Of a stretch of 64,000 nucleotides of DNA, positions 1 to 64,000 are shown in pieces (positions within the stretch are counted from its first letter, which is position 1; each line of letters starts with the position of its first letter). The position numbers were made by a program, and so were the translations under genes. The stretch is from an uncultured Thermoleophilia bacterium (GTDB taxonomy: Bacteria > Actinomycetota > Thermoleophilia > UBA2241). Below the pieces are notes generated by a model, which was not told the origin of the DNA, did no database searches, and was given only the letters and a program-made list of their open reading frames with translations. Location: the NCBI GenBank assembly GCA_963715985.1, contig CAVQSP010000014.1, positions 608,001 through 672,000 of the forward strand, in the 5' to 3' direction.

Positions 1-1
1 C

Positions 2-1669
2 CGTCCGCTGGACGAAGAGGCGACTGCGCAGGTCCTCCTTGGGTTGCGCGATCAGCAGGTCGAGGCGGTCGGTGTGTGTCTGCTCTTCTCGACGATCAAT
101 CCCGCGCACGAGCTGCGCGTTGGCGAGCTTCTGGCCGAGCTCGTGCCGGAGATCCCCTTCACGCTCTCGCACAAGCTCAACCCGATCCTCAGAGAGTACC
201 GTCGGGCGTCGTCGACGGTCATCGATGCCTCGCTGAAACCGGTGATGAGCCAGTATCTTCACGGCCTCGAGGCCAGACTCCGGGAGGTCGGCTTCCGCGG
301 TCGACTCCTCGTCTCCACCTCCAACGGTGGCGTGCTCGACGCCGCGGAAGTGGCGGAGGCTCCCATCCATGCTCTCAATTCCGGTCCCGCCATGGCTCCC
401 ATCGCCGGCCGCGCTATCGCCGCGTCGGAGACCGGTCACGCCACGGTCGTCGTCGCCGATACGGGCGGGACGACCTACGACGTGAGCGTCGTCCAGCGGG
501 GCCGCATCCCGACGACCGTGGAGACCTGGGTCGGCCCGAGGTACGTCGGTCACATGACCGGCTTCCCTTCGGTCGACGTGCGGAGCGTCGGCGCCGGTGG
601 CGGCAGCATCGCCTGGGTCGACACGCATGGCCTCCTGCACGTGGGCCCGCAGAGCGCAGGCGCCGACCCGGGCCCCATCTGCTACGGCCGCGGCGGTGAC
701 AGACCCACGCTCACCGACGCTTGCCTGGTCCTGGGGTATCTCGACCCCGCCTACTTCCTCGGCGGCGCCATGAAGCTCGAGGTGGGCGCTGCCCGGGAGG
801 CGCTGAAGGACCTGGGCGGCCAACTCGGCCTGAAGGCAGAGCCGGCCGCCCATGCGGTCGTACAGGTGGCCACCGAGAACATGGTGCAGGCGATAGAGTC
901 GATCACGATCGAGCAGGGTATCGACCCCACAGTCGCCGTGCTCATCGGCGGCGGCGGCGCGGCCGGCTTGAACGCCTCCATCGTGGGCAGAAGGCTCGGC
1001 TGCGACACCGTGATCATCCCGCAGCTCGGCGGTGTGCTGAGCGCCGTGGGGATGCTGCTGTCCGACCTCGTGGCCGAGTATGCCGCCACGTTCGTGGCGA
1101 CCAGCGACGACTTCGACCTGGCCGGCGTCAACGAGATCCTCGCCGGGCTGGAGGCGCGCGCCCGCGCCTTCATCGAGAGGGCCGGCCAGGACTCGGTCTC
1201 ATCGTCGCTGACATTCTCGGCTGACGCGCGCTATCCGGAGCAGATCTGGGAACTGCCGGTGACCTTGAGCAAGGGCCGGTTCGCGGATCTGGACGACGTG
1301 GAAGCGCTCCGTCGGGGGTTCCATGAGATCCATCACGAAGTGTTCGCAGTTAGCGACCCCCTGTCCTCGATCGAGATCGTCGGCTGGCGTGTGCGCGCCG
1401 AGTGCCGACTGCGAGAGAGAGACCTCAGCGTCCCGCTCGAAGAGGGCTCGGGGCCAGGCCACGGGGCGCGAGAGGCCTGGTTCCCAGACGTGGGGACGCT
1501 GTCCACCCCGGTCGTGGAGTTCTCCAGCCTGACGGAGAACGAACCGAGACTGGGGCCGCTCCTGGTCGAGTCCCCGCTGACGACCGTGGTCGTGGAACCC
1601 GGAACGGTGGCGGTGCGCTCCGGGCTCGGGAACCTTCTCCTGAGCCGCAACGACCCTGGACTCACCTGA
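2..1669 (+). CDS. Hydantoinase/oxoprolinase family subunit A (HyuA/OplA-like, ATP-dependent); 5' end lies outside the window
   Basis: Frame is open from base 2. Motifs EYRRASSTVIDA, SGPA, DTGGTTYDV, GAGGGSIAW, VGPQSAGADPGPICYGRGG, PTLTDA. Confidence 0.92.
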   Translation, partial: RPLDEEATAQVLLGLRDQQVEAVGVCLLFSTINPAHELRVGELLAELVPEIPFTLSHKLNPILREYRRASSTVIDASLKPVMSQYLHGLEARLREVGFRGRLLVSTSNGGVLDAAEVAEAPIHALNSGPAMAPIAGRAIAASETGHATVVVADTGGTTYDVSVVQRGRIPTTVETWVGPRYVGHMTGFPSVDVRSVGAGGGSIAWVDTHGLLHVGPQSAGADPGPICYGRGGDRPTLTDACLVLGYLDPAYFLGGAMKLEVGAAREALKDLGGQLGLKAEPAAHAVVQVATENMVQAIESITIEQGIDPTVAVLIGGGGAAGLNASIVGRRLGCDTVIIPQLGGVLSAVGMLLSDLVAEYAATFVATSDDFDLAGVNEILAGLEARARAFIERAGQDSVSSSLTFSADARYPEQIWELPVTLSKGRFADLDDVEALRRGFHEIHHEVFAVSDPLSSIEIVGWRVRAECRLRERDLSVPLEEGSGPGHGAREAWFPDVGTLSTPVVEFSSLTENEPRLGPLLVESPLTTVVVEPGTVAVRSGLGNLLLSRNDPGLT

Positions 1670-1700
1670 CGTCATGGCACCCGACAGTGCGGAGGTCCAC

Positions 1701-3491
1701 ATGAAGGCCGAGGCGTCCAAGTCCTCATCGTCCACGATCGACGGCGTGAAGCTCGCCATCATGAGCAGCCGGATGGACGGGATCGTTACGCGCATGACGA
1801 ACACGCTGCTGCGCACGGCCCGTTCGGGCGTGCTGGCGGTCGCCAAGGACTTCTCCTGCTGCCTCCTCGCCGCGAACGGGGACCTTCTCGCGATGGCCGA
1901 AGCAGAGCCCATCCACGTCCTCAACAGCCACTTGCTCGGGCGCGCGCTGAACGAACTTCAGCCGGTACTCAAGCCGGGAGACGCCTTTCTCAACAACTCG
2001 CCCTATCACGGGAACACGCACGCCGCCGACTGGTCGGTGCTCGTCCCCATCTTCGATGACGACGGCAGGCACCGCTGCACGGCGGTGGTGAAGGGACATC
2101 AGGCGGACTGTGGGGATTCCATTCCGACGACGTATCACAGCGCCGCCAAGGACGTGTACGAGGAGGGGGCTCTCATCTTCCCGTGCGTGAAGGTCCAGAG
2201 CGACTACGAGGACAACGAGGACATCGTCCGCATGTGCAGGATGCGGATCCGCGTACCGGACCAGTGGTGGGGCGACTACCTCGCTCTCATCGGCGCCGCG
2301 CGCATCGGAGAGCGCGAGATGGTCGAGTTCGGGCGCGAAGTGGGGTGGGACGTCATCGACAGCTTCATCGCCCAGTGGTTCGACTACAGCGAGCGCACGA
2401 TGATCGAAGCGGTCAGAGGCCTCACCGCAGGGCGGACCACCGTGCGCGGGTGGCATGACCCCGTCGAGGGTCTCGATGCTCTGCCGGTCAACGTCAGCGT
2501 CGGGGTGGATCCCGAGAACGCCATGATCGAGGTCGATCTGCGCGACAACATGGATTGCCAGCCGTTCGGGCTGAACCTGAGCGAAGCCTGTTCGAGTGGC
2601 GCCGCTCTGGCAGGCGTCTTCTGCGGGATCTGCGCGGACATCCCGTTCAACGGCGGCAGTCTGCGACGAGTCCGGGTCCACCTTCGCGAGAACTGCATCG
2701 TGGGCATCCCTCGCCATCCCTTCAGCTGCTCGGCGAGCACCACCAACCTGGCGGACCGCGTGGCCAACACGGTGATGCGGGCCATGGCCGACCTCGGGGA
2801 CGGCATGGGGCGGGCGGAATACGGCCTCGTCTTGCCGCCCTCCATCGGCGTGATCTCGGGGAACGACCCCCGCAGTGGCGGCGCCCCGTTCGTGGACGAG
2901 GTCTTCCTGCACGGCCTTACGGGAGGTGCCGCGACTCCGCACGCGGACGGCTGGCTTACCGCGACCGACGCCGTCACGTTGGGCATGGGTCTTCTGGACA
3001 GCGCCGAGATCGACGAGATCGCCTTCCCCATCCGGGTACTTGAGCAGCGCCTGATCCCCGACAGCGAAGGGCCGGGCAGGTTCTGTGGCGCGCCTGGAGC
3101 CATGACCGTGATGGAAGCCGTGGATACCACCATCGAGATCTGGTACGGCAGTGACGGCACGGTGAATCCCGCGCTGGGCGCACGGGGCGGCGGACCCGGC
3201 AGTCGAGCGGAAGCCTGGAAGCGCCTAAGTACCGGCGAGATCGTGCAGGCGCCGGCGCACGGCCTGGTGAAGCTCGAGCCGGGCGAGGCGATGATCTCCA
3301 AGAGCTGCGGCGGCGGCGGCTACGGCTCGCCCCTCGAACGCGACCCGCAGCGGGTGCTGCACGACGTCCTCGAGGGCCGTGTCTCTGTGACGCGGGCGCG
3401 AGAGGTGTACGGGGTCGCTGTGCTCGATGGGCTCGTCGACCAGGCTGCCACGGAGGACCTGCGCTCAGGCATGCAGGGTGAGGCCACCTGA
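1701..3491 (+). CDS. Hydantoinase B/oxoprolinase family subunit
   Basis: Motifs DFSC, NSPYHGNTHAAD, GHQADCG, EEG, C-terminal GGGGYGSPLERDP. GGAGG at 1691-1695 precedes ATG 1701 (alternative start 1674). Confidence 0.92.
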   Translation: MKAEASKSSSSTIDGVKLAIMSSRMDGIVTRMTNTLLRTARSGVLAVAKDFSCCLLAANGDLLAMAEAEPIHVLNSHLLGRALNELQPVLKPGDAFLNNSPYHGNTHAADWSVLVPIFDDDGRHRCTAVVKGHQADCGDSIPTTYHSAAKDVYEEGALIFPCVKVQSDYEDNEDIVRMCRMRIRVPDQWWGDYLALIGAARIGEREMVEFGREVGWDVIDSFIAQWFDYSERTMIEAVRGLTAGRTTVRGWHDPVEGLDALPVNVSVGVDPENAMIEVDLRDNMDCQPFGLNLSEACSSGAALAGVFCGICADIPFNGGSLRRVRVHLRENCIVGIPRHPFSCSASTTNLADRVANTVMRAMADLGDGMGRAEYGLVLPPSIGVISGNDPRSGGAPFVDEVFLHGLTGGAATPHADGWLTATDAVTLGMGLLDSAEIDEIAFPIRVLEQRLIPDSEGPGRFCGAPGAMTVMEAVDTTIEIWYGSDGTVNPALGARGGGPGSRAEAWKRLSTGEIVQAPAHGLVKLEPGEAMISKSCGGGGYGSPLERDPQRVLHDVLEGRVSVTRAREVYGVAVLDGLVDQAATEDLRSGMQGEAT

Positions 3492-3599
3492 ACGTCTGCC
3501 GGCGTGTGTTGCGGTCGCCACCGCCCAGGGCAGGCGGAGGGAGCGCCTGCTCCGGTGTAGGAGTCCGTCGGGGCCGGGTCGCGCCCGCCCGACCGAACC

Positions 3600-3662
3600 T
3601 TGACCGAAGGTCAGACGGTCCGTAGTATCCAACGCATATACCGGGCGTATCGTCAGCGTATG
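3600..3662 (+). promoter_or_regulatory. Sigma-A-type promoter (TTGACC-17-TAGTAT) overlapped by four 11-bp-phased GTAT-like boxes (putative operator)
   Basis: -35 at 3600-3605, -10 at 3623-3628. Boxes at 3625, 3636, 3647 and 3658. A near-identical arrangement occurs at 17575-17636. Confidence 0.7.
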
Positions 3663-3938
3663 TGTGACGGTCGCTGCTCGCTCCTCTCGCGACGAGTGGC
3701 CGCGCTCGGCCCTGACCGGGGCAGAAGATCAGATCCTGCGAACGGCGGTGATCTTGAGAGCGACCTGGATCGTAGTGCGAACGCATTCACGGAGCGCCGC
3801 CATCCTGTCGCGTCGCGACAGCCTCGGGGGCGGCGGTCGTCTGGCCGCCGCCGCACATCCAAACGTTGTCTCCGGCTTCACTTCGAACCATCATCGCTAT
3901 GTACCGGCACGTGGGCATGACACGCAAGGGGGAAGCGC

Positions 3939-5585
3939 ATGAAGTCAGGGAGTGACAAAGAAGGCATCGGCAAGCGGAACCTGACACGGCGGGAGCTGCT
4001 GCAGGCCGGCGCGGTCGCGGGGCTCGGCGCCGGGCTGATCGGCACGGGTCTCGGGGCGGCGGGATGCGGGAGCAGCGACGACGGTGGCGCGAGCGCGTCG
4101 CCGTCGGCGTCGGGAGCGGCGGGCGCGCTCAAGCCCGGCGGCATCTTCACCCTCGCCACCGATCAGATGTTCCCTAAGGACAACCTCAACCCGCTGACCA
4201 ACACCACCGACGGCATCGATGCGCTCGAAGGGATGCTTCGTGAGGGGCTCGTGACCTACGACTTCACCTTCACGCCGCAGCCGCGACTGGCCGAGAGCTG
4301 GGAGTTGACCCCGGATTCCATGGAGTACACGTTCCATATCCGGCCCAACGTGACGTGGCACGACGGCACGCCGTTCACTGCGAGGGACGCCAAGTGGTCT
4401 CTCGACAGGGTCATGTCGCCAGACGGCGGGTCGGGCATGATGGACCGTCTCAGCACGAGCATCGAGAATGAGGGCGTCATCGTCGTCGACGACATGACGC
4501 TCAAGCTCAAGCTGAAGCGGCCGGACTCGCTGCTCTTGCTCGCACTCTCCAACCAGCAGTGTTACTTCACCAAGGAGAACAGCACGACGGCCGACTTCGA
4601 GAAGGGCATCGGGACCGGTCCCTTCATGCTGAAGTCATGGAACCCGGGCCAGAGCTACGAGGTCGATAAGTACCCCGGCTACTGGATGAGTGGGTACCCC
4701 GTCCTGGATGGAGTGCGCGGCGTCCAGATCCCCGAGGCCTCCACGAAGCTGCAGTCCGTGGCCTCCGGCTCGTCTAGCGTCACGCAGATCGCCTTCGACC
4801 AGCTCGCCGTGGTCAACGCCAACTCCAACCTGCAGATCACCCCGTACGAGAAGGGCATCACCTACAACGTGGTCTGCGATACCACCGTGAAACCGTTCAG
4901 CGACCCGAGCGTGCGCCGGGCCATCAAGCTCTCGCTTGACCGCAAGGTCGTGATGGACGTCGCCTACGCGGGCCAGGCCTTCGCCTCGCCGGACGCCTGG
5001 GTCGCCATGGGCGACCCCTTCATGGACGACGCCCTCACAACGGCCGCCACCACGATGGACCGGGCGAAGGCTGCGGAACTGATGACCGCCGCCGGCTACC
5101 CGGACGGCATCGACCTGACGCTCAAGGCGCCCGGCGATCCTCTGCACGGCAACTTCGCCCTGGCGATCGTCGCCGGTCTCAAGGGCTCGCCCTTCCGCGT
5201 CACGGCCAAGCAGATCCCGGCCGCGACCTACTGGGACACGGTGTGGATGAAGGACCCATTCTGCGTGGACGACTGGAACCGCCGTCACCCCGTCGAGTGC
5301 GCCGCCCTCAACATGTACCCGAACGCACCCTGGAACGAATCCAAGTGGAAGAACGAGGAGATGGCCGCGCTGCTCGACAAGGCCTACGCCTCGCAGGGCG
5401 ATGCTCTCACGCAGGCCACCACCGACGTGTGCAACTTCATGCGCGCCGGCGGTGAGGGCGAAGGCGGCAGCGGCGAGATCGTCCCCGCCTACCTGAACCG
5501 CCTGTGGACCGCCTTGAAGACGACCAAGGTGGTGCCCTGGACGTTCTCCATGCTCGACACGCGGTACTGCGGGTTCTACGCGTGA
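3939..5585 (+). CDS. ABC transporter substrate-binding protein, family 5 (Opp/Dpp-like); Tat-exported lipoprotein
   Basis: Twin-arginine TRRELL, lipobox AAGC, LAESWE...YTFHIRPNVTWHDGTPFTARD, GTGPF. Confidence 0.92.
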   Translation: MKSGSDKEGIGKRNLTRRELLQAGAVAGLGAGLIGTGLGAAGCGSSDDGGASASPSASGAAGALKPGGIFTLATDQMFPKDNLNPLTNTTDGIDALEGMLREGLVTYDFTFTPQPRLAESWELTPDSMEYTFHIRPNVTWHDGTPFTARDAKWSLDRVMSPDGGSGMMDRLSTSIENEGVIVVDDMTLKLKLKRPDSLLLLALSNQQCYFTKENSTTADFEKGIGTGPFMLKSWNPGQSYEVDKYPGYWMSGYPVLDGVRGVQIPEASTKLQSVASGSSSVTQIAFDQLAVVNANSNLQITPYEKGITYNVVCDTTVKPFSDPSVRRAIKLSLDRKVVMDVAYAGQAFASPDAWVAMGDPFMDDALTTAATTMDRAKAAELMTAAGYPDGIDLTLKAPGDPLHGNFALAIVAGLKGSPFRVTAKQIPAATYWDTVWMKDPFCVDDWNRRHPVECAALNMYPNAPWNESKWKNEEMAALLDKAYASQGDALTQATTDVCNFMRAGGEGEGGSGEIVPAYLNRLWTALKTTKVVPWTFSMLDTRYCGFYA

Positions 5586-6628
5586 CGGAAGTCCCCGACC
5601 CTTACTTCTCGGAGACTGCGCTAGCGCCCCAGGAGGACGCGACCGCCGCCCTCCCCCCCGACAAGGGGGGAGCGGCGGCGGTCATCTGGCTGTTCGTGCG
5701 TTCGCGGTTCCTGCCGGCGCTCATCACGCTCTGGCTGATCTCGATCATCGTCTTCGCCTCGACGCACGTGTTGGGCATCAACGTGGCCCGCCGCGTGCTC
5801 GGGCGCGAGGCCACCCCCGCTCAGCTGGAGGCGTTCAGCAAGGCGCACGGCCTGGACAAGCCCATCTTCGACCAGTACACGTCGTGGCTCTCGGACTTCG
5901 TCAAGGGCGATTGGGGCATGTCGGCGGCAAGCGTGCGGCCAGTGAGCGAGATCGTGGTGCCCCGCACGATCAACACGCTGATCCTCGCGCTGGCGGCCAT
6001 CATCATCGCGCTGCCGATCTCGATCATGTTCGGCATCTATCTGGCCAGACCGGGCTCGCGGGCACGTGAGCTGATCCTCTCGATAGGCAACGTCTCTCTG
6101 GCGGCCATCCCCGTCTTCGTCATCGGCATCCTTCTGATCTACGGGCTCTCGGTGAAGCTGGGATTGACGCCGGTGGACAGCATGGGCATGTCCTTCGGGA
6201 CGTGGAACGACAAGGTGGCGGCGTTCATCCTGCCCACCATCACCCTCGTCATCTCCCTGCTGCCGCACATCTCCCGCCTCACGCAGGTCTCGGTGCGTGA
6301 GACCATGACGACGCCGTACGCGCGGGCGGCAGTTCTCCGCGGACTCACGCGCCGCACGATCACCTACAGGCACCTGATGCCCAACGCCGCCGGGCCCATC
6401 ATCAACGTGGTCGCCCTCGACCTCATCTGGCTCATCGGCGGCGTCATCATCGTCGAGAACGTCTTCGGCTTTCCCGGCCTCGGGACCCTGCTCGTCGAGT
6501 CCATCGGGGCCGGCGACCTGCTCGTGGTCCAGGCGGTCGCCATGATCTGCGGCGTCCTGTTCATCGGCATCGGCATCGCCGCGGACATGCTCGTGACGCT
6601 GTTCAACCCCAGACTGAGGAATGGCTGA
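5582..6628 (+). CDS. Peptide/nickel-type ABC permease (DppB-like)
   Basis: GLDKPIFDQY, EAA-like loop YARAAVLRGL, VENVFGFPGLG. GTG start overlaps the upstream stop (GTGA). Confidence 0.9.
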   Translation: MTEVPDPYFSETALAPQEDATAALPPDKGGAAAVIWLFVRSRFLPALITLWLISIIVFASTHVLGINVARRVLGREATPAQLEAFSKAHGLDKPIFDQYTSWLSDFVKGDWGMSAASVRPVSEIVVPRTINTLILALAAIIIALPISIMFGIYLARPGSRARELILSIGNVSLAAIPVFVIGILLIYGLSVKLGLTPVDSMGMSFGTWNDKVAAFILPTITLVISLLPHISRLTQVSVRETMTTPYARAAVLRGLTRRTITYRHLMPNAAGPIINVVALDLIWLIGGVIIVENVFGFPGLGTLLVESIGAGDLLVVQAVAMICGVLFIGIGIAADMLVTLFNPRLRNG

Positions 6629-7520
6629 GATGAGCACCGTGGAGCAGGTGGTCACGACCGTCCCGACGTACGTACCCGGGCGCCAGAGCCTCTGGCGCAG
6701 TGTGCTGCGCACCACGGAGGGCAAGATCGGCATCGGGCTGGGGGCGTTCATGATCGGCCTCATCGTGCTGGGTGCCATCTTCGGGCCCACGACGGACTAC
6801 AACGCCGCGATGCCCGGCGCCGGCTCCTCGGCCGCGCACTGGTTCGGCGCGGACACGCTGGGACGCGACGTGCTGAGTCGCTTCCTTGCCGGCGGCACGA
6901 CGGTGTTGCTCATCCCGCTCATCGCGGTGACGCTTTCACTGCTCATCGGCGGCAGCCTCGGGCTGTTCGGCGCCTACTGGGGTGGCTGGCCGGACGTCGT
7001 CATCGCCAAGGTCTTCGACGTCATCCTCACGTTGCCGCCGCTGCTGATCGTGCTGGTGATCATCGGCGGTCTCGGGGCCTCCAACACCGTCCTGATCATC
7101 ACTGTGGCGCTGGTGTACGCACCCGGCCTGGGGCGGGTGGTGCGAGGCTCGGCGCAGTCGGTGATCGTCAATCCCTACGTGCTCTCCGCGCAGGCGCGTG
7201 GGGAGCGCGATCTCACGATCATCTTCCGCGAGGTGCTCCCCAACGTCTCCGGGCCCACCCTGGCCGAGTTCGGCCTGCGGCTCACCTACGGCATCCTGTT
7301 CGTGGCGACGCTCAGCTTCCTCGGTCTGGGCGTGCAGCCGCCCAGCCCCGACTGGGGACTCATGGTCGCGGAGAACCGCGGCCTGATCACAGTGGCGCCC
7401 TGGGCCACCCTGCTCCCGGCGCTCGGCATCACCGCGCTGGCCGTGGCGCTGAACCTGACTGCCGACGCGCTCTCCAGAGTCCTGGCGGGCGACGACCTGA
7501 GCCGGCTGGCGGTGATATGA
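6621..7520 (+). CDS. Peptide/nickel-type ABC permease (DppC-like)
   Basis: HWFGADTLGRDVLSR, LSFLGLGVQPPSPDWG. Confidence 0.92.
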   Translation: MAEMSTVEQVVTTVPTYVPGRQSLWRSVLRTTEGKIGIGLGAFMIGLIVLGAIFGPTTDYNAAMPGAGSSAAHWFGADTLGRDVLSRFLAGGTTVLLIPLIAVTLSLLIGGSLGLFGAYWGGWPDVVIAKVFDVILTLPPLLIVLVIIGGLGASNTVLIITVALVYAPGLGRVVRGSAQSVIVNPYVLSAQARGERDLTIIFREVLPNVSGPTLAEFGLRLTYGILFVATLSFLGLGVQPPSPDWGLMVAENRGLITVAPWATLLPALGITALAVALNLTADALSRVLAGDDLSRLAVI

Positions 7521-9445
7521 GCGCCGCCGCCAGCGAGCACGCCGGCGTCCGCCCGGCCGGGTCGTGCGACACCACGCGCCTCAGTCCTGACGGAGCCGCG
7601 CTCGTCGTCGAAGACCTCAGCGTCGGCTACCATCAGAAGGACGGCGGCGTGCTGCGTGTGGTCGCCAACGTCGATCTCAAGCTGTTCCCCGGCCAGGTGC
7701 TGGGACTCGCCGGCGAGTCGGGCTGCGGCAAGAGCACGGCCGCCCTGGCAGCCGTCGGCTACCGGCATCCCGGCGGCGTCATCCTCAGCGGCCGGTCGCT
7801 CCTCGGCGACGTCGAGTTGCTGGAGATGAAGCCGGCCGCCCTGCGCCTGCTGTGGGGCGGCCAGGTCGCCTACATCTCGCAGAACGCCGGGATGTCGCTG
7901 AACCCGGCGCTGACGATCGCGCGGCACTTCGACGAGGTGCTGAGCCGGCACGCGGGCCTGCACGGGTCCGCGGCCGCCGCGCGCGAGCTGGAACTGCTCA
8001 CCTCCGTCCAGCTGCCGGATCCCAAAGGATCCCTCCTGAGGTATCCGCATCAGCTGAGCGGCGGTCAACAGCAGCGCGTCTCGCTGGCGCTGGCCTTCGC
8101 CTGCCGTCCGGCCGTCCTCATCCTCGACGAGCCCACCACCGGGCTCGACGTCACCACGCAGACCTACATCACGGCCCTGCTGCAGACGCTCATCGCCGAG
8201 ACTCAAGTGGCGGTCATGTACGTGAGCCACGACCTGGCCCTGCTCTCGACCGTGTCCAACGACGTGGCCGTCATGTATGCGGGCGAGATGGTCGAGCGCG
8301 GGCCGGTGGCCGAGATGGTCAGGGCGCCGCTGCACCCGTACACCAACGCCCTGTTGCGCGCGGTGCCCAGCGCCCGCGCCCGGCAGTCCATCGCCGGCAT
8401 CGCCGGCGAGCCCCCCGTGAGCGTCTGCGACGACTGCTGTTCCTTCGCGCCGCGCTGCCCCTACGTGGAGGAGCGCTGCCGGGCACAGCACCCTGACAGC
8501 AGGCAGATCGAGCCACTGCGCACGTCGCGCTGCTTCCGCACTGAAGAGGTGCGCGACGAGCTGCGCATCGTCGTCGACATCGACGAGCGTGTCTCTGCGG
8601 CCCAGGTACGGTCGGCGGAGGAGGGGCGCCCATCTGACCTCCTCACGGTGGAGGGCGTGTCCTGCTACTACGGGTCGGGACGCCGCCGTTTGGCAGCCGT
8701 CAAGGACGTCTCGCTGCACCTCTCCGACGCCGAGGTGCTCGGCATCGTCGGGCTGAGCGGCAGCGGCAAGTCCACGCTCCTGCGGGCGATCTCCGGGATC
8801 CTGGAGGACTACACGGGGACGATCTCCCTGCGCGGCGAGTCGCTCGCCCACCGTGCCGTCAAGCGCCCGCGACAGCTGCGCCGACAGGTGCAGATCGTCT
8901 TTCAGGACCCTGCCTCGTCGCTCAACCCGCGGCACACCGTCAACCAGATCATCGCGCGCGCCGTCCGGCTGTTCCGCGAGGACGTGCCCCACGACAAGAC
9001 GGCGGACACCGTGGCGGAGCTCCTGGAGAGCGTGAAGCTGTCGCGCTCGTTCCTGCCCCGGTATCCATCCGAGCTCAGCGGTGGGCAGCAGCAGCGCGTC
9101 GCCATCGCCCGCGCCTTCGCCGCGCGACCGAGCCTGCTGCTCTGCGACGAGGTCACCTCGGCCCTGGACGTCTCCGTCGCCGCCACGATCATCGAACTGT
9201 TGCGCGACCTCACGAGCCAGTCCGGGACGGCCGTGCTGTTCGTCAGTCACGACCTGGCGGTGGTGCGCACCCTGGCCGACAGGGCCATCGTGATGCGCGA
9301 CGGGCGGGTGTGTGAGGAGGGGTCGACGGAGAAGCTGTTCCGCGCGCCCGAGCACCCCTACACGATCGAGCTGCTCGAGTCGATCCCGGACATCGCGGAC
9401 GTGCGCGCAGGCAGACGGCTGTTGCCGAGCGACTCCCCGGTGTGA
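7517..9445 (+). CDS. Fused double ABC ATPase (DppD/DppF-like)
   Basis: Two Walker A motifs (GESGCGKS, GLSGSGKS), two LSGGQQQR signatures, HPY motifs and a Cys-rich linker. Confidence 0.93.
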   Translation: MSAAASEHAGVRPAGSCDTTRLSPDGAALVVEDLSVGYHQKDGGVLRVVANVDLKLFPGQVLGLAGESGCGKSTAALAAVGYRHPGGVILSGRSLLGDVELLEMKPAALRLLWGGQVAYISQNAGMSLNPALTIARHFDEVLSRHAGLHGSAAAARELELLTSVQLPDPKGSLLRYPHQLSGGQQQRVSLALAFACRPAVLILDEPTTGLDVTTQTYITALLQTLIAETQVAVMYVSHDLALLSTVSNDVAVMYAGEMVERGPVAEMVRAPLHPYTNALLRAVPSARARQSIAGIAGEPPVSVCDDCCSFAPRCPYVEERCRAQHPDSRQIEPLRTSRCFRTEEVRDELRIVVDIDERVSAAQVRSAEEGRPSDLLTVEGVSCYYGSGRRRLAAVKDVSLHLSDAEVLGIVGLSGSGKSTLLRAISGILEDYTGTISLRGESLAHRAVKRPRQLRRQVQIVFQDPASSLNPRHTVNQIIARAVRLFREDVPHDKTADTVAELLESVKLSRSFLPRYPSELSGGQQQRVAIARAFAARPSLLLCDEVTSALDVSVAATIIELLRDLTSQSGTAVLFVSHDLAVVRTLADRAIVMRDGRVCEEGSTEKLFRAPEHPYTIELLESIPDIADVRAGRRLLPSDSPV

Positions 9446-9487
9446 TGGGAGCCCGCGGCCGCGACCTCGGCGCGTGGCTCTTGGGGA

Positions 9488-10600
9488 GTGAGCGTGCCTA
9501 GCCGCACGATCGTGGTCGTGGGCGGCGACACCGCCAGCTTGCTCGTCGCCGCCTGGCTCGCCGCCGCCGGCCACCAGATCGTCCTCTGGGAACTGCGCGA
9601 CGGCGCGATGGGCCCGGCGGGCGCGAGCGCACCGGGCGAGCTCATGCTCAGCGTGGCAGGGCGCGATACGGCGGTCGTGTTCGCGGGGGTCACGACCGAC
9701 GCCTTCGAGGCGCTGGCCGCCGGCGACGTGGTGGTCACCTGCGCGCCGCCGCACGCCCAACAGGCCTTCGCCGACGCGGTGCTGCCCCTCGTGGAGCCGA
9801 GGCATCTGCTGGTCCTGCCGGCCGGCGGCCTCGGCAGCCTCGCGTGCGCGAAGTGGCTGCGCGACCGGGGGCGCTGGGAGCTGCCGACCTTCGCCGAGAG
9901 CGACACGATGCCGGTCCTCGGCGATCTCGAGGGCCCGGCACGCCTGCGTGTCGACGCGGTCGCGTCCCGCTTGGGGTTCGGCGTCTTCCCGGCCGAGCGC
10001 ACCGCTGCCGCCCGGGACCCCCTTGTCGATCTGTTCCCCGGGGCCAGGGCTCACGTGCACGTCCTCGCCGCGGCGCTGGCCGGGGTCGAGCGTTTCGTGC
10101 GCGCGCCGGCGCTGGTGATGAACGCCGGCGCTTCGGAACGTGGCGGGCCGCCGGCGTCGCTGCTGGCCGACGGGTTCACCCGGGAGGTCGCGCGAGTGGC
10201 CGAGGCGCTTGACGGCGAGCGCTGCGCGCTCGCCCGGGCCCTCGGCCTTGATCTGCCGCCGGCCGCCGAAGCACTCTGCGAACGTGGTCTCAGCCCCGGC
10301 GGTGATCTCTGGGCCGCCGTTCACGGCAGCTTCGCGCTGACGCGCCCGCCGGCCGCCGGCGTGGTGCCGGCAGATCTCCAGGCCGACGACGTGTCCTTCG
10401 GAGTGCGCCTCTGGGTCGAGCTTGGCGGCGCGCTCGACGTGCCGATGCCCGTCGCGGGCGCGCTACTGACGCTGCACGATGCCGCCCGCCCGTCGACTGG
10501 ATGGGCCGGCCGGACACTCGAGGACCTCGGTCTGGCCGGCCTGAGCGGCGATGCCCTGCAGCGCTTTCTGACCACCGGGACCGGCGAACCGGACGCCTGA
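9488..10600 (+). CDS. Opine (octopine/nopaline) dehydrogenase-family protein with degenerate motifs
   Basis: N-terminal Rossmann-like IVVVGG...AAWLAAAGHQIVLW, GVFPAERT, DGERCALARALG, DDVSFG...GGALDVPMP. GxGxxG and the HP motif are altered. Confidence 0.7.
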   Translation: MSVPSRTIVVVGGDTASLLVAAWLAAAGHQIVLWELRDGAMGPAGASAPGELMLSVAGRDTAVVFAGVTTDAFEALAAGDVVVTCAPPHAQQAFADAVLPLVEPRHLLVLPAGGLGSLACAKWLRDRGRWELPTFAESDTMPVLGDLEGPARLRVDAVASRLGFGVFPAERTAAARDPLVDLFPGARAHVHVLAAALAGVERFVRAPALVMNAGASERGGPPASLLADGFTREVARVAEALDGERCALARALGLDLPPAAEALCERGLSPGGDLWAAVHGSFALTRPPAAGVVPADLQADDVSFGVRLWVELGGALDVPMPVAGALLTLHDAARPSTGWAGRTLEDLGLAGLSGDALQRFLTTGTGEPDA

Positions 10601-10637
10601 GGGCGCGGTCGGGGAACCTGGACGCGAGGAGGACAGC

Positions 10638-11645
10638 GTGATCGTGGATGCACACAACGACCTGCTGGTCGAAGTGGCCCACTTCCGCCACGAGGCGGCT
10701 CCGTTCCGCGCCCGCTGGCTGGAGCAACTGCGGCGCGGCGGCGTCGGCCTTCAGGTCTGCCCCGCGTCCGTGGACGTGAACGAGTTGCCGGAGTTCGGCC
10801 TGCGCCGCAGTCTCACCCAGATAGCGGAGTGTCACCGGGCGGCAGCCCAGGACCCGGACGAGGTCGTGCTCGTGCGCGATGCCGCCGGCCTGGACGAGGC
10901 CCTTGCCACCGGCCGGCTCGCCCTTCTCCTTTCCATGGAGGGCGCTGAGCCACTCGGCTACGACCCGGCCATGGCGGACGTGTTCTGGCTCCTCGGCGTG
11001 CGCATGTTCTCCCTCACGTGGAACCGCAGGAACCCGTTCGCGGACGGCCTCGGCGAGGCCAATGACGGTGGGCTCAGCGACCTGGGCCGGGAGCTCGTGG
11101 AACGCCTGTGCCGGCTGGGCATGGTCCTTGACCTCGCGCACGCCTCCCGGCGCACGTTCTTCGACGTGCTGGAGCGCGCGCCGGACGCGCCGGTCGTCGT
11201 CAGTCACGCCTGCTGCCGTGCCGTCTACGACATCCCGCGCAATCTGACCGACGACCAGCTGCGCGCGCTGGCCGATCACGGCGGCGTGCTGGCGGTCATG
11301 GGCATCCCGCTCGCCGTCGATCTGGAGGCGCCCTCCCTCGAGCGTGTGGCCGATCACATCGACCACGCCGTGGACGTGATGGGCGTGAGACATGTGGGGC
11401 TCGGCGCCGACTTCATGACGCAGATCGTGGAATCCGGCGCCGAGCCCGCGTTCCAGGCGACGAGCCTCATGCCTGAGGGGATGTCGTTCGCCGAGGCCGT
11501 GCCCGGGTTCAGCGGGCCGGCGGACTACCCGGCGCTGGCGGCGGTCCTCGGGGCACGGGGATACGCCGGGGAGGCGCTCGATGCCATCCTCGGCGGCAAT
11601 CTGCTGAGAGTCATCCGGGGAGCGCTGGCCGCCGGCGGCGACTGA
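10638..11645 (+). CDS. Membrane/renal dipeptidase family (peptidase M19)
   Basis: DAHND, SMEG, LTWNRRN, DLAH, VVSH, RNLTDDQL, HVGLGADF, GGNLLRV. Confidence 0.92.
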   Translation: MIVDAHNDLLVEVAHFRHEAAPFRARWLEQLRRGGVGLQVCPASVDVNELPEFGLRRSLTQIAECHRAAAQDPDEVVLVRDAAGLDEALATGRLALLLSMEGAEPLGYDPAMADVFWLLGVRMFSLTWNRRNPFADGLGEANDGGLSDLGRELVERLCRLGMVLDLAHASRRTFFDVLERAPDAPVVVSHACCRAVYDIPRNLTDDQLRALADHGGVLAVMGIPLAVDLEAPSLERVADHIDHAVDVMGVRHVGLGADFMTQIVESGAEPAFQATSLMPEGMSFAEAVPGFSGPADYPALAAVLGARGYAGEALDAILGGNLLRVIRGALAAGGD

Positions 11646-11689
11646 CGCGCGGACGCCGCGGCAGCGGCGGGGAAGGACGGCTGGACCAC

Positions 11690-12349
11690 GTGGACACGCA
11701 CCCGACCATCGCAGCCATCATCAGCGCCTTCACGGAGGCCGACTTCGACGCCGTCCCCGGCCTCGTGGAGAAGGGCCTTGGACAAGGTCTGACGGCGCAG
11801 GCTCTGCTGGATGACGGCCTTGTGGCCGGTATCCGCGACGTGGGGGAGATGTTCCGGCGCGGCGAAGTCTACCTGCCGGAGATGATGCTGGCGGCGGAAG
11901 CCTGGCAGTCCGGCATGGACGTGCTGGCGCCCCAGCTCGCCGAGCGCGCCGCCGCGGAGCCGAAGGGAACGGTGGTCATCGGCACCGTGAAGGGCGACAT
12001 CCATTCGCTCGGCAAGACCATCGTGTCCACCATGCTCAGGACCGCCGGGTTCGAGGTCGTCGATCTCGGCACCGACGTGCCGGCGTCTCGCTTCATCACG
12101 GCAGCCACCGACGCGCGTGCCACGGTGATCGCCGCGTGCGCCTTGATGACGACGACGATGCCGCAGCAGCGCGAGGTGGTGGAGCACGCCGTGGCCGCCG
12201 GGAGGCGTGACGAGCTGTTCATCATGATCGGGGGAGCCTCCACCAGCCCGGCGTGGGCCGTGGAGATCGGCGCGGACGGCCACGGGGAGACGGCTGCCGA
12301 CGCAGTGGCTCTCGCCGAGGACTTCGTCGGCCGGGTCGTGAGGAGCTGA
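11690..12349 (+). CDS. Corrinoid (B12-binding) methyl-carrier protein, MtmC/MttC-like
   Basis: Cap domain (EVYLPEMMLAA) plus DxHxxG motif GDIHSLGK, DLGTDVP, ALMTTT, IGGA, IGAD. Confidence 0.93.
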   Translation: MDTHPTIAAIISAFTEADFDAVPGLVEKGLGQGLTAQALLDDGLVAGIRDVGEMFRRGEVYLPEMMLAAEAWQSGMDVLAPQLAERAAAEPKGTVVIGTVKGDIHSLGKTIVSTMLRTAGFEVVDLGTDVPASRFITAATDARATVIAACALMTTTMPQQREVVEHAVAAGRRDELFIMIGGASTSPAWAVEIGADGHGETAADAVALAEDFVGRVVRS

Positions 12350-12351
12350 CG

Positions 12352-13780
12352 ATGCTGGGCAACCTGGAGATCTATCGCCGCGCGACGACCGGCGAGATCT
12401 GCTCGGAGAAGGACTTCGACCTGCGTCGCTTCATCCCGGCCCTGCGGAGGCTGGTGAAGGCTCACGGGATCGTCTGCGACCGCAGTACGCCGGTGCCGGC
12501 GGACGACGACCTCGCCGACCGCGTCTGGCAGGCCGGCCGCGAACTGTTCCTGGAAGTGGGGGTGTTCTGCCCCGACACCGAACGGGTCATCCGGTTCGAC
12601 GCGGCGGAGCTCGACCAGGCCCTGGCACACGCGCCGCGCCCGGTGGTGGTCGGCAGCGGACAGTTCGCGCGGACGATCCCGGTGCGGCGTCCGGAGAGCG
12701 CGACGCTCCCGTTCTTCTCGCTGGGGGCCTGCGGCGCCGGCGTGACCAGCGACGAGGTGTTCATGAGCCTCACGCAGGCGTATTGCGAGCTGCCGTACAT
12801 CGACGCCATCGCCATGCCGGCGCTCACCCGAGATCGACGGCATGACCATCGTGGCGGGCAGCCCGCTCGAGGTCGAGGGATGCGTGCGTACGGTGACGAT
12901 GGCGCGCGAGGCGACACGGCGCGCGAACAAGGCGGGAATGGGGATCGCCAACACCGTGCCGACCGGCGTGCGCTCGCAAGGGCACATCGCCGGCAATGCA
13001 GCCGCGGCCGACCAGTGGGACATGATGGAGATAGGCGGTCACGCGGAGTTCAAGGTCGACTTCGACAGCCTGAGCAAGATCGCGTACATGCAGGGCCGGG
13101 GCCGGACGATCCTCGGAGAGACGGGGCCTCTGCTCGGCGGCTATGCCGGCGGTCCCGAAGGCTGCGCCGTCGCCCTTGCCGCCTACCACTTCTTCGCCCT
13201 GCTGGTGCTCCGTGCAGCCGTGCAGCACCCGTTCACGTCGCACTTCCAGACGCAGTCCTGTACCTCGCGGGAGGCCATCTGGCTGCGCTCGGTCGCTCTG
13301 CAGGCCATCACGCGGCACAGCGACGTGCCGTGTCTGGAGTCGGGCACCTACGCGGCCGGGCCGGGCACCGAGATGAGCCTTTTCGAGGCCGCCGCGATGG
13401 CGGCTCCCAGTGTGGTGTCGGGCGGCAGCGTCGAGTCGGGGCCGACAGCGCGGGCGACGCACCTCGATCACCTCTCGCCGATGGCGAACCTCTTCGCCGC
13501 CGAAGTGGGACGCTCAGTGGCCGGCATGTCCCGCACCGACGTCAACGACCTCGTGGTGCGTCTGCTGGACAAGTACGAGGATCACCTCACCGACCCGCCC
13601 TTCGGGCGGCGCTACCAGGAGTGTTACGACATGGCCAGCCGGCAGCCGGACGCCGAGGCGAGGGCGGTGTATCGGACGGCCCGAGCGGCGGTGGCAGCCA
13701 TGGGCCTGGAGTTCCGCGACCCGCGCGTTCTACGACTGAGGACGGGCGTGAAGCGCTGCGCCGACCTACTGGAGGTGTGA
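12352..13780 (+). CDS. mtmB: MtmB-family (monomethylamine:corrinoid-type) methyltransferase without pyrrolysine; +1 frameshift at about 12828, probably a sequencing error
   Basis: RATTGEICSEKDFD, VPADDDLADRVWQAG, GVFCPDTERVIRF, GSPLEV, GMGI, EFKVD, PLLGGYAGGPEG, PFGRRYQECYD. A second +1 base near 13724 would give a natural end EFRDPAFYD* at 13739. Confidence 0.88.
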
Positions 13781-13782
13781 AG

Positions 13783-15453
13783 ATGAAGCTGACGGGAGCG
13801 CAGTACCTCGCCCGCACGCTTGAGGGCTACGGCGTGACGCACTTCTTCCACGTGCCGGCCATCATCCCGTGGACGCTTGCGCAGATGGAGGAGACAGGGC
13901 GCATCACCCGAGTGGTCACGCACGACGAACGTGCGGCCGGGTACATGGCCGACGGGTACGCGCGCGCCTCCGGGCGCCCGGGCGTGTGCGGCTGCCAGAT
14001 GATCGGGACGAACAACCTGGCGGCCGGACTGCGGGACGCCTTCATGGCGCGTTCCCCGGTGCTGGCGTTCAGCGGCGGCTCCTACGTGAGATCCCGCCAC
14101 CGCCACCAGTATCAGGAGATCGACGGCTTGCCCGTGTTCGCCCCGGTCACCAAGTTCAACGTGCAGGTCGATGACGTGACCCGGTTGCCGGACCTGCTGC
14201 GTCAGGGCTTCCGCGCCGCCACGAGTGGCAAGCCGGGGCCGGTCCACCTGGCGCTCGAGGGGCACTTCGGCGAGGAGACGGAGCTCCAGGAGGCGGAGCT
14301 CGACGATCTCGTCGAAGAGCGGTTCGCCGGCGTACCGCCGTTCCGGCCTCTGCCTCAGGCGGATCAGGTGACCGCTGCCGTCCGGCTGCTGGTGGAGGCG
14401 GAGCGCCCCGTGCTCGTCGCGGGCGGCGGCGTGCGCCAGTCCGGCGCCGGCTCCGAGCTGCTCGCGCTCGCGGAGCTTCTGTCTGTCCCGGTGGCCACCT
14501 CGCTCAACGCGAAGGACGTCATACCGGGCGACCACCCGCTGGCCCTGGGCGTCCCCGGGCTGTACCAGCGTGAGAGCGCCAACCGGGCACTCCTGGAGGC
14601 GGATCTCGTCTGCTACGTCGGCAGCCAGACCGGCAGCCAGGTGACCAGGAACTGGACGATCCCTCTTCCGGGCACGAGGGTCGTGCAGATAGACGTAGAC
14701 CCTGAGGAGCTGGGCCGGCACTACCCGAACGCCGTGTCGGTCCTCGGCGATGCCAAGCTCACGCTCGGCCAAATGGCTGAGGCCGTCGAGGCACCCGTAC
14801 GGCGGCCGGCCTGGACGGCGCGCGCCGCGGAGCTCGTGGCCGCGTGGCGCGCCTCGGTGGACGAACACGTGACCAGCGACGCGGCGCCGATGCGGCCGGA
14901 GCGCCTGCTGGGCGAGCTCGGCCGCGTCCTGCCCTCGGACAGCATCGTCGTCGCCGACACCGGCCACGCCGGCTTCTGGACGGGGACCTACCTCGACCTC
15001 ACACGACCCGGCCAGGGCTTCCTGCGGGCCGCGGGCTCGCTGGGCTGGGGTTTCCCGGCCGCGCTGGGTGCCAAGATGGCCGTCGGTGACGAGCGGTCCG
15101 TGGTCCTGTTCACGGGGGACGGCGGCCTCTGGTACCACCTCGCGGAGATCGAGACGGCGCTGCGCTGGGGCGTCAAGGTCGTCGTCGTGGTCAACGACAA
15201 CCATTCCATGAACGAGCAGATCCCCTTCTACGAGCCGATGTACGGCGGCCGGCTGCACGGGCGGCACGAGGACCTCTGGGTCTTCCGCGAGGTCGACTTC
15301 GCGGCGGTGGCGACATCGCTCGGAGCCATCGGCCGCCGCGTCGAACGGCCTCGGGACTTCGCTCCTGCCCTCGAGCAGGCCCTCGAGGCCGATCGGCTCA
15401 CTGTGCTCGATGTGCTCACCGACATCGAGGCGGAATGTCCCTGGGGCGCTTGA
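13783..15453 (+). CDS. Thiamine diphosphate-dependent enzyme, acetolactate synthase-like superfamily
   Basis: HDERAAGYMADGYAR, PGPVHL, GSLGWGFPAALG, GDG...NDN motif. GGAGGTG RBS. No regulatory subunit is adjacent. Confidence 0.9.
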   Translation: MKLTGAQYLARTLEGYGVTHFFHVPAIIPWTLAQMEETGRITRVVTHDERAAGYMADGYARASGRPGVCGCQMIGTNNLAAGLRDAFMARSPVLAFSGGSYVRSRHRHQYQEIDGLPVFAPVTKFNVQVDDVTRLPDLLRQGFRAATSGKPGPVHLALEGHFGEETELQEAELDDLVEERFAGVPPFRPLPQADQVTAAVRLLVEAERPVLVAGGGVRQSGAGSELLALAELLSVPVATSLNAKDVIPGDHPLALGVPGLYQRESANRALLEADLVCYVGSQTGSQVTRNWTIPLPGTRVVQIDVDPEELGRHYPNAVSVLGDAKLTLGQMAEAVEAPVRRPAWTARAAELVAAWRASVDEHVTSDAAPMRPERLLGELGRVLPSDSIVVADTGHAGFWTGTYLDLTRPGQGFLRAAGSLGWGFPAALGAKMAVGDERSVVLFTGDGGLWYHLAEIETALRWGVKVVVVVNDNHSMNEQIPFYEPMYGGRLHGRHEDLWVFREVDFAAVATSLGAIGRRVERPRDFAPALEQALEADRLTVLDVLTDIEAECPWGA

Positions 15454-15489
15454 CTCTGTGAAGCGCACGAACGTAAGGAGCCGGATGCC

Positions 15490-16521
15490 GTGAACACACC
15501 GACGTACGCGCCGCCTGACGGCGCCGAGGTGATCCGAACGATCGACGTCCACGCCGCCGGAGAGCCTGTGCGGGTCATCGTGGAGGGCCTCGCTGCCATT
15601 CCCGGAGCCGACATGCTGGCGAAGCGCCGCTATGCCCAGGAGCACCTCGACGCTCTCCGCCGTCGGCTCATGTGGGAGCCCCGCGGACACGCCGACATGT
15701 ACGGCGCGATCCCCACGGAGCCAGTCACCGACGACGGCGACTGCGGGGTGCTGTTCCTGCACAACGAGGGCTTCAGCACCATGTGCGGGCACGGCATCAT
15801 CGGCCTCACGAAGATCCTGCTCGAGACGGGGATGGTGACGCCCGGGGAGGGCACGTCGACCGTCCGCATCGACACGCCCGCGGGCCGCGTCGTAGCCCGC
15901 GCGACTGCGGATCGCGGGACCGTCCGGGAGGTCGTGTTCGACAACGTGCCGTCGTTCGTGTACCGGCGAGGAATCGAGGTCGGCCTCGCCGGCATCGGCA
16001 AGACCATCTGCGACATCGCCTTCGGCGGCGCGTACTACGCGTTCTGCAACGCCGCCGACCTGGGCCTGACTTTGGAGCCCGCGCAGCACGACCGCCTGAT
16101 CGAGGTCGGCAGACTCGTCAAGAAGGCGGTGCTGGCGCAGACGGCCATCGAGGACCCGGTCGCTCCCGACCTCGGGTTCCTCTACGGCGTCATCTTCACC
16201 GGTCCGCCGGCCGCGGCGGGCCACCACAGCCGCCACGTCTGCGTCTTCGCCGAGGGCGAAGTGGACCGCTCGCCCACGGGCACCGGAGTCAGCGCGCGTG
16301 CCGCCCTGCTGAGCGAGGCGGGGCAGTTGCCTGACGGTGAGCCCATCATGATCGAAAGCATCCTCGGCACATGCTTCGGCGTGGCGGTGGTGGGCCACTC
16401 CAGGGTCGGTCCGTTCCCCGCAGTGATCCCGGCCGTCTCCGGGGAGGCGTACGCGACGGGGATGAGCACCTTCTTCGTGGAGCGCGGTGACCCGCTCGGT
16501 GACGGCTTCATCTTCAGATGA
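15490..16521 (+). CDS. Proline racemase superfamily, Cys/Thr type (probable trans-3-hydroxy-L-proline dehydratase)
   Basis: IDVHAAGEP, EPRGHADMYG, MCGH, and DRSPTGTG with Thr in place of the second catalytic Cys. Confidence 0.85.
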   Translation: MNTPTYAPPDGAEVIRTIDVHAAGEPVRVIVEGLAAIPGADMLAKRRYAQEHLDALRRRLMWEPRGHADMYGAIPTEPVTDDGDCGVLFLHNEGFSTMCGHGIIGLTKILLETGMVTPGEGTSTVRIDTPAGRVVARATADRGTVREVVFDNVPSFVYRRGIEVGLAGIGKTICDIAFGGAYYAFCNAADLGLTLEPAQHDRLIEVGRLVKKAVLAQTAIEDPVAPDLGFLYGVIFTGPPAAAGHHSRHVCVFAEGEVDRSPTGTGVSARAALLSEAGQLPDGEPIMIESILGTCFGVAVVGHSRVGPFPAVIPAVSGEAYATGMSTFFVERGDPLGDGFIFR

Positions 16522-16603
16522 CCGGCGCGCGATCCATCCGCGTGCTGCCCCTCCGTCCGTTGGCGGCCCTCGCTGCCGCCGGTGGGTCGAGCAAGGACGG
16601 GAC

Positions 16604-17578
16604 GTGAGGTACGCCGGCCTCTGTACTTCCGTGCTTGAGGCGATCGGCCAGACACCGCTCGTCGAGCTCGGCAGGATCGGCGTGCCGTACGGCGGCCGGA
16701 TCCTCGCCAAGCTCGAGTACCTGAACCCCGGGCACTCGAAGAAAGACCGCATCGCCCTGGCGATGATCGAGGAGGCCGAGCGCTCGGGTGCGCTAGCTCC
16801 CGGGCAGACAGTGGTCGAGCTCACGAGCGGCAACTGCGGTACGGGCCTCGCCATCGTGTGCGCCGTGACGGGTCACCCTTTCGTCGCGGTCATGTCGCGC
16901 GGAAACACCATCGAGCGCGCCCGCATGATGGCTGCGCTGGGCGCCGAGGTCGTGCTCGTCGACCAGCTGCCAGGCTCGACTCCAGGCCAGGTCTCGGGCG
17001 GGGACCTCGACCTCGTCGAGCGGGAGACTCTGCGGGTGGTGCGCGAGCGGGGCGCCTTCCGCGCCAACCAGTTCGAGCTGGCCGCCTGCGTCGATGCGCA
17101 CTACGCCCATACTGCTCGCGAGCTCCTCGAGCAGTCTGGGGGAAACGTGACCGCCTTCTGCGATTTCGTCGGCAGCGGCTCCACGTTCACGGGGTGCGCG
17201 ACCGCTCTCAAGGAGTACGACCCCTTGATCTGCTGCTACGTGGTCGAGCCGCGCGGGGCCGCCGTGCTCTCGGGACGGGAGCTCCAGAACCCCAGCCATC
17301 GCATCCAGGGCGGCGGATACGCACGCGCGCACCTTCAGCTCATGCGCACCGACCTGGTCGATGGCTATCTGCAGATCAGCGACGAACAGGCGATCGCCAC
17401 CGCCCGCGATCTTGCGCGGCGGGAGGGCCTGTTCGCCGGGTTCAGCTCCGGAGCGAACGTGGCCGCCGCTCTCCAGCTGCTCAAAGGACCGCACCGCGGC
17501 GGCACCGTGGCCGTGCTCCTCTGCGACAGCGGGATGAAGTACTTGAGCACCGATCTGTGGCCCTCGGCGATCGATTGA
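16604..17578 (+). CDS. PLP-dependent cysteine synthase/CBS family protein (divergent)
   Basis: IGQTPLV, KLEYLNPGHSKKDR, TSGNCG, HRIQG, EGLFAGFSSGA, CDSGMKYLST. Start inferred at GTG 16604. Confidence 0.88.
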   Translation: MRYAGLCTSVLEAIGQTPLVELGRIGVPYGGRILAKLEYLNPGHSKKDRIALAMIEEAERSGALAPGQTVVELTSGNCGTGLAIVCAVTGHPFVAVMSRGNTIERARMMAALGAEVVLVDQLPGSTPGQVSGGDLDLVERETLRVVRERGAFRANQFELAACVDAHYAHTARELLEQSGGNVTAFCDFVGSGSTFTGCATALKEYDPLICCYVVEPRGAAVLSGRELQNPSHRIQGGGYARAHLQLMRTDLVDGYLQISDEQAIATARDLARREGLFAGFSSGANVAAALQLLKGPHRGGTVAVLLCDSGMKYLSTDLWPSAID

Positions 17579-17636
17579 CGGGTGAGCGCATGACTCTTAG
17601 TATCTCGCTCGTATACACGCTGCATCCGGAGATATC
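17575..17636 (+). promoter_or_regulatory. Sigma-A-type promoter (TTGACG-17-TAGTAT) with 11-bp-phased GTAT-like boxes
   Basis: -35 at 17575-17580, -10 at 17598-17603. Boxes at 17600, 17611, 17622 and about 17632. Confidence 0.7.
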
Positions 17637-17731
17637 GCGCAGCAGGCGCGACCAGCCGGGGCAATCGACTGCGGATCCTCGGAGGAGTCTCTCCTCTTCG
17701 ACCGACAGCACGCGGACGGGGGGTTGATCTG

Positions 17732-18688
17732 ATGAACCAGTACATGTGGGCCTACGCCGACCCGTATCAGTGGATGGAGCGCACGGCGAAGTTCCCGCCG
17801 ATGATCGTCACCTGCGCGGTGGACGGCGGCATCCAGGGCAAGGAGAGTCATCCGGCGCTTCCCGAGCTGCCCGACGAGATCGCCCTGGAGTGCCAGGCGG
17901 CCTACGAGGCCGGCGCATCGATCGTGCACATCCACGGTCGGGACCCCGACAACTTCACCAACTGCACCGATGACCCCGAGGTGTACCGGGACATCCTTGG
18001 ACGCGTGCGCGAGAAGTGCCCCGAGCTGATCATCAACATCACCACAGGCGGCGGTCCCACGACCACCGACGAGGGCCGAGTGGCCATCCTCGACGCCGGG
18101 CCAGAGATGGCGACCCTGAACCTCGGTCCGGACATGGAGCGCTTCGAGCTCGCGGAACGTAAGCCGCCGCTGCCGCACCCCCGCGAGGCGATGGTCGTCG
18201 ACATGGTCATGCCGTTCACCTACGGCTTCATCGACCGGCTCGCCGGCGTGATGCTGGAGAAGGGCATCAAGCCGGAGCTCGAGATCTACCAGCCCGGCCA
18301 GTACTGGGTGAGTCGCGGGCTGGCGGAGCGGGGCCTCATCAAGCCTCCGTACTCGCACCAGTTCGTCATGGGCGTGCAGACGGCCATCTACCCGACACCC
18401 TGGAACGTGCTGGCGATGCTGAGCGAACTCCCCGACGACTCGGTGTTCACGGTCGCCGCCATCGGCAAGTTCCAGTGGCCCCTCATCACCATGGGCATCA
18501 TCCTCGGCGGCAACGTGCGCGTGGGCCTCGAGGACAACCTGTACGAGCGACGCGGCCGCAAGCTGACGGGGAACGGCGAGGCGGTACAGAAGGCCGTGCG
18601 CCTCGCCCGGGAGTTCGGCCGCGAGATCGCCACGCCGGCCCAGGCGCGCGAGATGCTGGGGCTGTCGGCCACACCAAGCAGCTACTGA
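17732..18688 (+). CDS. Beta-keto acid cleavage enzyme (BKACE/DUF849; 3-keto-5-aminohexanoate cleavage family)
   Basis: IVTCAVDG, EAGASIVHIHGR, TTGG, KPELEIY, GGNVRVGLEDN, ATPAQAREMLGL. Confidence 0.93.
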   Translation: MNQYMWAYADPYQWMERTAKFPPMIVTCAVDGGIQGKESHPALPELPDEIALECQAAYEAGASIVHIHGRDPDNFTNCTDDPEVYRDILGRVREKCPELIINITTGGGPTTTDEGRVAILDAGPEMATLNLGPDMERFELAERKPPLPHPREAMVVDMVMPFTYGFIDRLAGVMLEKGIKPELEIYQPGQYWVSRGLAERGLIKPPYSHQFVMGVQTAIYPTPWNVLAMLSELPDDSVFTVAAIGKFQWPLITMGIILGGNVRVGLEDNLYERRGRKLTGNGEAVQKAVRLAREFGREIATPAQAREMLGLSATPSSY

Positions 18689-18703
18689 GCGGGGGAGTCA
18701 GTC

Positions 18704-19943
18704 ATGGAGGACGAAGAAGTCACGCGAGCTCTTCGAGCGTCTCGCGAAGGTCATGCCCGGTGCGAGCACCCGTACCGTCACTCACTACGACCCCTTCCCG
18801 ATCGCGCTCGAGCGCGGACAGGGCTGCCGTCTCTGGGACGTCGACGGCAACGAGTACATCGACCTGCTCAACAACTACACCGCCCTCGTGCACGGTCACA
18901 ACCACCCGGCCATCGTTGAGGCCCTCGCTCGCACGGCGACGGGGGCGCTTATCCGCGGCCGTGCCGGCGCCCATCGAGCTGCAGGGCGAGTTGGCGTAGC
19001 GCGCTGTGCGCGCGCACGCCCTCCATCGACCGCGTGCGCTTCACCAACTCGGCCTCGGAGGCCGTGATGATGGCTGTCCGCGTAGCCCGCGCCTACACCG
19101 GGAAGGACGACTTCATCATGCCGGCCAACGGCTATGGCGGGGGCTGGGACCAGGTGATGCTGGCCGGCACAGACGAGGAGCATCCAGAGGGCTCCCAGGG
19201 CAACGTACCGGCAGGCATCCCGAAGATCCTGACCGAGGTCGTCCACTTCGTGCGCTTCAACGACCTCGGGCACTTGGAGCAGGTGCTGGACGACGCACGG
19301 CCCCACCACCGCGGCCGTCCTGCTCGAGCCGATCCTTGGACACACCGTCGTGCCCGGCGACCCCGACTTCGTCCGTGCCGCCCTACGCCTGGCGCACGAG
19401 CACGGAGCACTCCTGATCCTGGACGAGACCATCACCTCGCGCCTGTACGTGGGCGGCTGGCAAGCCGAACACGGCATTGAGGCCGACCTGACCACTCTCG
19501 GCAAGACGATCGGCGGCGGCACACCGGTCGGTGCGTTCGGCGGCAAGGAGCACGTGATGCGCATCCTCGACCCGCGCGCGGACGACGCCCTCGCCGCGCA
19601 TGGGACCATGAACGGCAGCCCGCTGTGCATGGCCGCCGGCTGCGCCAGCCTCGACCTGCTGACGCAGGAGGCCATCGACCGCATCAACGGCATGGGCGAC
19701 TTCCTCACCTCTGAGCTCGACGTCATCGGCCGCGAGGCCGGCGTGCGCGTGCACAACTACGGTTCTCTGCTCCAGGTCATGGCCCCCGACATCCTCGCGT
19801 TCCACCGAGCCTGCCTCGAGGAAGGGCTGTACATCGCCCCGCGCGGCAGCATGAACCTGTCCACCGTGATGGACGACGAAGTCCTCGGGGAGATCGCTGC
19901 GGCCTGGGCACGCGCCGTGGAGCGGACCAGCACCGCGCACTGA
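18704..19943 (+). CDS. Class III aminotransferase (glutamate-1-semialdehyde aminomutase-like); four +1 frameshifts
   Basis: Reconstructed METKKSRELFERLAKVMPG..., WDVDGNEYID, RFTNSASEA, AAVLLEP, ILDETIT, DLTTLGKTIGGG. Shifts near 18709, 18945, 18997 and 19295. May be a pseudogene if the indels are real. Confidence 0.8.
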
Positions 19944-20001
19944 AGGTCCGGCCCACGAGCAGTCCGTCCAGTCCAGAACTGACGAAGGAGAGCGCGTCAC
20001 G

Positions 20002-21447
20002 ATGGCGACCAAGACCGTGTCCTTGCTGAGCGAGGAGGCGCTGGACCGCATCCACGCCGAGTCCCTGAGGATCCTCGAGAACATCGGTGTGCGCGTGGAG
20101 AACGCCGGGTGTCGCGACGTGCTCATCAAGGCGGGCGCCGTGGCCGTTGGGCAGACGGACGTCCTGCGGCTGCCGGCGACCATGGTCGGGGAGGCCATGG
20201 CGCAGATCACCAAGACGTACGACCTCGTACACCCCGGGGGTGCGCGCATCAGGACGCCGGACGGCAGGCAGCACGCCGGCGTGCGCGTCAAGATGCCCAA
20301 GGTGCTCGACTACGGCGCCGACCACTTCCGGCCGCCGCGCCGCCAGGACGTGATCGACCTGTGCCGCATCACCAACGCCCTTCCCGGCGCCGAGTTCACG
20401 GTGGCCATCCAGTACCCGAGCAGCGACGTCCCGGTCGAGATCGACGTCGCCGACAGCCTCGGGCTGGTGCTGGCCATCACCGGCAAGCTCAGCCTGCTGG
20501 CCCCCGGCACCGTGGACGACGCCCGCACCTCGCTGGATCTGACGATGGCGGCGGCCGGCACCGACGATCTGGACCGCGACCCTGCCACCTGGGTGGAGAT
20601 CAACACCACGACGCCCCTCGTGCTCGGGCGCCGTGAGGGCGACATCATCCTGCACGTCGTCGGGCGCTGCTGCCCGGTGGACGTGGGGCCGATGCCGATC
20701 GCCGGCGTCGCGACGCCGGCGACGCTGGCCGCCAACCTCGCGCTCGGCAACGCCGAGGCGCTCTTCCTGTGCACCCTCGCCAACGCCATCTGGCCCGGCG
20801 CCAAGATCCTCCACGCCACGACCGGCTCGCTGATGAACATGCGCACCGGGTATCTCTCGATGGGCTCGGCCGAGACCTGTCTCCTGAGCAGCGGAGAGAT
20901 GGCGCTCGCCAAGTACTACGGGCTGCCGAGCACGCGCATGGGCGGCTACAGCGACTCCCAGTGGCCAGACGTGCAGGCTGGGATCGAGAAGGCCATGGCG
21001 CTGCTCATCCTCGCGCAGAGCGAGGCCGACTTCGTCACCATGGGCGGCCCCCTCGACAACGCGGCGCACCACAGCTACGAGCAGGTGGTCATCGACCACG
21101 ACATCTGGGAGATGGCGCAGCGGCTCACCACCGAGATCGTGGTCGACGACGCCACGCTGGCCTACGACGTCATCGAGAAGGTCGGCCCGGGCGGCTCGTT
21201 CCTCGGCGAGAGGCACACCAGGCGCGCCGTACAGGCGGGCGAGCACTACTACGGCGGCTCGTTCAACCACATGGGGCGCACGGGTCAGGAGTACACGATG
21301 CTGGCGCGGGCGCACCAGAGGGTGCAGGACATCCTGGCGCAGCCGTTCGAGTTCGGCGCGCCGCCGGACGCGGTGCTGCGCGTCAAAGACTACGTGCGCG
21401 CGCACGCCCTGGAGAAGGGCGTCGCGCCGCCGGCGTGGACGGAGTGA
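20002..21447 (+). CDS. MttB-superfamily (trimethylamine methyltransferase-like) corrinoid methyltransferase without pyrrolysine
   Basis: LDRIHAESLRILENIGV, GVATPATLAANLALGNAE, YGLPS...GGYSDSQWPDVQAGIEK, SYEQVVIDHD, VGPGGSFLGERHT. No internal TAG. Confidence 0.92.
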   Translation: MATKTVSLLSEEALDRIHAESLRILENIGVRVENAGCRDVLIKAGAVAVGQTDVLRLPATMVGEAMAQITKTYDLVHPGGARIRTPDGRQHAGVRVKMPKVLDYGADHFRPPRRQDVIDLCRITNALPGAEFTVAIQYPSSDVPVEIDVADSLGLVLAITGKLSLLAPGTVDDARTSLDLTMAAAGTDDLDRDPATWVEINTTTPLVLGRREGDIILHVVGRCCPVDVGPMPIAGVATPATLAANLALGNAEALFLCTLANAIWPGAKILHATTGSLMNMRTGYLSMGSAETCLLSSGEMALAKYYGLPSTRMGGYSDSQWPDVQAGIEKAMALLILAQSEADFVTMGGPLDNAAHHSYEQVVIDHDIWEMAQRLTTEIVVDDATLAYDVIEKVGPGGSFLGERHTRRAVQAGEHYYGGSFNHMGRTGQEYTMLARAHQRVQDILAQPFEFGAPPDAVLRVKDYVRAHALEKGVAPPAWTE

Positions 21448-21520
21448 CGCCGGCGCGGGCCTGGGCCGAGGGCCAGGACTGAGCGCCGGCGCCGGAGCAA
21501 GATCTTCGAGGAGGCGGAAC

Positions 21521-22372
21521 GTGGCGAAGAAGAGCGTCTTCGACCTGCACGAGATGAAGCGCGCCGGCGAGCAGATCGCCTGGCTCACCGCCTACGACTA
21601 CCCGACGGCGCAGTTCGAGGAGGCGGCCGGCGTCGACATGATCCTCGTCGGCGACTCGCTGGGCATGTGCGTCTACGGCTACCCCGGCACCGTCCCGGTG
21701 ACGATGGACCAGTGCCTCGTGCACAGTGAAGCGGTGCGCCGCGGCGCCCCGGACACCTTCGTCCTCGGCGACATGCCGCTGGGCAGCTACCAGGCCTGCG
21801 ACGCAGACGCCGTGCGCAACGCCATCCGCTTCCTGAAAGAGGCGAACGTCGACGCCGTCAAGCTCGAGGGCGGCGTGCGCACGCTCTCCCGCGTCACGGC
21901 GATCCTCGCGGCCGGCGTCGCCGTCTGCGGCCACATCGGGCTCACGCCGCAGTCCTCGGGGCAGCTCGGCGGGCACAAGGCGCAGGGCCGCACCCTCGCC
22001 TCGGCCCAGCTCGTCGTCGAGGACGCCCGCGCCCTCTACGAGGCCGGCGTCCAGCTCCTCCTCGTCGAGGCCGTGCCCCCCGAGGTCGCCGCCTTCATCG
22101 CCCGCGAGCTGCCCATCCCCGTGCTCGGCATCGGGGCGGGGGCGGACGTTGACGGGCAAGTGTTGATCGTCAGCGACGTTCTCGGCACCTTTCAGGCGTT
22201 CACGCCGAAGTTCGTCAAACGGTACGCCGACCTCGCCGAGGTCGCGACGTCGGCCTTGCGGGAGTACGTCTCCGACGTGAGGAGCGGAGCCTTTCCGGAG
22301 GAGACTCACTGCTACCGCATGCTGGACGGCGAGCACGAGCGGTTCGCCGCCTGGGCGCGGGAGTCCCGATGA
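21521..22372 (+). CDS. panB: 3-methyl-2-oxobutanoate hydroxymethyltransferase
   Basis: LTAYD, ILVGDSLG, GDMP, VKLEGG, GHIGLTPQ, GIGAG...DGQVL. Confidence 0.93.
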   Translation: MAKKSVFDLHEMKRAGEQIAWLTAYDYPTAQFEEAAGVDMILVGDSLGMCVYGYPGTVPVTMDQCLVHSEAVRRGAPDTFVLGDMPLGSYQACDADAVRNAIRFLKEANVDAVKLEGGVRTLSRVTAILAAGVAVCGHIGLTPQSSGQLGGHKAQGRTLASAQLVVEDARALYEAGVQLLLVEAVPPEVAAFIARELPIPVLGIGAGADVDGQVLIVSDVLGTFQAFTPKFVKRYADLAEVATSALREYVSDVRSGAFPEETHCYRMLDGEHERFAAWARESR

Positions 22373-23595
22373 TCTCGCGCACGGTCGCACCGGGGTTCCT
22401 TGCGGCGCAGCGCGTCGACCGCCTCGGTACGGAGCTGGTCTTCGAGGTGGCGGAGGAGGCGAAGGCGCTGGCCGCACGTGGCCGCGCCGTGTATCCCTTC
22501 CACATGGGTGAGCTGGACTTCGCGACCGCCGACCACATCGTCGAGGCCTGCGCCCGGGCGCTCAGGGACGGCAAGACCAAGTACACGCCCAACGGCGGCC
22601 TGCCCGCGCTGAGAGAGGCGCTGGCGGAGGACGTCGCCGCAGAGCGCGGAGTCGTCTACGGCCCGGACAACGTCGCCATCCAGCCCGCCGGCAAGCCCGT
22701 GATCGGCAAGTTCCTGCTGACGCTCATGGACCCCGGAGACGAGGTGCTCTACCCGAACCCCGGGTTCCCCATCTACAGCTCGCTCATCGACTTCTTCGGC
22801 GGCGTCGCCGTGCCGTATCCGTACCTCGAACGCGCGGACGGCTTCCACATCGACCTCGACAGGCTTGAGAGCAGCATCACCCCGCGCACGCGCCTCCTCA
22901 TCCTCAACGACCAGCACAACCCCACAGGCGGCGAGTGCACGCCCCCCGAGCAGGCACGCCTCGCGGAGCTCGTGCTCCGCCACAACCTGTTCGTGCTCTC
23001 CGACGAGGCCTACTTCGCGATCCGCTACGAGGGTGAGAGCCGGTCCATCGTGTCGCTGCCCGGCATGGCCGAGCGGACCGTCATCCTCTACACCTTCGGC
23101 AAGAAGTACGCGATGACGGGGTTCCGCCTGGGCGCTGCCATCGGACCCCGCCCGGTGATCGATGTGATCGTCCGGCTGAACGTCAACTGGGAGGCCTGCT
23201 GCAACGAGTTCGCACAGTACGGCGCGGTGGCGGCGCTGACCGGTGACCAGGCGTCCCGTCTGCGCATGCTCGACGTGCTGCGCGAGCGGCGGGACGCGGG
23301 CGCTGCGATCCTGGACGACACGCCGGGCATCGTTTGCCGGCGACCCGACACCACGTTCTACCTGTACCCCAACGTCACCGGCGCAGTGCGCCTGTGCGGT
23401 TGTGACGACCACGAGACGTTCCGGCGCCTGGTGCTCGAGAAGACGGGCGTGTCGTTCTGTACGCGGCCGCAGTTCGGCACGCCGCTGCCCGGGGAGCGCG
23501 ACTACTTCCTGCGCATCTCCTACTCCGGCCTCACGACTGCACTCATTGAGGAGGGCCTGGGCGAGCTGCGGTCGTTCTTGCGCACCTTGTCCTGA
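22369..23595 (+). CDS. Class I/II PLP aminotransferase (AspAT-like)
   Basis: GELDF, TKYTPNGGLPALR, PNPGFPIY, HNPTG, SDEAY, KKYAMTGFRLG. Confidence 0.9.
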   Translation: MISRTVAPGFLAAQRVDRLGTELVFEVAEEAKALAARGRAVYPFHMGELDFATADHIVEACARALRDGKTKYTPNGGLPALREALAEDVAAERGVVYGPDNVAIQPAGKPVIGKFLLTLMDPGDEVLYPNPGFPIYSSLIDFFGGVAVPYPYLERADGFHIDLDRLESSITPRTRLLILNDQHNPTGGECTPPEQARLAELVLRHNLFVLSDEAYFAIRYEGESRSIVSLPGMAERTVILYTFGKKYAMTGFRLGAAIGPRPVIDVIVRLNVNWEACCNEFAQYGAVAALTGDQASRLRMLDVLRERRDAGAAILDDTPGIVCRRPDTTFYLYPNVTGAVRLCGCDDHETFRRLVLEKTGVSFCTRPQFGTPLPGERDYFLRISYSGLTTALIEEGLGELRSFLRTLS

Positions 23596-23802
23596 CCACC
23601 ATCCCGAATCCGGCACCTCGCGACCTCGAAGCACCGCCGGTCAGGGCCGGCTGCGATCCGGCGGCGACCACAGGACACACCAGGTCGAACCTATGGTTAG
23701 CCTCTGTTGCATCGGACTCCCTGGGGAGCGACGCTGTGAGGCGTCAAGTGGAGCCACTGCCCCGGGCAGCTCGTGCGGGGCCGAGCGCAGAGGAGACGGT
23801 CG

Positions 23803-26800
23803 ATGAGCACCCTCAGCCCGCGACGTCACAGCGATCCCGGGACGCGGACCGCAGGCCGCGACGACGTCGAGGCCGCCATCCGCGCCAAAGCGCACGAGCT
23901 CTTCACGCTCGTCGGACGGCATCGGTCCTCGCCGTTGACGGGTGAGCGCTGGCAGAGCGAGATGATGGCCTGGGCCACGGCGGACGAGCGGCTCAAGATC
24001 GAGCTCTTCCGCTTCATCGACGTGTTCCCGACGTTGCGCACCGGGGCCGACATCCAGCGTCATCTGCGCGAGTACCTCGACCAGCCTGGTCTGGCGACGC
24101 CACGGCTCCTGCGCGCCGGCCTCGCGGCCTCGCGGGAGCGCCACGTGGCACCGCTGGCCGCGGCCCTGATCCGGCGGCAGATGCTGAGCTTCGCGCGGCG
24201 CTTCATCGTCGGCCGCGATGCCGAGGACGCCCTTCCGGCACTCCGTGCGCTGCGCCGCCGCGGCATGGGATTCACGCTCGACGTGCTCGGCGAGGCCTCC
24301 GTGGGAGAACTGGAGGTGGCGGCCTACCAGGAGCGCTACCTCCAACTGCTCGAGGGACTCCGTCACGAGGCCGAGAGCTGGCCCTTCGATCCCATCCTGG
24401 ACCGCGCGGCGTGGGGGCCGGTGCCACGCGTCAACGTCTCGATCAAGATCACGTCTCTCTATTCGCAGATAGACCCGCTGGCCTTCCGCCGCTCGGTGGA
24501 CGCGGTGAAGGACAGGCTGCGTCCGGTCCTTCGCAGGGCGGCAGCGACCGGCGCCTTCGTGAACCTCGACCTCGAGCAGTTCCGCTATCGCGATCTCACG
24601 TTCGCCGTGTTCAAGGAACTGCTGGACGAGGACGAGTTCGCGCACTACGACGAGGCCGGAGTGGTCGTGCAGGCGTACCTGCGTGACGCCGAGGCCGACA
24701 TCCGTGCACTCATCGAATGGGCACGCGAGCGCGGGCGCGTGGTCACGGTGCGCCTCGTGAAGGGCGCGTACTGGGACTACGAGACGGTGCAGGCGGCGCA
24801 GGAGGGGTGGCCGGCCCCGGTGTTCACGCACAAGCCTGATTCGGACGTGACGTACGAGCGCATCACGCGCCTCATGCTGGAGCATCCGGCGCAGATCCGC
24901 CCCGCCTTCGCCAGTCACAACGTGCGTTCGCTCGCCTGCGCCATCGCCACGGCGGAGTCGCTGGGGTTGGCGAGCGACGCGTTCGAGCTCCAGCTTCTGC
25001 ACGGCATGGGTGAGCCAATCAAGGCGGCGCTCAGAGCCATGGGCCTGCGCGTCAGGGAGTACGCGCCGGTCGGGGAGCTCATCCCCGGCATGGCGTACTT
25101 CGTCCGCCGCCTGCTCGAGAACACGGCCAACGAGTCGTTTCTGCGGCTCACCTTCGCCGAGGGCGAGGACCGGGAGCGCCTGGAGCGTGCGCCGCGGCCG
25201 TCGCCCGACGTGGACCGGCCGCCGCAGCGGCTGCCCGCCGGCGCGCCCACCCACGTCGCCTATCCCGGCGCGTTCACCAATCAGCCGCACGCCGACTTCT
25301 CGCGGGAGGAGAACCGGACGGCCTTCGCCGAAGCCCTTGCGCGCGTGAGCGCCGGCACGGCTGCAGCGGGGGTCGGCCACCACTGGCCGCTCTGGATCGA
25401 CGGGGAGGCCGTGGAGACCGTCGACACCCTGACGTCTGTCGAGCCTGCCCGGCCGCAACGGGTGGTCGGGACGGCGGCGTACGCGGGCCCCCTCGAGGCG
25501 GAGGGCGCGGTGGCCGCGGCGCGCGCTGCCTTCACGTCGTGGAGCGTCACGCCGCCGGCGGGGCGCGCGGAGGTCCTCTTCCGCGCCGCCGAGCTGATGC
25601 GCCGCGAGCTCTTCGAGCTCGCGGCCCTCGAGGTGTTCGAGGCGGGCAAGACGTGGCGGGAGGCCGATGCCGACGTCGGCGAGGCCGTCGACTTCCTCGA
25701 GTACTACGGGCGTGAGATCCTGCGGCTCGAGGCCGAAGGCCGACTGGCCGCCGGGGACGACCGCGGCGACGGCCTCCTGCGGCCCCTGGGCGTCGCCCTC
25801 GTCGTCGCCCCGTGGAACTTCCCCCTCGCCATCCTCACCGGGATGGCCAGCGCCGCCCTGGTCACCGGCAACACCGTCATCGTCAAACCGGCGGGGCCGA
25901 CACCGGTGATCGGCGCGCAGCTGGCGCGCATCCTGCACGCCGCCGGCGCGCCGCCCGGGACCTTCAACTACCTACCTTCGCCCGGCGCCACCGTGGGTGA
26001 CCTCCTCGTGCGGCACCCGGGCGTGGACATCATCGTGTTCACCGGCTCCAAGGACGTGGGTCTGCACATCATCGAGGAGGCGGCCTGCCACCCCACCTCT
26101 CGCGGCCTGAAGCGGGTGATCGCCGAGATGGGCGGCAAGAACGCGCTCATCGTCGACGCCGACGCCGACCTCGACGTGGCCGTGCAGGAGTCCGTCGTCA
26201 GCGCCTTCCACTTCCAGGGCCAGAAGTGCTCGGCGGCCTCCCGCATCATCGTCCTGGAGTCCGCCTACGACGAGTTCCTCGCGCGTTTCGTGGACGCCGC
26301 GCGATCAGTAACGGTCGGCCCGCCCGACGATCCCTCCAGCCGCATGGGCCCAATCATCTCGGATGAAGCGCGGAAGACCATCGAGGCCTACATCGAGCAG
26401 GGCCTGCGGGAGGGCCGGCCGGCCCTCGTGACGAGGCCGCCGGCCGGCGGCTGGCCCGATGGCGGCTTCTATGTCGGTCCGCACGTGTTCGCCGACGTCG
26501 CGCCGACGGCGGTCATCGCCCAGGAGGAGATCTTCGGACCCGTGGTGGCCGTGATCAAGGTCCGCGACATCGATGAGGCGCTCGCCGTCGCCAACGGCAC
26601 GGAGTACGCGCTCACCGGCGGGTTGATCTCACGAAGCCCGGCGACGATCGCCCGTGTGCGCCGCGAGTTCAAGGTCGGCAACCTCTACATCAACCGGGGC
26701 ACGACGGGAGCCCTCGTGGAGCGCCAGGCGTTCGGCGGCTTCAAGATGAGCGGCATCGGCAGCAAGGCCGGCGGTCCGGACTACCTCGTGCAGTTCCTGA

Positions 26801-27699
26801 GCGAGGCCGGGCCGGCCCGGCTCGACGCCGTCACACAGGCCGCGGTCGCGGCGCCGCTGCGGCAGTCTGCGTCGCCACCAGCGACGCCGACCGGGGGCAT
26901 GGAGGAGATGGGGCGGGAGGCCGCCGCCCTGGTTGTCGGCCGGGTCGCAGGCTCGGCCGGCGCGCTGGGACGCATGACGGCGGAGCAGCGCGCCGCCGCC
27001 GTCCGGCGCGCCGCACGGCTGGTGCGATCGAACGGCCGGGAGCTGCAGTCCGCGATGCTAGCCGAGGGGTCCTGCGCGGGCCCCGACGAGCTGCAGGACG
27101 CCGCTCGAGAGGTGGCCGAGGCGGCGGACGACCTCGACCTCATCGCGAAACTCAGCGGCGAGGTCGACCGCGTCCGCCGGATGGGCCACCAGCCGGGGGA
27201 GCTCAATCACTACTTCTATGAGCCGAGAGGACTGGTGCTGGCGCTGACCTCGTCTCGGCGCCCGCTCACGAGCGCCTGCGTTGCCGCCGGAGCGGCGCTG
27301 GCCGCCGGCGACCCCGTCGTGCTCAAGCCGGGGAGCCGCGCACGTTCCAGCACCCTCCTGATCGCTCGCCACCTTGTTGCCGCGGGCTTCCCTGCCGACG
27401 CCGTGGGGTTCGTCGCCGCGAGCGGCGACGCGCTAGGGGAGGAGCTGATCGCTCATCCCGACGTGAGTGTGGTGGCCTTCAGCGGTACGCGTCCGGTGGC
27501 GCTGCGAGTGGCGGCCGCAGTCGGGCGCCGGGGGGTGGGGGAGCGGGTCAAACGGCTCGTCGCCGATCTCGACCCCTCGCAGCCACGTCGCCCCTCGGCC
27601 GCCTACCTCGTGGAGTTCCTCGAGCCCCGCGTGGTCACGGAGAACACGTTGCGGCGCGGCTTCGCGCCGTCAGAAGACCTGGTCGAAGTGGCCCGGTGA
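23803..27699 (+). CDS. putA: Bifunctional proline dehydrogenase/P5C dehydrogenase with an extra C-terminal non-catalytic ALDH-like domain (about 1298 aa)
   Basis: RLVKGAYWD, FASHN, RRLLEN, PWNFPLAI, FTGS, EMGGKN, GQKCSA, EEIFGP, GSKAGGPDYL, then about 290 extra residues. AGGAG RBS before ATG 23803. Confidence 0.93.
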   Translation: MSTLSPRRHSDPGTRTAGRDDVEAAIRAKAHELFTLVGRHRSSPLTGERWQSEMMAWATADERLKIELFRFIDVFPTLRTGADIQRHLREYLDQPGLATPRLLRAGLAASRERHVAPLAAALIRRQMLSFARRFIVGRDAEDALPALRALRRRGMGFTLDVLGEASVGELEVAAYQERYLQLLEGLRHEAESWPFDPILDRAAWGPVPRVNVSIKITSLYSQIDPLAFRRSVDAVKDRLRPVLRRAAATGAFVNLDLEQFRYRDLTFAVFKELLDEDEFAHYDEAGVVVQAYLRDAEADIRALIEWARERGRVVTVRLVKGAYWDYETVQAAQEGWPAPVFTHKPDSDVTYERITRLMLEHPAQIRPAFASHNVRSLACAIATAESLGLASDAFELQLLHGMGEPIKAALRAMGLRVREYAPVGELIPGMAYFVRRLLENTANESFLRLTFAEGEDRERLERAPRPSPDVDRPPQRLPAGAPTHVAYPGAFTNQPHADFSREENRTAFAEALARVSAGTAAAGVGHHWPLWIDGEAVETVDTLTSVEPARPQRVVGTAAYAGPLEAEGAVAAARAAFTSWSVTPPAGRAEVLFRAAELMRRELFELAALEVFEAGKTWREADADVGEAVDFLEYYGREILRLEAEGRLAAGDDRGDGLLRPLGVALVVAPWNFPLAILTGMASAALVTGNTVIVKPAGPTPVIGAQLARILHAAGAPPGTFNYLPSPGATVGDLLVRHPGVDIIVFTGSKDVGLHIIEEAACHPTSRGLKRVIAEMGGKNALIVDADADLDVAVQESVVSAFHFQGQKCSAASRIIVLESAYDEFLARFVDAARSVTVGPPDDPSSRMGPIISDEARKTIEAYIEQGLREGRPALVTRPPAGGWPDGGFYVGPHVFADVAPTAVIAQEEIFGPVVAVIKVRDIDEALAVANGTEYALTGGLISRSPATIARVRREFKVGNLYINRGTTGALVERQAFGGFKMSGIGSKAGGPDYLVQFLSEAGPARLDAVTQAAVAAPLRQSASPPATPTGGMEEMGREAAALVVGRVAGSAGALGRMTAEQRAAAVRRAARLVRSNGRELQSAMLAEGSCAGPDELQDAAREVAEAADDLDLIAKLSGEVDRVRRMGHQPGELNHYFYEPRGLVLALTSSRRPLTSACVAAGAALAAGDPVVLKPGSRARSSTLLIARHLVAAGFPADAVGFVAASGDALGEELIAHPDVSVVAFSGTRPVALRVAAAVGRRGVGERVKRLVADLDPSQPRRPSAAYLVEFLEPRVVTENTLRRGFAPSEDLVEVAR

Positions 27700-27797
27700 C
27701 TCGTCGTCCACACCCGGGCCGCGCTCCCGTCACGGCTTCGGGGCTGAGGCGTTGTCCGTGGGTCACGATGCTGGAAGACTGAGCGTTCGCGAGCCCC

Positions 27798-29124
27798 ATG
27801 GACGACACTGACCTCACATCATCGTCCGACCTCACCGGCGACCTCCTGGCCGCACGGCCCCTTCGCGAGCTCGCCGCGGGGGACGTGCGCTTTCGCGCGA
27901 TCGTCGGCGTGTCCTTCGACGCCTACTACGATTGGGACGTCGGCAGCGGCGACAACTACTTCTCGGAGCACCTCGACGACATGCTCGGTCAGCCCTCGGG
28001 GTCGGCGCGTCGCTGGTTCTATGCCTGGGTCGACCTCGTGCATCCGGACGACAGGGCCCGCGTCCTGCGCTCTCTCGCGGACGCGTTCCGGCACTCGCCG
28101 ACGTGGAAGGAGGACTACCGGCTGCGCCGCGCCGACGGCACCTACGTCCGCGTCCGGGATACCGGTGTCGTGGTACGTGACCGCGAGGGCCGTCCCGCAC
28201 GCATGCTGGGCACCATCCGCGACGTCACGGCCGAGTCCGCCGCCGCACAGGCGCTCGAGCAGGCGGCGGAGTTGCACCGCACCCTGTTCCGCGGCGCGGC
28301 CAATCCCGCGGTCCGCGTCGATCGCGAGGGCCGCTACCTTGACGCCAACGAGGCGGCCCTCGCCTTCTGGGAGCCGCAGCGCCGACGACATGCGGGCGCA
28401 CCTCTTCTGGAACGACTTCCCGCCCGAGCTCCAGGAGCTCGTCGCACGCGCCTTCTCGTCGGAGGCCCGCGTCGAAGCGGAGGTCGTGCTGGACGTGTAC
28501 GGCTCGCGGCGCACCCTGATCGTCACGGTGGTCCCCTGCCGCATCGGCGGGCAGGACTCCTTCTTCTGCCTGTGCACCGACATCACGTCCCACAAGCTCC
28601 TGGAAGATGAGCTGCACGACACGAACACGGCTCTTCGCGTCGTGCTGAGACAGGCCGGCGAGGACACGCTCGAGCTCGAACGCCGCGTCGTGGCGAATCT
28701 GGAGCTCCTCGTGCTGCCCACCCTGGACCGGCTGGAGCGGCAGCTGCGCGCCACGCCGGAGGCCGAGTTCGTGGACGTGCTTCGGCAGAACCTGGCGGAG
28801 ATCCTGCGCCCGTTCGCGACGCGCCTCGCAGCGCCGGAGGACGGCGCCTCGGCGCTCACCCGCCGTGAGCTCGAGGTGGCCGGCTACGTGCGCACCGGCA
28901 AGACCACCGACCAGATCGCCGCGATCATGCGCCTCTCACGCTCGGCCGTGGAGTTCCACCGCGGCAACATCCGCCGCAAGCTGGGGCTCAAGCGCGGCGA
29001 TCCGCACCTCGGCGCCGCGCTCTCCACGCTGCTCACGGGTGACGGGACGACCGTGTCGCAGCCACCCCGGACCCGATCGGACGAAGGCGAGAAGAGCTCG
29101 ACGATCGGCTCGCGCCCCTCCTGA
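27798..29124 (+). CDS. PAS-PAS-LuxR family transcriptional regulator; +1 frameshift at about 28374
   Basis: PAS domain (VHPDDR...YRLRRADG), second PAS (DREGRYLDANEAA), LuxR HTH (LTRRELEVAGYVRTGKTTDQIA...VEFHRGNIRRKLG). Confidence 0.85.
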
Positions 29125-29141
29125 GAGGGGCACACTGCTCC

Positions 29142-29171
29142 TTGCCCGCGCAGGGCGCCGCCTGCTACCAT
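29142..29171 (+). promoter_or_regulatory. Putative pyr operon promoter
   Basis: TTGCCC-18-TACCAT with an extended -10 TG, directly before the PyrR RNA element. Confidence 0.55.
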
Positions 29172-29177
29172 GAGTCG

Positions 29178-29254
29178 GTCCTTTAACCACGTCCTGAGAG
29201 ACGGAAAGGGGGTGCAGCGCTGCCGTACACCAACAGGGCCGGTGGCGCCTTTTT
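29178..29254 (+). promoter_or_regulatory. PyrR-binding RNA element and attenuator
   Basis: CCTTTAA...CGTCCTGAGAGACG...AAAGG matches the PyrR binding loop (UUUAA plus GUCCNGNGAGRC). A GC-rich hairpin followed by TTTTT lies at 29235-29254. Confidence 0.85.
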
Positions 29255-29255
29255 C

Positions 29256-29840
29256 ATGCCTGAACCCAGACCATCCACCGAGGTCGTCGTCCTGACGGCC
29301 GAGCAGATGTCGCGCACCATCACGCGCATCGCTCACGAGATCTTCGAGAAGAACCCCGGGGAGGGCAACCTCGCCGTCGTGGGCATCCACACACGCGGTG
29401 CCTTTCTCGGCGCCCGTATCCACAGGCTCCTCTGCGAGGTGGGCGGCAAGCCGTACGCCGCCGGCAATCTCGACATCTCCTTCTACCGCGACGACGTGGC
29501 CGCGCGCGGCGCCGTGGGGGTCGTGCCCTCCACGCCGCAGCCGGTGGTCAAGGACACGGACCTGCCGTTCGCCATCGACGGGGCGCGCATCGTGCTCGTG
29601 GACGACGTCCTCTATACGGGCCGCACCATCCGTGCCGCCATCGACGCGCTGTTCGACTACGGGCGCCCTTCGTCGGTGCAGCTCGCCGTCCTCGTGGACC
29701 GCGGCCACCGCGAGCTGCCGATCCGGCCTGACTACGTCGGCAAGAACCTGCCCACGGCGCCGCGCGAGCGCATCAGCGTGCGTGTGGCCGAGTGCGACGG
29801 CGTCGACGAGGTCGTGCTCGTCCGCGCCAAGGAGGCGTGA
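29256..29840 (+). CDS. pyrR: Pyrimidine operon regulator/uracil phosphoribosyltransferase
   Basis: RIAHEI, LDISFYRDD, LVDDVLYTGRT, DRGHRELPIRPDYVGKN. Confidence 0.96.
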   Translation: MPEPRPSTEVVVLTAEQMSRTITRIAHEIFEKNPGEGNLAVVGIHTRGAFLGARIHRLLCEVGGKPYAAGNLDISFYRDDVAARGAVGVVPSTPQPVVKDTDLPFAIDGARIVLVDDVLYTGRTIRAAIDALFDYGRPSSVQLAVLVDRGHRELPIRPDYVGKNLPTAPRERISVRVAECDGVDEVVLVRAKEA

Positions 29841-29842
29841 CC

Positions 29843-30784
29843 ATGCCCAAGCGGGACCTCATCAGCATCGAGGATCTCACGCGCGCCGACGTCGAACTGC
29901 TGCTCGACACGGCCGAGAGCTTCCTGCCGGTGCTGGAGCGGGACATCAAGAAGGTACCGACCCTGCGCGGGCGCACCATCATCAATCTCTTCTGGGAGGC
30001 CTCGACGCGCACCTCGTCGAGCTTCGACCTGGCGGCCAAGCGTCTGTCCGCCGACACCCTGGCTCTCAAGGCCAGCGGCTCGGCCGTGGAGAAGGGCGAG
30101 ACGCTCAAGGACACGGCGATCACGCTGAGCGCCTACTCGCCCGACATCATCGTCATGCGGCACCCCTCGGCCGGCGCCTGCCAGACGCTCTCGGCCAACA
30201 CCGAGGCCAGCGTCATCAACGCCGGCGACGGCAAGCACCAGCACCCTACGCAGTGCCTGCTGGACCTGTTCAGCATGCGCCAGAACCTCGGCCGCGACCT
30301 CGAGGGCCTCAAGGTCTTCATCATCGGCGACATCCTGCACAGCCGCGTGGCCCGCAGCGACATCATGGGCTTCCAGATGCTGGGGATGGACGTGACCCTG
30401 GTGGCGCCGCCCACGCTCATGCCGCGGGGCATCGAGGAGATGGGCGTCACCGTGGAGTACGACCTGGCCAACCTCAAGGACGCGGACGTCATCTACCTGC
30501 TGCGCATCCAGCGCGAGCGCATCAAGGCGGGCGCCAACTACCTGCCCTCGCTGCGCGAGTACAGCCGCCTGTGGGGCATCTCGCAGGCGCGCCTGCGGCC
30601 GGGGCAGAGGGTCATGCACCCCGGCCCCATCAACCGCGGCGTGGAGATCGCCAGCGACATCGCCGACGACGACGAGAACCTCATCGCCCATCAGGTGTTC
30701 AGCGGCCTCGCCGTGCGCATGGCCATCCTCTACCGCACCATCGTCGGCTACAGCGACGGGGCGGCGAGCGGGGAGGTGCTCTGA
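29843..30784 (+). CDS. pyrB: Aspartate carbamoyltransferase catalytic subunit
   Basis: EASTRT, NAGDG-HPTQ, HSRVARS, MHPGP. Confidence 0.97.
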   Translation: MPKRDLISIEDLTRADVELLLDTAESFLPVLERDIKKVPTLRGRTIINLFWEASTRTSSSFDLAAKRLSADTLALKASGSAVEKGETLKDTAITLSAYSPDIIVMRHPSAGACQTLSANTEASVINAGDGKHQHPTQCLLDLFSMRQNLGRDLEGLKVFIIGDILHSRVARSDIMGFQMLGMDVTLVAPPTLMPRGIEEMGVTVEYDLANLKDADVIYLLRIQRERIKAGANYLPSLREYSRLWGISQARLRPGQRVMHPGPINRGVEIASDIADDDENLIAHQVFSGLAVRMAILYRTIVGYSDGAASGEVL

Positions 30785-32100
30785 TGGAGCGCACCTGGTG
30801 TAAGCCGCTGCCCGCGGCGGAGCTGCTCATCAAGGGCGGCCGCGTCGTGGACCCCGCGTCCGCAGTGGACGGGGTCCAGGACGTCCTCGTCGCCAAGGGC
30901 AAGGTGACCGGCGTCGGCAAAGGCCTCGAGCCGGGCAAGAACACGCGGGTCGTGGACGCCGCCGGCATGCTGGTGCTGCCCGGCTTCGTGGATCTGCACA
31001 CGCACTTCCGCACGCCGGGGCGCGAGGACGAAGAAGACCTGGCAACCGGGTCGGCCGCCGCGGCCGCCGGCGGCTACGTGGCCGCCTTCGGCATGGCCAA
31101 CACGGACCCGGTGACCGATTCGGCGCCGCTGCTGCGCGGCCTCGCCGAGCGGGCCCGCGCCGACGCAGTCGTCCCGCTCGGCTTCTTCGCCGCCGTCACT
31201 CGTGAGCTCGCCGGCGAACAGCTCACCGAGATGGGCGAGCTGGGCGCGACCGGAGCCGTCGGCTTCAGCGACGACGGGCGCCCGCTGGGCACGGCGGCAC
31301 TCACGCGCCGCGCCCTGCAGTACGTCAAGGTCAGCGGCCGCTTCGTGGCCATCCACGCCCAGGACGACTCGCTCTTCAAGGGCGGGCAGATGCACGAGGG
31401 TCCGGCCTCAGCCCGCCTCGGCCTCACCGGCATCCCGTCCCTCTGCGAGAGCCTCGACGTGTCGCGCTCGCTCGACATCGCAGCCTACGAGGATGCGCGC
31501 CTGCACGTGTGTCACGTGAGCACTGCCGCCTCGCTGGAGGCGCTGGCACGCGCCAAGGAGGCCGGGGTGCAGGTCACGGCCGAGGTCACCCCACACCACC
31601 TCGCTCTCACGGACGAGGCCGTGGCCGCGCTCGACCCCAACCTCAAGATGAACCCCCCGCTGCGTGCCGAGAGCGACCGACAGGCGCTCGTCGAGGCGCT
31701 CAGGAGCGGCCTCGTCGACTGCGTGGCCACCGACCACGCGCCGCACGCGTCCGAAGAGAAGGACGTGCCGTTCGAGGAGGCGCCCTTCGGGTGCATCGGC
31801 CTGGAGACGGCCTTCAGCGTGCTCTACGCGCAACTGGTGGAGGCCGGGGAGCTGGATCTGGCCACGCTGGTGACGCGCATGAGCACGGCGCCCGCGGTCA
31901 TCGCCGGGCTGGCGCCGCCCGCCATCGCGGCCGGTGCGGTGGCGGACCTCTGCGTCATCGACCCCGCGGCCGTGTGGACGGTCACGGCAGAGGCGCTGCA
32001 GTCACGCTCGTTCAACTCACCTTGGCTGGGCCGCGAACTCACGGCCAAGGTCAGGCTCACCGTCGCAGCCGGGCGCGTCGCCTGGGACGACCTTGCCTAG
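30784..32100 (+). CDS. pyrC: Dihydroorotase
   Basis: DLHTHFRTPG, EVTPHHL, KMNPPLR, ATDHAPH. Confidence 0.96.
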   Translation: MERTWCKPLPAAELLIKGGRVVDPASAVDGVQDVLVAKGKVTGVGKGLEPGKNTRVVDAAGMLVLPGFVDLHTHFRTPGREDEEDLATGSAAAAAGGYVAAFGMANTDPVTDSAPLLRGLAERARADAVVPLGFFAAVTRELAGEQLTEMGELGATGAVGFSDDGRPLGTAALTRRALQYVKVSGRFVAIHAQDDSLFKGGQMHEGPASARLGLTGIPSLCESLDVSRSLDIAAYEDARLHVCHVSTAASLEALARAKEAGVQVTAEVTPHHLALTDEAVAALDPNLKMNPPLRAESDRQALVEALRSGLVDCVATDHAPHASEEKDVPFEEAPFGCIGLETAFSVLYAQLVEAGELDLATLVTRMSTAPAVIAGLAPPAIAAGAVADLCVIDPAAVWTVTAEALQSRSFNSPWLGRELTAKVRLTVAAGRVAWDDLA

Positions 32101-33198
32101 CCCGGCCGTCATCGTGCTCGAGGACGGCGCCGTGTTCCACGGCGAGGCCCTCGCCGGCCACGGCGCGGTCGGCGGCGAGATCGTCTTCAACACGAGCATG
32201 GCGGGGTACCAGGAGATCGCCACCGACCCGTCCTACTGCGGCCAGCTCGTCACCTACACGTTCCCGATGAACGGCAACTACGGCGCCGACCCGGACCGCG
32301 ACGAGTCCGGCAAGGCGCACGCGCGCGTCATCATCACGCGGGAGCTCACCAACTACGGTTTCAACCGCGCCTCGCGGACCACGTGGCTGGACTGGCTCGC
32401 CGAGCACGGCGTGCTCGCCGTGACAGGCGTGGACACGCGCGCCCTCACGCGGCACATCCGTGAGGCGGGCGCCCTGCGCGCCGTGGTCAGCACGGAGACG
32501 GAAGACGTCAAGCACCTGCGCAAGGCCGCGCAGGGGCTGCCGCAGATGAGCGGCCTCGACCTCGTCAAGGTCGTCAGCTGCAAGGAGGCGTACGAGGCGC
32601 CGGCGCCCGAAGGGGCTCCGGCGCCGGACCTGCACGTGGTGGCCTGCGACTACGGCATCAAGCGCTCGATGCTCGGGTATCTGGGCGCACGCGGGTTCCG
32701 CGTGACGGTGGTGCCCGCCTCCACGAGCGCCAAGGAGATCCTCAAGTACGAGCCCGACGGGGTCTTTCTCAGCAACGGTCCCGGCGACCCCGCCGCCGTG
32801 GGGTACGCGGTGAAGGCCGTGGAACGGCTGCTGGGCAAGGTGCCCATCTTCGGCATCTGCCTCGGGCACCAGCTGCTGGCACAGGCCCTGGGCCTCTCCA
32901 CCTACAAGCTCAAGTTCGGGCACCGCGGCGCCAACCACCCGGTCAAGGACCTGCGCACCGGCGTCATCGAGATCACCACGCAGAACCACGGCTTCGCCGT
33001 GAGGAACGACGCCGCGGACGGCGCCGAGATCACGCACCTCAACCTCAACGACGGCACGGTGGAAGGGGTGGCGGCGCCCGGCAGGTACGCGTTCTCGGTG
33101 CAGTACCACCCGGAGTCCACACCCGGGCCGCACGACTCCCTCTACCTGTTCGACCGCTTCCGCGAGGAGATCGCGCGCTTCAAGAAGGACGGTGCCTG

Positions 33199-33199
<1 letters not shown>
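32093..33199 (+). CDS. carA: Carbamoyl-phosphate synthase small subunit
   Basis: [34 protein letters not shown] start inferred. Confidence 0.96.
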
Positions 33200-36393
<3,194 letters not shown>

Positions 36394-36397
<4 letters not shown>

Positions 36398-37185
36398 CCG
36401 AGACGGCGCCGGCGCCGCACGAGCACCCCACGCAGTGGGCGGAGACGTCCCACTGCCGCGTGGCCGGCGTGCGGCACTTCGGCGCCTTCGCGGCCCTCGA
36501 GGTGGTCGCGCCGCGGGTGACCGCCAAGGCCTCCCCGGGCCAGTTCGTCATGGTCACGGTGCCGGGCGGCGGCTTTCTGCTGCGGCGCCCGCTCTCGCTG
36601 TTCACGGTGCACCAGGACCGCGTGGGCCTGCTCGTCGAGGCGCGCGGCGCCGGCAGCGAGCGGCTCACCGAGCTCGAGGTGGGGCAGACCGTCGACCTCG
36701 CGGGGCCGCTGGGCAGCGCGTTTCCGACTGAGGGCGTCACCAGCGCGCTGCTCGTGGGCGGCGGCATCGGCTGCGCGCCGCTGCAGTATCTGGGCGACGA
36801 GCTGGCGGCGGCGGGCGCCCACGTCACCGCCGCCTTCGGCTTTCGCGACTTCCGCGCCGCCCGCGCGGCGGGGGCCTTCACCATCGAGCACCTCTGGGTG
36901 GCCACCGAAGACGGCAGCCTGGGGCGGCGCGGCATGGTCGTGGACGTCCTCGCCGAACTGGACGTGCCCCCTCACACCGTGGTCTACGCCTGTGGTCCGG
37001 CGCCGATGATAGGCGCGGTGCAGCGGTGGACGCTCGCCGAGGGCCTGCGCGGCTTCGCGTCCCTCGAGGCGCACATGGCGTGTGGCACCGGCTCCTGCCA
37101 CGGCTGCGTGGTGGAGACCACCCGGGGCGCCCTGCGCGTCTGCAGCGAAGGTCCTGTGTTCGCTCTCGACGAGGTGCTGGCGTGA
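36394..37185 (+). CDS. pyrK: Dihydroorotate dehydrogenase electron-transfer subunit
   Basis: PGQFVM, LRRPLS, GGGIG, CGP, MACGTGSCHGC...VC-EGPVF. Confidence 0.93.
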
Positions 37186-38155
37186 GCCCCGCGATCCCTC
37201 CCGAGAGCGTCCGCCTCACCGTCGACCTCGGGCCACTGCACCTCCAGCACCCGCTGGTGGACGCGTCGGGCACCTTCGACCTGCTCGAGTACGCGCGTCG
37301 CTTCGAGGGCGACTACTTCCGCTGCTTCCCGTATGCGGCCTACGTGCCCAAGACGGTGACGGCAGACGCGCGGCGGGGCAATCCGGCGCCGCGCGTCGCC
37401 GAGACGCCGTCCGGGATGATCAACGCCATCGGTCTCGAGAACCCCGGTATCGACGCCTGGATCGGGGGGCTGCCGGACTGGGCGCGGCTGGCGCAGCCGG
37501 TCATCGTCAGCGTGGGCGGCAACACGCCTGAGCAGTACGCCGCCGTGATCGCGCGGCTGGAGGAGCACCTCGCCACGGCGGCGCCCGACGCCGTGCCGCG
37601 CATCGAGGGCTACGAGCTCAACGTCTCGTGCCCCAATGTTTCCAGCGGTCTGCAGATCGGCGCCGACCCGGCCGCTACCGCGGCGGTCGTCGGCGCCGCC
37701 CGTGTCCGCACCGGCCGCCTTCTCCTGGCCAAGCTCACGCCCAACGTGGCCGACGTGGTCGTCATCGCCAGAGCGGCCGTGGAGGCGGGCGCCGACGGCC
37801 TCTCCCTGATCAACACGGTCAAGGCCATGGTGCTGGACCGTGAGACGCTGCGCCCGTTCCTCGGCAACCGCACCGGCGGGCTCTGCGGGCCGGCGATCAA
37901 GCCCGTCGCCCTGCGCATGGTCGCCGAGGTCGCCGCCGCCCTGCCCGACGTACCGATCGTCGGCATGGGCGGGGTCATGTCGGGGCTCGACGCCCTCGAG
38001 TTCATCGCGTGCGGCGCCAGCGCCGTCGCCGTCGGCGCCGCCAACTTCACCGGCATGGAGGCGCCGTCGCGCATCCTCACGGAGCTCCGCCTGGAGCTCG
38101 CGAAGCGCGGCTTGGCCTCCCCGCGGAGGCACGCGGCCTGGCGTTGCAGCCCTGA
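37182..38155 (+). CDS. pyrD: Dihydroorotate dehydrogenase (class 1B catalytic subunit); probable 1-base loss in a C-run near 38120
   Basis: ASGTF, NAIGLENPG, NVSCPN, KLTPN, INT, GGLCGPAIKP, GMGG. Corrected end SPAEARGLALQP* at 38155; the uncorrected ORF runs to 38258. Confidence 0.93.
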
Positions 38156-38164
38156 GCCGGGCCT

Positions 38165-38195
38165 TCTCCGGACGGCGTCCCGACCCGTCCGGAGA
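38165..38195 (+). terminator. Strong hairpin after pyrD (probable terminator)
   Basis: Perfect 11-bp stem TCTCCGGACGG / CCGTCCGGAGA. No U-tract follows. Confidence 0.55.
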
Positions 38196-38254
38196 GGCTG
38201 CGGAGACCCGCCAGAAGTCCCCGCAAGAGGCCGCGTTTGCGCGCCTCGTGTGTG

Positions 38255-38284
38255 TTGAACTGCCGGAGAGGCATCACATATACT
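38255..38284 (+). promoter_or_regulatory. Promoter for mihF-gmk-rpoZ-coaBC
   Basis: TTGAAC-18-TATACT, ending 8 nt before the mihF ATG. Confidence 0.65.
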
Positions 38285-38292
38285 CTCGCGCG

Positions 38293-38625
38293 ATGTCCTC
38301 CTCGTCCAGGCAATCGAACACGGCTCCCGAGCGCTCGCTCGGCCAGCGTATGGACGCGCTCGGCAAGGCCAACGACGTGCGCAGCAGGCGTGCGGCTCTC
38401 AAGGCCGACCTCAAGCGCGGCGCGGTCAGCATCCGCGACGTGCTCGCCGCGCCCCCGGAGTTCCTGCTCACCGCCAAAGTCGTGGACCTCCTCATGGCCG
38501 CGCCCAAGTGCGGCCGTGTGAAGTCCGCCAAGATCATGGAGCAGTGCCGCGTCAGCCCGAGCAAGACCATCGGCGGTCTCTCGGAGCGTCAGCGCACCGA
38601 GCTGCTCGCCTACTTCGGAGGCTGA
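38293..38625 (+). CDS. mihF: Actinobacterial integration host factor (mIHF/sIHF)
   Basis: QRMDALGKANDVRSRRAALKADLKRG...KVVDLL...GRVK...KTIGGLSERQR. Conserved position before gmk. Confidence 0.9.
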   Translation: MSSSSRQSNTAPERSLGQRMDALGKANDVRSRRAALKADLKRGAVSIRDVLAAPPEFLLTAKVVDLLMAAPKCGRVKSAKIMEQCRVSPSKTIGGLSERQRTELLAYFGG

Positions 38626-38626
38626 C

Positions 38627-39187
38627 ATCCCCGCGGTCTTCGTTATCTCGGGGCCTTCCGGCGCCGGGAAGGGGACCGTCATCGCCCTGGTCAGTCAGCA
38701 GCTCGACCACGTGGTGAGGTCGGTCTCGGCCACCACGAGGGCCGCGCGGCCGGGCGAAGTGCACGGCCGCGAGTACTTCTTCCTCGAGCGCGCGGCCTTC
38801 GAGCGCGGCGTGGCCGCAGGCGAGTTCCTCGAGTGGGTAGAATACAGTGGCAACCTGTACGGCACGCTGCGCGCCGACGTGGAGGCCAAGCTGGCCGCCG
38901 GAGACGACGTGATCCTGGAGATCGAGCTCATCGGGGCGCGCGCCGTGCGCACGAGCATGCCGGCCGTGGTGAGCGTGTTCATCGCCCCGCCGAGCATGGC
39001 CGAGCTCGGCGAGCGGTTACGCGGTCGCGGCACCGAGCCGGACGAGGTCATCGCCCGCCGCCTCCACATCGCGGAGACGGAGGTCGCGGCGGCCGGGGAG
39101 TTCGACCACGTGGTCGTGAACGACGACGCAGAACGAGCGGCCGCCGAGGTGGCCGCGATCATCGCAGAACGACGAAAGGGAATCTAA
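38627..39187 (+). CDS. gmk: Guanylate kinase; no canonical start codon before the P-loop
   Basis: FVISGPSGAGKGT lies upstream of the called ORF. Also SVSATTR, GREYFF, FLEW, NLYGT. An in-frame ATC at 38627 follows GGAGG. Confidence 0.93.
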   Translation: MPAVFVISGPSGAGKGTVIALVSQQLDHVVRSVSATTRAARPGEVHGREYFFLERAAFERGVAAGEFLEWVEYSGNLYGTLRADVEAKLAAGDDVILEIELIGARAVRTSMPAVVSVFIAPPSMAELGERLRGRGTEPDEVIARRLHIAETEVAAAGEFDHVVVNDDAERAAAEVAAIIAERRKGI

Positions 39188-39427
39188 GTGGACAAGCCTC
39201 GCATCGACGAGCTTCTGCCGCACGCCGACGGGTCGCGGTACGAGCTGGTCATGATCGCCGCCAAGCGCGCGCGCCAGATCAACAGCTACTACCACAGCCT
39301 CGGCGAGAACACGATGGGCATCGAGGAGCTCACGCCGCCGCTCATCAACACGCGCAGCACCAACCTCCTCACTATCGCTTTCGAGGAGATCGTGGACAAC
39401 AAGATCGAGCATCAGTCTCCCGAGTGA
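39188..39427 (+). CDS. rpoZ: RNA polymerase omega subunit
   Basis: SRYELVMIAAKRARQIN, IAFEEI. Confidence 0.95.
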   Translation: MDKPRIDELLPHADGSRYELVMIAAKRARQINSYYHSLGENTMGIEELTPPLINTRSTNLLTIAFEEIVDNKIEHQSPE

Positions 39428-39434
39428 TCCCGTC

Positions 39435-40652
39435 GTGACCGCCGTCGACCACGACGCACCCGGCGCCGGCCGCACCGTGCTGGTCGGCGTCACCGGCGGC
39501 ATCGCCATCTACAAGGCGGTGGAACTGGTGCGCGGCCTGGTCAAGGACGGCTTCAGACCGCTCGTCGTGACCACGGAATCGGCGAAGCGGTTCGTGATGC
39601 CGCTCACCTTCGCCGCGGTCTCCCAGGCGCCCGTCCTCGACGACGGCAGCGCGTGGCAGGCCTCCGGCGGCTGGTTCCAGCACATCGAGGCGGCGCGCAC
39701 GGCGCGCGTCATGGTGGTCGCGCCGGCCACAGCCAACACCCTGGCCAAGATGGCCGCCGGCATGGCCGACAACCTGCTCACCGCCATCTATCTGGCCTTC
39801 CGCGGGCCCACCATCGTGGCGCCCACGATGAACTGGGCGATGAACGAGCACCCGGCCACGGTGGAGAACCTCAGGGTGCTCGCGGCCCGTGGCGTGGAGG
39901 TCCTGCCCACGGAGGCGGGCGAGCTGGCCTGCGGCGAAGAGGGCTCGGGACGCATGGCGTCACCCGACGCCATCCGCCTGGCCGTGCGCCGTGCCTTCGC
40001 GAGCACCGCAGCCGGGCCACTGGCCGGCAGGAAGGTCGTGGTGACGTCCGGCGGCACCCGCGAGCGCATCGACGCGGTGCGCTTCATCGGCAACCGCTCC
40101 AGCGGCAAGATGGGGCGCGCAGTGGCCGACGAGGCGTACCTGCGCGGCGCCAACGTGACGCTCGTCACCACGCAGCCGGCCGGCGGCACGGCCTACGACG
40201 TCGTGGCCGTGGAGAGCGCGGCCGACATGGCGGCCGCGGTGACCGCCCAGCTCTCCGACGCAGACGTGCTGGTCATGGCCGCTGCCGTGGCCGACTTCAA
40301 GCCGCGTGAGGTGGAGGACGGCAAGATCCCCCGCGGCGAGCGCGAGACGCTCACGCTGGACCTGGTGCGCACGGTGGACGTGCTCGCCCAGACCGCCCGC
40401 CCCGGCCTCTTCCGCGTCGGCTTCGCCGCCGAGGCCGGCCCGCAGCTCCAGCGGGCGCGGGACAAGAAGGCGGCCAAGGCCGTCGACCTGCTCGTGTTCA
40501 ACGACATCCTCGCCGAGGGCGTGGGCATCGGCGCCGACGAGAACGAGATCACCATCATCGGTGCCCGCGGCGAGGTGCACGTGCCGCGTACGAGCAAGGC
40601 GGCTTGCGCGGCCGCCATCGCCGACGCCATAGAGGCGGGTCTGCAGCGATGA
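39435..40652 (+). CDS. coaBC: Phosphopantothenoylcysteine decarboxylase/synthetase
   Basis: GVTGGIAIYK, APATAN, LACGEEG, GGTRERIDAVRFIGNRSSGKMG, AAVADF, GFAAE. Confidence 0.96.
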   Translation: MTAVDHDAPGAGRTVLVGVTGGIAIYKAVELVRGLVKDGFRPLVVTTESAKRFVMPLTFAAVSQAPVLDDGSAWQASGGWFQHIEAARTARVMVVAPATANTLAKMAAGMADNLLTAIYLAFRGPTIVAPTMNWAMNEHPATVENLRVLAARGVEVLPTEAGELACGEEGSGRMASPDAIRLAVRRAFASTAAGPLAGRKVVVTSGGTRERIDAVRFIGNRSSGKMGRAVADEAYLRGANVTLVTTQPAGGTAYDVVAVESAADMAAAVTAQLSDADVLVMAAAVADFKPREVEDGKIPRGERETLTLDLVRTVDVLAQTARPGLFRVGFAAEAGPQLQRARDKKAAKAVDLLVFNDILAEGVGIGADENEITIIGARGEVHVPRTSKAACAAAIADAIEAGLQR

Positions 40653-41215
40653 CCGCCACCGTGCGCGACGACGTGCTGGCGCTGGTCGCGGCCCGTGTGG
40701 CCAACGAACACCTGCGCCGCCACATGCTGGCCACGGAGGCCATCATGCGCGCCCTCGCCGTGCGCCTCGGCGAAGACCCGGACCTCTGGGGCCTCGCCGG
40801 CCTCGCGCACGACCTCGACTCGGAGGAGACGGAGGGCGACTTCACACGCCACGGCGCGGAGGCCGCCGAGACGTTGCGCGGCCTGGGCATGCCGGAGGAG
40901 GCCGCGCACGCCGTCGCCGCCCACAACCCGGATACCGGGGTCACGGCGTCGTCGCCCTTCGACGTCGCTCTGATCGCCGCCGACCAGCTCAGCGGGCTGG
41001 TCACCGCCGCCGCGCTCGTCCGCCCGGACAAGGACCTGGCCAACGTCCAGGCCAAGTCGGTGCGCAAGCGCTTCCGTGAAGGCGCCTTCGCGCGCGGGGT
41101 CGACCGCGACTCCATCGCCCGCTGCACGGAGCTGGGGCTCGAGTTGGACGAGTTCATCGCCTTGGGCCTGGAGGCGATGCAGGGCATCGCCGCGGAACTC
41201 GGCCTCTCGTCCTGA
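40649..41215 (+). CDS. HD/HDIG-domain phosphohydrolase
   Basis: HMLATEAIMR, WGLAGLAHDLD, HG, AADQLSGL, FARGVDRD. Confidence 0.85.
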   Translation: MTATVRDDVLALVAARVANEHLRRHMLATEAIMRALAVRLGEDPDLWGLAGLAHDLDSEETEGDFTRHGAEAAETLRGLGMPEEAAHAVAAHNPDTGVTASSPFDVALIAADQLSGLVTAAALVRPDKDLANVQAKSVRKRFREGAFARGVDRDSIARCTELGLELDEFIALGLEAMQGIAAELGLSS

Positions 41216-41220
41216 GGCCG

Positions 41221-41610
41221 ATGGACGGCTTCACCCGGCGCGAACCCGCCTTCGAGGCCGAGAGCGAGGCGTACACCCTGTTCACCCGCGGCATGGCCCT
41301 TCTCCGCGATCGTCACGCGGCGCAGGCGGCGATGCTGCTCACGCGGGCGCTGCGCCTGGAGCCGGACAGGAACTCCATCCGCGAGGGGCTCGGGCGGGCG
41401 GAGTTCGCGCTGGGGCACCACGAGCGCGCGGCGGAGCTGTTCGAGAGCGTCGTCGGCGAGGTGCCGGACAACGACTACGCACACTACGCGCTGAGTCGCT
41501 GCCTGCTCGCGCTCGGGCGCGAGGACGAGGCGCGGGGCCACCTGCGGCTGGCCCGCGCCCTCAAGCCGCACAGCGCGCTCTACTGCGACGCCGTCGGCGA
41601 CCCCGGCTGA
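41221..41610 (+). CDS. Tetratricopeptide repeat protein
   Basis: Helical repeats ALRLEPD...REGLGRAEF, PDNDYAHYAL...ARGHLRLA. Confidence 0.8.
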   Translation: MDGFTRREPAFEAESEAYTLFTRGMALLRDRHAAQAAMLLTRALRLEPDRNSIREGLGRAEFALGHHERAAELFESVVGEVPDNDYAHYALSRCLLALGREDEARGHLRLARALKPHSALYCDAVGDPG

Positions 41611-41718
41611 CCTTCTCGTGCTGGGCGGACGCCGGCCGTCCGGCTCGCACACGGCGTGCGCCTGCCGCACAGTCCACGTGCTGCGGAGGCCGGCACCCCC
41701 GCTGCGCCCCGCGCCGCC

Positions 41719-42801
41719 TCAGCTGTGCGGCACGATGGGGGGCGGGGGAGGCGGAGCAGACGCCCCGCCCAGGCTGAAGGGATTCGCTGCGGGATCCGGC
41801 GGAGCCGGAGGCGCCGGAGCCTGCGTGGCCGCCGTGGCATCGGCCACGGCCTGGCGGCTCGGGCGCAGGGCGTCCGGCCCCGCGTGGGCCATCTCGAGCA
41901 GCACGGCGATGCGCTTCTGGATGGGCGGGTGCGTGTCGAAGAGCCCGGACGACTCCTTCACCTTCTTGCCTTTGAGCGGGTTGGCGATGAAGAGGTGCGC
42001 CGTGGCGCGGTTGGCGCTCTTGAGCGGCTGAGGGTCGCCGGCGATGTCGCTGAGCGCGCGTGCCAGGCCGAGCGGGTTGCGCGTGAGCTCCACGGCGCTG
42101 GCGTCGGCGAGGTACTCGCGGCGCCGCGAGATGGCGAACTGCACCGAGTAGGCGGCCAGCGGCGCGAGGATGGCGAGCACGACGGCGACGATGAGGAAGA
42201 CGATCTGCGCGTCGCCGCCGTCGCTGCTACCGCCCCGGCGTCGGCCCATGCCGCCCCAGAAGGTCCAGCGAAGGAAGAAGTCGGCGACCAGGGCGATCAT
42301 GCCCACCATGATGCCGACCAGCGTGGCGAAGCGGATGTCGTAGTTGCGCACGTGAGAGAGCTCGTGGGCGAGCACGCCCTGCAGCTCCTCGCGGTCGAGG
42401 CGGCGCATGAGCCCTCGCGTGACGGCCACCGACGCGTGCAGAGGGTCGCGGCCGGTGGCGAACGCGTTGAGCGCCGGGTCTTCGATGACGTAGACCGCCG
42501 GCACCTTGGGAAGGCCGGCGGCGATGGTGAGCTCCTCGACGACGTTGAAGAGCTGCGGCTCGTCGTCGTGGCTCACCTGGCGGGCGCCGCTTACGGCCAG
42601 CACCATCTTGTCGCCGGAGTAGTAGCCGATCACGCTCCAGACGATGGCGACAACGCCGAACACGCCCAGCAGGCCGATGCCCCCACTGGTGCCGCCCAGG
42701 GTGGCGGCCCCGATGATGAAGCCGAGCATGGCGAGGATGGCTACGACGAGCCCCATGAGAAGCCACGAGGCCCGGCGGTTGCGGGCGATCTGTTCGTACA
42801 T
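41719..42801 (-). CDS. htpX: M48 zinc metalloprotease HtpX
   Basis: NAFATG, AHELSH, SRRREYLAD, THPP. Pro-rich tail. Confidence 0.92.
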   Translation of the reverse strand: MYEQIARNRRASWLLMGLVVAILAMLGFIIGAATLGGTSGGIGLLGVFGVVAIVWSVIGYYSGDKMVLAVSGARQVSHDDEPQLFNVVEELTIAAGLPKVPAVYVIEDPALNAFATGRDPLHASVAVTRGLMRRLDREELQGVLAHELSHVRNYDIRFATLVGIMVGMIALVADFFLRWTFWGGMGRRRGGSSDGGDAQIVFLIVAVVLAILAPLAAYSVQFAISRRREYLADASAVELTRNPLGLARALSDIAGDPQPLKSANRATAHLFIANPLKGKKVKESSGLFDTHPPIQKRIAVLLEMAHAGPDALRPSRQAVADATAATQAPAPPAPPDPAANPFSLGGASAPPPPPPIVPHS

Positions 42802-42821
42802 GGCTGTGAGTTACGCCACGC

Positions 42822-43382
42822 TCAGCGCAGGTCGACCTTGGGCACCTCGCGGTCGCCCTCCGGCGCCTCGAAGAACTGCCTCGCCGTGAAGTTGAACATG
42901 CCGGCGATGATGTTGGACGGGAACATCTGGATCTTGTTGTTGTAGGTGAGGACGCTGTCGTTGTAGAACTGCCGCGCGAAGGAGATCTTGTTCTCCGTCG
43001 CCGTGAGCTCCTCTTGCAGGCTGAGCACGTTCTGGTTGGCCTTGAGGTCCGGGTAGTTCTCCACCACCGCGAACAGCGACTTGAGGCTGTCCGTCAGCAT
43101 GTTCTCCGCCTGCGCCTGGGCCTGAGGGCCCTGTGTGCCCGCGTTCATGGCGGCGGCCCGCGCATTGGTGACGTTCGTGAGCGTCTCCTGCTCGTAGGAC
43201 ATGTAGTCCTTGACGGCCTCGACGAGGTTGGGGATGAGGTCGTGCCGGCGCTTGAGCTGCACGTCGATCTGGCTCCAGGCGTTGTCCACCTGGTTGCGCC
43301 TGCGCACGAGGCTGTTGTACATGCTCGCGAGGATGATGCCGAGGACCACCAGCACCACGATGATGACGATGATCGCGATCAC
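42822..43382 (-). CDS. lemA: LemA family protein
   Basis: N-terminal TM segment, [33 protein letters not shown]. Confidence 0.95.
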
Positions 43383-43491
43383 GCAGGACTCCTTTCACGA
43401 ATGACGTCGTATGGTGCCTAGTGTATGCCACGCGGGGGTAGAGCTTAGACGCGCATTTGTGAGGGCACGAGGCCTCGACTATCCTTGGACG

Positions 43492-44286
43492 ATGAAGTCC
43501 CGCGGCCGTGACATAGCGCTTCTCGTGCTCGCCGTGGCGGTCGTGGCGGGCGCGGCCCTCGGCGGCTACGCAGTTCTCCGCGCCCGCGCCGACGCGGCTC
43601 CTCCCGTCCGTCAGGTCCTGGCCCCTGTCGAACTGCCCACGGCCACACCGGCGCCGAGCTCGAGCCCCGAGCCGCAGTACGAACGCTGGACCGTGGGGGT
43701 GGCCCGGCGCCCGGTGACGGTCCTCAAGCGGCCCTCCAGCGACGCCGCCGAGGTCGTGAAGATGGGCAAGACCACCAACGACTACCCCACGGTGTTCCTT
43801 GTCGACGACATCCGCGAGATCGACGGCGTCCCCTGGTACAAGGTGTGGGTGGCGGCGTCCCCCAACGGCACGCAGGGGTGGGTCAAGGACGGGCAGCTCG
43901 CCTTCTACACCACGGCCTCCAAGATCGTCGTGGACCTCTCCGAGCGCACGCTCACGGTGTACCGGCGCGGCACGCTGGAGGGGGCGTTTCCGGTGGCCGT
44001 GGGGCGCCCGGGCCTGGCCACGCCAACGGGCACCTACTTCGTGACGATGAAGCTGCGCCCGCCGGACCCCGGCGGCGCCTACGGCGTGCTGGCCCTCGGG
44101 ACCAGCGCCTTTCAGCCCAAGCTCAGCGACTGGCCGGGTGGGGGAGTGGTGGGCATCCACGGCACCAACGAGCCGTGGCTCGTCGGCAAGGCCATCAGCC
44201 ACGGCTGCATCCGCATGAAGAACAGCGCCATCGTGAGAGTGGGCAAGCTGGTGCCCACCGGCAGCCCGGTGTTCATCCAGAAGTAG
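43492..44286 (+). CDS. L,D-transpeptidase (YkuD family) with N-terminal membrane anchor and SH3-like region
   Basis: IVVDLSER, VAVG...TPTG, GIHGT, SHGCIRM. Confidence 0.88.
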   Translation: MKSRGRDIALLVLAVAVVAGAALGGYAVLRARADAAPPVRQVLAPVELPTATPAPSSSPEPQYERWTVGVARRPVTVLKRPSSDAAEVVKMGKTTNDYPTVFLVDDIREIDGVPWYKVWVAASPNGTQGWVKDGQLAFYTTASKIVVDLSERTLTVYRRGTLEGAFPVAVGRPGLATPTGTYFVTMKLRPPDPGGAYGVLALGTSAFQPKLSDWPGGGVVGIHGTNEPWLVGKAISHGCIRMKNSAIVRVGKLVPTGSPVFIQK

Positions 44287-44292
44287 CGACCC

Positions 44293-44577
44293 TCACCAGT
44301 AGTCGCCCTGGTGCAGCATCATGTCGTGCGCCTTGCACTTGGGGCAGGTGTAGGAGGCGGACCGCTCGAGGAAGAACAGCTCGCTGCCGCACACCACGCA
44401 GCGGAACTCGTCCACGTGGATGTCGGCCCCGGTGAGGTCCACTTCCACGATCGTCGCGCACTCGACGCAGTACGCCGGCATGAAGCGCTGCCGCGGGTCA
44501 TATACGCTCACGCCCCAGCGGACACTCTCGGCCTTGTAGCCGCACTGGCGGCACTCGAACGTCGTGTACTCTCCCAT
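44293..44577 (-). CDS. Small protein with four CxxC motifs (putative double zinc ribbon)
   Basis: CRQC, CVEC, CVVC and CPKC within 94 aa. GAGGGG RBS. Confidence 0.75.
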   Translation of the reverse strand: MGEYTTFECRQCGYKAESVRWGVSVYDPRQRFMPAYCVECATIVEVDLTGADIHVDEFRCVVCGSELFFLERSASYTCPKCKAHDMMLHQGDYW

Positions 44578-44652
44578 GGCGCTGTCCCCTCACTTCGGCG
44601 GTGTGGTCAGTATCGGCAGATTCGCGCCGCGGATGAGGCCGCTCGCGCTTCC

Positions 44653-44682
44653 TTGAACGGTGAACAAACACGGTGCTATACT
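44653..44682 (+). promoter_or_regulatory. rimP-nusA-infB operon promoter
   Basis: TTGAAC-18-TATACT with an extended -10 TG. Confidence 0.7.
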
Positions 44683-44722
44683 TCTTCGGCTGGAAACACA
44701 CCACGAGGCGGACTCTTGCGCG

Positions 44723-44752
44723 AAAAGTCGGTGGGTCACCGACTTTTGTCTT
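44723..44752 (+). terminator. Leader terminator/attenuator (rimP-leader-like)
   Basis: AAAAGTCGGTG-GGT-CACCGACTTTT followed by GTCTT, between the promoter and the rimP start. Confidence 0.7.
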
Positions 44753-44766
44753 GTCAGGGGTCATAC

Positions 44767-45237
44767 ATGAGTGAGAGCAGAGAGGGATTGCAGAGGATGC
44801 TGGAGGCCAGACTGGCTGAGCGCTTTCCCGAGGTCGAGCTCGTCGACCTCGACGTACGCGGCGGGCAGACCGGCACCCTGACGCTGTACATAGACCGGCC
44901 CGGCGGCGTGGATCTTGAGGTCTGCGCCGCCGTCAGCCACGAGCTGGAGGACGTGCGCGAGCGCTACACGCTCGAGGTGTCGTCTCCTGGACTGGACCGG
45001 CGCCTGCGCAAGCCGGCGCACTTCGCCGCCGTCATCGGCCGCGACGTGGCGCTCAAGCTCACGGCGCCGCGCGACGGCCGCACCAACTTCCGCGGCGTGC
45101 TCACGGCGGCCGACGAGGCCACCGTCACGCTCACGCTCGCGGACGGCGGCGACGCCACGGTGCCGTTGGCGGACATCGCCAGGGCGCACGTGATCTACAA
45201 CTTTGACAGTGACAGTGACGGAGGCCGTCGTGAGTAG
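44767..45237 (+). CDS. rimP: Ribosome maturation factor RimP
   Basis: LYIDRPGGVD, YTLEVSSPGLDR. Directly upstream of nusA. Confidence 0.93.
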   Translation: MSESREGLQRMLEARLAERFPEVELVDLDVRGGQTGTLTLYIDRPGGVDLEVCAAVSHELEDVRERYTLEVSSPGLDRRLRKPAHFAAVIGRDVALKLTAPRDGRTNFRGVLTAADEATVTLTLADGGDATVPLADIARAHVIYNFDSDSDGGRRE

Positions 45238-46531
45238 AGAGATCATCGAGGCGCTGCGCCAGATCGAGAAGGAGAAGGGCATCGCCTTCGACGCCCTTGT
45301 GGCTGCGCTCGAAGACGCGCTGCTCTCGGCCTACAAGAAGACTCCCAATGCCGTCGAGCACGCCAAGGTCGAGGTGGACACCGAGACCGGCGACATGCGC
45401 GTCTACGAGCTCATCTTCCCCGACCACATCGACGTGGAGGCCCTCAAGGTCCACGACGATGAGACCGGCGAGGAGATCGGCCTCGACCTCTCGAGCGTGG
45501 ACATGAGCGAGGTCGAGCGCGTCGAGGTCACGCCCGACGACTTCGGGCGCATCGCCGCGCAGACCGCCAAGCAGGTCATCCTGCAGCGCATCCGCGAGGC
45601 GGAGCGGGACCTCATGTACGAGGAGTACATCGACCGCCTCGGCGAGCTGGTCACCGGCATCGTCCAACAGAGCGACCCGCGTCACAACACGCTCGTCGAG
45701 TTGGGCCGCGTCGAGGCCGAGTTGCCGCGCGGCGAGCAGATCGAGACCGAACACTACGACCACGGCGCCCGCATCAAGGCCGTCATCATGCGCGTGGAGG
45801 ATTCTGCCAAGGGCCCGCAGGTCAAGCTCTCCCGGCGCAGCGAGGAGCTCGTGCGCAAGCTGTTCGAGCTCGAGGTGCCGGAGATCGCCGACGGTCTCGT
45901 GGAGATCAAGCACGTGGCCCGTGAGACCGGCTACCGCGGCAAGGACGGCAAGCCGGTCCCCGGGCGCTGCAAGATCGCCGTCATCTCGCACGCCGACGGC
46001 GTGGACCCCGTGGGCGCGTGCGTCGGCCCTCGCGGCTCGCGCGTGCGCATGGTGGTCAGCGAGCTGCGCGGCGAACGCATCGACATCATCCCGTACAACG
46101 AAGACGCTGCGCGCTTCGTGGCCAAGGCGCTCTCGCCGGCCCGCGTGCGCGAGGTCATCGTCGACGACGAGGAGAAGACCGCCACCATCATCGTGCCCGA
46201 CGACCAGCTTTCGCTGGCCATCGGCAAGGAAGGCCAGAACGCGCGTCTCGCGAGCAAGCTCACCGGCTGGCGCATCGACATCAAGAGCCAGGCACAGATG
46301 GCCGAGGCCGAGAACAACATGGAGTTCGGCGACGACGAGGGCGTGGACGGCCAGTGCATGGCCGTGATGCGCACCGGCAAGCGCTGCCCCAATCAGGCTG
46401 AGCCCGGGTCGCGGTACTGCAGCATCCACGCCGATTACGTGGAGCCCGAGCGCCCGGCCGCCGCCCCGGTGGCCCAGGCCTCCGCCGACGAACCGGCCGA
46501 GAGTCCCGAGCCGGAGGCGAGCGAGGAGTGA
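45230..46531 (+). CDS. nusA: Transcription factor NusA with C-terminal Cys3-His extension
   Basis: FGRIAAQTAKQVI, S1 and KH domains, GACVGPRGSR, LSLAIGKEGQNARLA. Confidence 0.96.
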   Translation: MSREIIEALRQIEKEKGIAFDALVAALEDALLSAYKKTPNAVEHAKVEVDTETGDMRVYELIFPDHIDVEALKVHDDETGEEIGLDLSSVDMSEVERVEVTPDDFGRIAAQTAKQVILQRIREAERDLMYEEYIDRLGELVTGIVQQSDPRHNTLVELGRVEAELPRGEQIETEHYDHGARIKAVIMRVEDSAKGPQVKLSRRSEELVRKLFELEVPEIADGLVEIKHVARETGYRGKDGKPVPGRCKIAVISHADGVDPVGACVGPRGSRVRMVVSELRGERIDIIPYNEDAARFVAKALSPARVREVIVDDEEKTATIIVPDDQLSLAIGKEGQNARLASKLTGWRIDIKSQAQMAEAENNMEFGDDEGVDGQCMAVMRTGKRCPNQAEPGSRYCSIHADYVEPERPAAAPVAQASADEPAESPEPEASEE

Positions 46532-46800
46532 CGCTCGTGGCCGTGCCCGAACGCACGTGCGTCGGCTGCCGCCGGCGGCGCGAGCAGTCCCAGCTGGTGC
46601 GTCTGGTCCTCACTGAGGGCCGGGTCGTCCCGGCGAACGCGGGCGCGCCCGGACGCGGCGCTTACCTGTGCCCAGACACAACCTGTCTTGCGGCCGCGGA
46701 GAAGAAGCGCGCCTTCGCGCGCGCCTTCCGCGGCCCGGCCACGCTCGACGCTTCGGTGCGCGAGACAGTGGCCAGGACCACGGATCACGAAAGGCGGTGA
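46528..46800 (+). CDS. ylxR: YlxR/DUF448 RNA-binding protein
   Basis: PERTCVGCR, LVR, GRGAYLC, RAF. Confidence 0.88.
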   Translation: MTLVAVPERTCVGCRRRREQSQLVRLVLTEGRVVPANAGAPGRGAYLCPDTTCLAAAEKKRAFARAFRGPATLDASVRETVARTTDHERR

Positions 46801-46805
46801 GGTGA

Positions 46806-48876
<2,071 letters not shown>

Positions 48877-48887
<11 letters not shown>

Positions 48888-49200
48888 CGCCTGCCTCGGC
48901 GTCCTGCTCGCGGAGCTTCACTTCCCAGAGAGCAGGTCGCTGAAGGAGAAGCGCGCGCCTCTCGCGTCGCTGCGCGACGCGGTCCACGCGCGCTTCCGCG
49001 CTTCGTTCAGCGAGGTCGGCCTGCAGGACGTCTGGCAGCGGGCCCGTGTGCTCATCGTGCTCGCGGCGTCGTCCCTGACGCAGGCCGCCGAGCGCCTCGA
49101 CGACGTCGACCGCTTCATCCACGCGCAGGACTTCGAAGTCTCGCGCGTCGTCCTCAAGACCGCGGACACGGTGGGTACCCTGTGGGACATCGACTACTGA
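48877..49200 (+). CDS. DUF503/YlxP family protein
   Basis: SRSLKEKR...SEVGLQDVWQR. Conserved position between infB and rbfA. Confidence 0.85.
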
Positions 49201-49646
49201 GGGTCAACGAGAGCATCAAGGAGATCCTCTCGTCCATCATCACGGCTGAGGGCCTCAAGGACCCGCGCGTCGGGTTCGTCACGGTGACCGGCGTCGAGAC
49301 GTCGCCGGACCTGAGGTACGCGAAGGTCTACGTGAGCGTCCTCGGCAAACAGGCCGAGCGCGACGCCTGTATGGAGGCCCTCGAGCACTCGCGTGGCTAC
49401 CTGCAGGCGCGCCTCAACGCGGCATCGCACATGAAGCGCACCCCGCAACTCGAGTTCCACTACGACAGCACGCTGGACAACGCCCTTCACATCGAGCAGC
49501 TGATGAAGAAGGAGGAGGAAGTCCTCGGCGTGGAGCAGCCGGACATCTTCGTCGCCGGAGAGGACGACGACGCTGATGCGGAGGCTGAAGCGGCAGCAGA
49601 CGGCGCTGAGGAGCCGGCCGGGGACGGGGGAGAGGCCGGCGCGTGA
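49182..49646 (+). CDS. rbfA: Ribosome-binding factor A
   Basis: RVNE, KDPRVG, SPDLRYAKVY, PQLEFHYD. Confidence 0.95.
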   Translation: MGHRLLRVNESIKEILSSIITAEGLKDPRVGFVTVTGVETSPDLRYAKVYVSVLGKQAERDACMEALEHSRGYLQARLNAASHMKRTPQLEFHYDSTLDNALHIEQLMKKEEEVLGVEQPDIFVAGEDDDADAEAEAAADGAEEPAGDGGEAGA

Positions 49647-50620
49647 AGGCGCTCGCCGCCGACGTCGCCGCACTGTGCCGGCGCATGGCCGCCGAGACGC
49701 GGGTCGCGCTGGCCGTTCACGAGAAGCCCGACCCGGACGCTCTGGGCGCGGCCGGGGGGATGCTCGACCTCTTCGCCCAGCTCGGCGCCGAGGCTCACCT
49801 GTACGTTGTCGAGGGCGAGCTGCTCCCGCTTGAGGCGCTGCTGCTGCCGGCCGGCGACGTGGTGCGCGGGCTGCCGCCTGCCGGGCTGCCTCTGTACGCG
49901 CTCGACTGCGGCACGCTGCCACGCCTGGCCCTGCCGATCGAGAGCTGGGACGGCCCGGTCGTCGACATCGACCACCACCACGACAACACCGCGTTCGGCG
50001 ACGTGAACCTGCTGCGCCCGGACGCCAGCAGCACCAGCGAGATCGTCTGCACGGTGGCCCATGGTCTGCGGCTCACGCCGGGGCTGGCAGCGGCGACGGC
50101 GCTGTACGCCGGCATCTCCTTCGACTCCGGCCACTTCCATCACGGCAGCACCAGCGCCGCCACCTTCGCCTGTGCGGCTTGGCTGCGGGGCTTGGGTGTC
50201 GACGTGACGGCGGTGTACGGCGAGCTGTACGAGCGCGGTTCGCTCGGCGCGCTGCGCCTGCGGGCGCGCGCCGTCGACAGCGTCACGCCGGTGGCGGGCG
50301 GCCGGGGCCTCATCGCGACTGTGCGTCGCGACGACTACGCGGCCGCCGGAGCCGGCGAGGAAGAGACCGAGGGCATCGTGGAGAGCCTTCGCGCCGTGGA
50401 CGGCGTGGAGGCTTCCGCCCTCGTCAAGGAGCAGACCAGCGGCGCTCGCGTGCGCGTGAGCCTGCGCTCCAGCGCCGTGGACGTCAGCGCCATCGCCGCT
50501 CTTCGCGGCGGCGGCGGCCATCGCCTGGCCGCAGGATTCTCCAGCGACGACTCTCCCGAGGAGGTGATCGCGTGGCTCAGTTCAGAACTCGCAAGGTGCC
50601 TCTCGACGGCATCCTCCTGA
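49643..50620 (+). CDS. nrnA: DHH/DHHA1 phosphoesterase (NrnA-like)
   Basis: HEKPDPDA, DC, IDHH, VSLRS, GGGHRLAAG. Confidence 0.88.
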   Translation: MKALAADVAALCRRMAAETRVALAVHEKPDPDALGAAGGMLDLFAQLGAEAHLYVVEGELLPLEALLLPAGDVVRGLPPAGLPLYALDCGTLPRLALPIESWDGPVVDIDHHHDNTAFGDVNLLRPDASSTSEIVCTVAHGLRLTPGLAAATALYAGISFDSGHFHHGSTSAATFACAAWLRGLGVDVTAVYGELYERGSLGALRLRARAVDSVTPVAGGRGLIATVRRDDYAAAGAGEEETEGIVESLRAVDGVEASALVKEQTSGARVRVSLRSSAVDVSAIAALRGGGGHRLAAGFSSDDSPEEVIAWLSSELARCLSTASS

Positions 50621-51483
50621 TCGACAAGCCCGCCGGCGCCACATCGCACGACGTGGTCGCCCGCGTGCGACGGCTGTTGCGCCCCACGGTCAAGAAGGTC
50701 GGTCACGCCGGCACGCTCGACCCGTTCGCCACGGGGCTGCTCGTGGTGCTCATCGGCAGGGCCACCAAGCTGGCTCGCTTCTTCGTGGATCTGCCCAAGG
50801 AGTACGAGTGCACGCTCAAGTTCGGGGTACGCTCGGACACCGGCGATCTCACAGGCACGCTCACGGAGACCGGTCTGACCACCACGCGTGAGGCTGTGGA
50901 AGCCGTGCTGCCGGACTTCACCGGCAGCATCATGCAGTCGGTCCCCATGACCTCGGCGGTCAAGGTGGACGGGGAGCGTCTCTACAAGAAGGCGCACCGT
51001 GGCGAGGTGATCGAGACCCCTATCAAAGAGGTCGAGATCGAGGCCATCGAGGTGCTCGGCTTCGACGCAGAGGCGCAGACCATGCGCTGCCTCATCGGCT
51101 GCTCGAAGGGCACGTACGTGCGCCAGCTCGCCATCGACATCGGCGAGGCGGTCGGCGCGGGGGCCCACCTCGAACAGCTCTCCCGCACCGCCACCGGTGA
51201 GCTCGACCTGGGCGAGTCCCAGACGCTGGCGGCGTTCGAGGAGGCGGTGACGGCGCGCGATCCCGGCGACGAGCACATCCCCGGCCTCGTCCCGCCGTCC
51301 GCGGCGCTGCAGTTCATGCCGGCGCTGGAGCTCTCGGCGGCCCAGGTGACGGCGGTGCGCAACGGCGCCCGCCTGCCGGGCGGCCCTCCGGAGCCCGTCC
51401 GGCTCACCTTCCGCGGCGAGCTCATCGCCATCTACGGTCCCGCCGAGGAGGGCCACGCCCTCAAGCTGCTCGTCAAGCTCTGA
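50572..51483 (+). CDS. truB: tRNA pseudouridine(55) synthase
   Basis: DKPAG-TSHDVV, GHAGTLDPFATG, CSKGTYVR. Confidence 0.96.
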   Translation: MAQFRTRKVPLDGILLIDKPAGATSHDVVARVRRLLRPTVKKVGHAGTLDPFATGLLVVLIGRATKLARFFVDLPKEYECTLKFGVRSDTGDLTGTLTETGLTTTREAVEAVLPDFTGSIMQSVPMTSAVKVDGERLYKKAHRGEVIETPIKEVEIEAIEVLGFDAEAQTMRCLIGCSKGTYVRQLAIDIGEAVGAGAHLEQLSRTATGELDLGESQTLAAFEEAVTARDPGDEHIPGLVPPSAALQFMPALELSAAQVTAVRNGARLPGGPPEPVRLTFRGELIAIYGPAEEGHALKLLVKL

Positions 51484-52475
51484 TGCGCGTCGTCACCGAC
51501 CTGGCGGACCTTGGGCCGCGCCCCAGGGCGGTGGCCATCGGCACGTTCGACGGCGTGCACGCGGGGCACCGCGAGGTCATCGGCCGCGCCGTGGAGCTGG
51601 GCAGGGAGCGCGGCCTCCTCACCACCGTCGTCACCTTCGACCGCCACCCGCTGGCGGTCGTCGACCCGGCGCACGTGCCGGCGCTGCTCACGCCGCTGGC
51701 CGAGAAGGTCCGGCTGATCGCCGAGCTCGGACCCGAGGAGCTCGTCCTGCTGCCGTTCGACGAGCGGCTTGCGGCGCTCACGGCGCCCGAGTTCTGCCGC
51801 ACGATCCTCGCCGACGCCCTGCACGCACGCCTGGTGGTCGTCGGCGAGAACTTCAACTTCGGCGCCGGCGGCACCGGTGACGCGGTGCAACTGCGCGCCT
51901 GCGGCGAGACTCACGGCTTCGAGACCATCGCCCTCGGTCTCGTCACCGAGCACGGCAAGACCATAAGCTCCACGCGCATCCGGCGCCTGCTGCATGCGGG
52001 CGAGCTCGAGGAGGTGCGCGAGATCCTCGGCCGCCCGCCCTCGGCCTCCGGCCGCGTGGTGCAGGGCGACCAGCGCGGCCGCACGCTCGGCGTGCCGACC
52101 GCCAACATCGACGTGGAGGCCGGCCACATCTTCCCGGGCCGCGGGGTCTACGCGGCGCGCGTGCACGTCGGCGGCGACTGGTATCGCGGCGCCGTCAACA
52201 TCGGCCACAACCCCACGTTCCGCAGCAAGGACGCCGAGACGACGCACGTCACGGTCGAGGCCTTCCTGCTCGACTTCAGCGGGGACATCTACGCCTGCGA
52301 CATCCGTGTGGACTTCCTGCACCGCATCCGCGAGGAGCGCCGCTTCGCCGCGGTCGAGGAGCTCGTCGCGCAGATGCAGGACGACATCGCCGCCACGGCG
52401 GCCCTCGCAGACCCCGCCTTCGCCGAGGTCGGCCTGGCTCCCAGCGGCGGGCGCCCGGGCGGCACCACGGCCTGA
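51483..52475 (+). CDS. ribF: Bifunctional riboflavin kinase/FAD synthetase
   Basis: [38 protein letters not shown]. Confidence 0.96.
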
Positions 52476-52542
52476 CGGCCCGCGCCGCCCGCGCCTGAAC
52501 GGCCGCCTCATCGGCGCCACGGTCGCGCCCCGCACCCCCCTG

Positions 52543-52629
52543 TGCTACCCTACCTCGACCGTCTTCTCGGTTGCGGGCCGCCTACCCGCTACTGGGTTCC
52601 CGGACACTCCTGTGAAGGAGGTGAACCAC
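52543..52629 (+). promoter_or_regulatory. rpsO promoter and structured leader (putative S15 autoregulatory RNA)
   Basis: TG-C-TACCCT extended -10. Stem 52566-52596 and hairpin CTCCT-GTGA-AGGAG, which sequesters the SD. Confidence 0.5.
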
Positions 52630-52899
52630 ATGGCAGTCACCAAGGAAGCAAAAGAGACCATCATCGCCAAGCACGCCAAGCACGATGGCGACACCGGCTC
52701 CCCCGAGGTCCAGATCGCCCTTCTCACGGCGCGCATCGAGACCCTCACCGAGCACCTCAAGACGCACAAGAAGGACCACCACAGCAGGCGCGGCCTGCTC
52801 AAGATGGTGGGCCAGCGCCGCCGCCTTCTCAATTACCTGCAGGCGCGCGACCTGGAGCGCTACCGCGCTCTGGTCAAGGAGCTCGAACTCCGCAAGTAG
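52630..52899 (+). CDS. rpsO: 30S ribosomal protein S15
   Basis: [24 protein letters not shown]. Confidence 0.98.
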
Positions 52900-53008
52900 C
52901 ACCGATGCGGCGCCCGACGCGCCGTCACCGTCGTCCCCTGCTCCCTGCGGTGGGACGTACCAGAACCCGCGCGCAATGGGGCGCCGGGTCAGGAAGTCGA
53001 AGGAAGAG

Positions 53009-55105
53009 ATGAACACAGTAGAAGTCGAAGTCGGCGGAAAGACCATCACCATCGAGACGGGCCGCATGGCCAAGCAGGCCAACGGCGCCGTGCTGGTGCG
53101 CTGCGGCGACACCACGGTGCTGGTCACGGCAGTAGGTCGCACCGAAGGCCGCGAGGGGCAGGACTTCTTCCCCCTCACGGTCGACGTGGAAGAGCGGCAC
53201 TACGCCGCGGGCAAGATCCCCGGCGGCTTCATCAAGCGCGAGTCGCGGCCCAGCGAGAAGGCTACCCTGGCCGCCCGCCAGATCGACCGGCCCATCAGGC
53301 CGCTGTTCCCCAAGGGCTACATGAACGAAGTCCACGTGGTGGCCACCGTGCTGTCCGTGGACCTCGAGACCAGCTACGACACGCTCGCCACGCTGGGCGC
53401 GTCCGCCGCTCTCGGCCTCAGCGAGATCCCGTTCAACGGCCCGATCGGCTCCGTGCGTGTGGGCCGCATCGAGGACGAGTTCGTGATCAACCCCACGCTC
53501 GTCGAGCTCCAGGACGAGTCTGAGCTCGACCTCGTGGTCACCGGCACCAGAGACGCCATCGTCATGGTCGAGGCCGGCGCCAACCAGGTGTCCGAGGACG
53601 TCATCGTCGAGGCCCTGCGCCTGGCCCACGAGGAGATCCAGAAGCTCATCGACGTGCAGCTCGAGCTGGTGCGCCTGTGCGGCAAGGCCAAGTGGGAGGT
53701 CCCCGCGTGGACCGTCGACGAGGGCATCCTCGCCGAGGTGCGCGGCCAGTACGGTGCGGCCCTCGACGCCGCCACGCAGGTGGCGGACAAGAAGGCCCGC
53801 CAGGACGCCACGTCCGAGGTCAAGAAGGCCGCCGTCGAGGCGCTGCTCAACGAGGACTCGCCGGTCGAGCGCGTCACGCACGTCAAGCGCGCCCTCGCTC
53901 AGGTCGAGAAGGAGCTCGTGCGCAAGCGCATCGCCGTGGAGAAGCGCCGCCCCGACGGCCGCAAGACCGACGAGGTCCGGCCCATCACCTGCGAGGTCGG
54001 CGTGATCCCGCGCGTGCACGGCAGTGCCCTCTTCACGCGCGGCGAGACGCAGGCCCTCAGCCTGCTCACGCTCGGCGGGACCGGTGAGTTCCAGCGCATC
54101 GACGGCCTCGGCATCGAGGACAAGAAGCGCTACATCCACCACTACAACTTCCCGCCGTTCTCGGTGGGGGAGACGGGCTTCATGCGCGGCCCCAAGCGCC
54201 GCGACATCGGCCACGGCGCCCTCGCCGAGCGTGCCCTTCTTCCCGTCCTCCCGGACGAGGTCGCGTTCCCGTACACCACGCGCATCGTCTCCGAGATCCT
54301 CGAGAGCAACGGGTCCTCGTCGATGGCCAGCGTGTGCGGCTCCACCTTGTCTCTGATGGACGCCGGCGTGCAGATCACCGCTCCGGTGGCGGGCACCGCC
54401 ATGGGTCTCATCAAGGAGGGCGACGCCTACACCGTGCTCACCGACATCGCCGGCGTAGAGGACCACCTCGGCGACATGGACTTCAAGGTGGCCGGCACCG
54501 CTGAGGGCATCACCGCCCTGCAGATGGACATCAAGATCAGCGGCGTGACGTTCGAGATCCTCACCGAGGCGCTCGAGCAGGCCCGCAAGGCGCGCCTGCA
54601 CATCCTCGGCAAGATGCTGGAGACCATCCCCGAGCCGCGCAGCGAGCTCTCGGAGTGGGCGCCGCGCATCTTCAGCATCCAGATCAACCCCGACCAGATC
54701 GGCCTCATCATCGGCAAGGGCGGCGAGACCATCCGCGGCATGACCGACGAGTTCGGGGCCGACATCGACATCCAGGAGGACGGCACGATCTTCATCTGCG
54801 CCCCCGACCAGGAGGCCGCGGAGGGCGTCATCAACCGCATCCAGTCGATGACCAAGGAGATCGAGGTCGGCGACGTGTTCACAGGCCGCGTGGTCAAGAC
54901 CACCGACTTCGGCGCCTTCGTGGAGCTCAAGAAGGGTACCGACGGCCTGCTGCACATCTCGCGTCTCGGCCAGAAGGGCGAGCGCGTCAAGTCGGTCGAG
55001 GACGTCGTCAAGCGCGGCGACACGGTGACCGTCGAGGTCGTCGAGATCGACAAGGCACGCAACCGCATCGGGCTCTCGCTGCTCAAGCGGCCCGACGCCG
55101 AGTAA
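53009..55105 (+). CDS. pnp: Polyribonucleotide nucleotidyltransferase (PNPase)
   Basis: [38 protein letters not shown] and S1 domains. Confidence 0.98.
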
Positions 55106-55123
55106 GAAGACCGGGAGCGGGAG

Positions 55124-56398
55124 ACGGCCACGGCGGCCTACCGCCTCTCAACGCTGGACAACGGCCTGCGAGTGGTCACCGAGCGCACGCACAACGTGCG
55201 CTCGGTGGCGCTCGGGCTGTGGATCGCCGTCGGCTCGCGCCAGGAGCCGCTCGAGCTCGGCGGCGTCTCGCACTTCATCGAGCACCTCATCTTCAAGGGC
55301 TCGGAGCAGTACTCCGCTCTGGACATCGCCCGCATCTTCGACGACATGGGCGGCGAGCCCAACGCGTCCACGTCCAAGGAGCACACGCTGGTCAACGCGC
55401 GGTTCCTCGACGAGGACCTCGACAAAGCGTTCGAGGTCATCGCCGAGATGGTCGCCAGGCCCAGCTTCGTCGACCTGGATCAGGAGCGCGAGGTCGTCCT
55501 CGAAGAAGTGGCCATGTACGAGGACTCCCCGCCGGAGCTCATCCACGACGACCTCAGCGAGGTCGTGTTCGTGGACCATCCGCTGGGGCGCCCCATCATC
55601 GGGCACGTCGACACGCTCGAGCGCATCGACGTGCCCACCGTGCGCTCGTACCACGACGCCCATTACGTGAACCCGGGCATCGTGGTCTCGGCCGCCGGCA
55701 ACATCGACCACGACCAGCTCTGCGGGCTGGCCGCCAGGCACTTCCGCCCGGAGCCCGGCGCGGTGGTGCTTCAGGCGGAGCTCAGCGCGCCCGGCTTCCG
55801 CCACGTGGCGCGCTTCCGCGAGAAGGACACCGAGCAGTACCACGTCTGCCTGGGCGGACCGGGGCCGCGCCGCACCGACCCGGACCGCTACGCCGTGTTC
55901 GTGGTCGACACCATCCTCGGCAGCTCCTGGAGCTCGCGCCTCTTCCAGGAGGTGCGTGAGCAGCGCGGCCTCGCCTACTCCGTGTACTCCTACGTCTCGC
56001 TGTACGCCGACGCCGGCCTCACGGCCATCTACTGTGGCTCGCGCGAGGAGGCCATAGGGGAGGCCATGGAGGTCATCCTCGAGGTCCTCGACGATCTCGG
56101 CAAGGACGTCGCCGAGGAGACCATCCAGCGTGCCAAGAACCACCTCAAGGGCCAGCACGTGCTCAGCATGGAGAGCCCCGGGGCGCGCATGCAGTCACAG
56201 GGCAGGGCCGTGCTCACAGGGCAGCCTGTGCTCACCGTCGACGAGGTGCTGGCCCGCATCGACGCCGTCACACACGACGACGTCATGACGGCGGTGCGCC
56301 GCTACTACGACCCGCAGAAGTGGTCCACGGTCTGCATCGGGCCGCGGCCGGAGCCGTTCCGGGCCGTCACCGAGGGCTTTCTCTGGGAGGAACGATAA
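55124..56398 (+). CDS. M16 (pitrilysin) family zinc peptidase; start uncertain
   Basis: TLDNGLRVVTE, HFIEH (HxxEH), SSRLFQEVREQRGLAYSV. First canonical start (GTG 55172) falls inside the conserved N-terminus. Confidence 0.92.
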   Translation, partial: TATAAYRLSTLDNGLRVVTERTHNVRSVALGLWIAVGSRQEPLELGGVSHFIEHLIFKGSEQYSALDIARIFDDMGGEPNASTSKEHTLVNARFLDEDLDKAFEVIAEMVARPSFVDLDQEREVVLEEVAMYEDSPPELIHDDLSEVVFVDHPLGRPIIGHVDTLERIDVPTVRSYHDAHYVNPGIVVSAAGNIDHDQLCGLAARHFRPEPGAVVLQAELSAPGFRHVARFREKDTEQYHVCLGGPGPRRTDPDRYAVFVVDTILGSSWSSRLFQEVREQRGLAYSVYSYVSLYADAGLTAIYCGSREEAIGEAMEVILEVLDDLGKDVAEETIQRAKNHLKGQHVLSMESPGARMQSQGRAVLTGQPVLTVDEVLARIDAVTHDDVMTAVRRYYDPQKWSTVCIGPRPEPFRAVTEGFLWEER

Positions 56399-56450
56399 GC
56401 GATATGTACCTCCGGTGTCCCGCTTGTGTACGCCGGAAGAGAGGGGCGTC

Positions 56451-57206
56451 ATGACAGGCATCCTCATCACCGGCGCCGCCGGCAAGATGGGCGGCCTCAG
56501 CGCCGAGACCGTGGCCGCCCAGGACGACCTCGAGGTCGTCGCCCTCGTCGACCCCAAGGGCGGGGCCAAGGCGGGCGACGCCCCGTGCTTCGCCGCAGTG
56601 GAGCAGGCACTGGCGCGCACGTCGCCGCAGGCCGCCCTCGAGTTCAGCGTGCCGGGCGCCGTGTTCGACAACACGAAGCTGCTCCTCGACGCCGGGGTGC
56701 CCACGGTGGTGGGCGCGACCGGTCTCACGGATCCCCAGGTGGAGGAGCTGTCCGGTGCCGCGGAGGCGTCCGGCGCCGGCCTCGTCATCGTGCCCAACTT
56801 CGCGCTCGGCGCGGTGCTGCTCATGCGCTTCGCCGCGGAGGCGGCGCGGCACTACGGGCACGCCGAGATCATCGAGCTGCACGAGGCCGGCAAGCTCGAC
56901 GCGCCGTCCGGCACGAGCCTTCGCACCGCGCGCCTCATGGCCGAGGCGCCGGGGTCGGCTCTGCGGGACGCGCCCGGAGAGCAGCCCTCACGCGGGCTCG
57001 CCGCAGACCACGTGCGCATCCACAGCGTCAGGCTGCCGGGCGTCGTCGCCCACCAGGAGGTGCTCTTCGGCGGAGAGGACGAGCTGCTCACCATCCGCCA
57101 CGACTCGCTCTCGCGCCGCTCCTTCATGAGCGGTGTGCTCCTGGCCTTGCGCCGCGTCGGCGAGATCAAGGGGACTGTCGTGGGGCTCGAGAACCTCTTA
57201 GACTAG
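56451..57206 (+). CDS. dapB: 4-hydroxy-tetrahydrodipicolinate reductase
   Basis: GAAGKMG, PNFALGA, EIIELH...KLDAPSGT, HSVRLPG. Confidence 0.95.
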   Translation: MTGILITGAAGKMGGLSAETVAAQDDLEVVALVDPKGGAKAGDAPCFAAVEQALARTSPQAALEFSVPGAVFDNTKLLLDAGVPTVVGATGLTDPQVEELSGAAEASGAGLVIVPNFALGAVLLMRFAAEAARHYGHAEIIELHEAGKLDAPSGTSLRTARLMAEAPGSALRDAPGEQPSRGLAADHVRIHSVRLPGVVAHQEVLFGGEDELLTIRHDSLSRRSFMSGVLLALRRVGEIKGTVVGLENLLD

Positions 57207-57239
57207 CTTCAGGTACGTCACGCGCCGAGGAGACACACC

Positions 57240-58121
57240 GTGAGAGACAGCCTGGGGACGATCCTGACCGCGATGGTCACACCGTTCGACGAGCAGCTTG
57301 GCGTCGACTACGAGCGCCTCGCGGCGCTCGCCGCCTACCTGCTCGATCACGGCTCCGATGGGCTTGTCGTCGCCGGCACCACCGGCGAGTCCCCCACCCT
57401 CACCGACGCCGAGAAGACGGCCATGTTCCGCGCCGTCGTGGAGGCCGTCGGAGACCGCGCTCCGGTCGTGGCCGGCACCGGGTCCAACGACACGGCCCAC
57501 AGTGTGGAGCTCACGCGTAAGGCGGAGGCGTGCGGCGTGGACGCCGTGCTCGTCGTCACGCCCTACTACAACAAGCCGCCGGACCGGGGCATCCTCGCGC
57601 ACTTCCGTGCGGTCGCAGCCGCCACCAGCCTCCCCGTCATCGTGTACAACATCCCCGGGCGCTGCGTCGTGAACATCTCGCCTGAGCTGTTCGCCGAGCT
57701 GGCGACCGTGGAGAACATCGTCGCCGTCAAGCAGGCCAACCCGGACCTCGACGAGACCCGGCGCCTGCGCGAGCGGTGCGACCTCGCGGTCTACGCCGGC
57801 AACGACGACATGCTGCTCGACGTGCTCACCATGGGAGGAGCCGGGGGCATCTGCGTGGCCAGCCACGTCGTGGGTCCGCAGTTGGCCGAGATGGCGCGCC
57901 TGGTGCGGGCCGGGGACCTCGCCGCCGCGACCGCCCTCGACGAGTCGCTCCGCGACCTCTACAAGACGCTCTTCATCACCAGCAACCCCATCCCGGTGAA
58001 GGCGGCGCTCAACCTCTTGGGGCAGGAGGTCGGCGGGCTCCGCCTGCCGCTTCTGCCTGCCACCCCCGAGGAGACGGCCGCAGTAGCCGCCGAGCTCCGC
58101 CGCCTGGAGCTGCTCCAATGA
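57240..58121 (+). CDS. dapA: 4-hydroxy-tetrahydrodipicolinate synthase
   Basis: GTTGESPTL, PYYNKP, YNIPGR, NPIPVK. Confidence 0.96.
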   Translation: MRDSLGTILTAMVTPFDEQLGVDYERLAALAAYLLDHGSDGLVVAGTTGESPTLTDAEKTAMFRAVVEAVGDRAPVVAGTGSNDTAHSVELTRKAEACGVDAVLVVTPYYNKPPDRGILAHFRAVAAATSLPVIVYNIPGRCVVNISPELFAELATVENIVAVKQANPDLDETRRLRERCDLAVYAGNDDMLLDVLTMGGAGGICVASHVVGPQLAEMARLVRAGDLAAATALDESLRDLYKTLFITSNPIPVKAALNLLGQEVGGLRLPLLPATPEETAAVAAELRRLELLQ

Positions 58122-59779
58122 GTGACACGGTACGCATCATCCCGCTCGGCGGGCTCGGTGAGATCGGCAAGAACATGACGGCCGTCGAACATCGCGGCCG
58201 CATCGTGGTCGTCGACTGCGGCGTGGAGTTCCCGCGCGACGAGATGCTCGGCATCGACCTCGTGCTTCCCGACATCACCTGGCTGCTCGAGCGCCGCCGC
58301 GACGTGCTCGGCTTCGTCATCACGCACGGCCACGAGGATCACATCGGGGCACTCCCCTTCGTCCTCCGGCAGCTCAACCTGCCGGTGTACGCGAGCCGCT
58401 TCACGCTCGCGCTCATCAAGTCCAAGCTGGACGAGCACGGTCTCCTGCGCGTGGCCGACGTCAACGAGGTGAGCGAGACGTCGCGCTTCGACCTGGGCCC
58501 GTTCCAGGTCTCCTTCGTGGCCGCCAGCCACAGCGTGCCGGACGCGCTCTCCGTGGTGCTGGGCACGAGCCTGGGGCCCGTCGTGGTCACCGGCGACTAC
58601 AAGTTCGACCACACGCCCATCGACGGGCGCATCACCGACGTCAACACGTTCGCCAAGCTGGGGCAGGAGGGAGTGCTCGCGCTGCTCGCGGACTCCACCA
58701 ACGCCGAGACCGTCGGGTCCACGCCGTCCGAGGCCATCGTCGGCCAGGCCTTCCATCAGATCTTCGCCGAGGCGGAGGGCCGTGTCATCGTCGCCTGCTT
58801 CGCCTCGCACATCCACCGCGTGCAGCAGGCCATCCAGATCGCGCACCTTCACGGCCGCAAGTTCGCGGTGTCGGGCCGTTCGATGCAGAAGAACGTCAAC
58901 ATCGCGCGCAACCTCGGGCTCCTCAACGTCCCCGAGGGCGCCATGATCAAGCTCACGGAGATCGACGACTACCGGCCCGAGGAGGTCCTCGTGCTGGCCA
59001 CGGGCAGCCAGGGGGAGCCCCTCTCGGCGCTCACGCGCATGGCCTTCGACGACCACCCGCAGGTGGGCCTCCACGAGGGTGACACGGTCGTCATCTCGGC
59101 CACCCCCATCCCGGGCAACGAGGTCAGCGTGATGACCACGGTGAATCGCCTGCTCAAGGTCGGGGCCACGGTCATCTACGGGCGCGAGAGCGGCGTGCAC
59201 GTGTCGGGGCACGCCGCCCAGGAAGACATGCGCATGATGCTCAACCTCCTGCGCCCGCAGTACTTCGTGCCGGTGCACGGCGAGTACCGGCACCAGCACA
59301 TCCACGCCGAGCTGGCGCGGCAGTCCGGCATCGGCGACGAGTGCATCTTCATCCTCGAGAACGGCGACGTCCTCGAGATCGACGAGGACAATGCGGACAT
59401 CGTGGACAAAGTGCCCACCGGCATGGTCTTCGTGGACGGCTACGAGATCGGGGACGCCGGCGGCCTCGTGCTGCGCGACCGCCAGCAGCTCGCCGGCGAC
59501 GGCATCCTCATCGCCGTGGTCACCATCGACGGCCAGACGGGGGACACGGTGGCGCCGCCCGAGCTCGTCGCCCGCGGCTTCCTCCACGACGACGAGCGCC
59601 TCAAGGACGTGCTCGAGGAGTGCAGCACAGCGCTCGACGAGCTCATGGACGGGCTCGGCAAGGTCCACGTGACCGGCCAGCGTCTCATCAAGGAAGACAT
59701 CAAGGAGAAGCTGGCCGAGCTCGTCTACTCGAGCACGCGCCGGCGCCCTCTCATCCTGCCCGTCGTGGTCGAGGTCTGA
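58118..59779 (+). CDS. rnj: Ribonuclease J
   Basis: GGLGEIGKN, HGHEDH, TGSQGEP, HVSGH, PVHGEYRH. Confidence 0.97.
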   Translation: MSDTVRIIPLGGLGEIGKNMTAVEHRGRIVVVDCGVEFPRDEMLGIDLVLPDITWLLERRRDVLGFVITHGHEDHIGALPFVLRQLNLPVYASRFTLALIKSKLDEHGLLRVADVNEVSETSRFDLGPFQVSFVAASHSVPDALSVVLGTSLGPVVVTGDYKFDHTPIDGRITDVNTFAKLGQEGVLALLADSTNAETVGSTPSEAIVGQAFHQIFAEAEGRVIVACFASHIHRVQQAIQIAHLHGRKFAVSGRSMQKNVNIARNLGLLNVPEGAMIKLTEIDDYRPEEVLVLATGSQGEPLSALTRMAFDDHPQVGLHEGDTVVISATPIPGNEVSVMTTVNRLLKVGATVIYGRESGVHVSGHAAQEDMRMMLNLLRPQYFVPVHGEYRHQHIHAELARQSGIGDECIFILENGDVLEIDEDNADIVDKVPTGMVFVDGYEIGDAGGLVLRDRQQLAGDGILIAVVTIDGQTGDTVAPPELVARGFLHDDERLKDVLEECSTALDELMDGLGKVHVTGQRLIKEDIKEKLAELVYSSTRRRPLILPVVVEV

Positions 59780-59824
59780 CCGGACCCACCTAGGGATTCT
59801 CGCGCGCGCGTGGAATAAGCCTCC

Positions 59825-62305
59825 ATGGCGACTGCACGCCCTAAGCCGGCCAGGAGGCGCGCGGGCGCCGCGACCCGCTCGCGGGCGCGCGCCGCCCGTC
59901 CGGCACCACGTCCCAAACCCACGTCGTCAGGTCACGGCCGCGAGCTCGCGGCCATCGCCTGCGTGGCGGTCGCCGTCTTCCTCGCCCTCGTGATCTACCT
60001 CGGCTTCGACGGCGGGGCGCTCGGCCGCTGGGTGGGCGGGTTTGCGCGCTGGCTGGTCGGCCTGCTCGTGTTCGCGCTGCCTCTGCTGCTCTGTTTCGCC
60101 GCCTACGTCCTCCTGGCGCGCGGGGAGCAGCGCCCGCGGCGCGGCCTCACCTGGGGCCTCGGACTGGTGGTGGCCGCGTTCCTGCTCGCCGCCGCGGCCG
60201 ACGCCTTCGGCATCTTCTCCGGCGAACGCCCGGAGAAGCTGTTCCGCGACACCTACATGACCGCGCACGGCGGCCTCTCCGGCGAAGCGCTGTGGGCGCT
60301 CACACACCGCGTCATCGGCCGCGTCGGCGTCGACGTCCTCGTGCTGGCCCTGCTCGTCGCCGGCGTACTCCTCATCACCGGGTCCTCGCTGCGCCAGTGG
60401 GCGGGCGGGTCGCGCCGCGGCGTCGCCGCGGCCGGTCGGGCCGCGCGCAGCCAGGCGGAGTCGCTCGGGGCGCGGCGCCGCGACGCCGCCGCCACGCGCA
60501 TCGTCGAGCCGGGTGAGGACCTCACCATGAACGGCTCCGAGCAGGTCCGCACGGCGGTCACGCCCATGACGGGGTATGGCCCGTCCGTAAGCACGCACAC
60601 GCCCCATCTCATCGACGGCGTGCTCACGGCGCCGGAGATCTTCGGCGAGCCGGGCTCGGCGTTTCCGGCCGCCTCCCGCTCCGCCGAACCGGTCGCCGAG
60701 CCCGACCTCGGCCCTCACGACACGGCCGACCCGGGCGAGCAGCTCACGCTCGGCGACGCCGGTGCTGCCGAGCCGGAGGCGCGCGACGCCGCCATCGCCT
60801 TCCACGAGGCCGAGAAGCGCCGCTGGGTGCTGCCCGACCCGTCCCTGCTGCAGCGCCTCGGCCAGACCACCGGCGAGTCACCCGAGGCCATCGGGCAGGT
60901 CTCCCAGCGCCTCGTCGAGACGCTCGGTCACTTCGGCGTCACCGCGCACGTGATCGGCACGGTCTCCGGGCCGCGCGTGACCCGCTACGAGCTGCAGCTC
61001 GCGCCCGGCATCAAGGTCAGCCGCGTCTCGTCGCTCAAGGACGATCTGGCCTACGCGCTCGCGGCCACGGACATCCGCGTACAGGCGCCGATCCCCGGCA
61101 AGCAGGCCGTGGGCGTGGAGGTGCCCAACCTCGAGGCCAACTACGTGTCCCTCGGCGACATCCACGGCCTCTTCCCGCCGCACGCCTCGCCGATGGCGTT
61201 CTGGCTGGGCAAGGACGTCTCCGGCAAGGCCGTGCTCGCCGACCTCGTGCCCATGGTGCACCTGCTGGTCGCGGGCACCACCGGCTCGGGCAAGAGCGGA
61301 TGTCTGAACGCGCTCATCAGCTCCATCCTGCTGCGCGCCACGCCGGAACAGGTCCGCATGATCATGATCGACCCCAAGAAGGTGGAGCTGAGCGCCTTCG
61401 AGGGGGTTCCGCACCTGCTCGCCCCGGTGATCACCAATCCCAAGCAGGCCACGTATGCGCTGGACAACCTCTGTCGCGAGATGGACCGGCGCTACGAGGT
61501 GCTGTCGCGCAACGGCTGCCAGCACATCCGCGCCCTCAACAAGAAGCTGGAGCGTGCCGGCGAGGACATCATGCCGTACGTCATGGTCATCGTGGACGAG
61601 CTGGCCGACCTCATGATGGCCGCGCCCTCCGAGGTGGAGGACTCCATCATCCGCCTCGGCCAGCTCGGCCGCAGCTGCGGCATCCACCTCGTGGTCGCCA
61701 CGCAGCGGCCCTCCGTGGACGTCGTCACCGGCATGATCAAGACCAACATCCCGTCGCGCATCGCGTTCGCGGTCGCCTCACAGACCGATTCGCGCATCAT
61801 CCTCGACCAGGGCGGAGCCGAAAGCCTCCTCGGCATGGGCGACATGCTCTTCAGCCCGCTCGGCCACAACCGCGTGCTGCGCGTGCAGGGCGCCCTCATC
61901 ACCGCCCACGAGATGAAGCTGCTCACCGAGCACTGGCGGCGGCAGGCCAAGCCCGAGTTCCGCGAGGACCTGCTCGAGAACCCGGCCGGGCCGGACGCCG
62001 AGCAGCAGGCGCAGGCCTCCGGCGGCGACGAGCTCCTCGGCGAGGCTATCAAGACCGTCGTCATGACCGGCGCCGCCTCGGTGGCCCTGCTGCAGCGGCG
62101 CCTGCGCGTCGGGTATGCGCGCGCCGGCCGTCTCATCGACATCATGGAGGAGATGGGCATCATCTCCGGCTACGACGGGAGCAAGGCGCGCGCGGTCCTC
62201 ATCGACGAGGGCGGGCTGCAGGCGGCACTTGCGCGCGTGCGCGGCGACGATGAGGTGCTCGTCGCCGCGACCGAACCCACCGAGGAGCCGCCCGCGGAGG
62301 CCTGA
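59825..62305 (+). CDS. ftsK: DNA translocase FtsK/SpoIIIE
   Basis: N-terminal TM segments, GPRVTRYE, AGTTGSGKS, DELADLM, ATQRPSVDV, gamma domain LQRRLRVGYARAGR. Confidence 0.97.
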   Translation: MATARPKPARRRAGAATRSRARAARPAPRPKPTSSGHGRELAAIACVAVAVFLALVIYLGFDGGALGRWVGGFARWLVGLLVFALPLLLCFAAYVLLARGEQRPRRGLTWGLGLVVAAFLLAAAADAFGIFSGERPEKLFRDTYMTAHGGLSGEALWALTHRVIGRVGVDVLVLALLVAGVLLITGSSLRQWAGGSRRGVAAAGRAARSQAESLGARRRDAAATRIVEPGEDLTMNGSEQVRTAVTPMTGYGPSVSTHTPHLIDGVLTAPEIFGEPGSAFPAASRSAEPVAEPDLGPHDTADPGEQLTLGDAGAAEPEARDAAIAFHEAEKRRWVLPDPSLLQRLGQTTGESPEAIGQVSQRLVETLGHFGVTAHVIGTVSGPRVTRYELQLAPGIKVSRVSSLKDDLAYALAATDIRVQAPIPGKQAVGVEVPNLEANYVSLGDIHGLFPPHASPMAFWLGKDVSGKAVLADLVPMVHLLVAGTTGSGKSGCLNALISSILLRATPEQVRMIMIDPKKVELSAFEGVPHLLAPVITNPKQATYALDNLCREMDRRYEVLSRNGCQHIRALNKKLERAGEDIMPYVMVIVDELADLMMAAPSEVEDSIIRLGQLGRSCGIHLVVATQRPSVDVVTGMIKTNIPSRIAFAVASQTDSRIILDQGGAESLLGMGDMLFSPLGHNRVLRVQGALITAHEMKLLTEHWRRQAKPEFREDLLENPAGPDAEQQAQASGGDELLGEAIKTVVMTGAASVALLQRRLRVGYARAGRLIDIMEEMGIISGYDGSKARAVLIDEGGLQAALARVRGDDEVLVAATEPTEEPPAEA

Positions 62306-62335
62306 GCCGGGCCGCCCTGCGGGCGCCGGGCGGGT

Positions 62336-62364
62336 TTGTCTATCCCCGATGCCCTGACTAGACT
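62336..62364 (+). promoter_or_regulatory. Putative promoter for rodZ-yajQ-rimO
   Basis: TTGTCT-17-TAGACT. Confidence 0.5.
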
Positions 62365-62418
62365 GTACGTTCGGGCGTCGCCCCGCTCGCCCGCACCACC
62401 GAGGAGAAGGCCACCCAC

Positions 62419-63186
62419 GTGTTCGAGATCGGCAGCACCCTGCGCGAAGCCCGTGTCCGCCGCAGCCTCACCCTGCAGCAGGTCGAGGAGGACACGAAGA
62501 TCCGCGTCAAGTACGTGCAGGCGATGGAGAACGAGGACTTCGACATCATGCCTGGGCCCACGTACGTCAAGGGCTTCCTGCGCACGTACTCGGAGTATCT
62601 GGGCCTCGACCCGGAGGTCATCATCGGAGAGTACCGCTCCCGCGAAGGGCGCACGAGCAGCCGCGTCCACGAGGAGCCGTTCGGCGGCGTGTCCACGCTG
62701 GGCCGGCCGCGCAGCCACCGGGGCCGCAACACCATCGTCTTCATCGCCGTCATCTGCCTGCTGGTACTGGGCGTGATCTGGATCCTCGGCAGGAACGGGC
62801 CGGACGAGACGCCGTCCACCGAGCCGGGCGCGCTGGGCCTCACGAGTCCGTCTCCTTCGGCGACACCTACTCCCACACCGACGCCGAGTGCCACGGCGGC
62901 GGACGTGCGCGACATCGTCAAGATCACCGCCAAGGACGGTGACTGCTGGATGGACGTCCGCCGGGACGGCCCCAGCGGGCTGGCGCTCTTCACGGGCACC
63001 GTCAAGCAGGGCGACCGCAAGAAGTTCAAGGGCAAGCACCTGTGGATGAGCCTCGGCAACCCCGTGGCTGTCCAGCTCATCGCCGGCGGCAAGAAGGTCA
63101 AGCTCAAGAGCGACGTCGGGCCGTGGCCGGTGGAGGTCATCAAGGGACGCGTGCTTCAGGGCACACAGACGCAGGGGGCACCATGA
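62419..63186 (+). CDS. RodZ-like HTH membrane protein (HTH_25 plus DUF4115)
   Basis: IGSTLREAR...TKIR...[16 protein letters not shown], one TM segment, C-terminal CWMDV...LGNP. Confidence 0.88.
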
Positions 63187-63674
63187 GCAAGGAATCGTCG
63201 TTCGACGTCGTCTCCCGGGCCGACATCAACGAGGTGCGCAACGCCGTGAACATGGCGCAGAAGGAGATCGCCACGCGCTACGACTTCAAGAAGAGCGTCA
63301 GCGCGATCACGATAGAGGGCGGGGAGCTGGTGCTCGTCTCGGACAACGAGGGCAAGCTTCGCCAGGTCGTGGAAGTCCTGGAGGAGAAGCTCGTGCGCCG
63401 CAAGGTGCCGCTGAAGGCCATCCAGTACGGCAAGATAGAGGAGGCGCTGGGAGGCACCGTGCGCCAGCACGCACCCATCGCCCAGGGCATCCCCGACGAC
63501 AAGATCAAGGCCATGAACAAGCTCCTGCGCCAGCGTTTCAAGAAGGTGAAAGTGCAGATCCAGGGCGACACGCTGCGCGTCTTCTCGGCCAGCAAGGACG
63601 AGCTCCAGTCCGCCATGGGCGCGCTGCGCGACGAAGACTGGGGCATCCCGCTCCAGTTCGTCAACTACCGCTGA
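63183..63674 (+). CDS. yajQ: YajQ family nucleotide/c-di-GMP-binding protein
   Basis: SFDVVS, EVRNAV, RYDFK, QIQGD, DELQ, LQFVNYR. Confidence 0.94.
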
Positions 63675-63682
63675 GGTCGGGA

Positions 63683-64000
63683 ACGGGCGCCGGGTTCTTC
63701 ATCCAGACGCTCGGCTGCCCCAAGAACGAGGCCGACTCCGACGCGCTCGCCCGGCGCCTGCGGGCGGCCGGGCACCACGAGACCCAGCCCGGCCGTGCCG
63801 ACTTCGTCGTCGTCAACACCTGCGGGTTCATCGACGCCGCCAAGGAGGAGTCCATCGAGGCGCTCCTCGACGCCGCCGAGGTGGCGCACGCTCACGGCGC
63901 GCGCGTGGCCGCGGTCGGCTGCCTGGTCGAGCGGCATCGGGAGGAGCTCGCGCGCGAACTGCCGGAGGTCGATCTCTGGTGCGGCCTGGACATGGCGCCG
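63683..64000 (+). CDS. rimO: Ribosomal protein S12 methylthiotransferase RimO (5' part, runs off the window; start uncertain)
   Basis: Translated by hand: [14 protein letters not shown]...[16 protein letters not shown]...GCLVER...ELPEVD. Confidence 0.88.

Follow-up and report, generated by a model that had tools for sequence, protein, structure and literature searches.

A gene cluster in an uncultured wetland actinobacterium has a core that is a real functional unit: at least seven further genomes or contigs share its gene order, and its promoter/operator design is conserved elsewhere. The core joins an MtmB-family and an MttB-family methyltransferase gene, both free of pyrrolysine (Pyl) codons, to a proline-racemase-family enzyme with a Cys/Thr pair and to other catabolic genes identified at the family level. 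We propose that the cluster is probably a regulon for the uptake and catabolism of an N-methylated compound resembling an amino acid or peptide. Here one MtmB clade belongs to a conserved cluster, apparently under single regulation, in which importer, regulator, operator and downstream enzymes are all defined. This offers an experimental handle on a new substrate for corrinoid-dependent N-demethylation, on whether non-Pyl MtmB-type enzymes reach past quaternary amines, and on how actinobacteria of soils and wetlands use methylated nitrogen compounds in their C1 and energy metabolism, with a bearing on methanogenic precursor supply in wetlands.

Gene content and reading frames

The cluster lies in a 64,000-nucleotide stretch (herein the window) from the 4.35 Mb genome of a Thermoleophilia-type, pyrrolysine-encoding organism, with rluD on one side and the pyr operon on the other. 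Every gene named in an initial annotation of this DNA was recovered using Pfam, all on the + strand. Positions in the window are as follows (gene assignments from Pfam, with further sources in brackets):

2-1669, +, HyuA, hydantoinase/oxoprolinase family, 5' end cut
1674-3491, +, HyuB, hydantoinase/oxoprolinase family
3600-3670, +, P1 promoter/operator: TTGACC (3600-3605), 17 nt, TAGTAT (3623-3628), 7 nt, ATATAC (3636-3641)
3939-5585, +, SBP_bac_5 binding protein (SBP) of the ABC importer
5504-6628 and 6621-7520, +, two ABC permeases
7517-9445, +, fused double ABC ATPase
9488-10600, +, opine-dehydrogenase-like NAD(P) oxidoreductase (Octopine_DH)
10638-11645, +, M19 dipeptidase-family hydrolase
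11690-12349, +, corrinoid protein, B12-binding_2 plus B12-binding
12352-13780, +, non-Pyl MtmB homologue, frameshifted
13783-15453, +, ThDP enzyme, acetolactate-synthase-like (NCBIfam)
15490-16521, +, proline-racemase-family enzyme, Cys/Thr pair (NCBIfam, solved relatives)
16487-17578, +, CysK-like PLP enzyme (NCBIfam)
17598-17625, +, P2 promoter/operator: TAGTAT, 7 nt, GTATAC, then ..TGCAT
17732-18688, +, BKACE, beta-keto acid cleavage enzyme (PF05853)
18714-19943, +, class III aminotransferase, GSA-aminomutase/beta-transaminase kind, broken
20002-21447, +, non-Pyl MttB-superfamily methyltransferase (PF06253)
21521-22372, +, PanB (NCBIfam)
22369-23595, +, class I/II aminotransferase (NCBIfam)
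23773-27699, +, PutA (NCBIfam)
27798-29124, +, PAS-LuxR regulator, split

The opine-dehydrogenase-like gene and the class I/II aminotransferase gene, both part of this stretch, were missing from the initial annotation. Upstream, outside the window, lie genes for an ADP-forming acyl-CoA synthetase, a GntR+FCD regulator and a Liv-type ABC importer; HyuAB and the Liv-type importer are placed between the GntR gene and P1.

Three of these genes have interrupted reading frames, a point absent from the initial annotation. One extra base near 12833 splits the MtmB gene over two frames, and a second near 13724 changes its final residues; a single extra base near 28374 breaks the PAS-LuxR gene; and the class III aminotransferase gene, whose orthologues are intact (411-413 aa), has at least three frame segments and at least three frame changes in 1.2 kb. 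To judge from assembled contigs of ∼98% identical populations, the frameshifts in MtmB and PAS-LuxR are most likely assembly insertions. The base at 12833 is absent from these contigs in two of four runs, the other two having no bridging contig, and that at 28374 is likewise absent in two of four; 11 of the 12 single-base indels listed have a base in the window and none in the contigs. An intact 461-aa MtmB, 98% identical, exists. Genuine decay of the cluster, with the MtmB, aminotransferase and regulator genes all pseudogenes, would explain at least five frame changes across three genes inside 17 kb, but we regard it as very unlikely: every frame change is +1, intergenic sites are biased likewise, contigs of near-identical populations lack the extra bases at 12833, 13723/4, 18712 and 28374, the essential carB is also split, and the comparison MAGs have similar splits in other genes. 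The aminotransferase breaks are covered by no contig, and its closest intact relative is 93% rather than 98% identical; given that lack of coverage and the three or more changes, this one gene may be truly decayed in the strain.

Conservation of gene order and promoters

The first half of the core order comprises the ADP-forming acyl-CoA synthetase, GntR, the peptide/opine-type ABC importer, the opine-dehydrogenase-like gene and an M19 or M20 hydrolase; the second comprises the corrinoid protein, non-Pyl MtmB, the Cys/Thr enzyme, BKACE, the class III aminotransferase, non-Pyl MttB and the class I/II aminotransferase. Of these, the initial annotation had made no use of the beta-transaminase-like enzyme beside BKACE, the ADP-forming acyl-CoA synthetase or GntR. 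Locus L194, from the same genus and in the same rluD..pyrR slot, reads ACSa-ACSb-GntR-SBP-Perm-Perm-ATPase-OpDH-M19-Corr-MtmB-ProRac-BKACE-AT3-MttB-AT12. L046, L042, L044 and L196 are near variants of this order, and L117, L116 and L193 are fragments consistent with it. The initial annotation had staked its pathway on the gene set being conserved in some other genome, and with the order conserved elsewhere that objection falls away.

Within a class sample of 400 other genomes, an MtmB orthologue occurs in 5 and an MttB orthologue in 6. The proposed co-occurrence of the two is borne out, all 5 MtmB genomes carrying the MttB orthologue 2.4-8 kb away (one was detected by tblastn alone because of a frameshifted gene). 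BKACE-AT3-MttB is contiguous and in the same order in the window and in 6 of 11 comparison loci. The Cys/Thr enzyme, also predicted to co-occur, is present in 7 of the 11 (72-80% identity), and ADP-forming acyl-CoA synthetase genes, found upstream of the window, likewise travel with the cluster in 7 of the 11. Identity is 78-92% for BKACE orthologues, 63-85% for the importer in L042, L044, L046, L192 and L194, 57-77% for the class I/II aminotransferase kept in L192, L193 and L194, and only 40-46% for the opine-dehydrogenase-like orthologues. In L192, L196 and L044 the M19 hydrolase gives way to an M20 (ArgE/DapE-like) one, and L192 has the cluster without M19, corrinoid gene and MtmB. The racemase-family gene is absent in L042; MttB was not found within 8 kb in L043 or 6.3 kb in L119; and L146, with a 60% identical MtmB, has no cluster gene in the 4.7 kb downstream. 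The cluster is patchy, since a first search of 24 congeneric species returned no orthologue (best identity 41-42%), and locus counts overstate the support because kin are non-independent.

Several genes that the initial annotation counted as members lie outside this core and are variable accessory or housekeeping neighbours. HyuAB is found in the window and in none of the 11 comparison loci. The CysK-like gene is likewise confined to the window, missing from all comparison loci and from the ∼98% identical populations; its insertion is strain-variable, contigs of three of four runs linking 16521 to 17658 via 148 different letters. The ThDP enzyme occurs in three loci only (window, L117 and L192), PanB in the window and L046 only, and PutA adjoins the cluster only in those same two; the PAS-LuxR regulator is specific to the window.

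The shared promoter/operator design noted initially for two of the operons takes the form TAGTAT-N7-RTATAC, at 3623-3641 and 17598-17616. P1 precedes the importer, with GCGTATCG and GCGTATGT repeats 3' of ATATAC, and P2 precedes BKACE. The pattern has two matches genome-wide (4.35 Mb), both here, and none in a reversed control or in 100 shuffles; as it was built from these two window sites, independent support comes from its conservation in other loci. In all eight loci with BKACE on the same strand, window included, the GTATAC before this gene is offset by 13 nt from the -10 box, and the exact TAGTAT precedes BKACE in five of the seven others of this arrangement. A P1-type design is also found 5' of SBP in L194 and of AT12-SBP in L192, and a third GTATAC site lies 5' of the ACS-GntR operon in the window's genome and in L194. 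Besides its place upstream of the window, the GntR+FCD gene is present in L044, L046, L119, L194 and L196. We propose that the GntR/FCD repressor would bind GTATAC-type (TTGTATACAA-type) putative operators overlapping three promoters: P0, before the acyl-CoA synthetase and GntR genes just 5' of the window; P1, of the importer operon; and P2, of the BKACE operon.

Synteny and the shared operator together support the claim that the MtmB-type and MttB-type genes form part of a single conserved and probably co-regulated unit. That unrelated genes are chance neighbours here is hardly credible. The genome does hold ∼89 MttB-family and 35 B12-binding matches in 4.35 Mb, so that an MttB neighbour is not rare in itself, and the adjoining PanB, PutA and pyr genes are housekeeping; however, several genera share this order, the operator is unique, and 80-86% identical orthologues occupy the same place, and this synteny already contradicts such a reading.

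The MtmB and MttB homologues

One of the 35 genomic B12-binding matches falls within the stretch, in agreement with the single corrinoid protein first described. Its gene runs to 12349, with MtmB following from 12352; nearly all MtmB loci compared keep the pair, the corrinoid gene always lying directly 5' of MtmB in loci carrying both. The MtmB homologue is a full-length member of PF05369, its two pieces covering profile positions 5-157 and 158-450. Orthologues with an intact frame have 461 aa, and one (P0001) is collinear with 1l2q over residues 6-454 (E 1e-60). As stated in the initial annotation, neither methyltransferase gene has an in-frame TAG. The homologue shares its fold family with the Pyl-dependent MtmB of Methanosarcina barkeri (PDB: 1l2q/1nth), but has Ala at the position of pyrrolysine 202 in M. 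barkeri MtmB1 and is thus not of the Pyl-dependent kind; no residue reaches 50% in this column among 16 aligned orthologues (consensus x). The description "pyrrolysine-free" fits the MtmB and MttB genes and fails for the organism, which encodes pyrrolysine: pylS, pylD, tRNA-Pyl and two TAG-bearing MtmB genes lie 10-20 kb beyond the window.

MtqB/MtqC of Methanococcoides methylutens Q3c is a tetramethylammonium/choline:corrinoid methyltransferase, presented in a 2026 account as the first function demonstrated for a non-Pyl MtmB, with other non-Pyl MtmBs described there as functionally uncharacterised (PMC13044021). Like MtqB as depicted in that account, the homologue is a Pyl-free MtmB-family member beside its own corrinoid protein. 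MtqB is reported there to serve archaeal methanogenesis, with CoM as acceptor and simple quaternary amines as substrates, whereas the homologue has a bacterial catabolic setting, alongside an importer, hydrolase, dehydratase, BKACE and aminotransferases.

The MttB homologue matches PF06253 over profile positions 30-493 of 500 with no internal stop (C14:627966-629399), resembling MtgB, MtpB, MtcB and MtyB as a full-length MttB-family protein with no amber codon. Non-Pyl MttB systems described in PMC13080624 are MtgB/MtgC/MtgA (glycine betaine), MtpB (proline betaine), MtcB (carnitine), MtyB (gamma-butyrobetaine) and MthB. By analogy with MtgB-type systems, one methyl group would pass from a charged nitrogen to a Co(I) corrinoid protein; unlike in those systems, the MttB homologue is paired with an MtmB-type enzyme. 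Similarity to the MtgB structure 9yce is distant (E 6e-41). MtgB is described as binding glycine betaine through Y97, F356, R312 and H348, R312 being the carboxylate-binding residue (PMC13080624). Y97 aligns with Met, F356 with Ala, H348 with a gap and R312 with Thr, an Arg following one position later; the alignment is weak near Y97. The homologue thus does not retain the MtgB binding residues.

Among the window genes, none was found for a methyl-corrinoid:THF (or CoM) methyltransferase or for a RamA-type activator; elsewhere in the genome there are RamA-like genes (C11:149598 and C7:11066) and a pterin-binding gene (C11:151314). We infer that the corrinoid protein may be common to both methyltransferases. 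L192, however, lacks the corrinoid gene and MtmB, which implies that MttB can use a corrinoid protein encoded elsewhere, and the two methyltransferases need not have the same molecule as substrate.

A proposed pathway and its candidate substrates

In our proposed pathway, the compound would enter via the peptide/opine-type ABC system, and the M19 (elsewhere M20) hydrolase would cleave an amide bond. Non-Pyl MtmB, with its own corrinoid protein, and non-Pyl MttB would each transfer an N-methyl group to Co(I), from which it would pass to tetrahydrofolate via a methyltransferase and RamA-type activator encoded elsewhere. The Cys/Thr 3-hydroxyproline-dehydratase-type enzyme, the opine-dehydrogenase-like oxidoreductase and the two aminotransferases would break down the backbone; BKACE would convert a beta-keto acid and acetyl-CoA to acetoacetate and an acyl-CoA, which the ADP-forming synthetase would use to make ATP. 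The importer is of the peptide/opine/nickel type, the SBP having AgaA as its nearest solved relative (6hlx, E 9e-35), and the sole solved relative of the opine-dehydrogenase-like protein is CENDH (1bg6, E 7e-26).

The Cys/Thr pair assigned initially to the racemase-family enzyme is present, as MCGH at residue 98 and SPTGTG at 261, and aligns with the equivalent motifs in 6r76 and 7qpo. Family and Cys/Thr pair are shared with trans-3-hydroxy-L-proline dehydratases (6r76/6r77 and human 7qpo; E 8e-112 to 6r76 and 6e-81 to 7qpo); the NF045511 score of 345 bits is below the equivalog cut-off of 540. Our literature search found no description of a dehydratase-type enzyme amid corrinoid methyltransferases.

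This enzyme makes a (hydroxy)proline betaine a possible substrate. From (3-hydroxy)proline betaine, MttB would yield an N-methyl imino acid and Pyl-free MtmB the free imino acid; the Cys/Thr dehydratase would form pyrroline-2-carboxylate, the opine-dehydrogenase-like protein, as an imine reductase, proline, and PutA would oxidise it. The pair of methyltransferases would suit a cyclic betaine with its two methyl groups, the close similarity to solved dehydratases and the presence of the Cys/Thr enzyme in 7 of 11 comparison loci point the same way, PutA adjoins the cluster in the window and L046, and the MttB-superfamily MtpB is described as using proline betaine (PMC13080624). Even so, we consider this complete route doubtful. 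PutA is missing in five of the seven loci with known sequence after MttB, the dehydratase is missing in L042, and an enolase-superfamily gene in L119 shows no sign of being a hydroxyproline-betaine epimerase. The route gives no role to the conserved hydrolase, BKACE, beta-transaminase-like enzyme or acyl-CoA synthetase. We know of no Pyl-free corrinoid enzyme that demethylates a tertiary N-methyl amine. Of the four residues with which MtgB binds glycine betaine, three are not retained in this MttB and the carboxylate-binding Arg is shifted by one position, and the one non-Pyl MtmB characterised according to PMC13044021 uses quaternary amines.

Both known kinds of non-Pyl enzyme are described as acting on quaternary amines (PMC13044021, PMC13080624), which fits a tentative possibility that two or more routes run under one regulator, Corr-MtmB (with M19) for one quaternary amine and the BKACE-aminotransferase-MttB operon for another. 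A candidate for the second substrate is the betaine of a beta-amino or beta-hydroxy acid, its beta-keto acid giving acetoacetate and a betainyl-type CoA ester that yields ATP. BKACE-mediated carnitine breakdown is established, and the NetSyn preprint mentions it briefly. M19-Corr-MtmB is a separable block, absent in L192 while the rest remains; BKACE-AT3-MttB is the tightest trio; and, among the variants, L196 has a gene from the 3-hydroxyacyl-CoA/L-carnitine dehydrogenase family and L044 one of the 3-hydroxyisobutyrate dehydrogenase kind. However, the shared operator design and fixed order across genera argue for a single purpose, the racemase-family and opine-dehydrogenase-like genes are again left without a role, and no gene reached the carnitine dehydrogenase equivalog cut-off of 414 bits, the nearest candidate scoring 174.

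In the single regulon that we favour, BKACE (PF05853, 287 bits, positions 1-274 of 274) scores 243 against a cut-off of 382 for the Kce equivalog and, unlike Kce of lysine fermentation, is accompanied by no lysine aminomutase genes. It adjoins the class III aminotransferase gene, whose solved relatives include beta-transaminases, and in this resembles an engineered module of beta-alanine transaminase and BKACE that converts beta-alanine to formyl-CoA and acetoacetate, termed new-to-nature in its description (PMC11961710). It is conceivable, if quite unlikely, that Pyl-free MtmB demethylates a non-quaternary N-methyl imino or amino acid made by MttB, for full betaine demethylation with neither oxygen nor pyrrolysine, and that beta-transaminase, BKACE and ADP-forming synthetase form a natural ATP-yielding beta-amino-acid cleavage, at the extreme a natural malonate-semialdehyde to formyl-CoA conversion.

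Among the variable neighbours, the top NCBIfam match of HyuAB is caprolactamase, far under its cut-off, and PanB, above its NCBIfam equivalog cut-off, is probably a housekeeping enzyme. PutA unites PutA_N, Pro_dh and Aldedh in one protein (Pfam), scoring 676 against a cut-off of 747 for the equivalog NF008869 and 707 against 660 for TIGR01237.

Gene content and interrupted reading frames

The genome (G000; 4.35 Mb in 22 contigs, 88.8% complete, 7.3% contamination, ~70% G+C; window at G000:C14:608001-672000) carries the cluster of the initial annotation as it had been observed: each gene named there was found by Pfam on the + strand within window positions 1-29124, in the following order.

+ strand, HyuA, HyuB, then an SBP_bac_5 ABC importer (binding protein, SBP; two permeases and a double ATPase)
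+ strand, after the importer: an opine-dehydrogenase-like (OpDH-like) gene and an M19 dipeptidase
+ strand, after M19: a single corrinoid protein (Corr), an MtmB-family gene and an acetolactate-synthase-like ThDP enzyme
+ strand, after the ThDP enzyme: a proline-racemase-family (ProRac) gene, a CysK-like PLP enzyme and BKACE
+ strand, after BKACE: a class III aminotransferase, an MttB-family gene and PanB
+ strand, after PanB: a class I aminotransferase, PutA and a PAS-LuxR regulator

Housekeeping genes follow from 29.2 kb on (pyrR, pyrB, pyrC, carAB, pyrD, gmk, coaBC, nusA, infB, truB, ribF, pnp, dapBA, RNase J, ftsK). At the level of curated NCBIfam equivalogs, PanB and the P5C-dehydrogenase portion of PutA alone reach the cut-offs; everything else has a family-level assignment only.

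Three genes have no intact reading frame in the assembly. MtmB changes frame at ~12833, which divides it into an N-terminal piece (profile positions 5-157) and a C-terminal piece (158-450); the class III aminotransferase is broken into three or more segments of differing frame (18714-18938, 18971-19288 and 19296-19928); and a frame change near 28374 interrupts the PAS-LuxR gene. Every one of these shifts is +1, that is, one surplus base. The window was compared with contigs from four wetland-metagenome runs that contain about half of its 31-mers; one such contig shows 32 differences and 2 gaps across 1958 bases. The extra base at 12833 is missing in contigs of two runs, the other two having no contig that bridges the site; that at 13723/4 is missing in contigs of all four runs, that at 18712/3 in three, and those at 23657 and 28374 in two each. 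Among the single-base indels listed, 11 of 12 are a base present in the window and missing in the contigs. An intact 461-residue MtmB orthologue is 98% identical to that of the window, and further 461-residue orthologues grade down to 57%. The essential gene carB (33199-36397) is also split over two frames (33199-36270 and 35039-36397), likely by another assembly indel. Since all changes are +1, the bases are missing in related contigs, intact MtmB orthologues exist and carB is split too, the breaks in MtmB and the regulator are most likely assembly insertions. A programmed +1 frameshift in MtmB was rejected on account of the contiguous 461-residue orthologues and the related contigs that lack the base. 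For the class III aminotransferase nothing follows from this comparison, as the run contigs stop short of its inner breaks (~18860-19840); its best intact relative has 411 residues and is 93% identical. A 395-residue database protein (P0181) has both MttB and class III aminotransferase Pfam domains, which may reflect either a gene fusion or an artefact of frameshifts in adjacent genes.

Pyrrolysine in the two methyltransferases and in the cell

The system had been described as pyrrolysine-free, a term that applies to the two enzymes but not to the cell, which has the pyrrolysine machinery. Neither the MtmB nor the MttB gene of the window contains an in-frame TAG, and the window MtmB, when aligned to the genome's six other MtmB paralogues and to M. 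barkeri MtmB1 (1l2q), has Ala at the Pyl position. Elsewhere the genome encodes PylD (199 bits against a cut-off of 150) and the C-terminal domain of PylS (316 bits against 178), with a tRNA-Pyl of CUA anticodon adjoining pylD; this cassette lies at G000:C13:554252-560053 (loci L017 and L020). Two MtmB genes with one TAG at the Pyl position, each with a corrinoid gene after it, are found 10-20 kb past the window end (G000:C14:682146-683495 and 690446-691795; loci L001, L002 and L191). Four further full-length paralogues are non-Pyl (C11:185068, C11:311481, C3:48518 and C14:103360). Of the ~89 MttB-family matches in the 4.35 Mb, many are neighbouring fragments that differ in frame, and 12 contain a single TAG. 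A literature search joining pyrrolysine with Thermoleophilia returned nothing beyond an unrelated co-mention.

Conserved and variable genes of the cluster

No orthologue of the window MtmB was present in the first 24 congeneric species searched (best identity 41-42%). A wider search, in which genome and metagenome contigs were scanned with a 16-orthologue alignment and then by tblastn with the proteins of the window, yielded 11 loci that were studied in detail, excluding the short contigs L118, L120, L123 and L146. On this comparison the core consists of a two-subunit ADP-forming acyl-CoA synthetase (ACS), a GntR/FCD regulator and the ABC importer; a dehydrogenase (OpDH-like or other) and a hydrolase of the M19 or M20 family; Corr-MtmB and the Cys/Thr ProRac-family enzyme; and BKACE, MttB and the two aminotransferases, of class III and class I. 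The ACS and GntR genes of G000 lie immediately upstream of the window.

Locus L194, from the same genus and in the same rluD/pyrR slot, reads ACS-alpha, ACS-beta, GntR, SBP, two permeases, ATPase, OpDH-like, M19, Corr, MtmB, ProRac, BKACE, class III aminotransferase, MttB, class I aminotransferase and then pyrR. The arrangement in L046 is identical, with PutA and PanB after it; L042 is without the ProRac gene; in L044, BKACE and GntR lie on the opposite strand and a 3-hydroxyisobutyrate-dehydrogenase-like gene takes the place of OpDH-like; and L196 has an extra IlvD and a 3-hydroxyacyl-CoA-dehydrogenase-family gene. L192 keeps the whole cluster without M19, Corr and MtmB, while the shorter pieces L116, L117 and L193 agree with the conserved order. 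L119 contains Corr-MtmB, GntR, the ACS genes, an aminotransferase and BKACE, with no MttB found within 6.3 kb; L043, a Chloroflexota record, contains a fused ACS, ProRac, BKACE, Corr and MtmB, with no MttB found within 8 kb. Of the short contigs, L118 and L120 hold scarcely more than Corr and MtmB, L123 ends inside its MtmB gene, and L146 is a counter-example, its MtmB (60% identical) having no cluster gene in 4.7 kb downstream. Remoter MtmB relatives (≤57% identity) have only Corr alongside, often with tandem MtmB copies.

Among 400 other genomes sampled evenly from the class, six contained the MttB orthologue (82-86% identical) and five the MtmB orthologue (61-80%), counts that are not independent events, the genomes being kin. 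In 5/5 genomes with MtmB, the MttB orthologue lies on the same strand 2.4-8 kb away; one of these, whose gene is frameshifted, was detected by tblastn only. The proposed pairing of non-Pyl mtmB with non-Pyl mttB is thus conserved across genomes, and the Cys/Thr racemase-family gene co-occurs with it. The expectation that hyuAB and putA would belong to the same neighbourhood did not hold: HyuAB is in none of the 11 loci, and PutA, like PanB, is in L046 only. The interpretation offered in the initial annotation is therefore partly supported: as to a conserved unit, and not as to HyuAB and PutA as core members.

Other genes also vary. HyuAB (window 2-3491) and a Liv-type (Peripla_BP_6) ABC importer (L190:12667-17600, equivalent to G000:C14:602667-607600) stand between the GntR gene and the promoter before the SBP importer (P1); only 184 bp separate the GntR gene from the importer promoter in L194. 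Together they have the look of a second unit, for uptake and lactam hydrolysis, that has been inserted here. The ThDP enzyme occurs in two of the 11 loci (L117 and L192) and the CysK-like gene in none. Contigs of three of the four metagenome runs join 16521 to 17658 through 148 other letters and lack 16522-17657, so that the CysK-like gene is present in G000 and absent from ~98% identical populations. M19 is found in the window, L042, L046, L117 and L194; L192 and L196 have an M20 hydrolase of the ArgE/DapE kind, of which L044 has a fragment. This alternation suggests that an amide-hydrolysis step is kept.

Shared operator sites and a putative pathway

The promoter/operator design said to be common to two operons was borne out upstream of SBP (TTGACC, 17 nt, TAGTAT, 7 nt, ATATAC) and of BKACE (TAGTAT, 7 nt, GTATAC). 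TAGTAT-N7-RTATAC has two matches in the whole genome, both in the cluster, and none in the reversed control or in 100 window shuffles; as the pattern was derived from these two sites, its real test is conservation in other loci. GTATAC lies 13 nt past the start of the -10 box before BKACE in 8/8 loci with that arrangement, and the site is often a palindrome, TTGTATACAA. The box is exactly TAGTAT in six of the eight (window, L042, L046, L117, L192 and L196), CAGTAT in L194 and TGGTAC in L193. The importer-promoter design recurs in L194 and, ahead of the class I aminotransferase and SBP genes, in L192; it was not seen in L046. A generic repeat search of window 1-29500 returned no intergenic repeat, the motif being too short for it; the motif was found by reading the intergenic regions. 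A third site precedes the ACS-GntR operon in G000 and L194 (TTGACA, 17 nt, a -10-like box, then GCGTATACA), and the GntR/FCD protein would bind these GTATAC-type sites.

Family assignments, gene order, operator and residues are demonstrated here; the steps of a pathway and a class of substrate are inferred. An N-methylated, carboxylate-bearing amide or peptide-like compound would be imported and hydrolysed by the M19 or M20 enzyme; the MtmB and MttB homologues, both corrinoid dependent, would demethylate the product; and the dehydratase-type enzyme would degrade its backbone together with the OpDH-like oxidoreductase and both aminotransferases. A beta-keto acid would then yield acetoacetate, an acid and ATP through BKACE and the ADP-forming synthetase, and the whole pathway would be under one GntR-type repressor. 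A serious rival is that two substrates are handled under one regulator, as L192 has the MttB half without the MtmB half.

The ProRac-family enzyme has the Cys/Thr pair. Among solved structures it is closest to 6r76 (E 8e-112), which we take to be the Thermococcus dehydratase (the entry title reads "Proline racemase"), and to human trans-3-hydroxy-L-proline dehydratase 7qpo (E 6e-81). The L043 homologue beside BKACE-Corr-MtmB (L043:5676-6728) has a Ser/Cys pair instead (AMSGT, SPCGTG). The (hydroxy)proline-betaine demethylation route of the initial annotation agrees with the Cys/Thr enzyme, with a methyl count of two and with the neighbouring PutA, but gives no role to the hydrolase, BKACE, the beta-transaminase-like enzyme or the synthetase, and requires Pyl-free demethylation of a tertiary amine, for which no precedent was found in the literature. 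Searches found nothing on corrinoid-dependent N-methylproline demethylation, and none of the papers listed joins hydroxyproline betaine, betonicine or stachydrine with MttB or corrinoid. The enolase-superfamily gene beside Corr-MtmB in L119 was considered as a hydroxyproline-betaine epimerase, an assignment left unsupported by its solved relatives, which are of mandelate-racemase and acid-sugar-dehydratase types only.

The intact class III aminotransferase of L046 has 6k8h, ForI, GSA aminomutases and beta-transaminases as its nearest relatives; the sole structural match of the OpDH-like protein is CENDH (1bg6), and the nearest solved relative of SBP is AgaA (6hlx). The matches of the class I and class III aminotransferases to the guanitoxin enzymes GntC and GntE do not reach the cut-off and do not surpass those to generic transaminases. 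A route from beta-alanine transaminase and BKACE to formyl-CoA is termed new-to-nature in PMC11961710, which reports more than 20 of 124 BKACEs as active in it. The NetSyn preprint on BKACE contexts mentions neither corrinoid, MttB nor betaine.

The cluster belongs among the known corrinoid methyltransferase systems as a variant; no literature describing it was found. Its interest lies in the putative chemistry of the MtmB homologue and in well-defined experimental handles. MtqB is a non-Pyl MtmB acting on tetramethylammonium and choline, and PMC13044021 describes the other non-Pyl MtmBs as of unknown function. The MttB homologue matches MtgB with E 6e-41. Of the MtgB binding residues named in PMC13080624 (Y97, F356, R312 and H348), Y97, F356 and H348 are not conserved, and the Arg is offset by one position from R312; a glycine betaine assignment was rejected because this motif is not kept. 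Neither a methyl-corrinoid:THF methyltransferase gene nor a RamA gene was found in the window; other contigs of the genome carry RamA-like genes and, next to them, a pterin-binding gene.

Follow-up and report, generated by a model that had tools for sequence, protein, structure and literature searches.

Homologues of the methyltransferase MtmB that do without pyrrolysine (Pyl) have been known for years, and one of them, MtqB of Methanococcoides methylutens Q3c, has been characterised (Kashyap et al. 2026, PMC13044021). With tetramethylammonium, choline, or monomethylamine (MMA) as donor, MtqB methylates cob(I)alamin at 37, 42, and 11 nmol/min/mg, respectively, and shows zero activity with TMA or glycine betaine; because it turns over MMA at that last rate, even MMA activity survives without Pyl. 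The nitrogen of its docked substrate lies about 1 Å from the nitrogen of the Pyl adduct, and its clade sits near the Pyl MtmBs in a published tree of 1,061 sequences, the rest of which have no assigned function (PMC13044021). The MtqB clade has a pocket of Met, Cys, and aromatic residues. Our literature search, which reached few subscription journals, returned no other characterised Pyl-free MtmB. The first-pass annotation of the locus described here had known of no established substrate for such proteins, a statement overtaken by MtqB, which demethylates tetramethylammonium, choline, and, weakly, monomethylamine (PMC13044021).

In 'Ca. Formimonas warabiya', the available parts of PMC9768040 report a non-Pyl MtmB, Ga0180325_111810, as the most induced protein on dichloromethane, with no amine added. 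CdmB, in the passages available from PMC13222342, is not described as an MtmB homologue. The non-Pyl members of the MttB family (MtgB, MtpB, MtcB, MtyB, and MthB) follow a logic that may also apply here, in which a paralogue without Pyl takes a methyl group from a larger N-methyl compound and hands it to a corrinoid protein.

The window that we analysed is a stretch of 64,000 nucleotides (69.7% GC) from an uncultured Thermoleophilia bacterium. At its centre of interest are a gene for an MtmB-like protein and the corrinoid-protein gene that precedes it.

11690..12349, forward strand: corrinoid-binding protein of the MtxC type (Pfam B12-binding), with the DxHxxG motif intact (DIHSLG, residue 103)
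12352..13739, forward strand: mtmB-like MT1 gene, Pyl-free, 461 aa if intact (from Pfam MtmB, PDB 1L2Q, and the reading frames)
12947..12949, forward strand: GCC codon of Ala199, at the position of M. barkeri Pyl202
12950..12952, forward strand: Asn200, at the position of M. barkeri Gly203, invariant in 111 of 111 aligned homologues
13028..13120, forward strand: Glu226 and Glu256, which align to M. barkeri Glu229 and Glu259

The window protein resembles MtqB in belonging to the MtmB family, in lacking pyrrolysine, in being encoded next to a cognate corrinoid gene, and in its expected MT1 role. It differs in its setting: MtqB is an archaeal enzyme that supplies coenzyme M and methanogenesis and has QMA and choline as substrates, whereas the window gene is actinobacterial and lies in an amino-acid-catabolic cluster. 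With Ga0180325_111810 it shares the character of a bacterial Pyl-free MtmB for which a role outside MMA demethylation is proposed (PMC9768040, available parts); that protein, however, is induced on dichloromethane, and its function is there only proposed.

Both halves of the gene, divided as they are between two frames, match Pfam PF05369 (MtmB), with E values of 2.5e-24 and 2.3e-49 and scores of 86.4 and 168.9 bits against a cut-off of 25. The first 159 codons correspond to profile positions 4–151 and the second frame, from about 12833, to positions 158–450, so that the profile is covered from 4 to 450. When mtmB is read through the first break, phmmer finds M. barkeri MtmB (1L2Q/1NTH) at an E value of 2.5e-60. 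An intact relative of 461 aa, P0002, is 98% identical (449/457) to the window protein; NCBIfam has no model that matches P0002, and the ESM Atlas offers generic MtmB and BKACE cluster names only. The mtmB start codon (ATG at 12352) follows the corrinoid-gene stop, which ends at 12349, after a gap of 2 nt, as first annotated.

A single indel had been claimed for this gene. Comparison with P0002 places a first +1 indel at about 12832–12833, and there is a second +1 indel besides, at about 13724, beyond which the homologous AFYD-stop C-terminus resumes in the next frame and ends with TGA at 13737–13739. Because this second indel shifts the frame, mtmB ends at 13739 and not at 13780, where the first-pass annotation had ended it, and the C-terminal extension to 13780 is an artefact. 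After correction the protein has 461 aa, the length of most close homologues. Programmed frameshifting can be ruled out because the homologues, from 98% identity down, are intact single frames of 461 aa.

Both indels are probably assembly errors. We consider it improbable that the window copy is a real pseudogene within an otherwise functional clade, even though two indels fall in mtmB itself and four of the five confirmed breaks in the window lie inside this cluster (two in mtmB and two in the class-III aminotransferase gene). The fifth splits carB, which lies outside the cluster, and the assemblies of the related loci L001, L006, and L007 likewise have frameshifts scattered in other cluster genes. 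Only 6 substitutions separate the window protein from intact P0002, and other homologues show each of them; measured against L001, dN/dS is about 0.27 ahead of the first break and about 0.12 after it, with no relaxation downstream. The carB gene (33199–36397, in the pyrimidine operon) is split across frames by one frameshift; at 27798–29124, PAS and LuxR lie in overlapping frames, possibly through another.

In the phmmer alignment, Ala199 stands opposite residue X202 of 1L2Q/1NTH (GMGI-A-NT versus GMGV-X-GP), ungapped on the N-terminal side, and a 111-sequence profile gives the same register. Alignment to the MtmB family and to the sequence of the M. barkeri structure thus leaves the Pyl site where the first-pass annotation had put it, at an alanine encoded by GCC (12947–12949). 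A one-residue gap lies 1–3 positions C-terminal of Ala199; judging from the alignments, a register shift that would put Asn200 at the Pyl site is unlikely. Position 202 has no in-frame TAG, in keeping with the earlier statement that mtmB contains none: the sole TAG between 12352 and 13780, at 13032, is out of frame. TAG ends 6 of 49 hand-picked genes. In a search for Pyl machinery, the window yielded no tRNA, and none of the scanned ORFs was annotated as pyl.

The model of P0002 (pLDDT 96.2) superimposes on 1NTH with a TM score of 0.95, a Z score of 58.9, and an rmsd of 1.4 Å over 451 residues. The next-best structural family is that of MttB-type chains (Z 23.5), and the non-Pyl MttBs differ from the window protein as a separate family, at Z ~23 and 10–12% identity to the model. 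As modelled through P0002, the fold of the window protein is the MtmB TIM barrel, which together with the Pfam and 1L2Q matches upholds the original call of an MtmB homologue. Ala199 comes immediately after a short strand (197–198) in the model, and according to the available parts of PMC9842639 a β-strand of the barrel anchors Pyl202 in MtmB; the assignment of the Pyl site to Ala199 is confirmed at the level of sequence and secondary structure.

The likeness to MtmB1 of M. barkeri (1NTH, 1L2Q, 1TV2) comprises the fold, 29% identity, the equivalents of E229 and E259, and a corrinoid partner. The differences are Ala in place of Pyl202, the lack of an amber codon, the replacement of E205 by Pro, Q333 by Ser, and Y335 by Thr in the pairwise alignment, and the new residues Asn200 and Glu361; Asn200 is a candidate new pocket residue. 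In the original M. barkeri MtmB structure paper, Glu229 and Glu259 are said to flank Pyl and the amine. Our literature search returned nothing on the role of Glu259 in MtmB, and the available text of PMC9842639 is silent on it. Among the aligned matches listed, the 55 clade members all have the equivalent of Glu226 and all have Glu361, and 42 of 55 have that of Glu256, which is Gly or Ala in L002, L004, and L006, loci that share the cluster. Among full-length distant representatives, in a gappy alignment, the E229 equivalent occurs in fewer than 5 of 121 and the E259 equivalent in 8 of 121. Because acidic pocket residues are kept, a cationic amine would be favoured; no obvious carboxylate-binding residue was identified in the pocket.

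One such amine is monomethylamine itself, used plainly and without Pyl. The E229/E259 equivalents are present and MtqB does have low MMA activity (11 nmol/min/mg, PMC13044021), but a family-5 ABC importer and carbon-skeleton enzymes, encoded around mtmB, are not needed for MMA, and the aligned pocket positions 205, 333, and 335 have all changed, which makes this use very improbable here. A substrate other than monomethylamine, as had been suggested from the start, is plausible by analogy with MtqB.

Absence of Pyl is not unusual in this family, and Pyl-free MtmBs are widespread. Our homologue search found 251 proteins and listed 120, of which 111 were aligned and 9 partial ones left out. Among these listed matches, the 55 with at least 55% identity have Ala (40), Ser (11), Pro (3), or Gly (1) at the Pyl site, and the other 56 aligned homologues have Val (37), Met (18), or Ile (1). 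At the DNA level we used 72 related genome loci, from the best 80 of 269 confirmed matches, in which each of the 99 gene segments that cover the site carries a sense codon there and none has TAG (Val 48, Met 39, Ala 5, Ser 2, Leu 2, Phe 2, Cys 1); the scan patterns came from the Pyl-free alignment and were not designed to retrieve Pyl-type genes. Among 50%-identity representatives there were 924 matches at E ≤0.001, with highly varied pocket segments.

In a quick, midpoint-rooted tree of 69 rows, none of them a Pyl MtmB, the proteins with a small residue at the Pyl site group together in one clade (19 rows, SH-aLRT 100) with members from Actinomycetota and Anaerolineae. As far as sequence can tell, the small residue at the Pyl site is a clade trait and not a one-off, and the window gene falls in a separate-looking clade to which the searched literature assigns no substrate. 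The actinobacterial sequences nest among Chloroflexota ones in this midpoint-rooted tree, and transfer may be the cause. The closest locus among those from the best 80 of 269 matches belongs to a Thermoleophilia MAG (80%), and by this and its GC content the window has an actinobacterial look. Elsewhere in the family, tandem arrays of 2–4 Pyl-free mtmB paralogues with differing pocket residues occur in L008, L016, L018–L020, L027, L042, L049, L052, and L053, that is, in Chloroflexota and one unclassified MAG. In Anaerolineae loci (L003, 1627–4422; L005, 11334–12722; L028; L029) an enolase gene stands beside mtmB, and several of these four add a glycerate-kinase-like (DUF4147/MOFRL) gene, a different catabolic context.

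The genes from the importer to putA all lie on one strand.

3939..9445, forward strand: family-5 (peptide/opine-type) ABC importer, with binding protein, two permeases, and fused ATPase (Pfam)
9488..10600, forward strand: opine-dehydrogenase-like protein, with GxGxxG and the aligned His lost
10638..11645, forward strand: M19 dipeptidase family protein (Pfam E 3.8e-82)
13783..15453, forward strand: ThDP enzyme, acetolactate-synthase-like, with no counterpart in the 72 related loci (best 80 of 269 matches)
15490..16521, forward strand: proline-racemase-family, 3-hydroxyproline-dehydratase-type enzyme (best PDB match 6R76, E 7.9e-112)
16487..17578, forward strand: PLP enzyme resembling cysteine synthase, in none of the 7 nearest loci
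17732..18688, forward strand: BKACE/DUF849 β-keto acid cleavage enzyme (Pfam E 1.3e-85)
18714..19943 (start approximate), forward strand: class-III aminotransferase, HemL/β-transaminase-like, with two frameshifts, intact in L001
20002..21447, forward strand: Pyl-free MttB-family methyltransferase (Pfam MTTB E 7.9e-64), with Tyr316 at the Pyl334 position
21521..27699, forward strand: panB, class-I/II aminotransferase, and putA; L001 alone again has panB and a full putA

Most of this gene order recurs in L001, L004, L006, and L007, and the first-pass annotation was right to call the neighbourhood informative: importer, catabolic enzymes, BKACE, and a Pyl-free mttB belong to a cluster that is conserved in Thermoleophilia and Actinomycetes. 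In the 7 loci of the clade, compared with the 65 others (of which only 38 are at least 10 kb long), BKACE occurs in 5/7 versus 0/65, the racemase family in 4/7 versus 0/65, mttB in 4/7 versus 7/65, and class-III aminotransferase in 4/7 versus 2/65; these counts are not independent because, of the five informative loci, four come from Actinomycetota and have one cluster in common. The fifth, L002 (Anaerolineales), is organised separately, and its BKACE is divergent and its racemase-family gene of the Ser/Cys kind. The ThDP, cysteine-synthase-like, and hydantoinase genes occur in 0/7 clade loci. A hydantoinase/oxoprolinase A+B pair (44–3491) lies just upstream of the importer and is found in 0/72 related loci.

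A corrinoid-gene homologue is present in 61 of the 72 related loci (best 80 of 269 matches). The corrinoid protein falls below the cut-offs of the NCBIfam MtbC/MtgC-like models, and gene adjacency suggests its pairing with mtmB. The binding protein of the importer finds its best PDB match, AgaA (6HLX), at an E value of only 9e-35. GxGxxG and His are also lost from the opine-dehydrogenase-like proteins of L001 (~7008–8126) and L004 (3723–4829), so that this protein, kept in several genomes, is possibly a non-catalytic or NAD-independent offshoot.

The upstream regions of the cluster add a further common element.

3600..3641, forward strand: promoter-like TTGAC-18-TAGTAT and, after it, an operator-like TATAC element, heading the importer/corrinoid/mtmB unit
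17575..17616, forward strand: second promoter/operator-like copy, heading the BKACE, aminotransferase, and mttB unit

These are the only two promoter-like sites in 3400–23300, a count that is not significant by itself (0.9 ± 0.8 in shuffles). The promoter-like site with its TATAC element recurs at syntenic places in L001 (12453), L004 (7987), L006 (12418), and L007 (2130 and 16295). A pattern built from those sites matches the window twice where 0.07 matches would be expected, a contrast that is inflated because the pattern was devised after the fact, and it also matches 15 unrelated loci. A gene for a GntR/FCD regulator lies next to the cluster in L001, L005, and L006, though not in the window. 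The shared motif suggests one regulon of two units, with the corrinoid gene and mtmB in one and BKACE, the aminotransferase, and mttB in the other.

On balance, we lean slightly towards reading the window protein as a Pyl-independent corrinoid N-demethylase (MT1) for an imported N-methylated compound of the amino-acid type, whose corrinoid protein is probably shared with MttB. We infer the enzyme activity, the amine substrate, the order of steps, and the methyl acceptor; what they build on is the MtmB fold, alanine at the Pyl site, adjacency to the corrinoid gene, the conserved cluster, and the shared upstream motif. An N-methyl amine is favoured by analogy, since MtqB, the sole characterised Pyl-free MtmB, acts on such amines. 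The mouth of the MtmB barrel would bind the compound without covalent activation by Pyl, the substrate itself taking up the space that Pyl has vacated, and one N-methyl group would pass to Co(I) of the adjoining corrinoid protein. A second methyltransferase, encoded elsewhere, would carry the methyl group to tetrahydrofolate or homocysteine; neither the Pfam-scanned ORFs of the window nor the recurring neighbour families include a methyl-acceptor methyltransferase or a corrinoid activator. In aerobic marine bacteria, the available parts of PMC12478193 have the methyl group routed to methionine synthesis. The co-regulated Pyl-free MttB would probably use the same corrinoid protein and may take another methyl group off the same molecule, with MtmB perhaps acting after it. 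The demethylated skeleton would then be degraded either by the 3-hydroxyproline-dehydratase-type enzyme and PutA or by β-transaminase and BKACE.

The setting also bears on two other kinds of methyl donor. A tetramethylammonium/choline demethylase of the MtqB kind would match what the only characterised Pyl-free MtmB does (PMC13044021), and pyrrolysine is absent from the window protein too. We think this quite unlikely, as the cluster combines a peptide/opine-type importer with amino-acid catabolism and not with choline-processing genes, and the MtqB clade lies near the Pyl MtmBs (PMC13044021), whereas the window protein and M. barkeri MtmB share 29% identity. We give equally little credence to an O- or S-methyl donor (a methoxy-aromatic, methyl-sulfonium, or methylthioether compound). 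The pocket varies greatly across the family, the Pyl-free MtmB of Formimonas tops induction on dichloromethane with no amine added (PMC9768040, available parts), and the window unit includes a cysteine-synthase-like gene; against this, that gene is found in 0/7 nearest loci and the acidic pocket residues are kept.

Within the favoured reading, an N-demethylase for an amino-acid-type compound, the neighbours point to two skeletons, hydroxyproline and a β-amino/β-keto acid, and no single substrate fits them all. The hydroxyproline side begins with the proline-racemase-family protein at 15490..16521, which has the Cys/Thr dyad (MCGH, DRSPTG) that the available parts of PMC4113996 give as the criterion for a dehydratase of trans-3-hydroxy-L-proline; its best PDB match, 6R76, is T. 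litoralis T3LHypD (PMC9309405, available parts). It scores 345.2 bits against the equivalog cut-off of 540 of NCBIfam NF045511. If MttB and MtmB demethylated (3-hydroxy)proline betaine in two steps, MtmB would act on N-methyl-(3-hydroxy)proline, the dehydratase would yield pyrroline-2-carboxylate, and proline would go to PutA. The Cys/Thr dehydratase-type gene recurs in L001, L006, and L007, a different, Ser/Cys member of the superfamily stands beside the Anaerolineales gene in L002, and putA is found in the window and in L001. MtpB, of the MttB family, uses proline betaine (PMC13080624, available parts), 3-hydroxystachydrine appears to be a plant or dietary metabolite, and the pyrrolidine ring would resemble that of Pyl.

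We nevertheless judge this two-step use of (3-hydroxy)proline betaine unlikely. An OCD/MLD2 pyrroline-2-carboxylate reductase is missing from the window and the nearest loci, the opine-dehydrogenase-like protein is degenerate, without its nucleotide-binding motif, L004 has no dehydratase between mtmB and BKACE, and BKACE and the β-transaminase would go unexplained. Nor does MttB have R312 and H348 of MtgB in register: in a distant pairwise alignment (E 6e-41), the R312 position is Thr, with Arg one residue on, and there is a gap at H348. These two residues form the carboxylate clamp of MtgB (PMC13080624, available parts). The window MttB is only distantly related to MtgB (E 6e-41) and MttB (E 5e-36); it represents a distinct Pyl-free branch that is 78–86% identical across four actinobacterial loci. 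That the two corrinoid steps would fully demethylate a cyclic amino-acid betaine such as 3-hydroxystachydrine is, in our estimation, rather unlikely. MtmB would there take a tertiary N-methyl amino acid, and the pyrrolidine ring of the substrate would replace the pyrroline ring of Pyl. The literature that we searched, with few subscription journals, contained no corrinoid enzyme that does without Pyl and uses a tertiary N-methyl amino acid or N-methylproline.

The other skeleton is suggested by BKACE, the most constant and best conserved partner of the MtmB subclade (78–89% identity in four actinobacterial loci, 52% in L002). Here the substrate would be an N-methylated β- or γ-amino acid (of the β-alanine-betaine, N-methyl-β-amino acid, or carnitine type), which after demethylation would be transaminated or oxidised to a β-keto acid for BKACE, with an ADP-forming ligase conserving the acyl-CoA. 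The class-III aminotransferase resembles the β-transaminases 4AO9 and 2YKU (E ~1e-66), and an acyl-CoA ligase family gene is found in L001, L002, and L006. However, HemL-type enzymes score about equally, BKACE groups are promiscuous according to the available parts of PMC4922564, PMC11961710, and bioRxiv 2023.02.15.528638, BKACE and the transaminase sit in the mttB unit and not in that of mtmB, and the dehydratase would have no part to play. We judge a β- or γ-amino acid substrate unlikely as well.

In the family tree of 1,061 sequences, just one Pyl-free MtmB has been given a function (PMC13044021). The clade described here is accompanied by an importer that is conserved, by catabolic enzymes, and by a common upstream motif, and so it comes with a short list of candidate substrates and an intact protein to assay. 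A positive assay would also bear on the idea that Pyl and bulky substrates fill the same space. If our reading of the window protein as an N-demethylase for amino-acid-type compounds is true, corrinoid demethylation of amino-acid derivatives would extend to Actinomycetota and Chloroflexota of soil and sediment.
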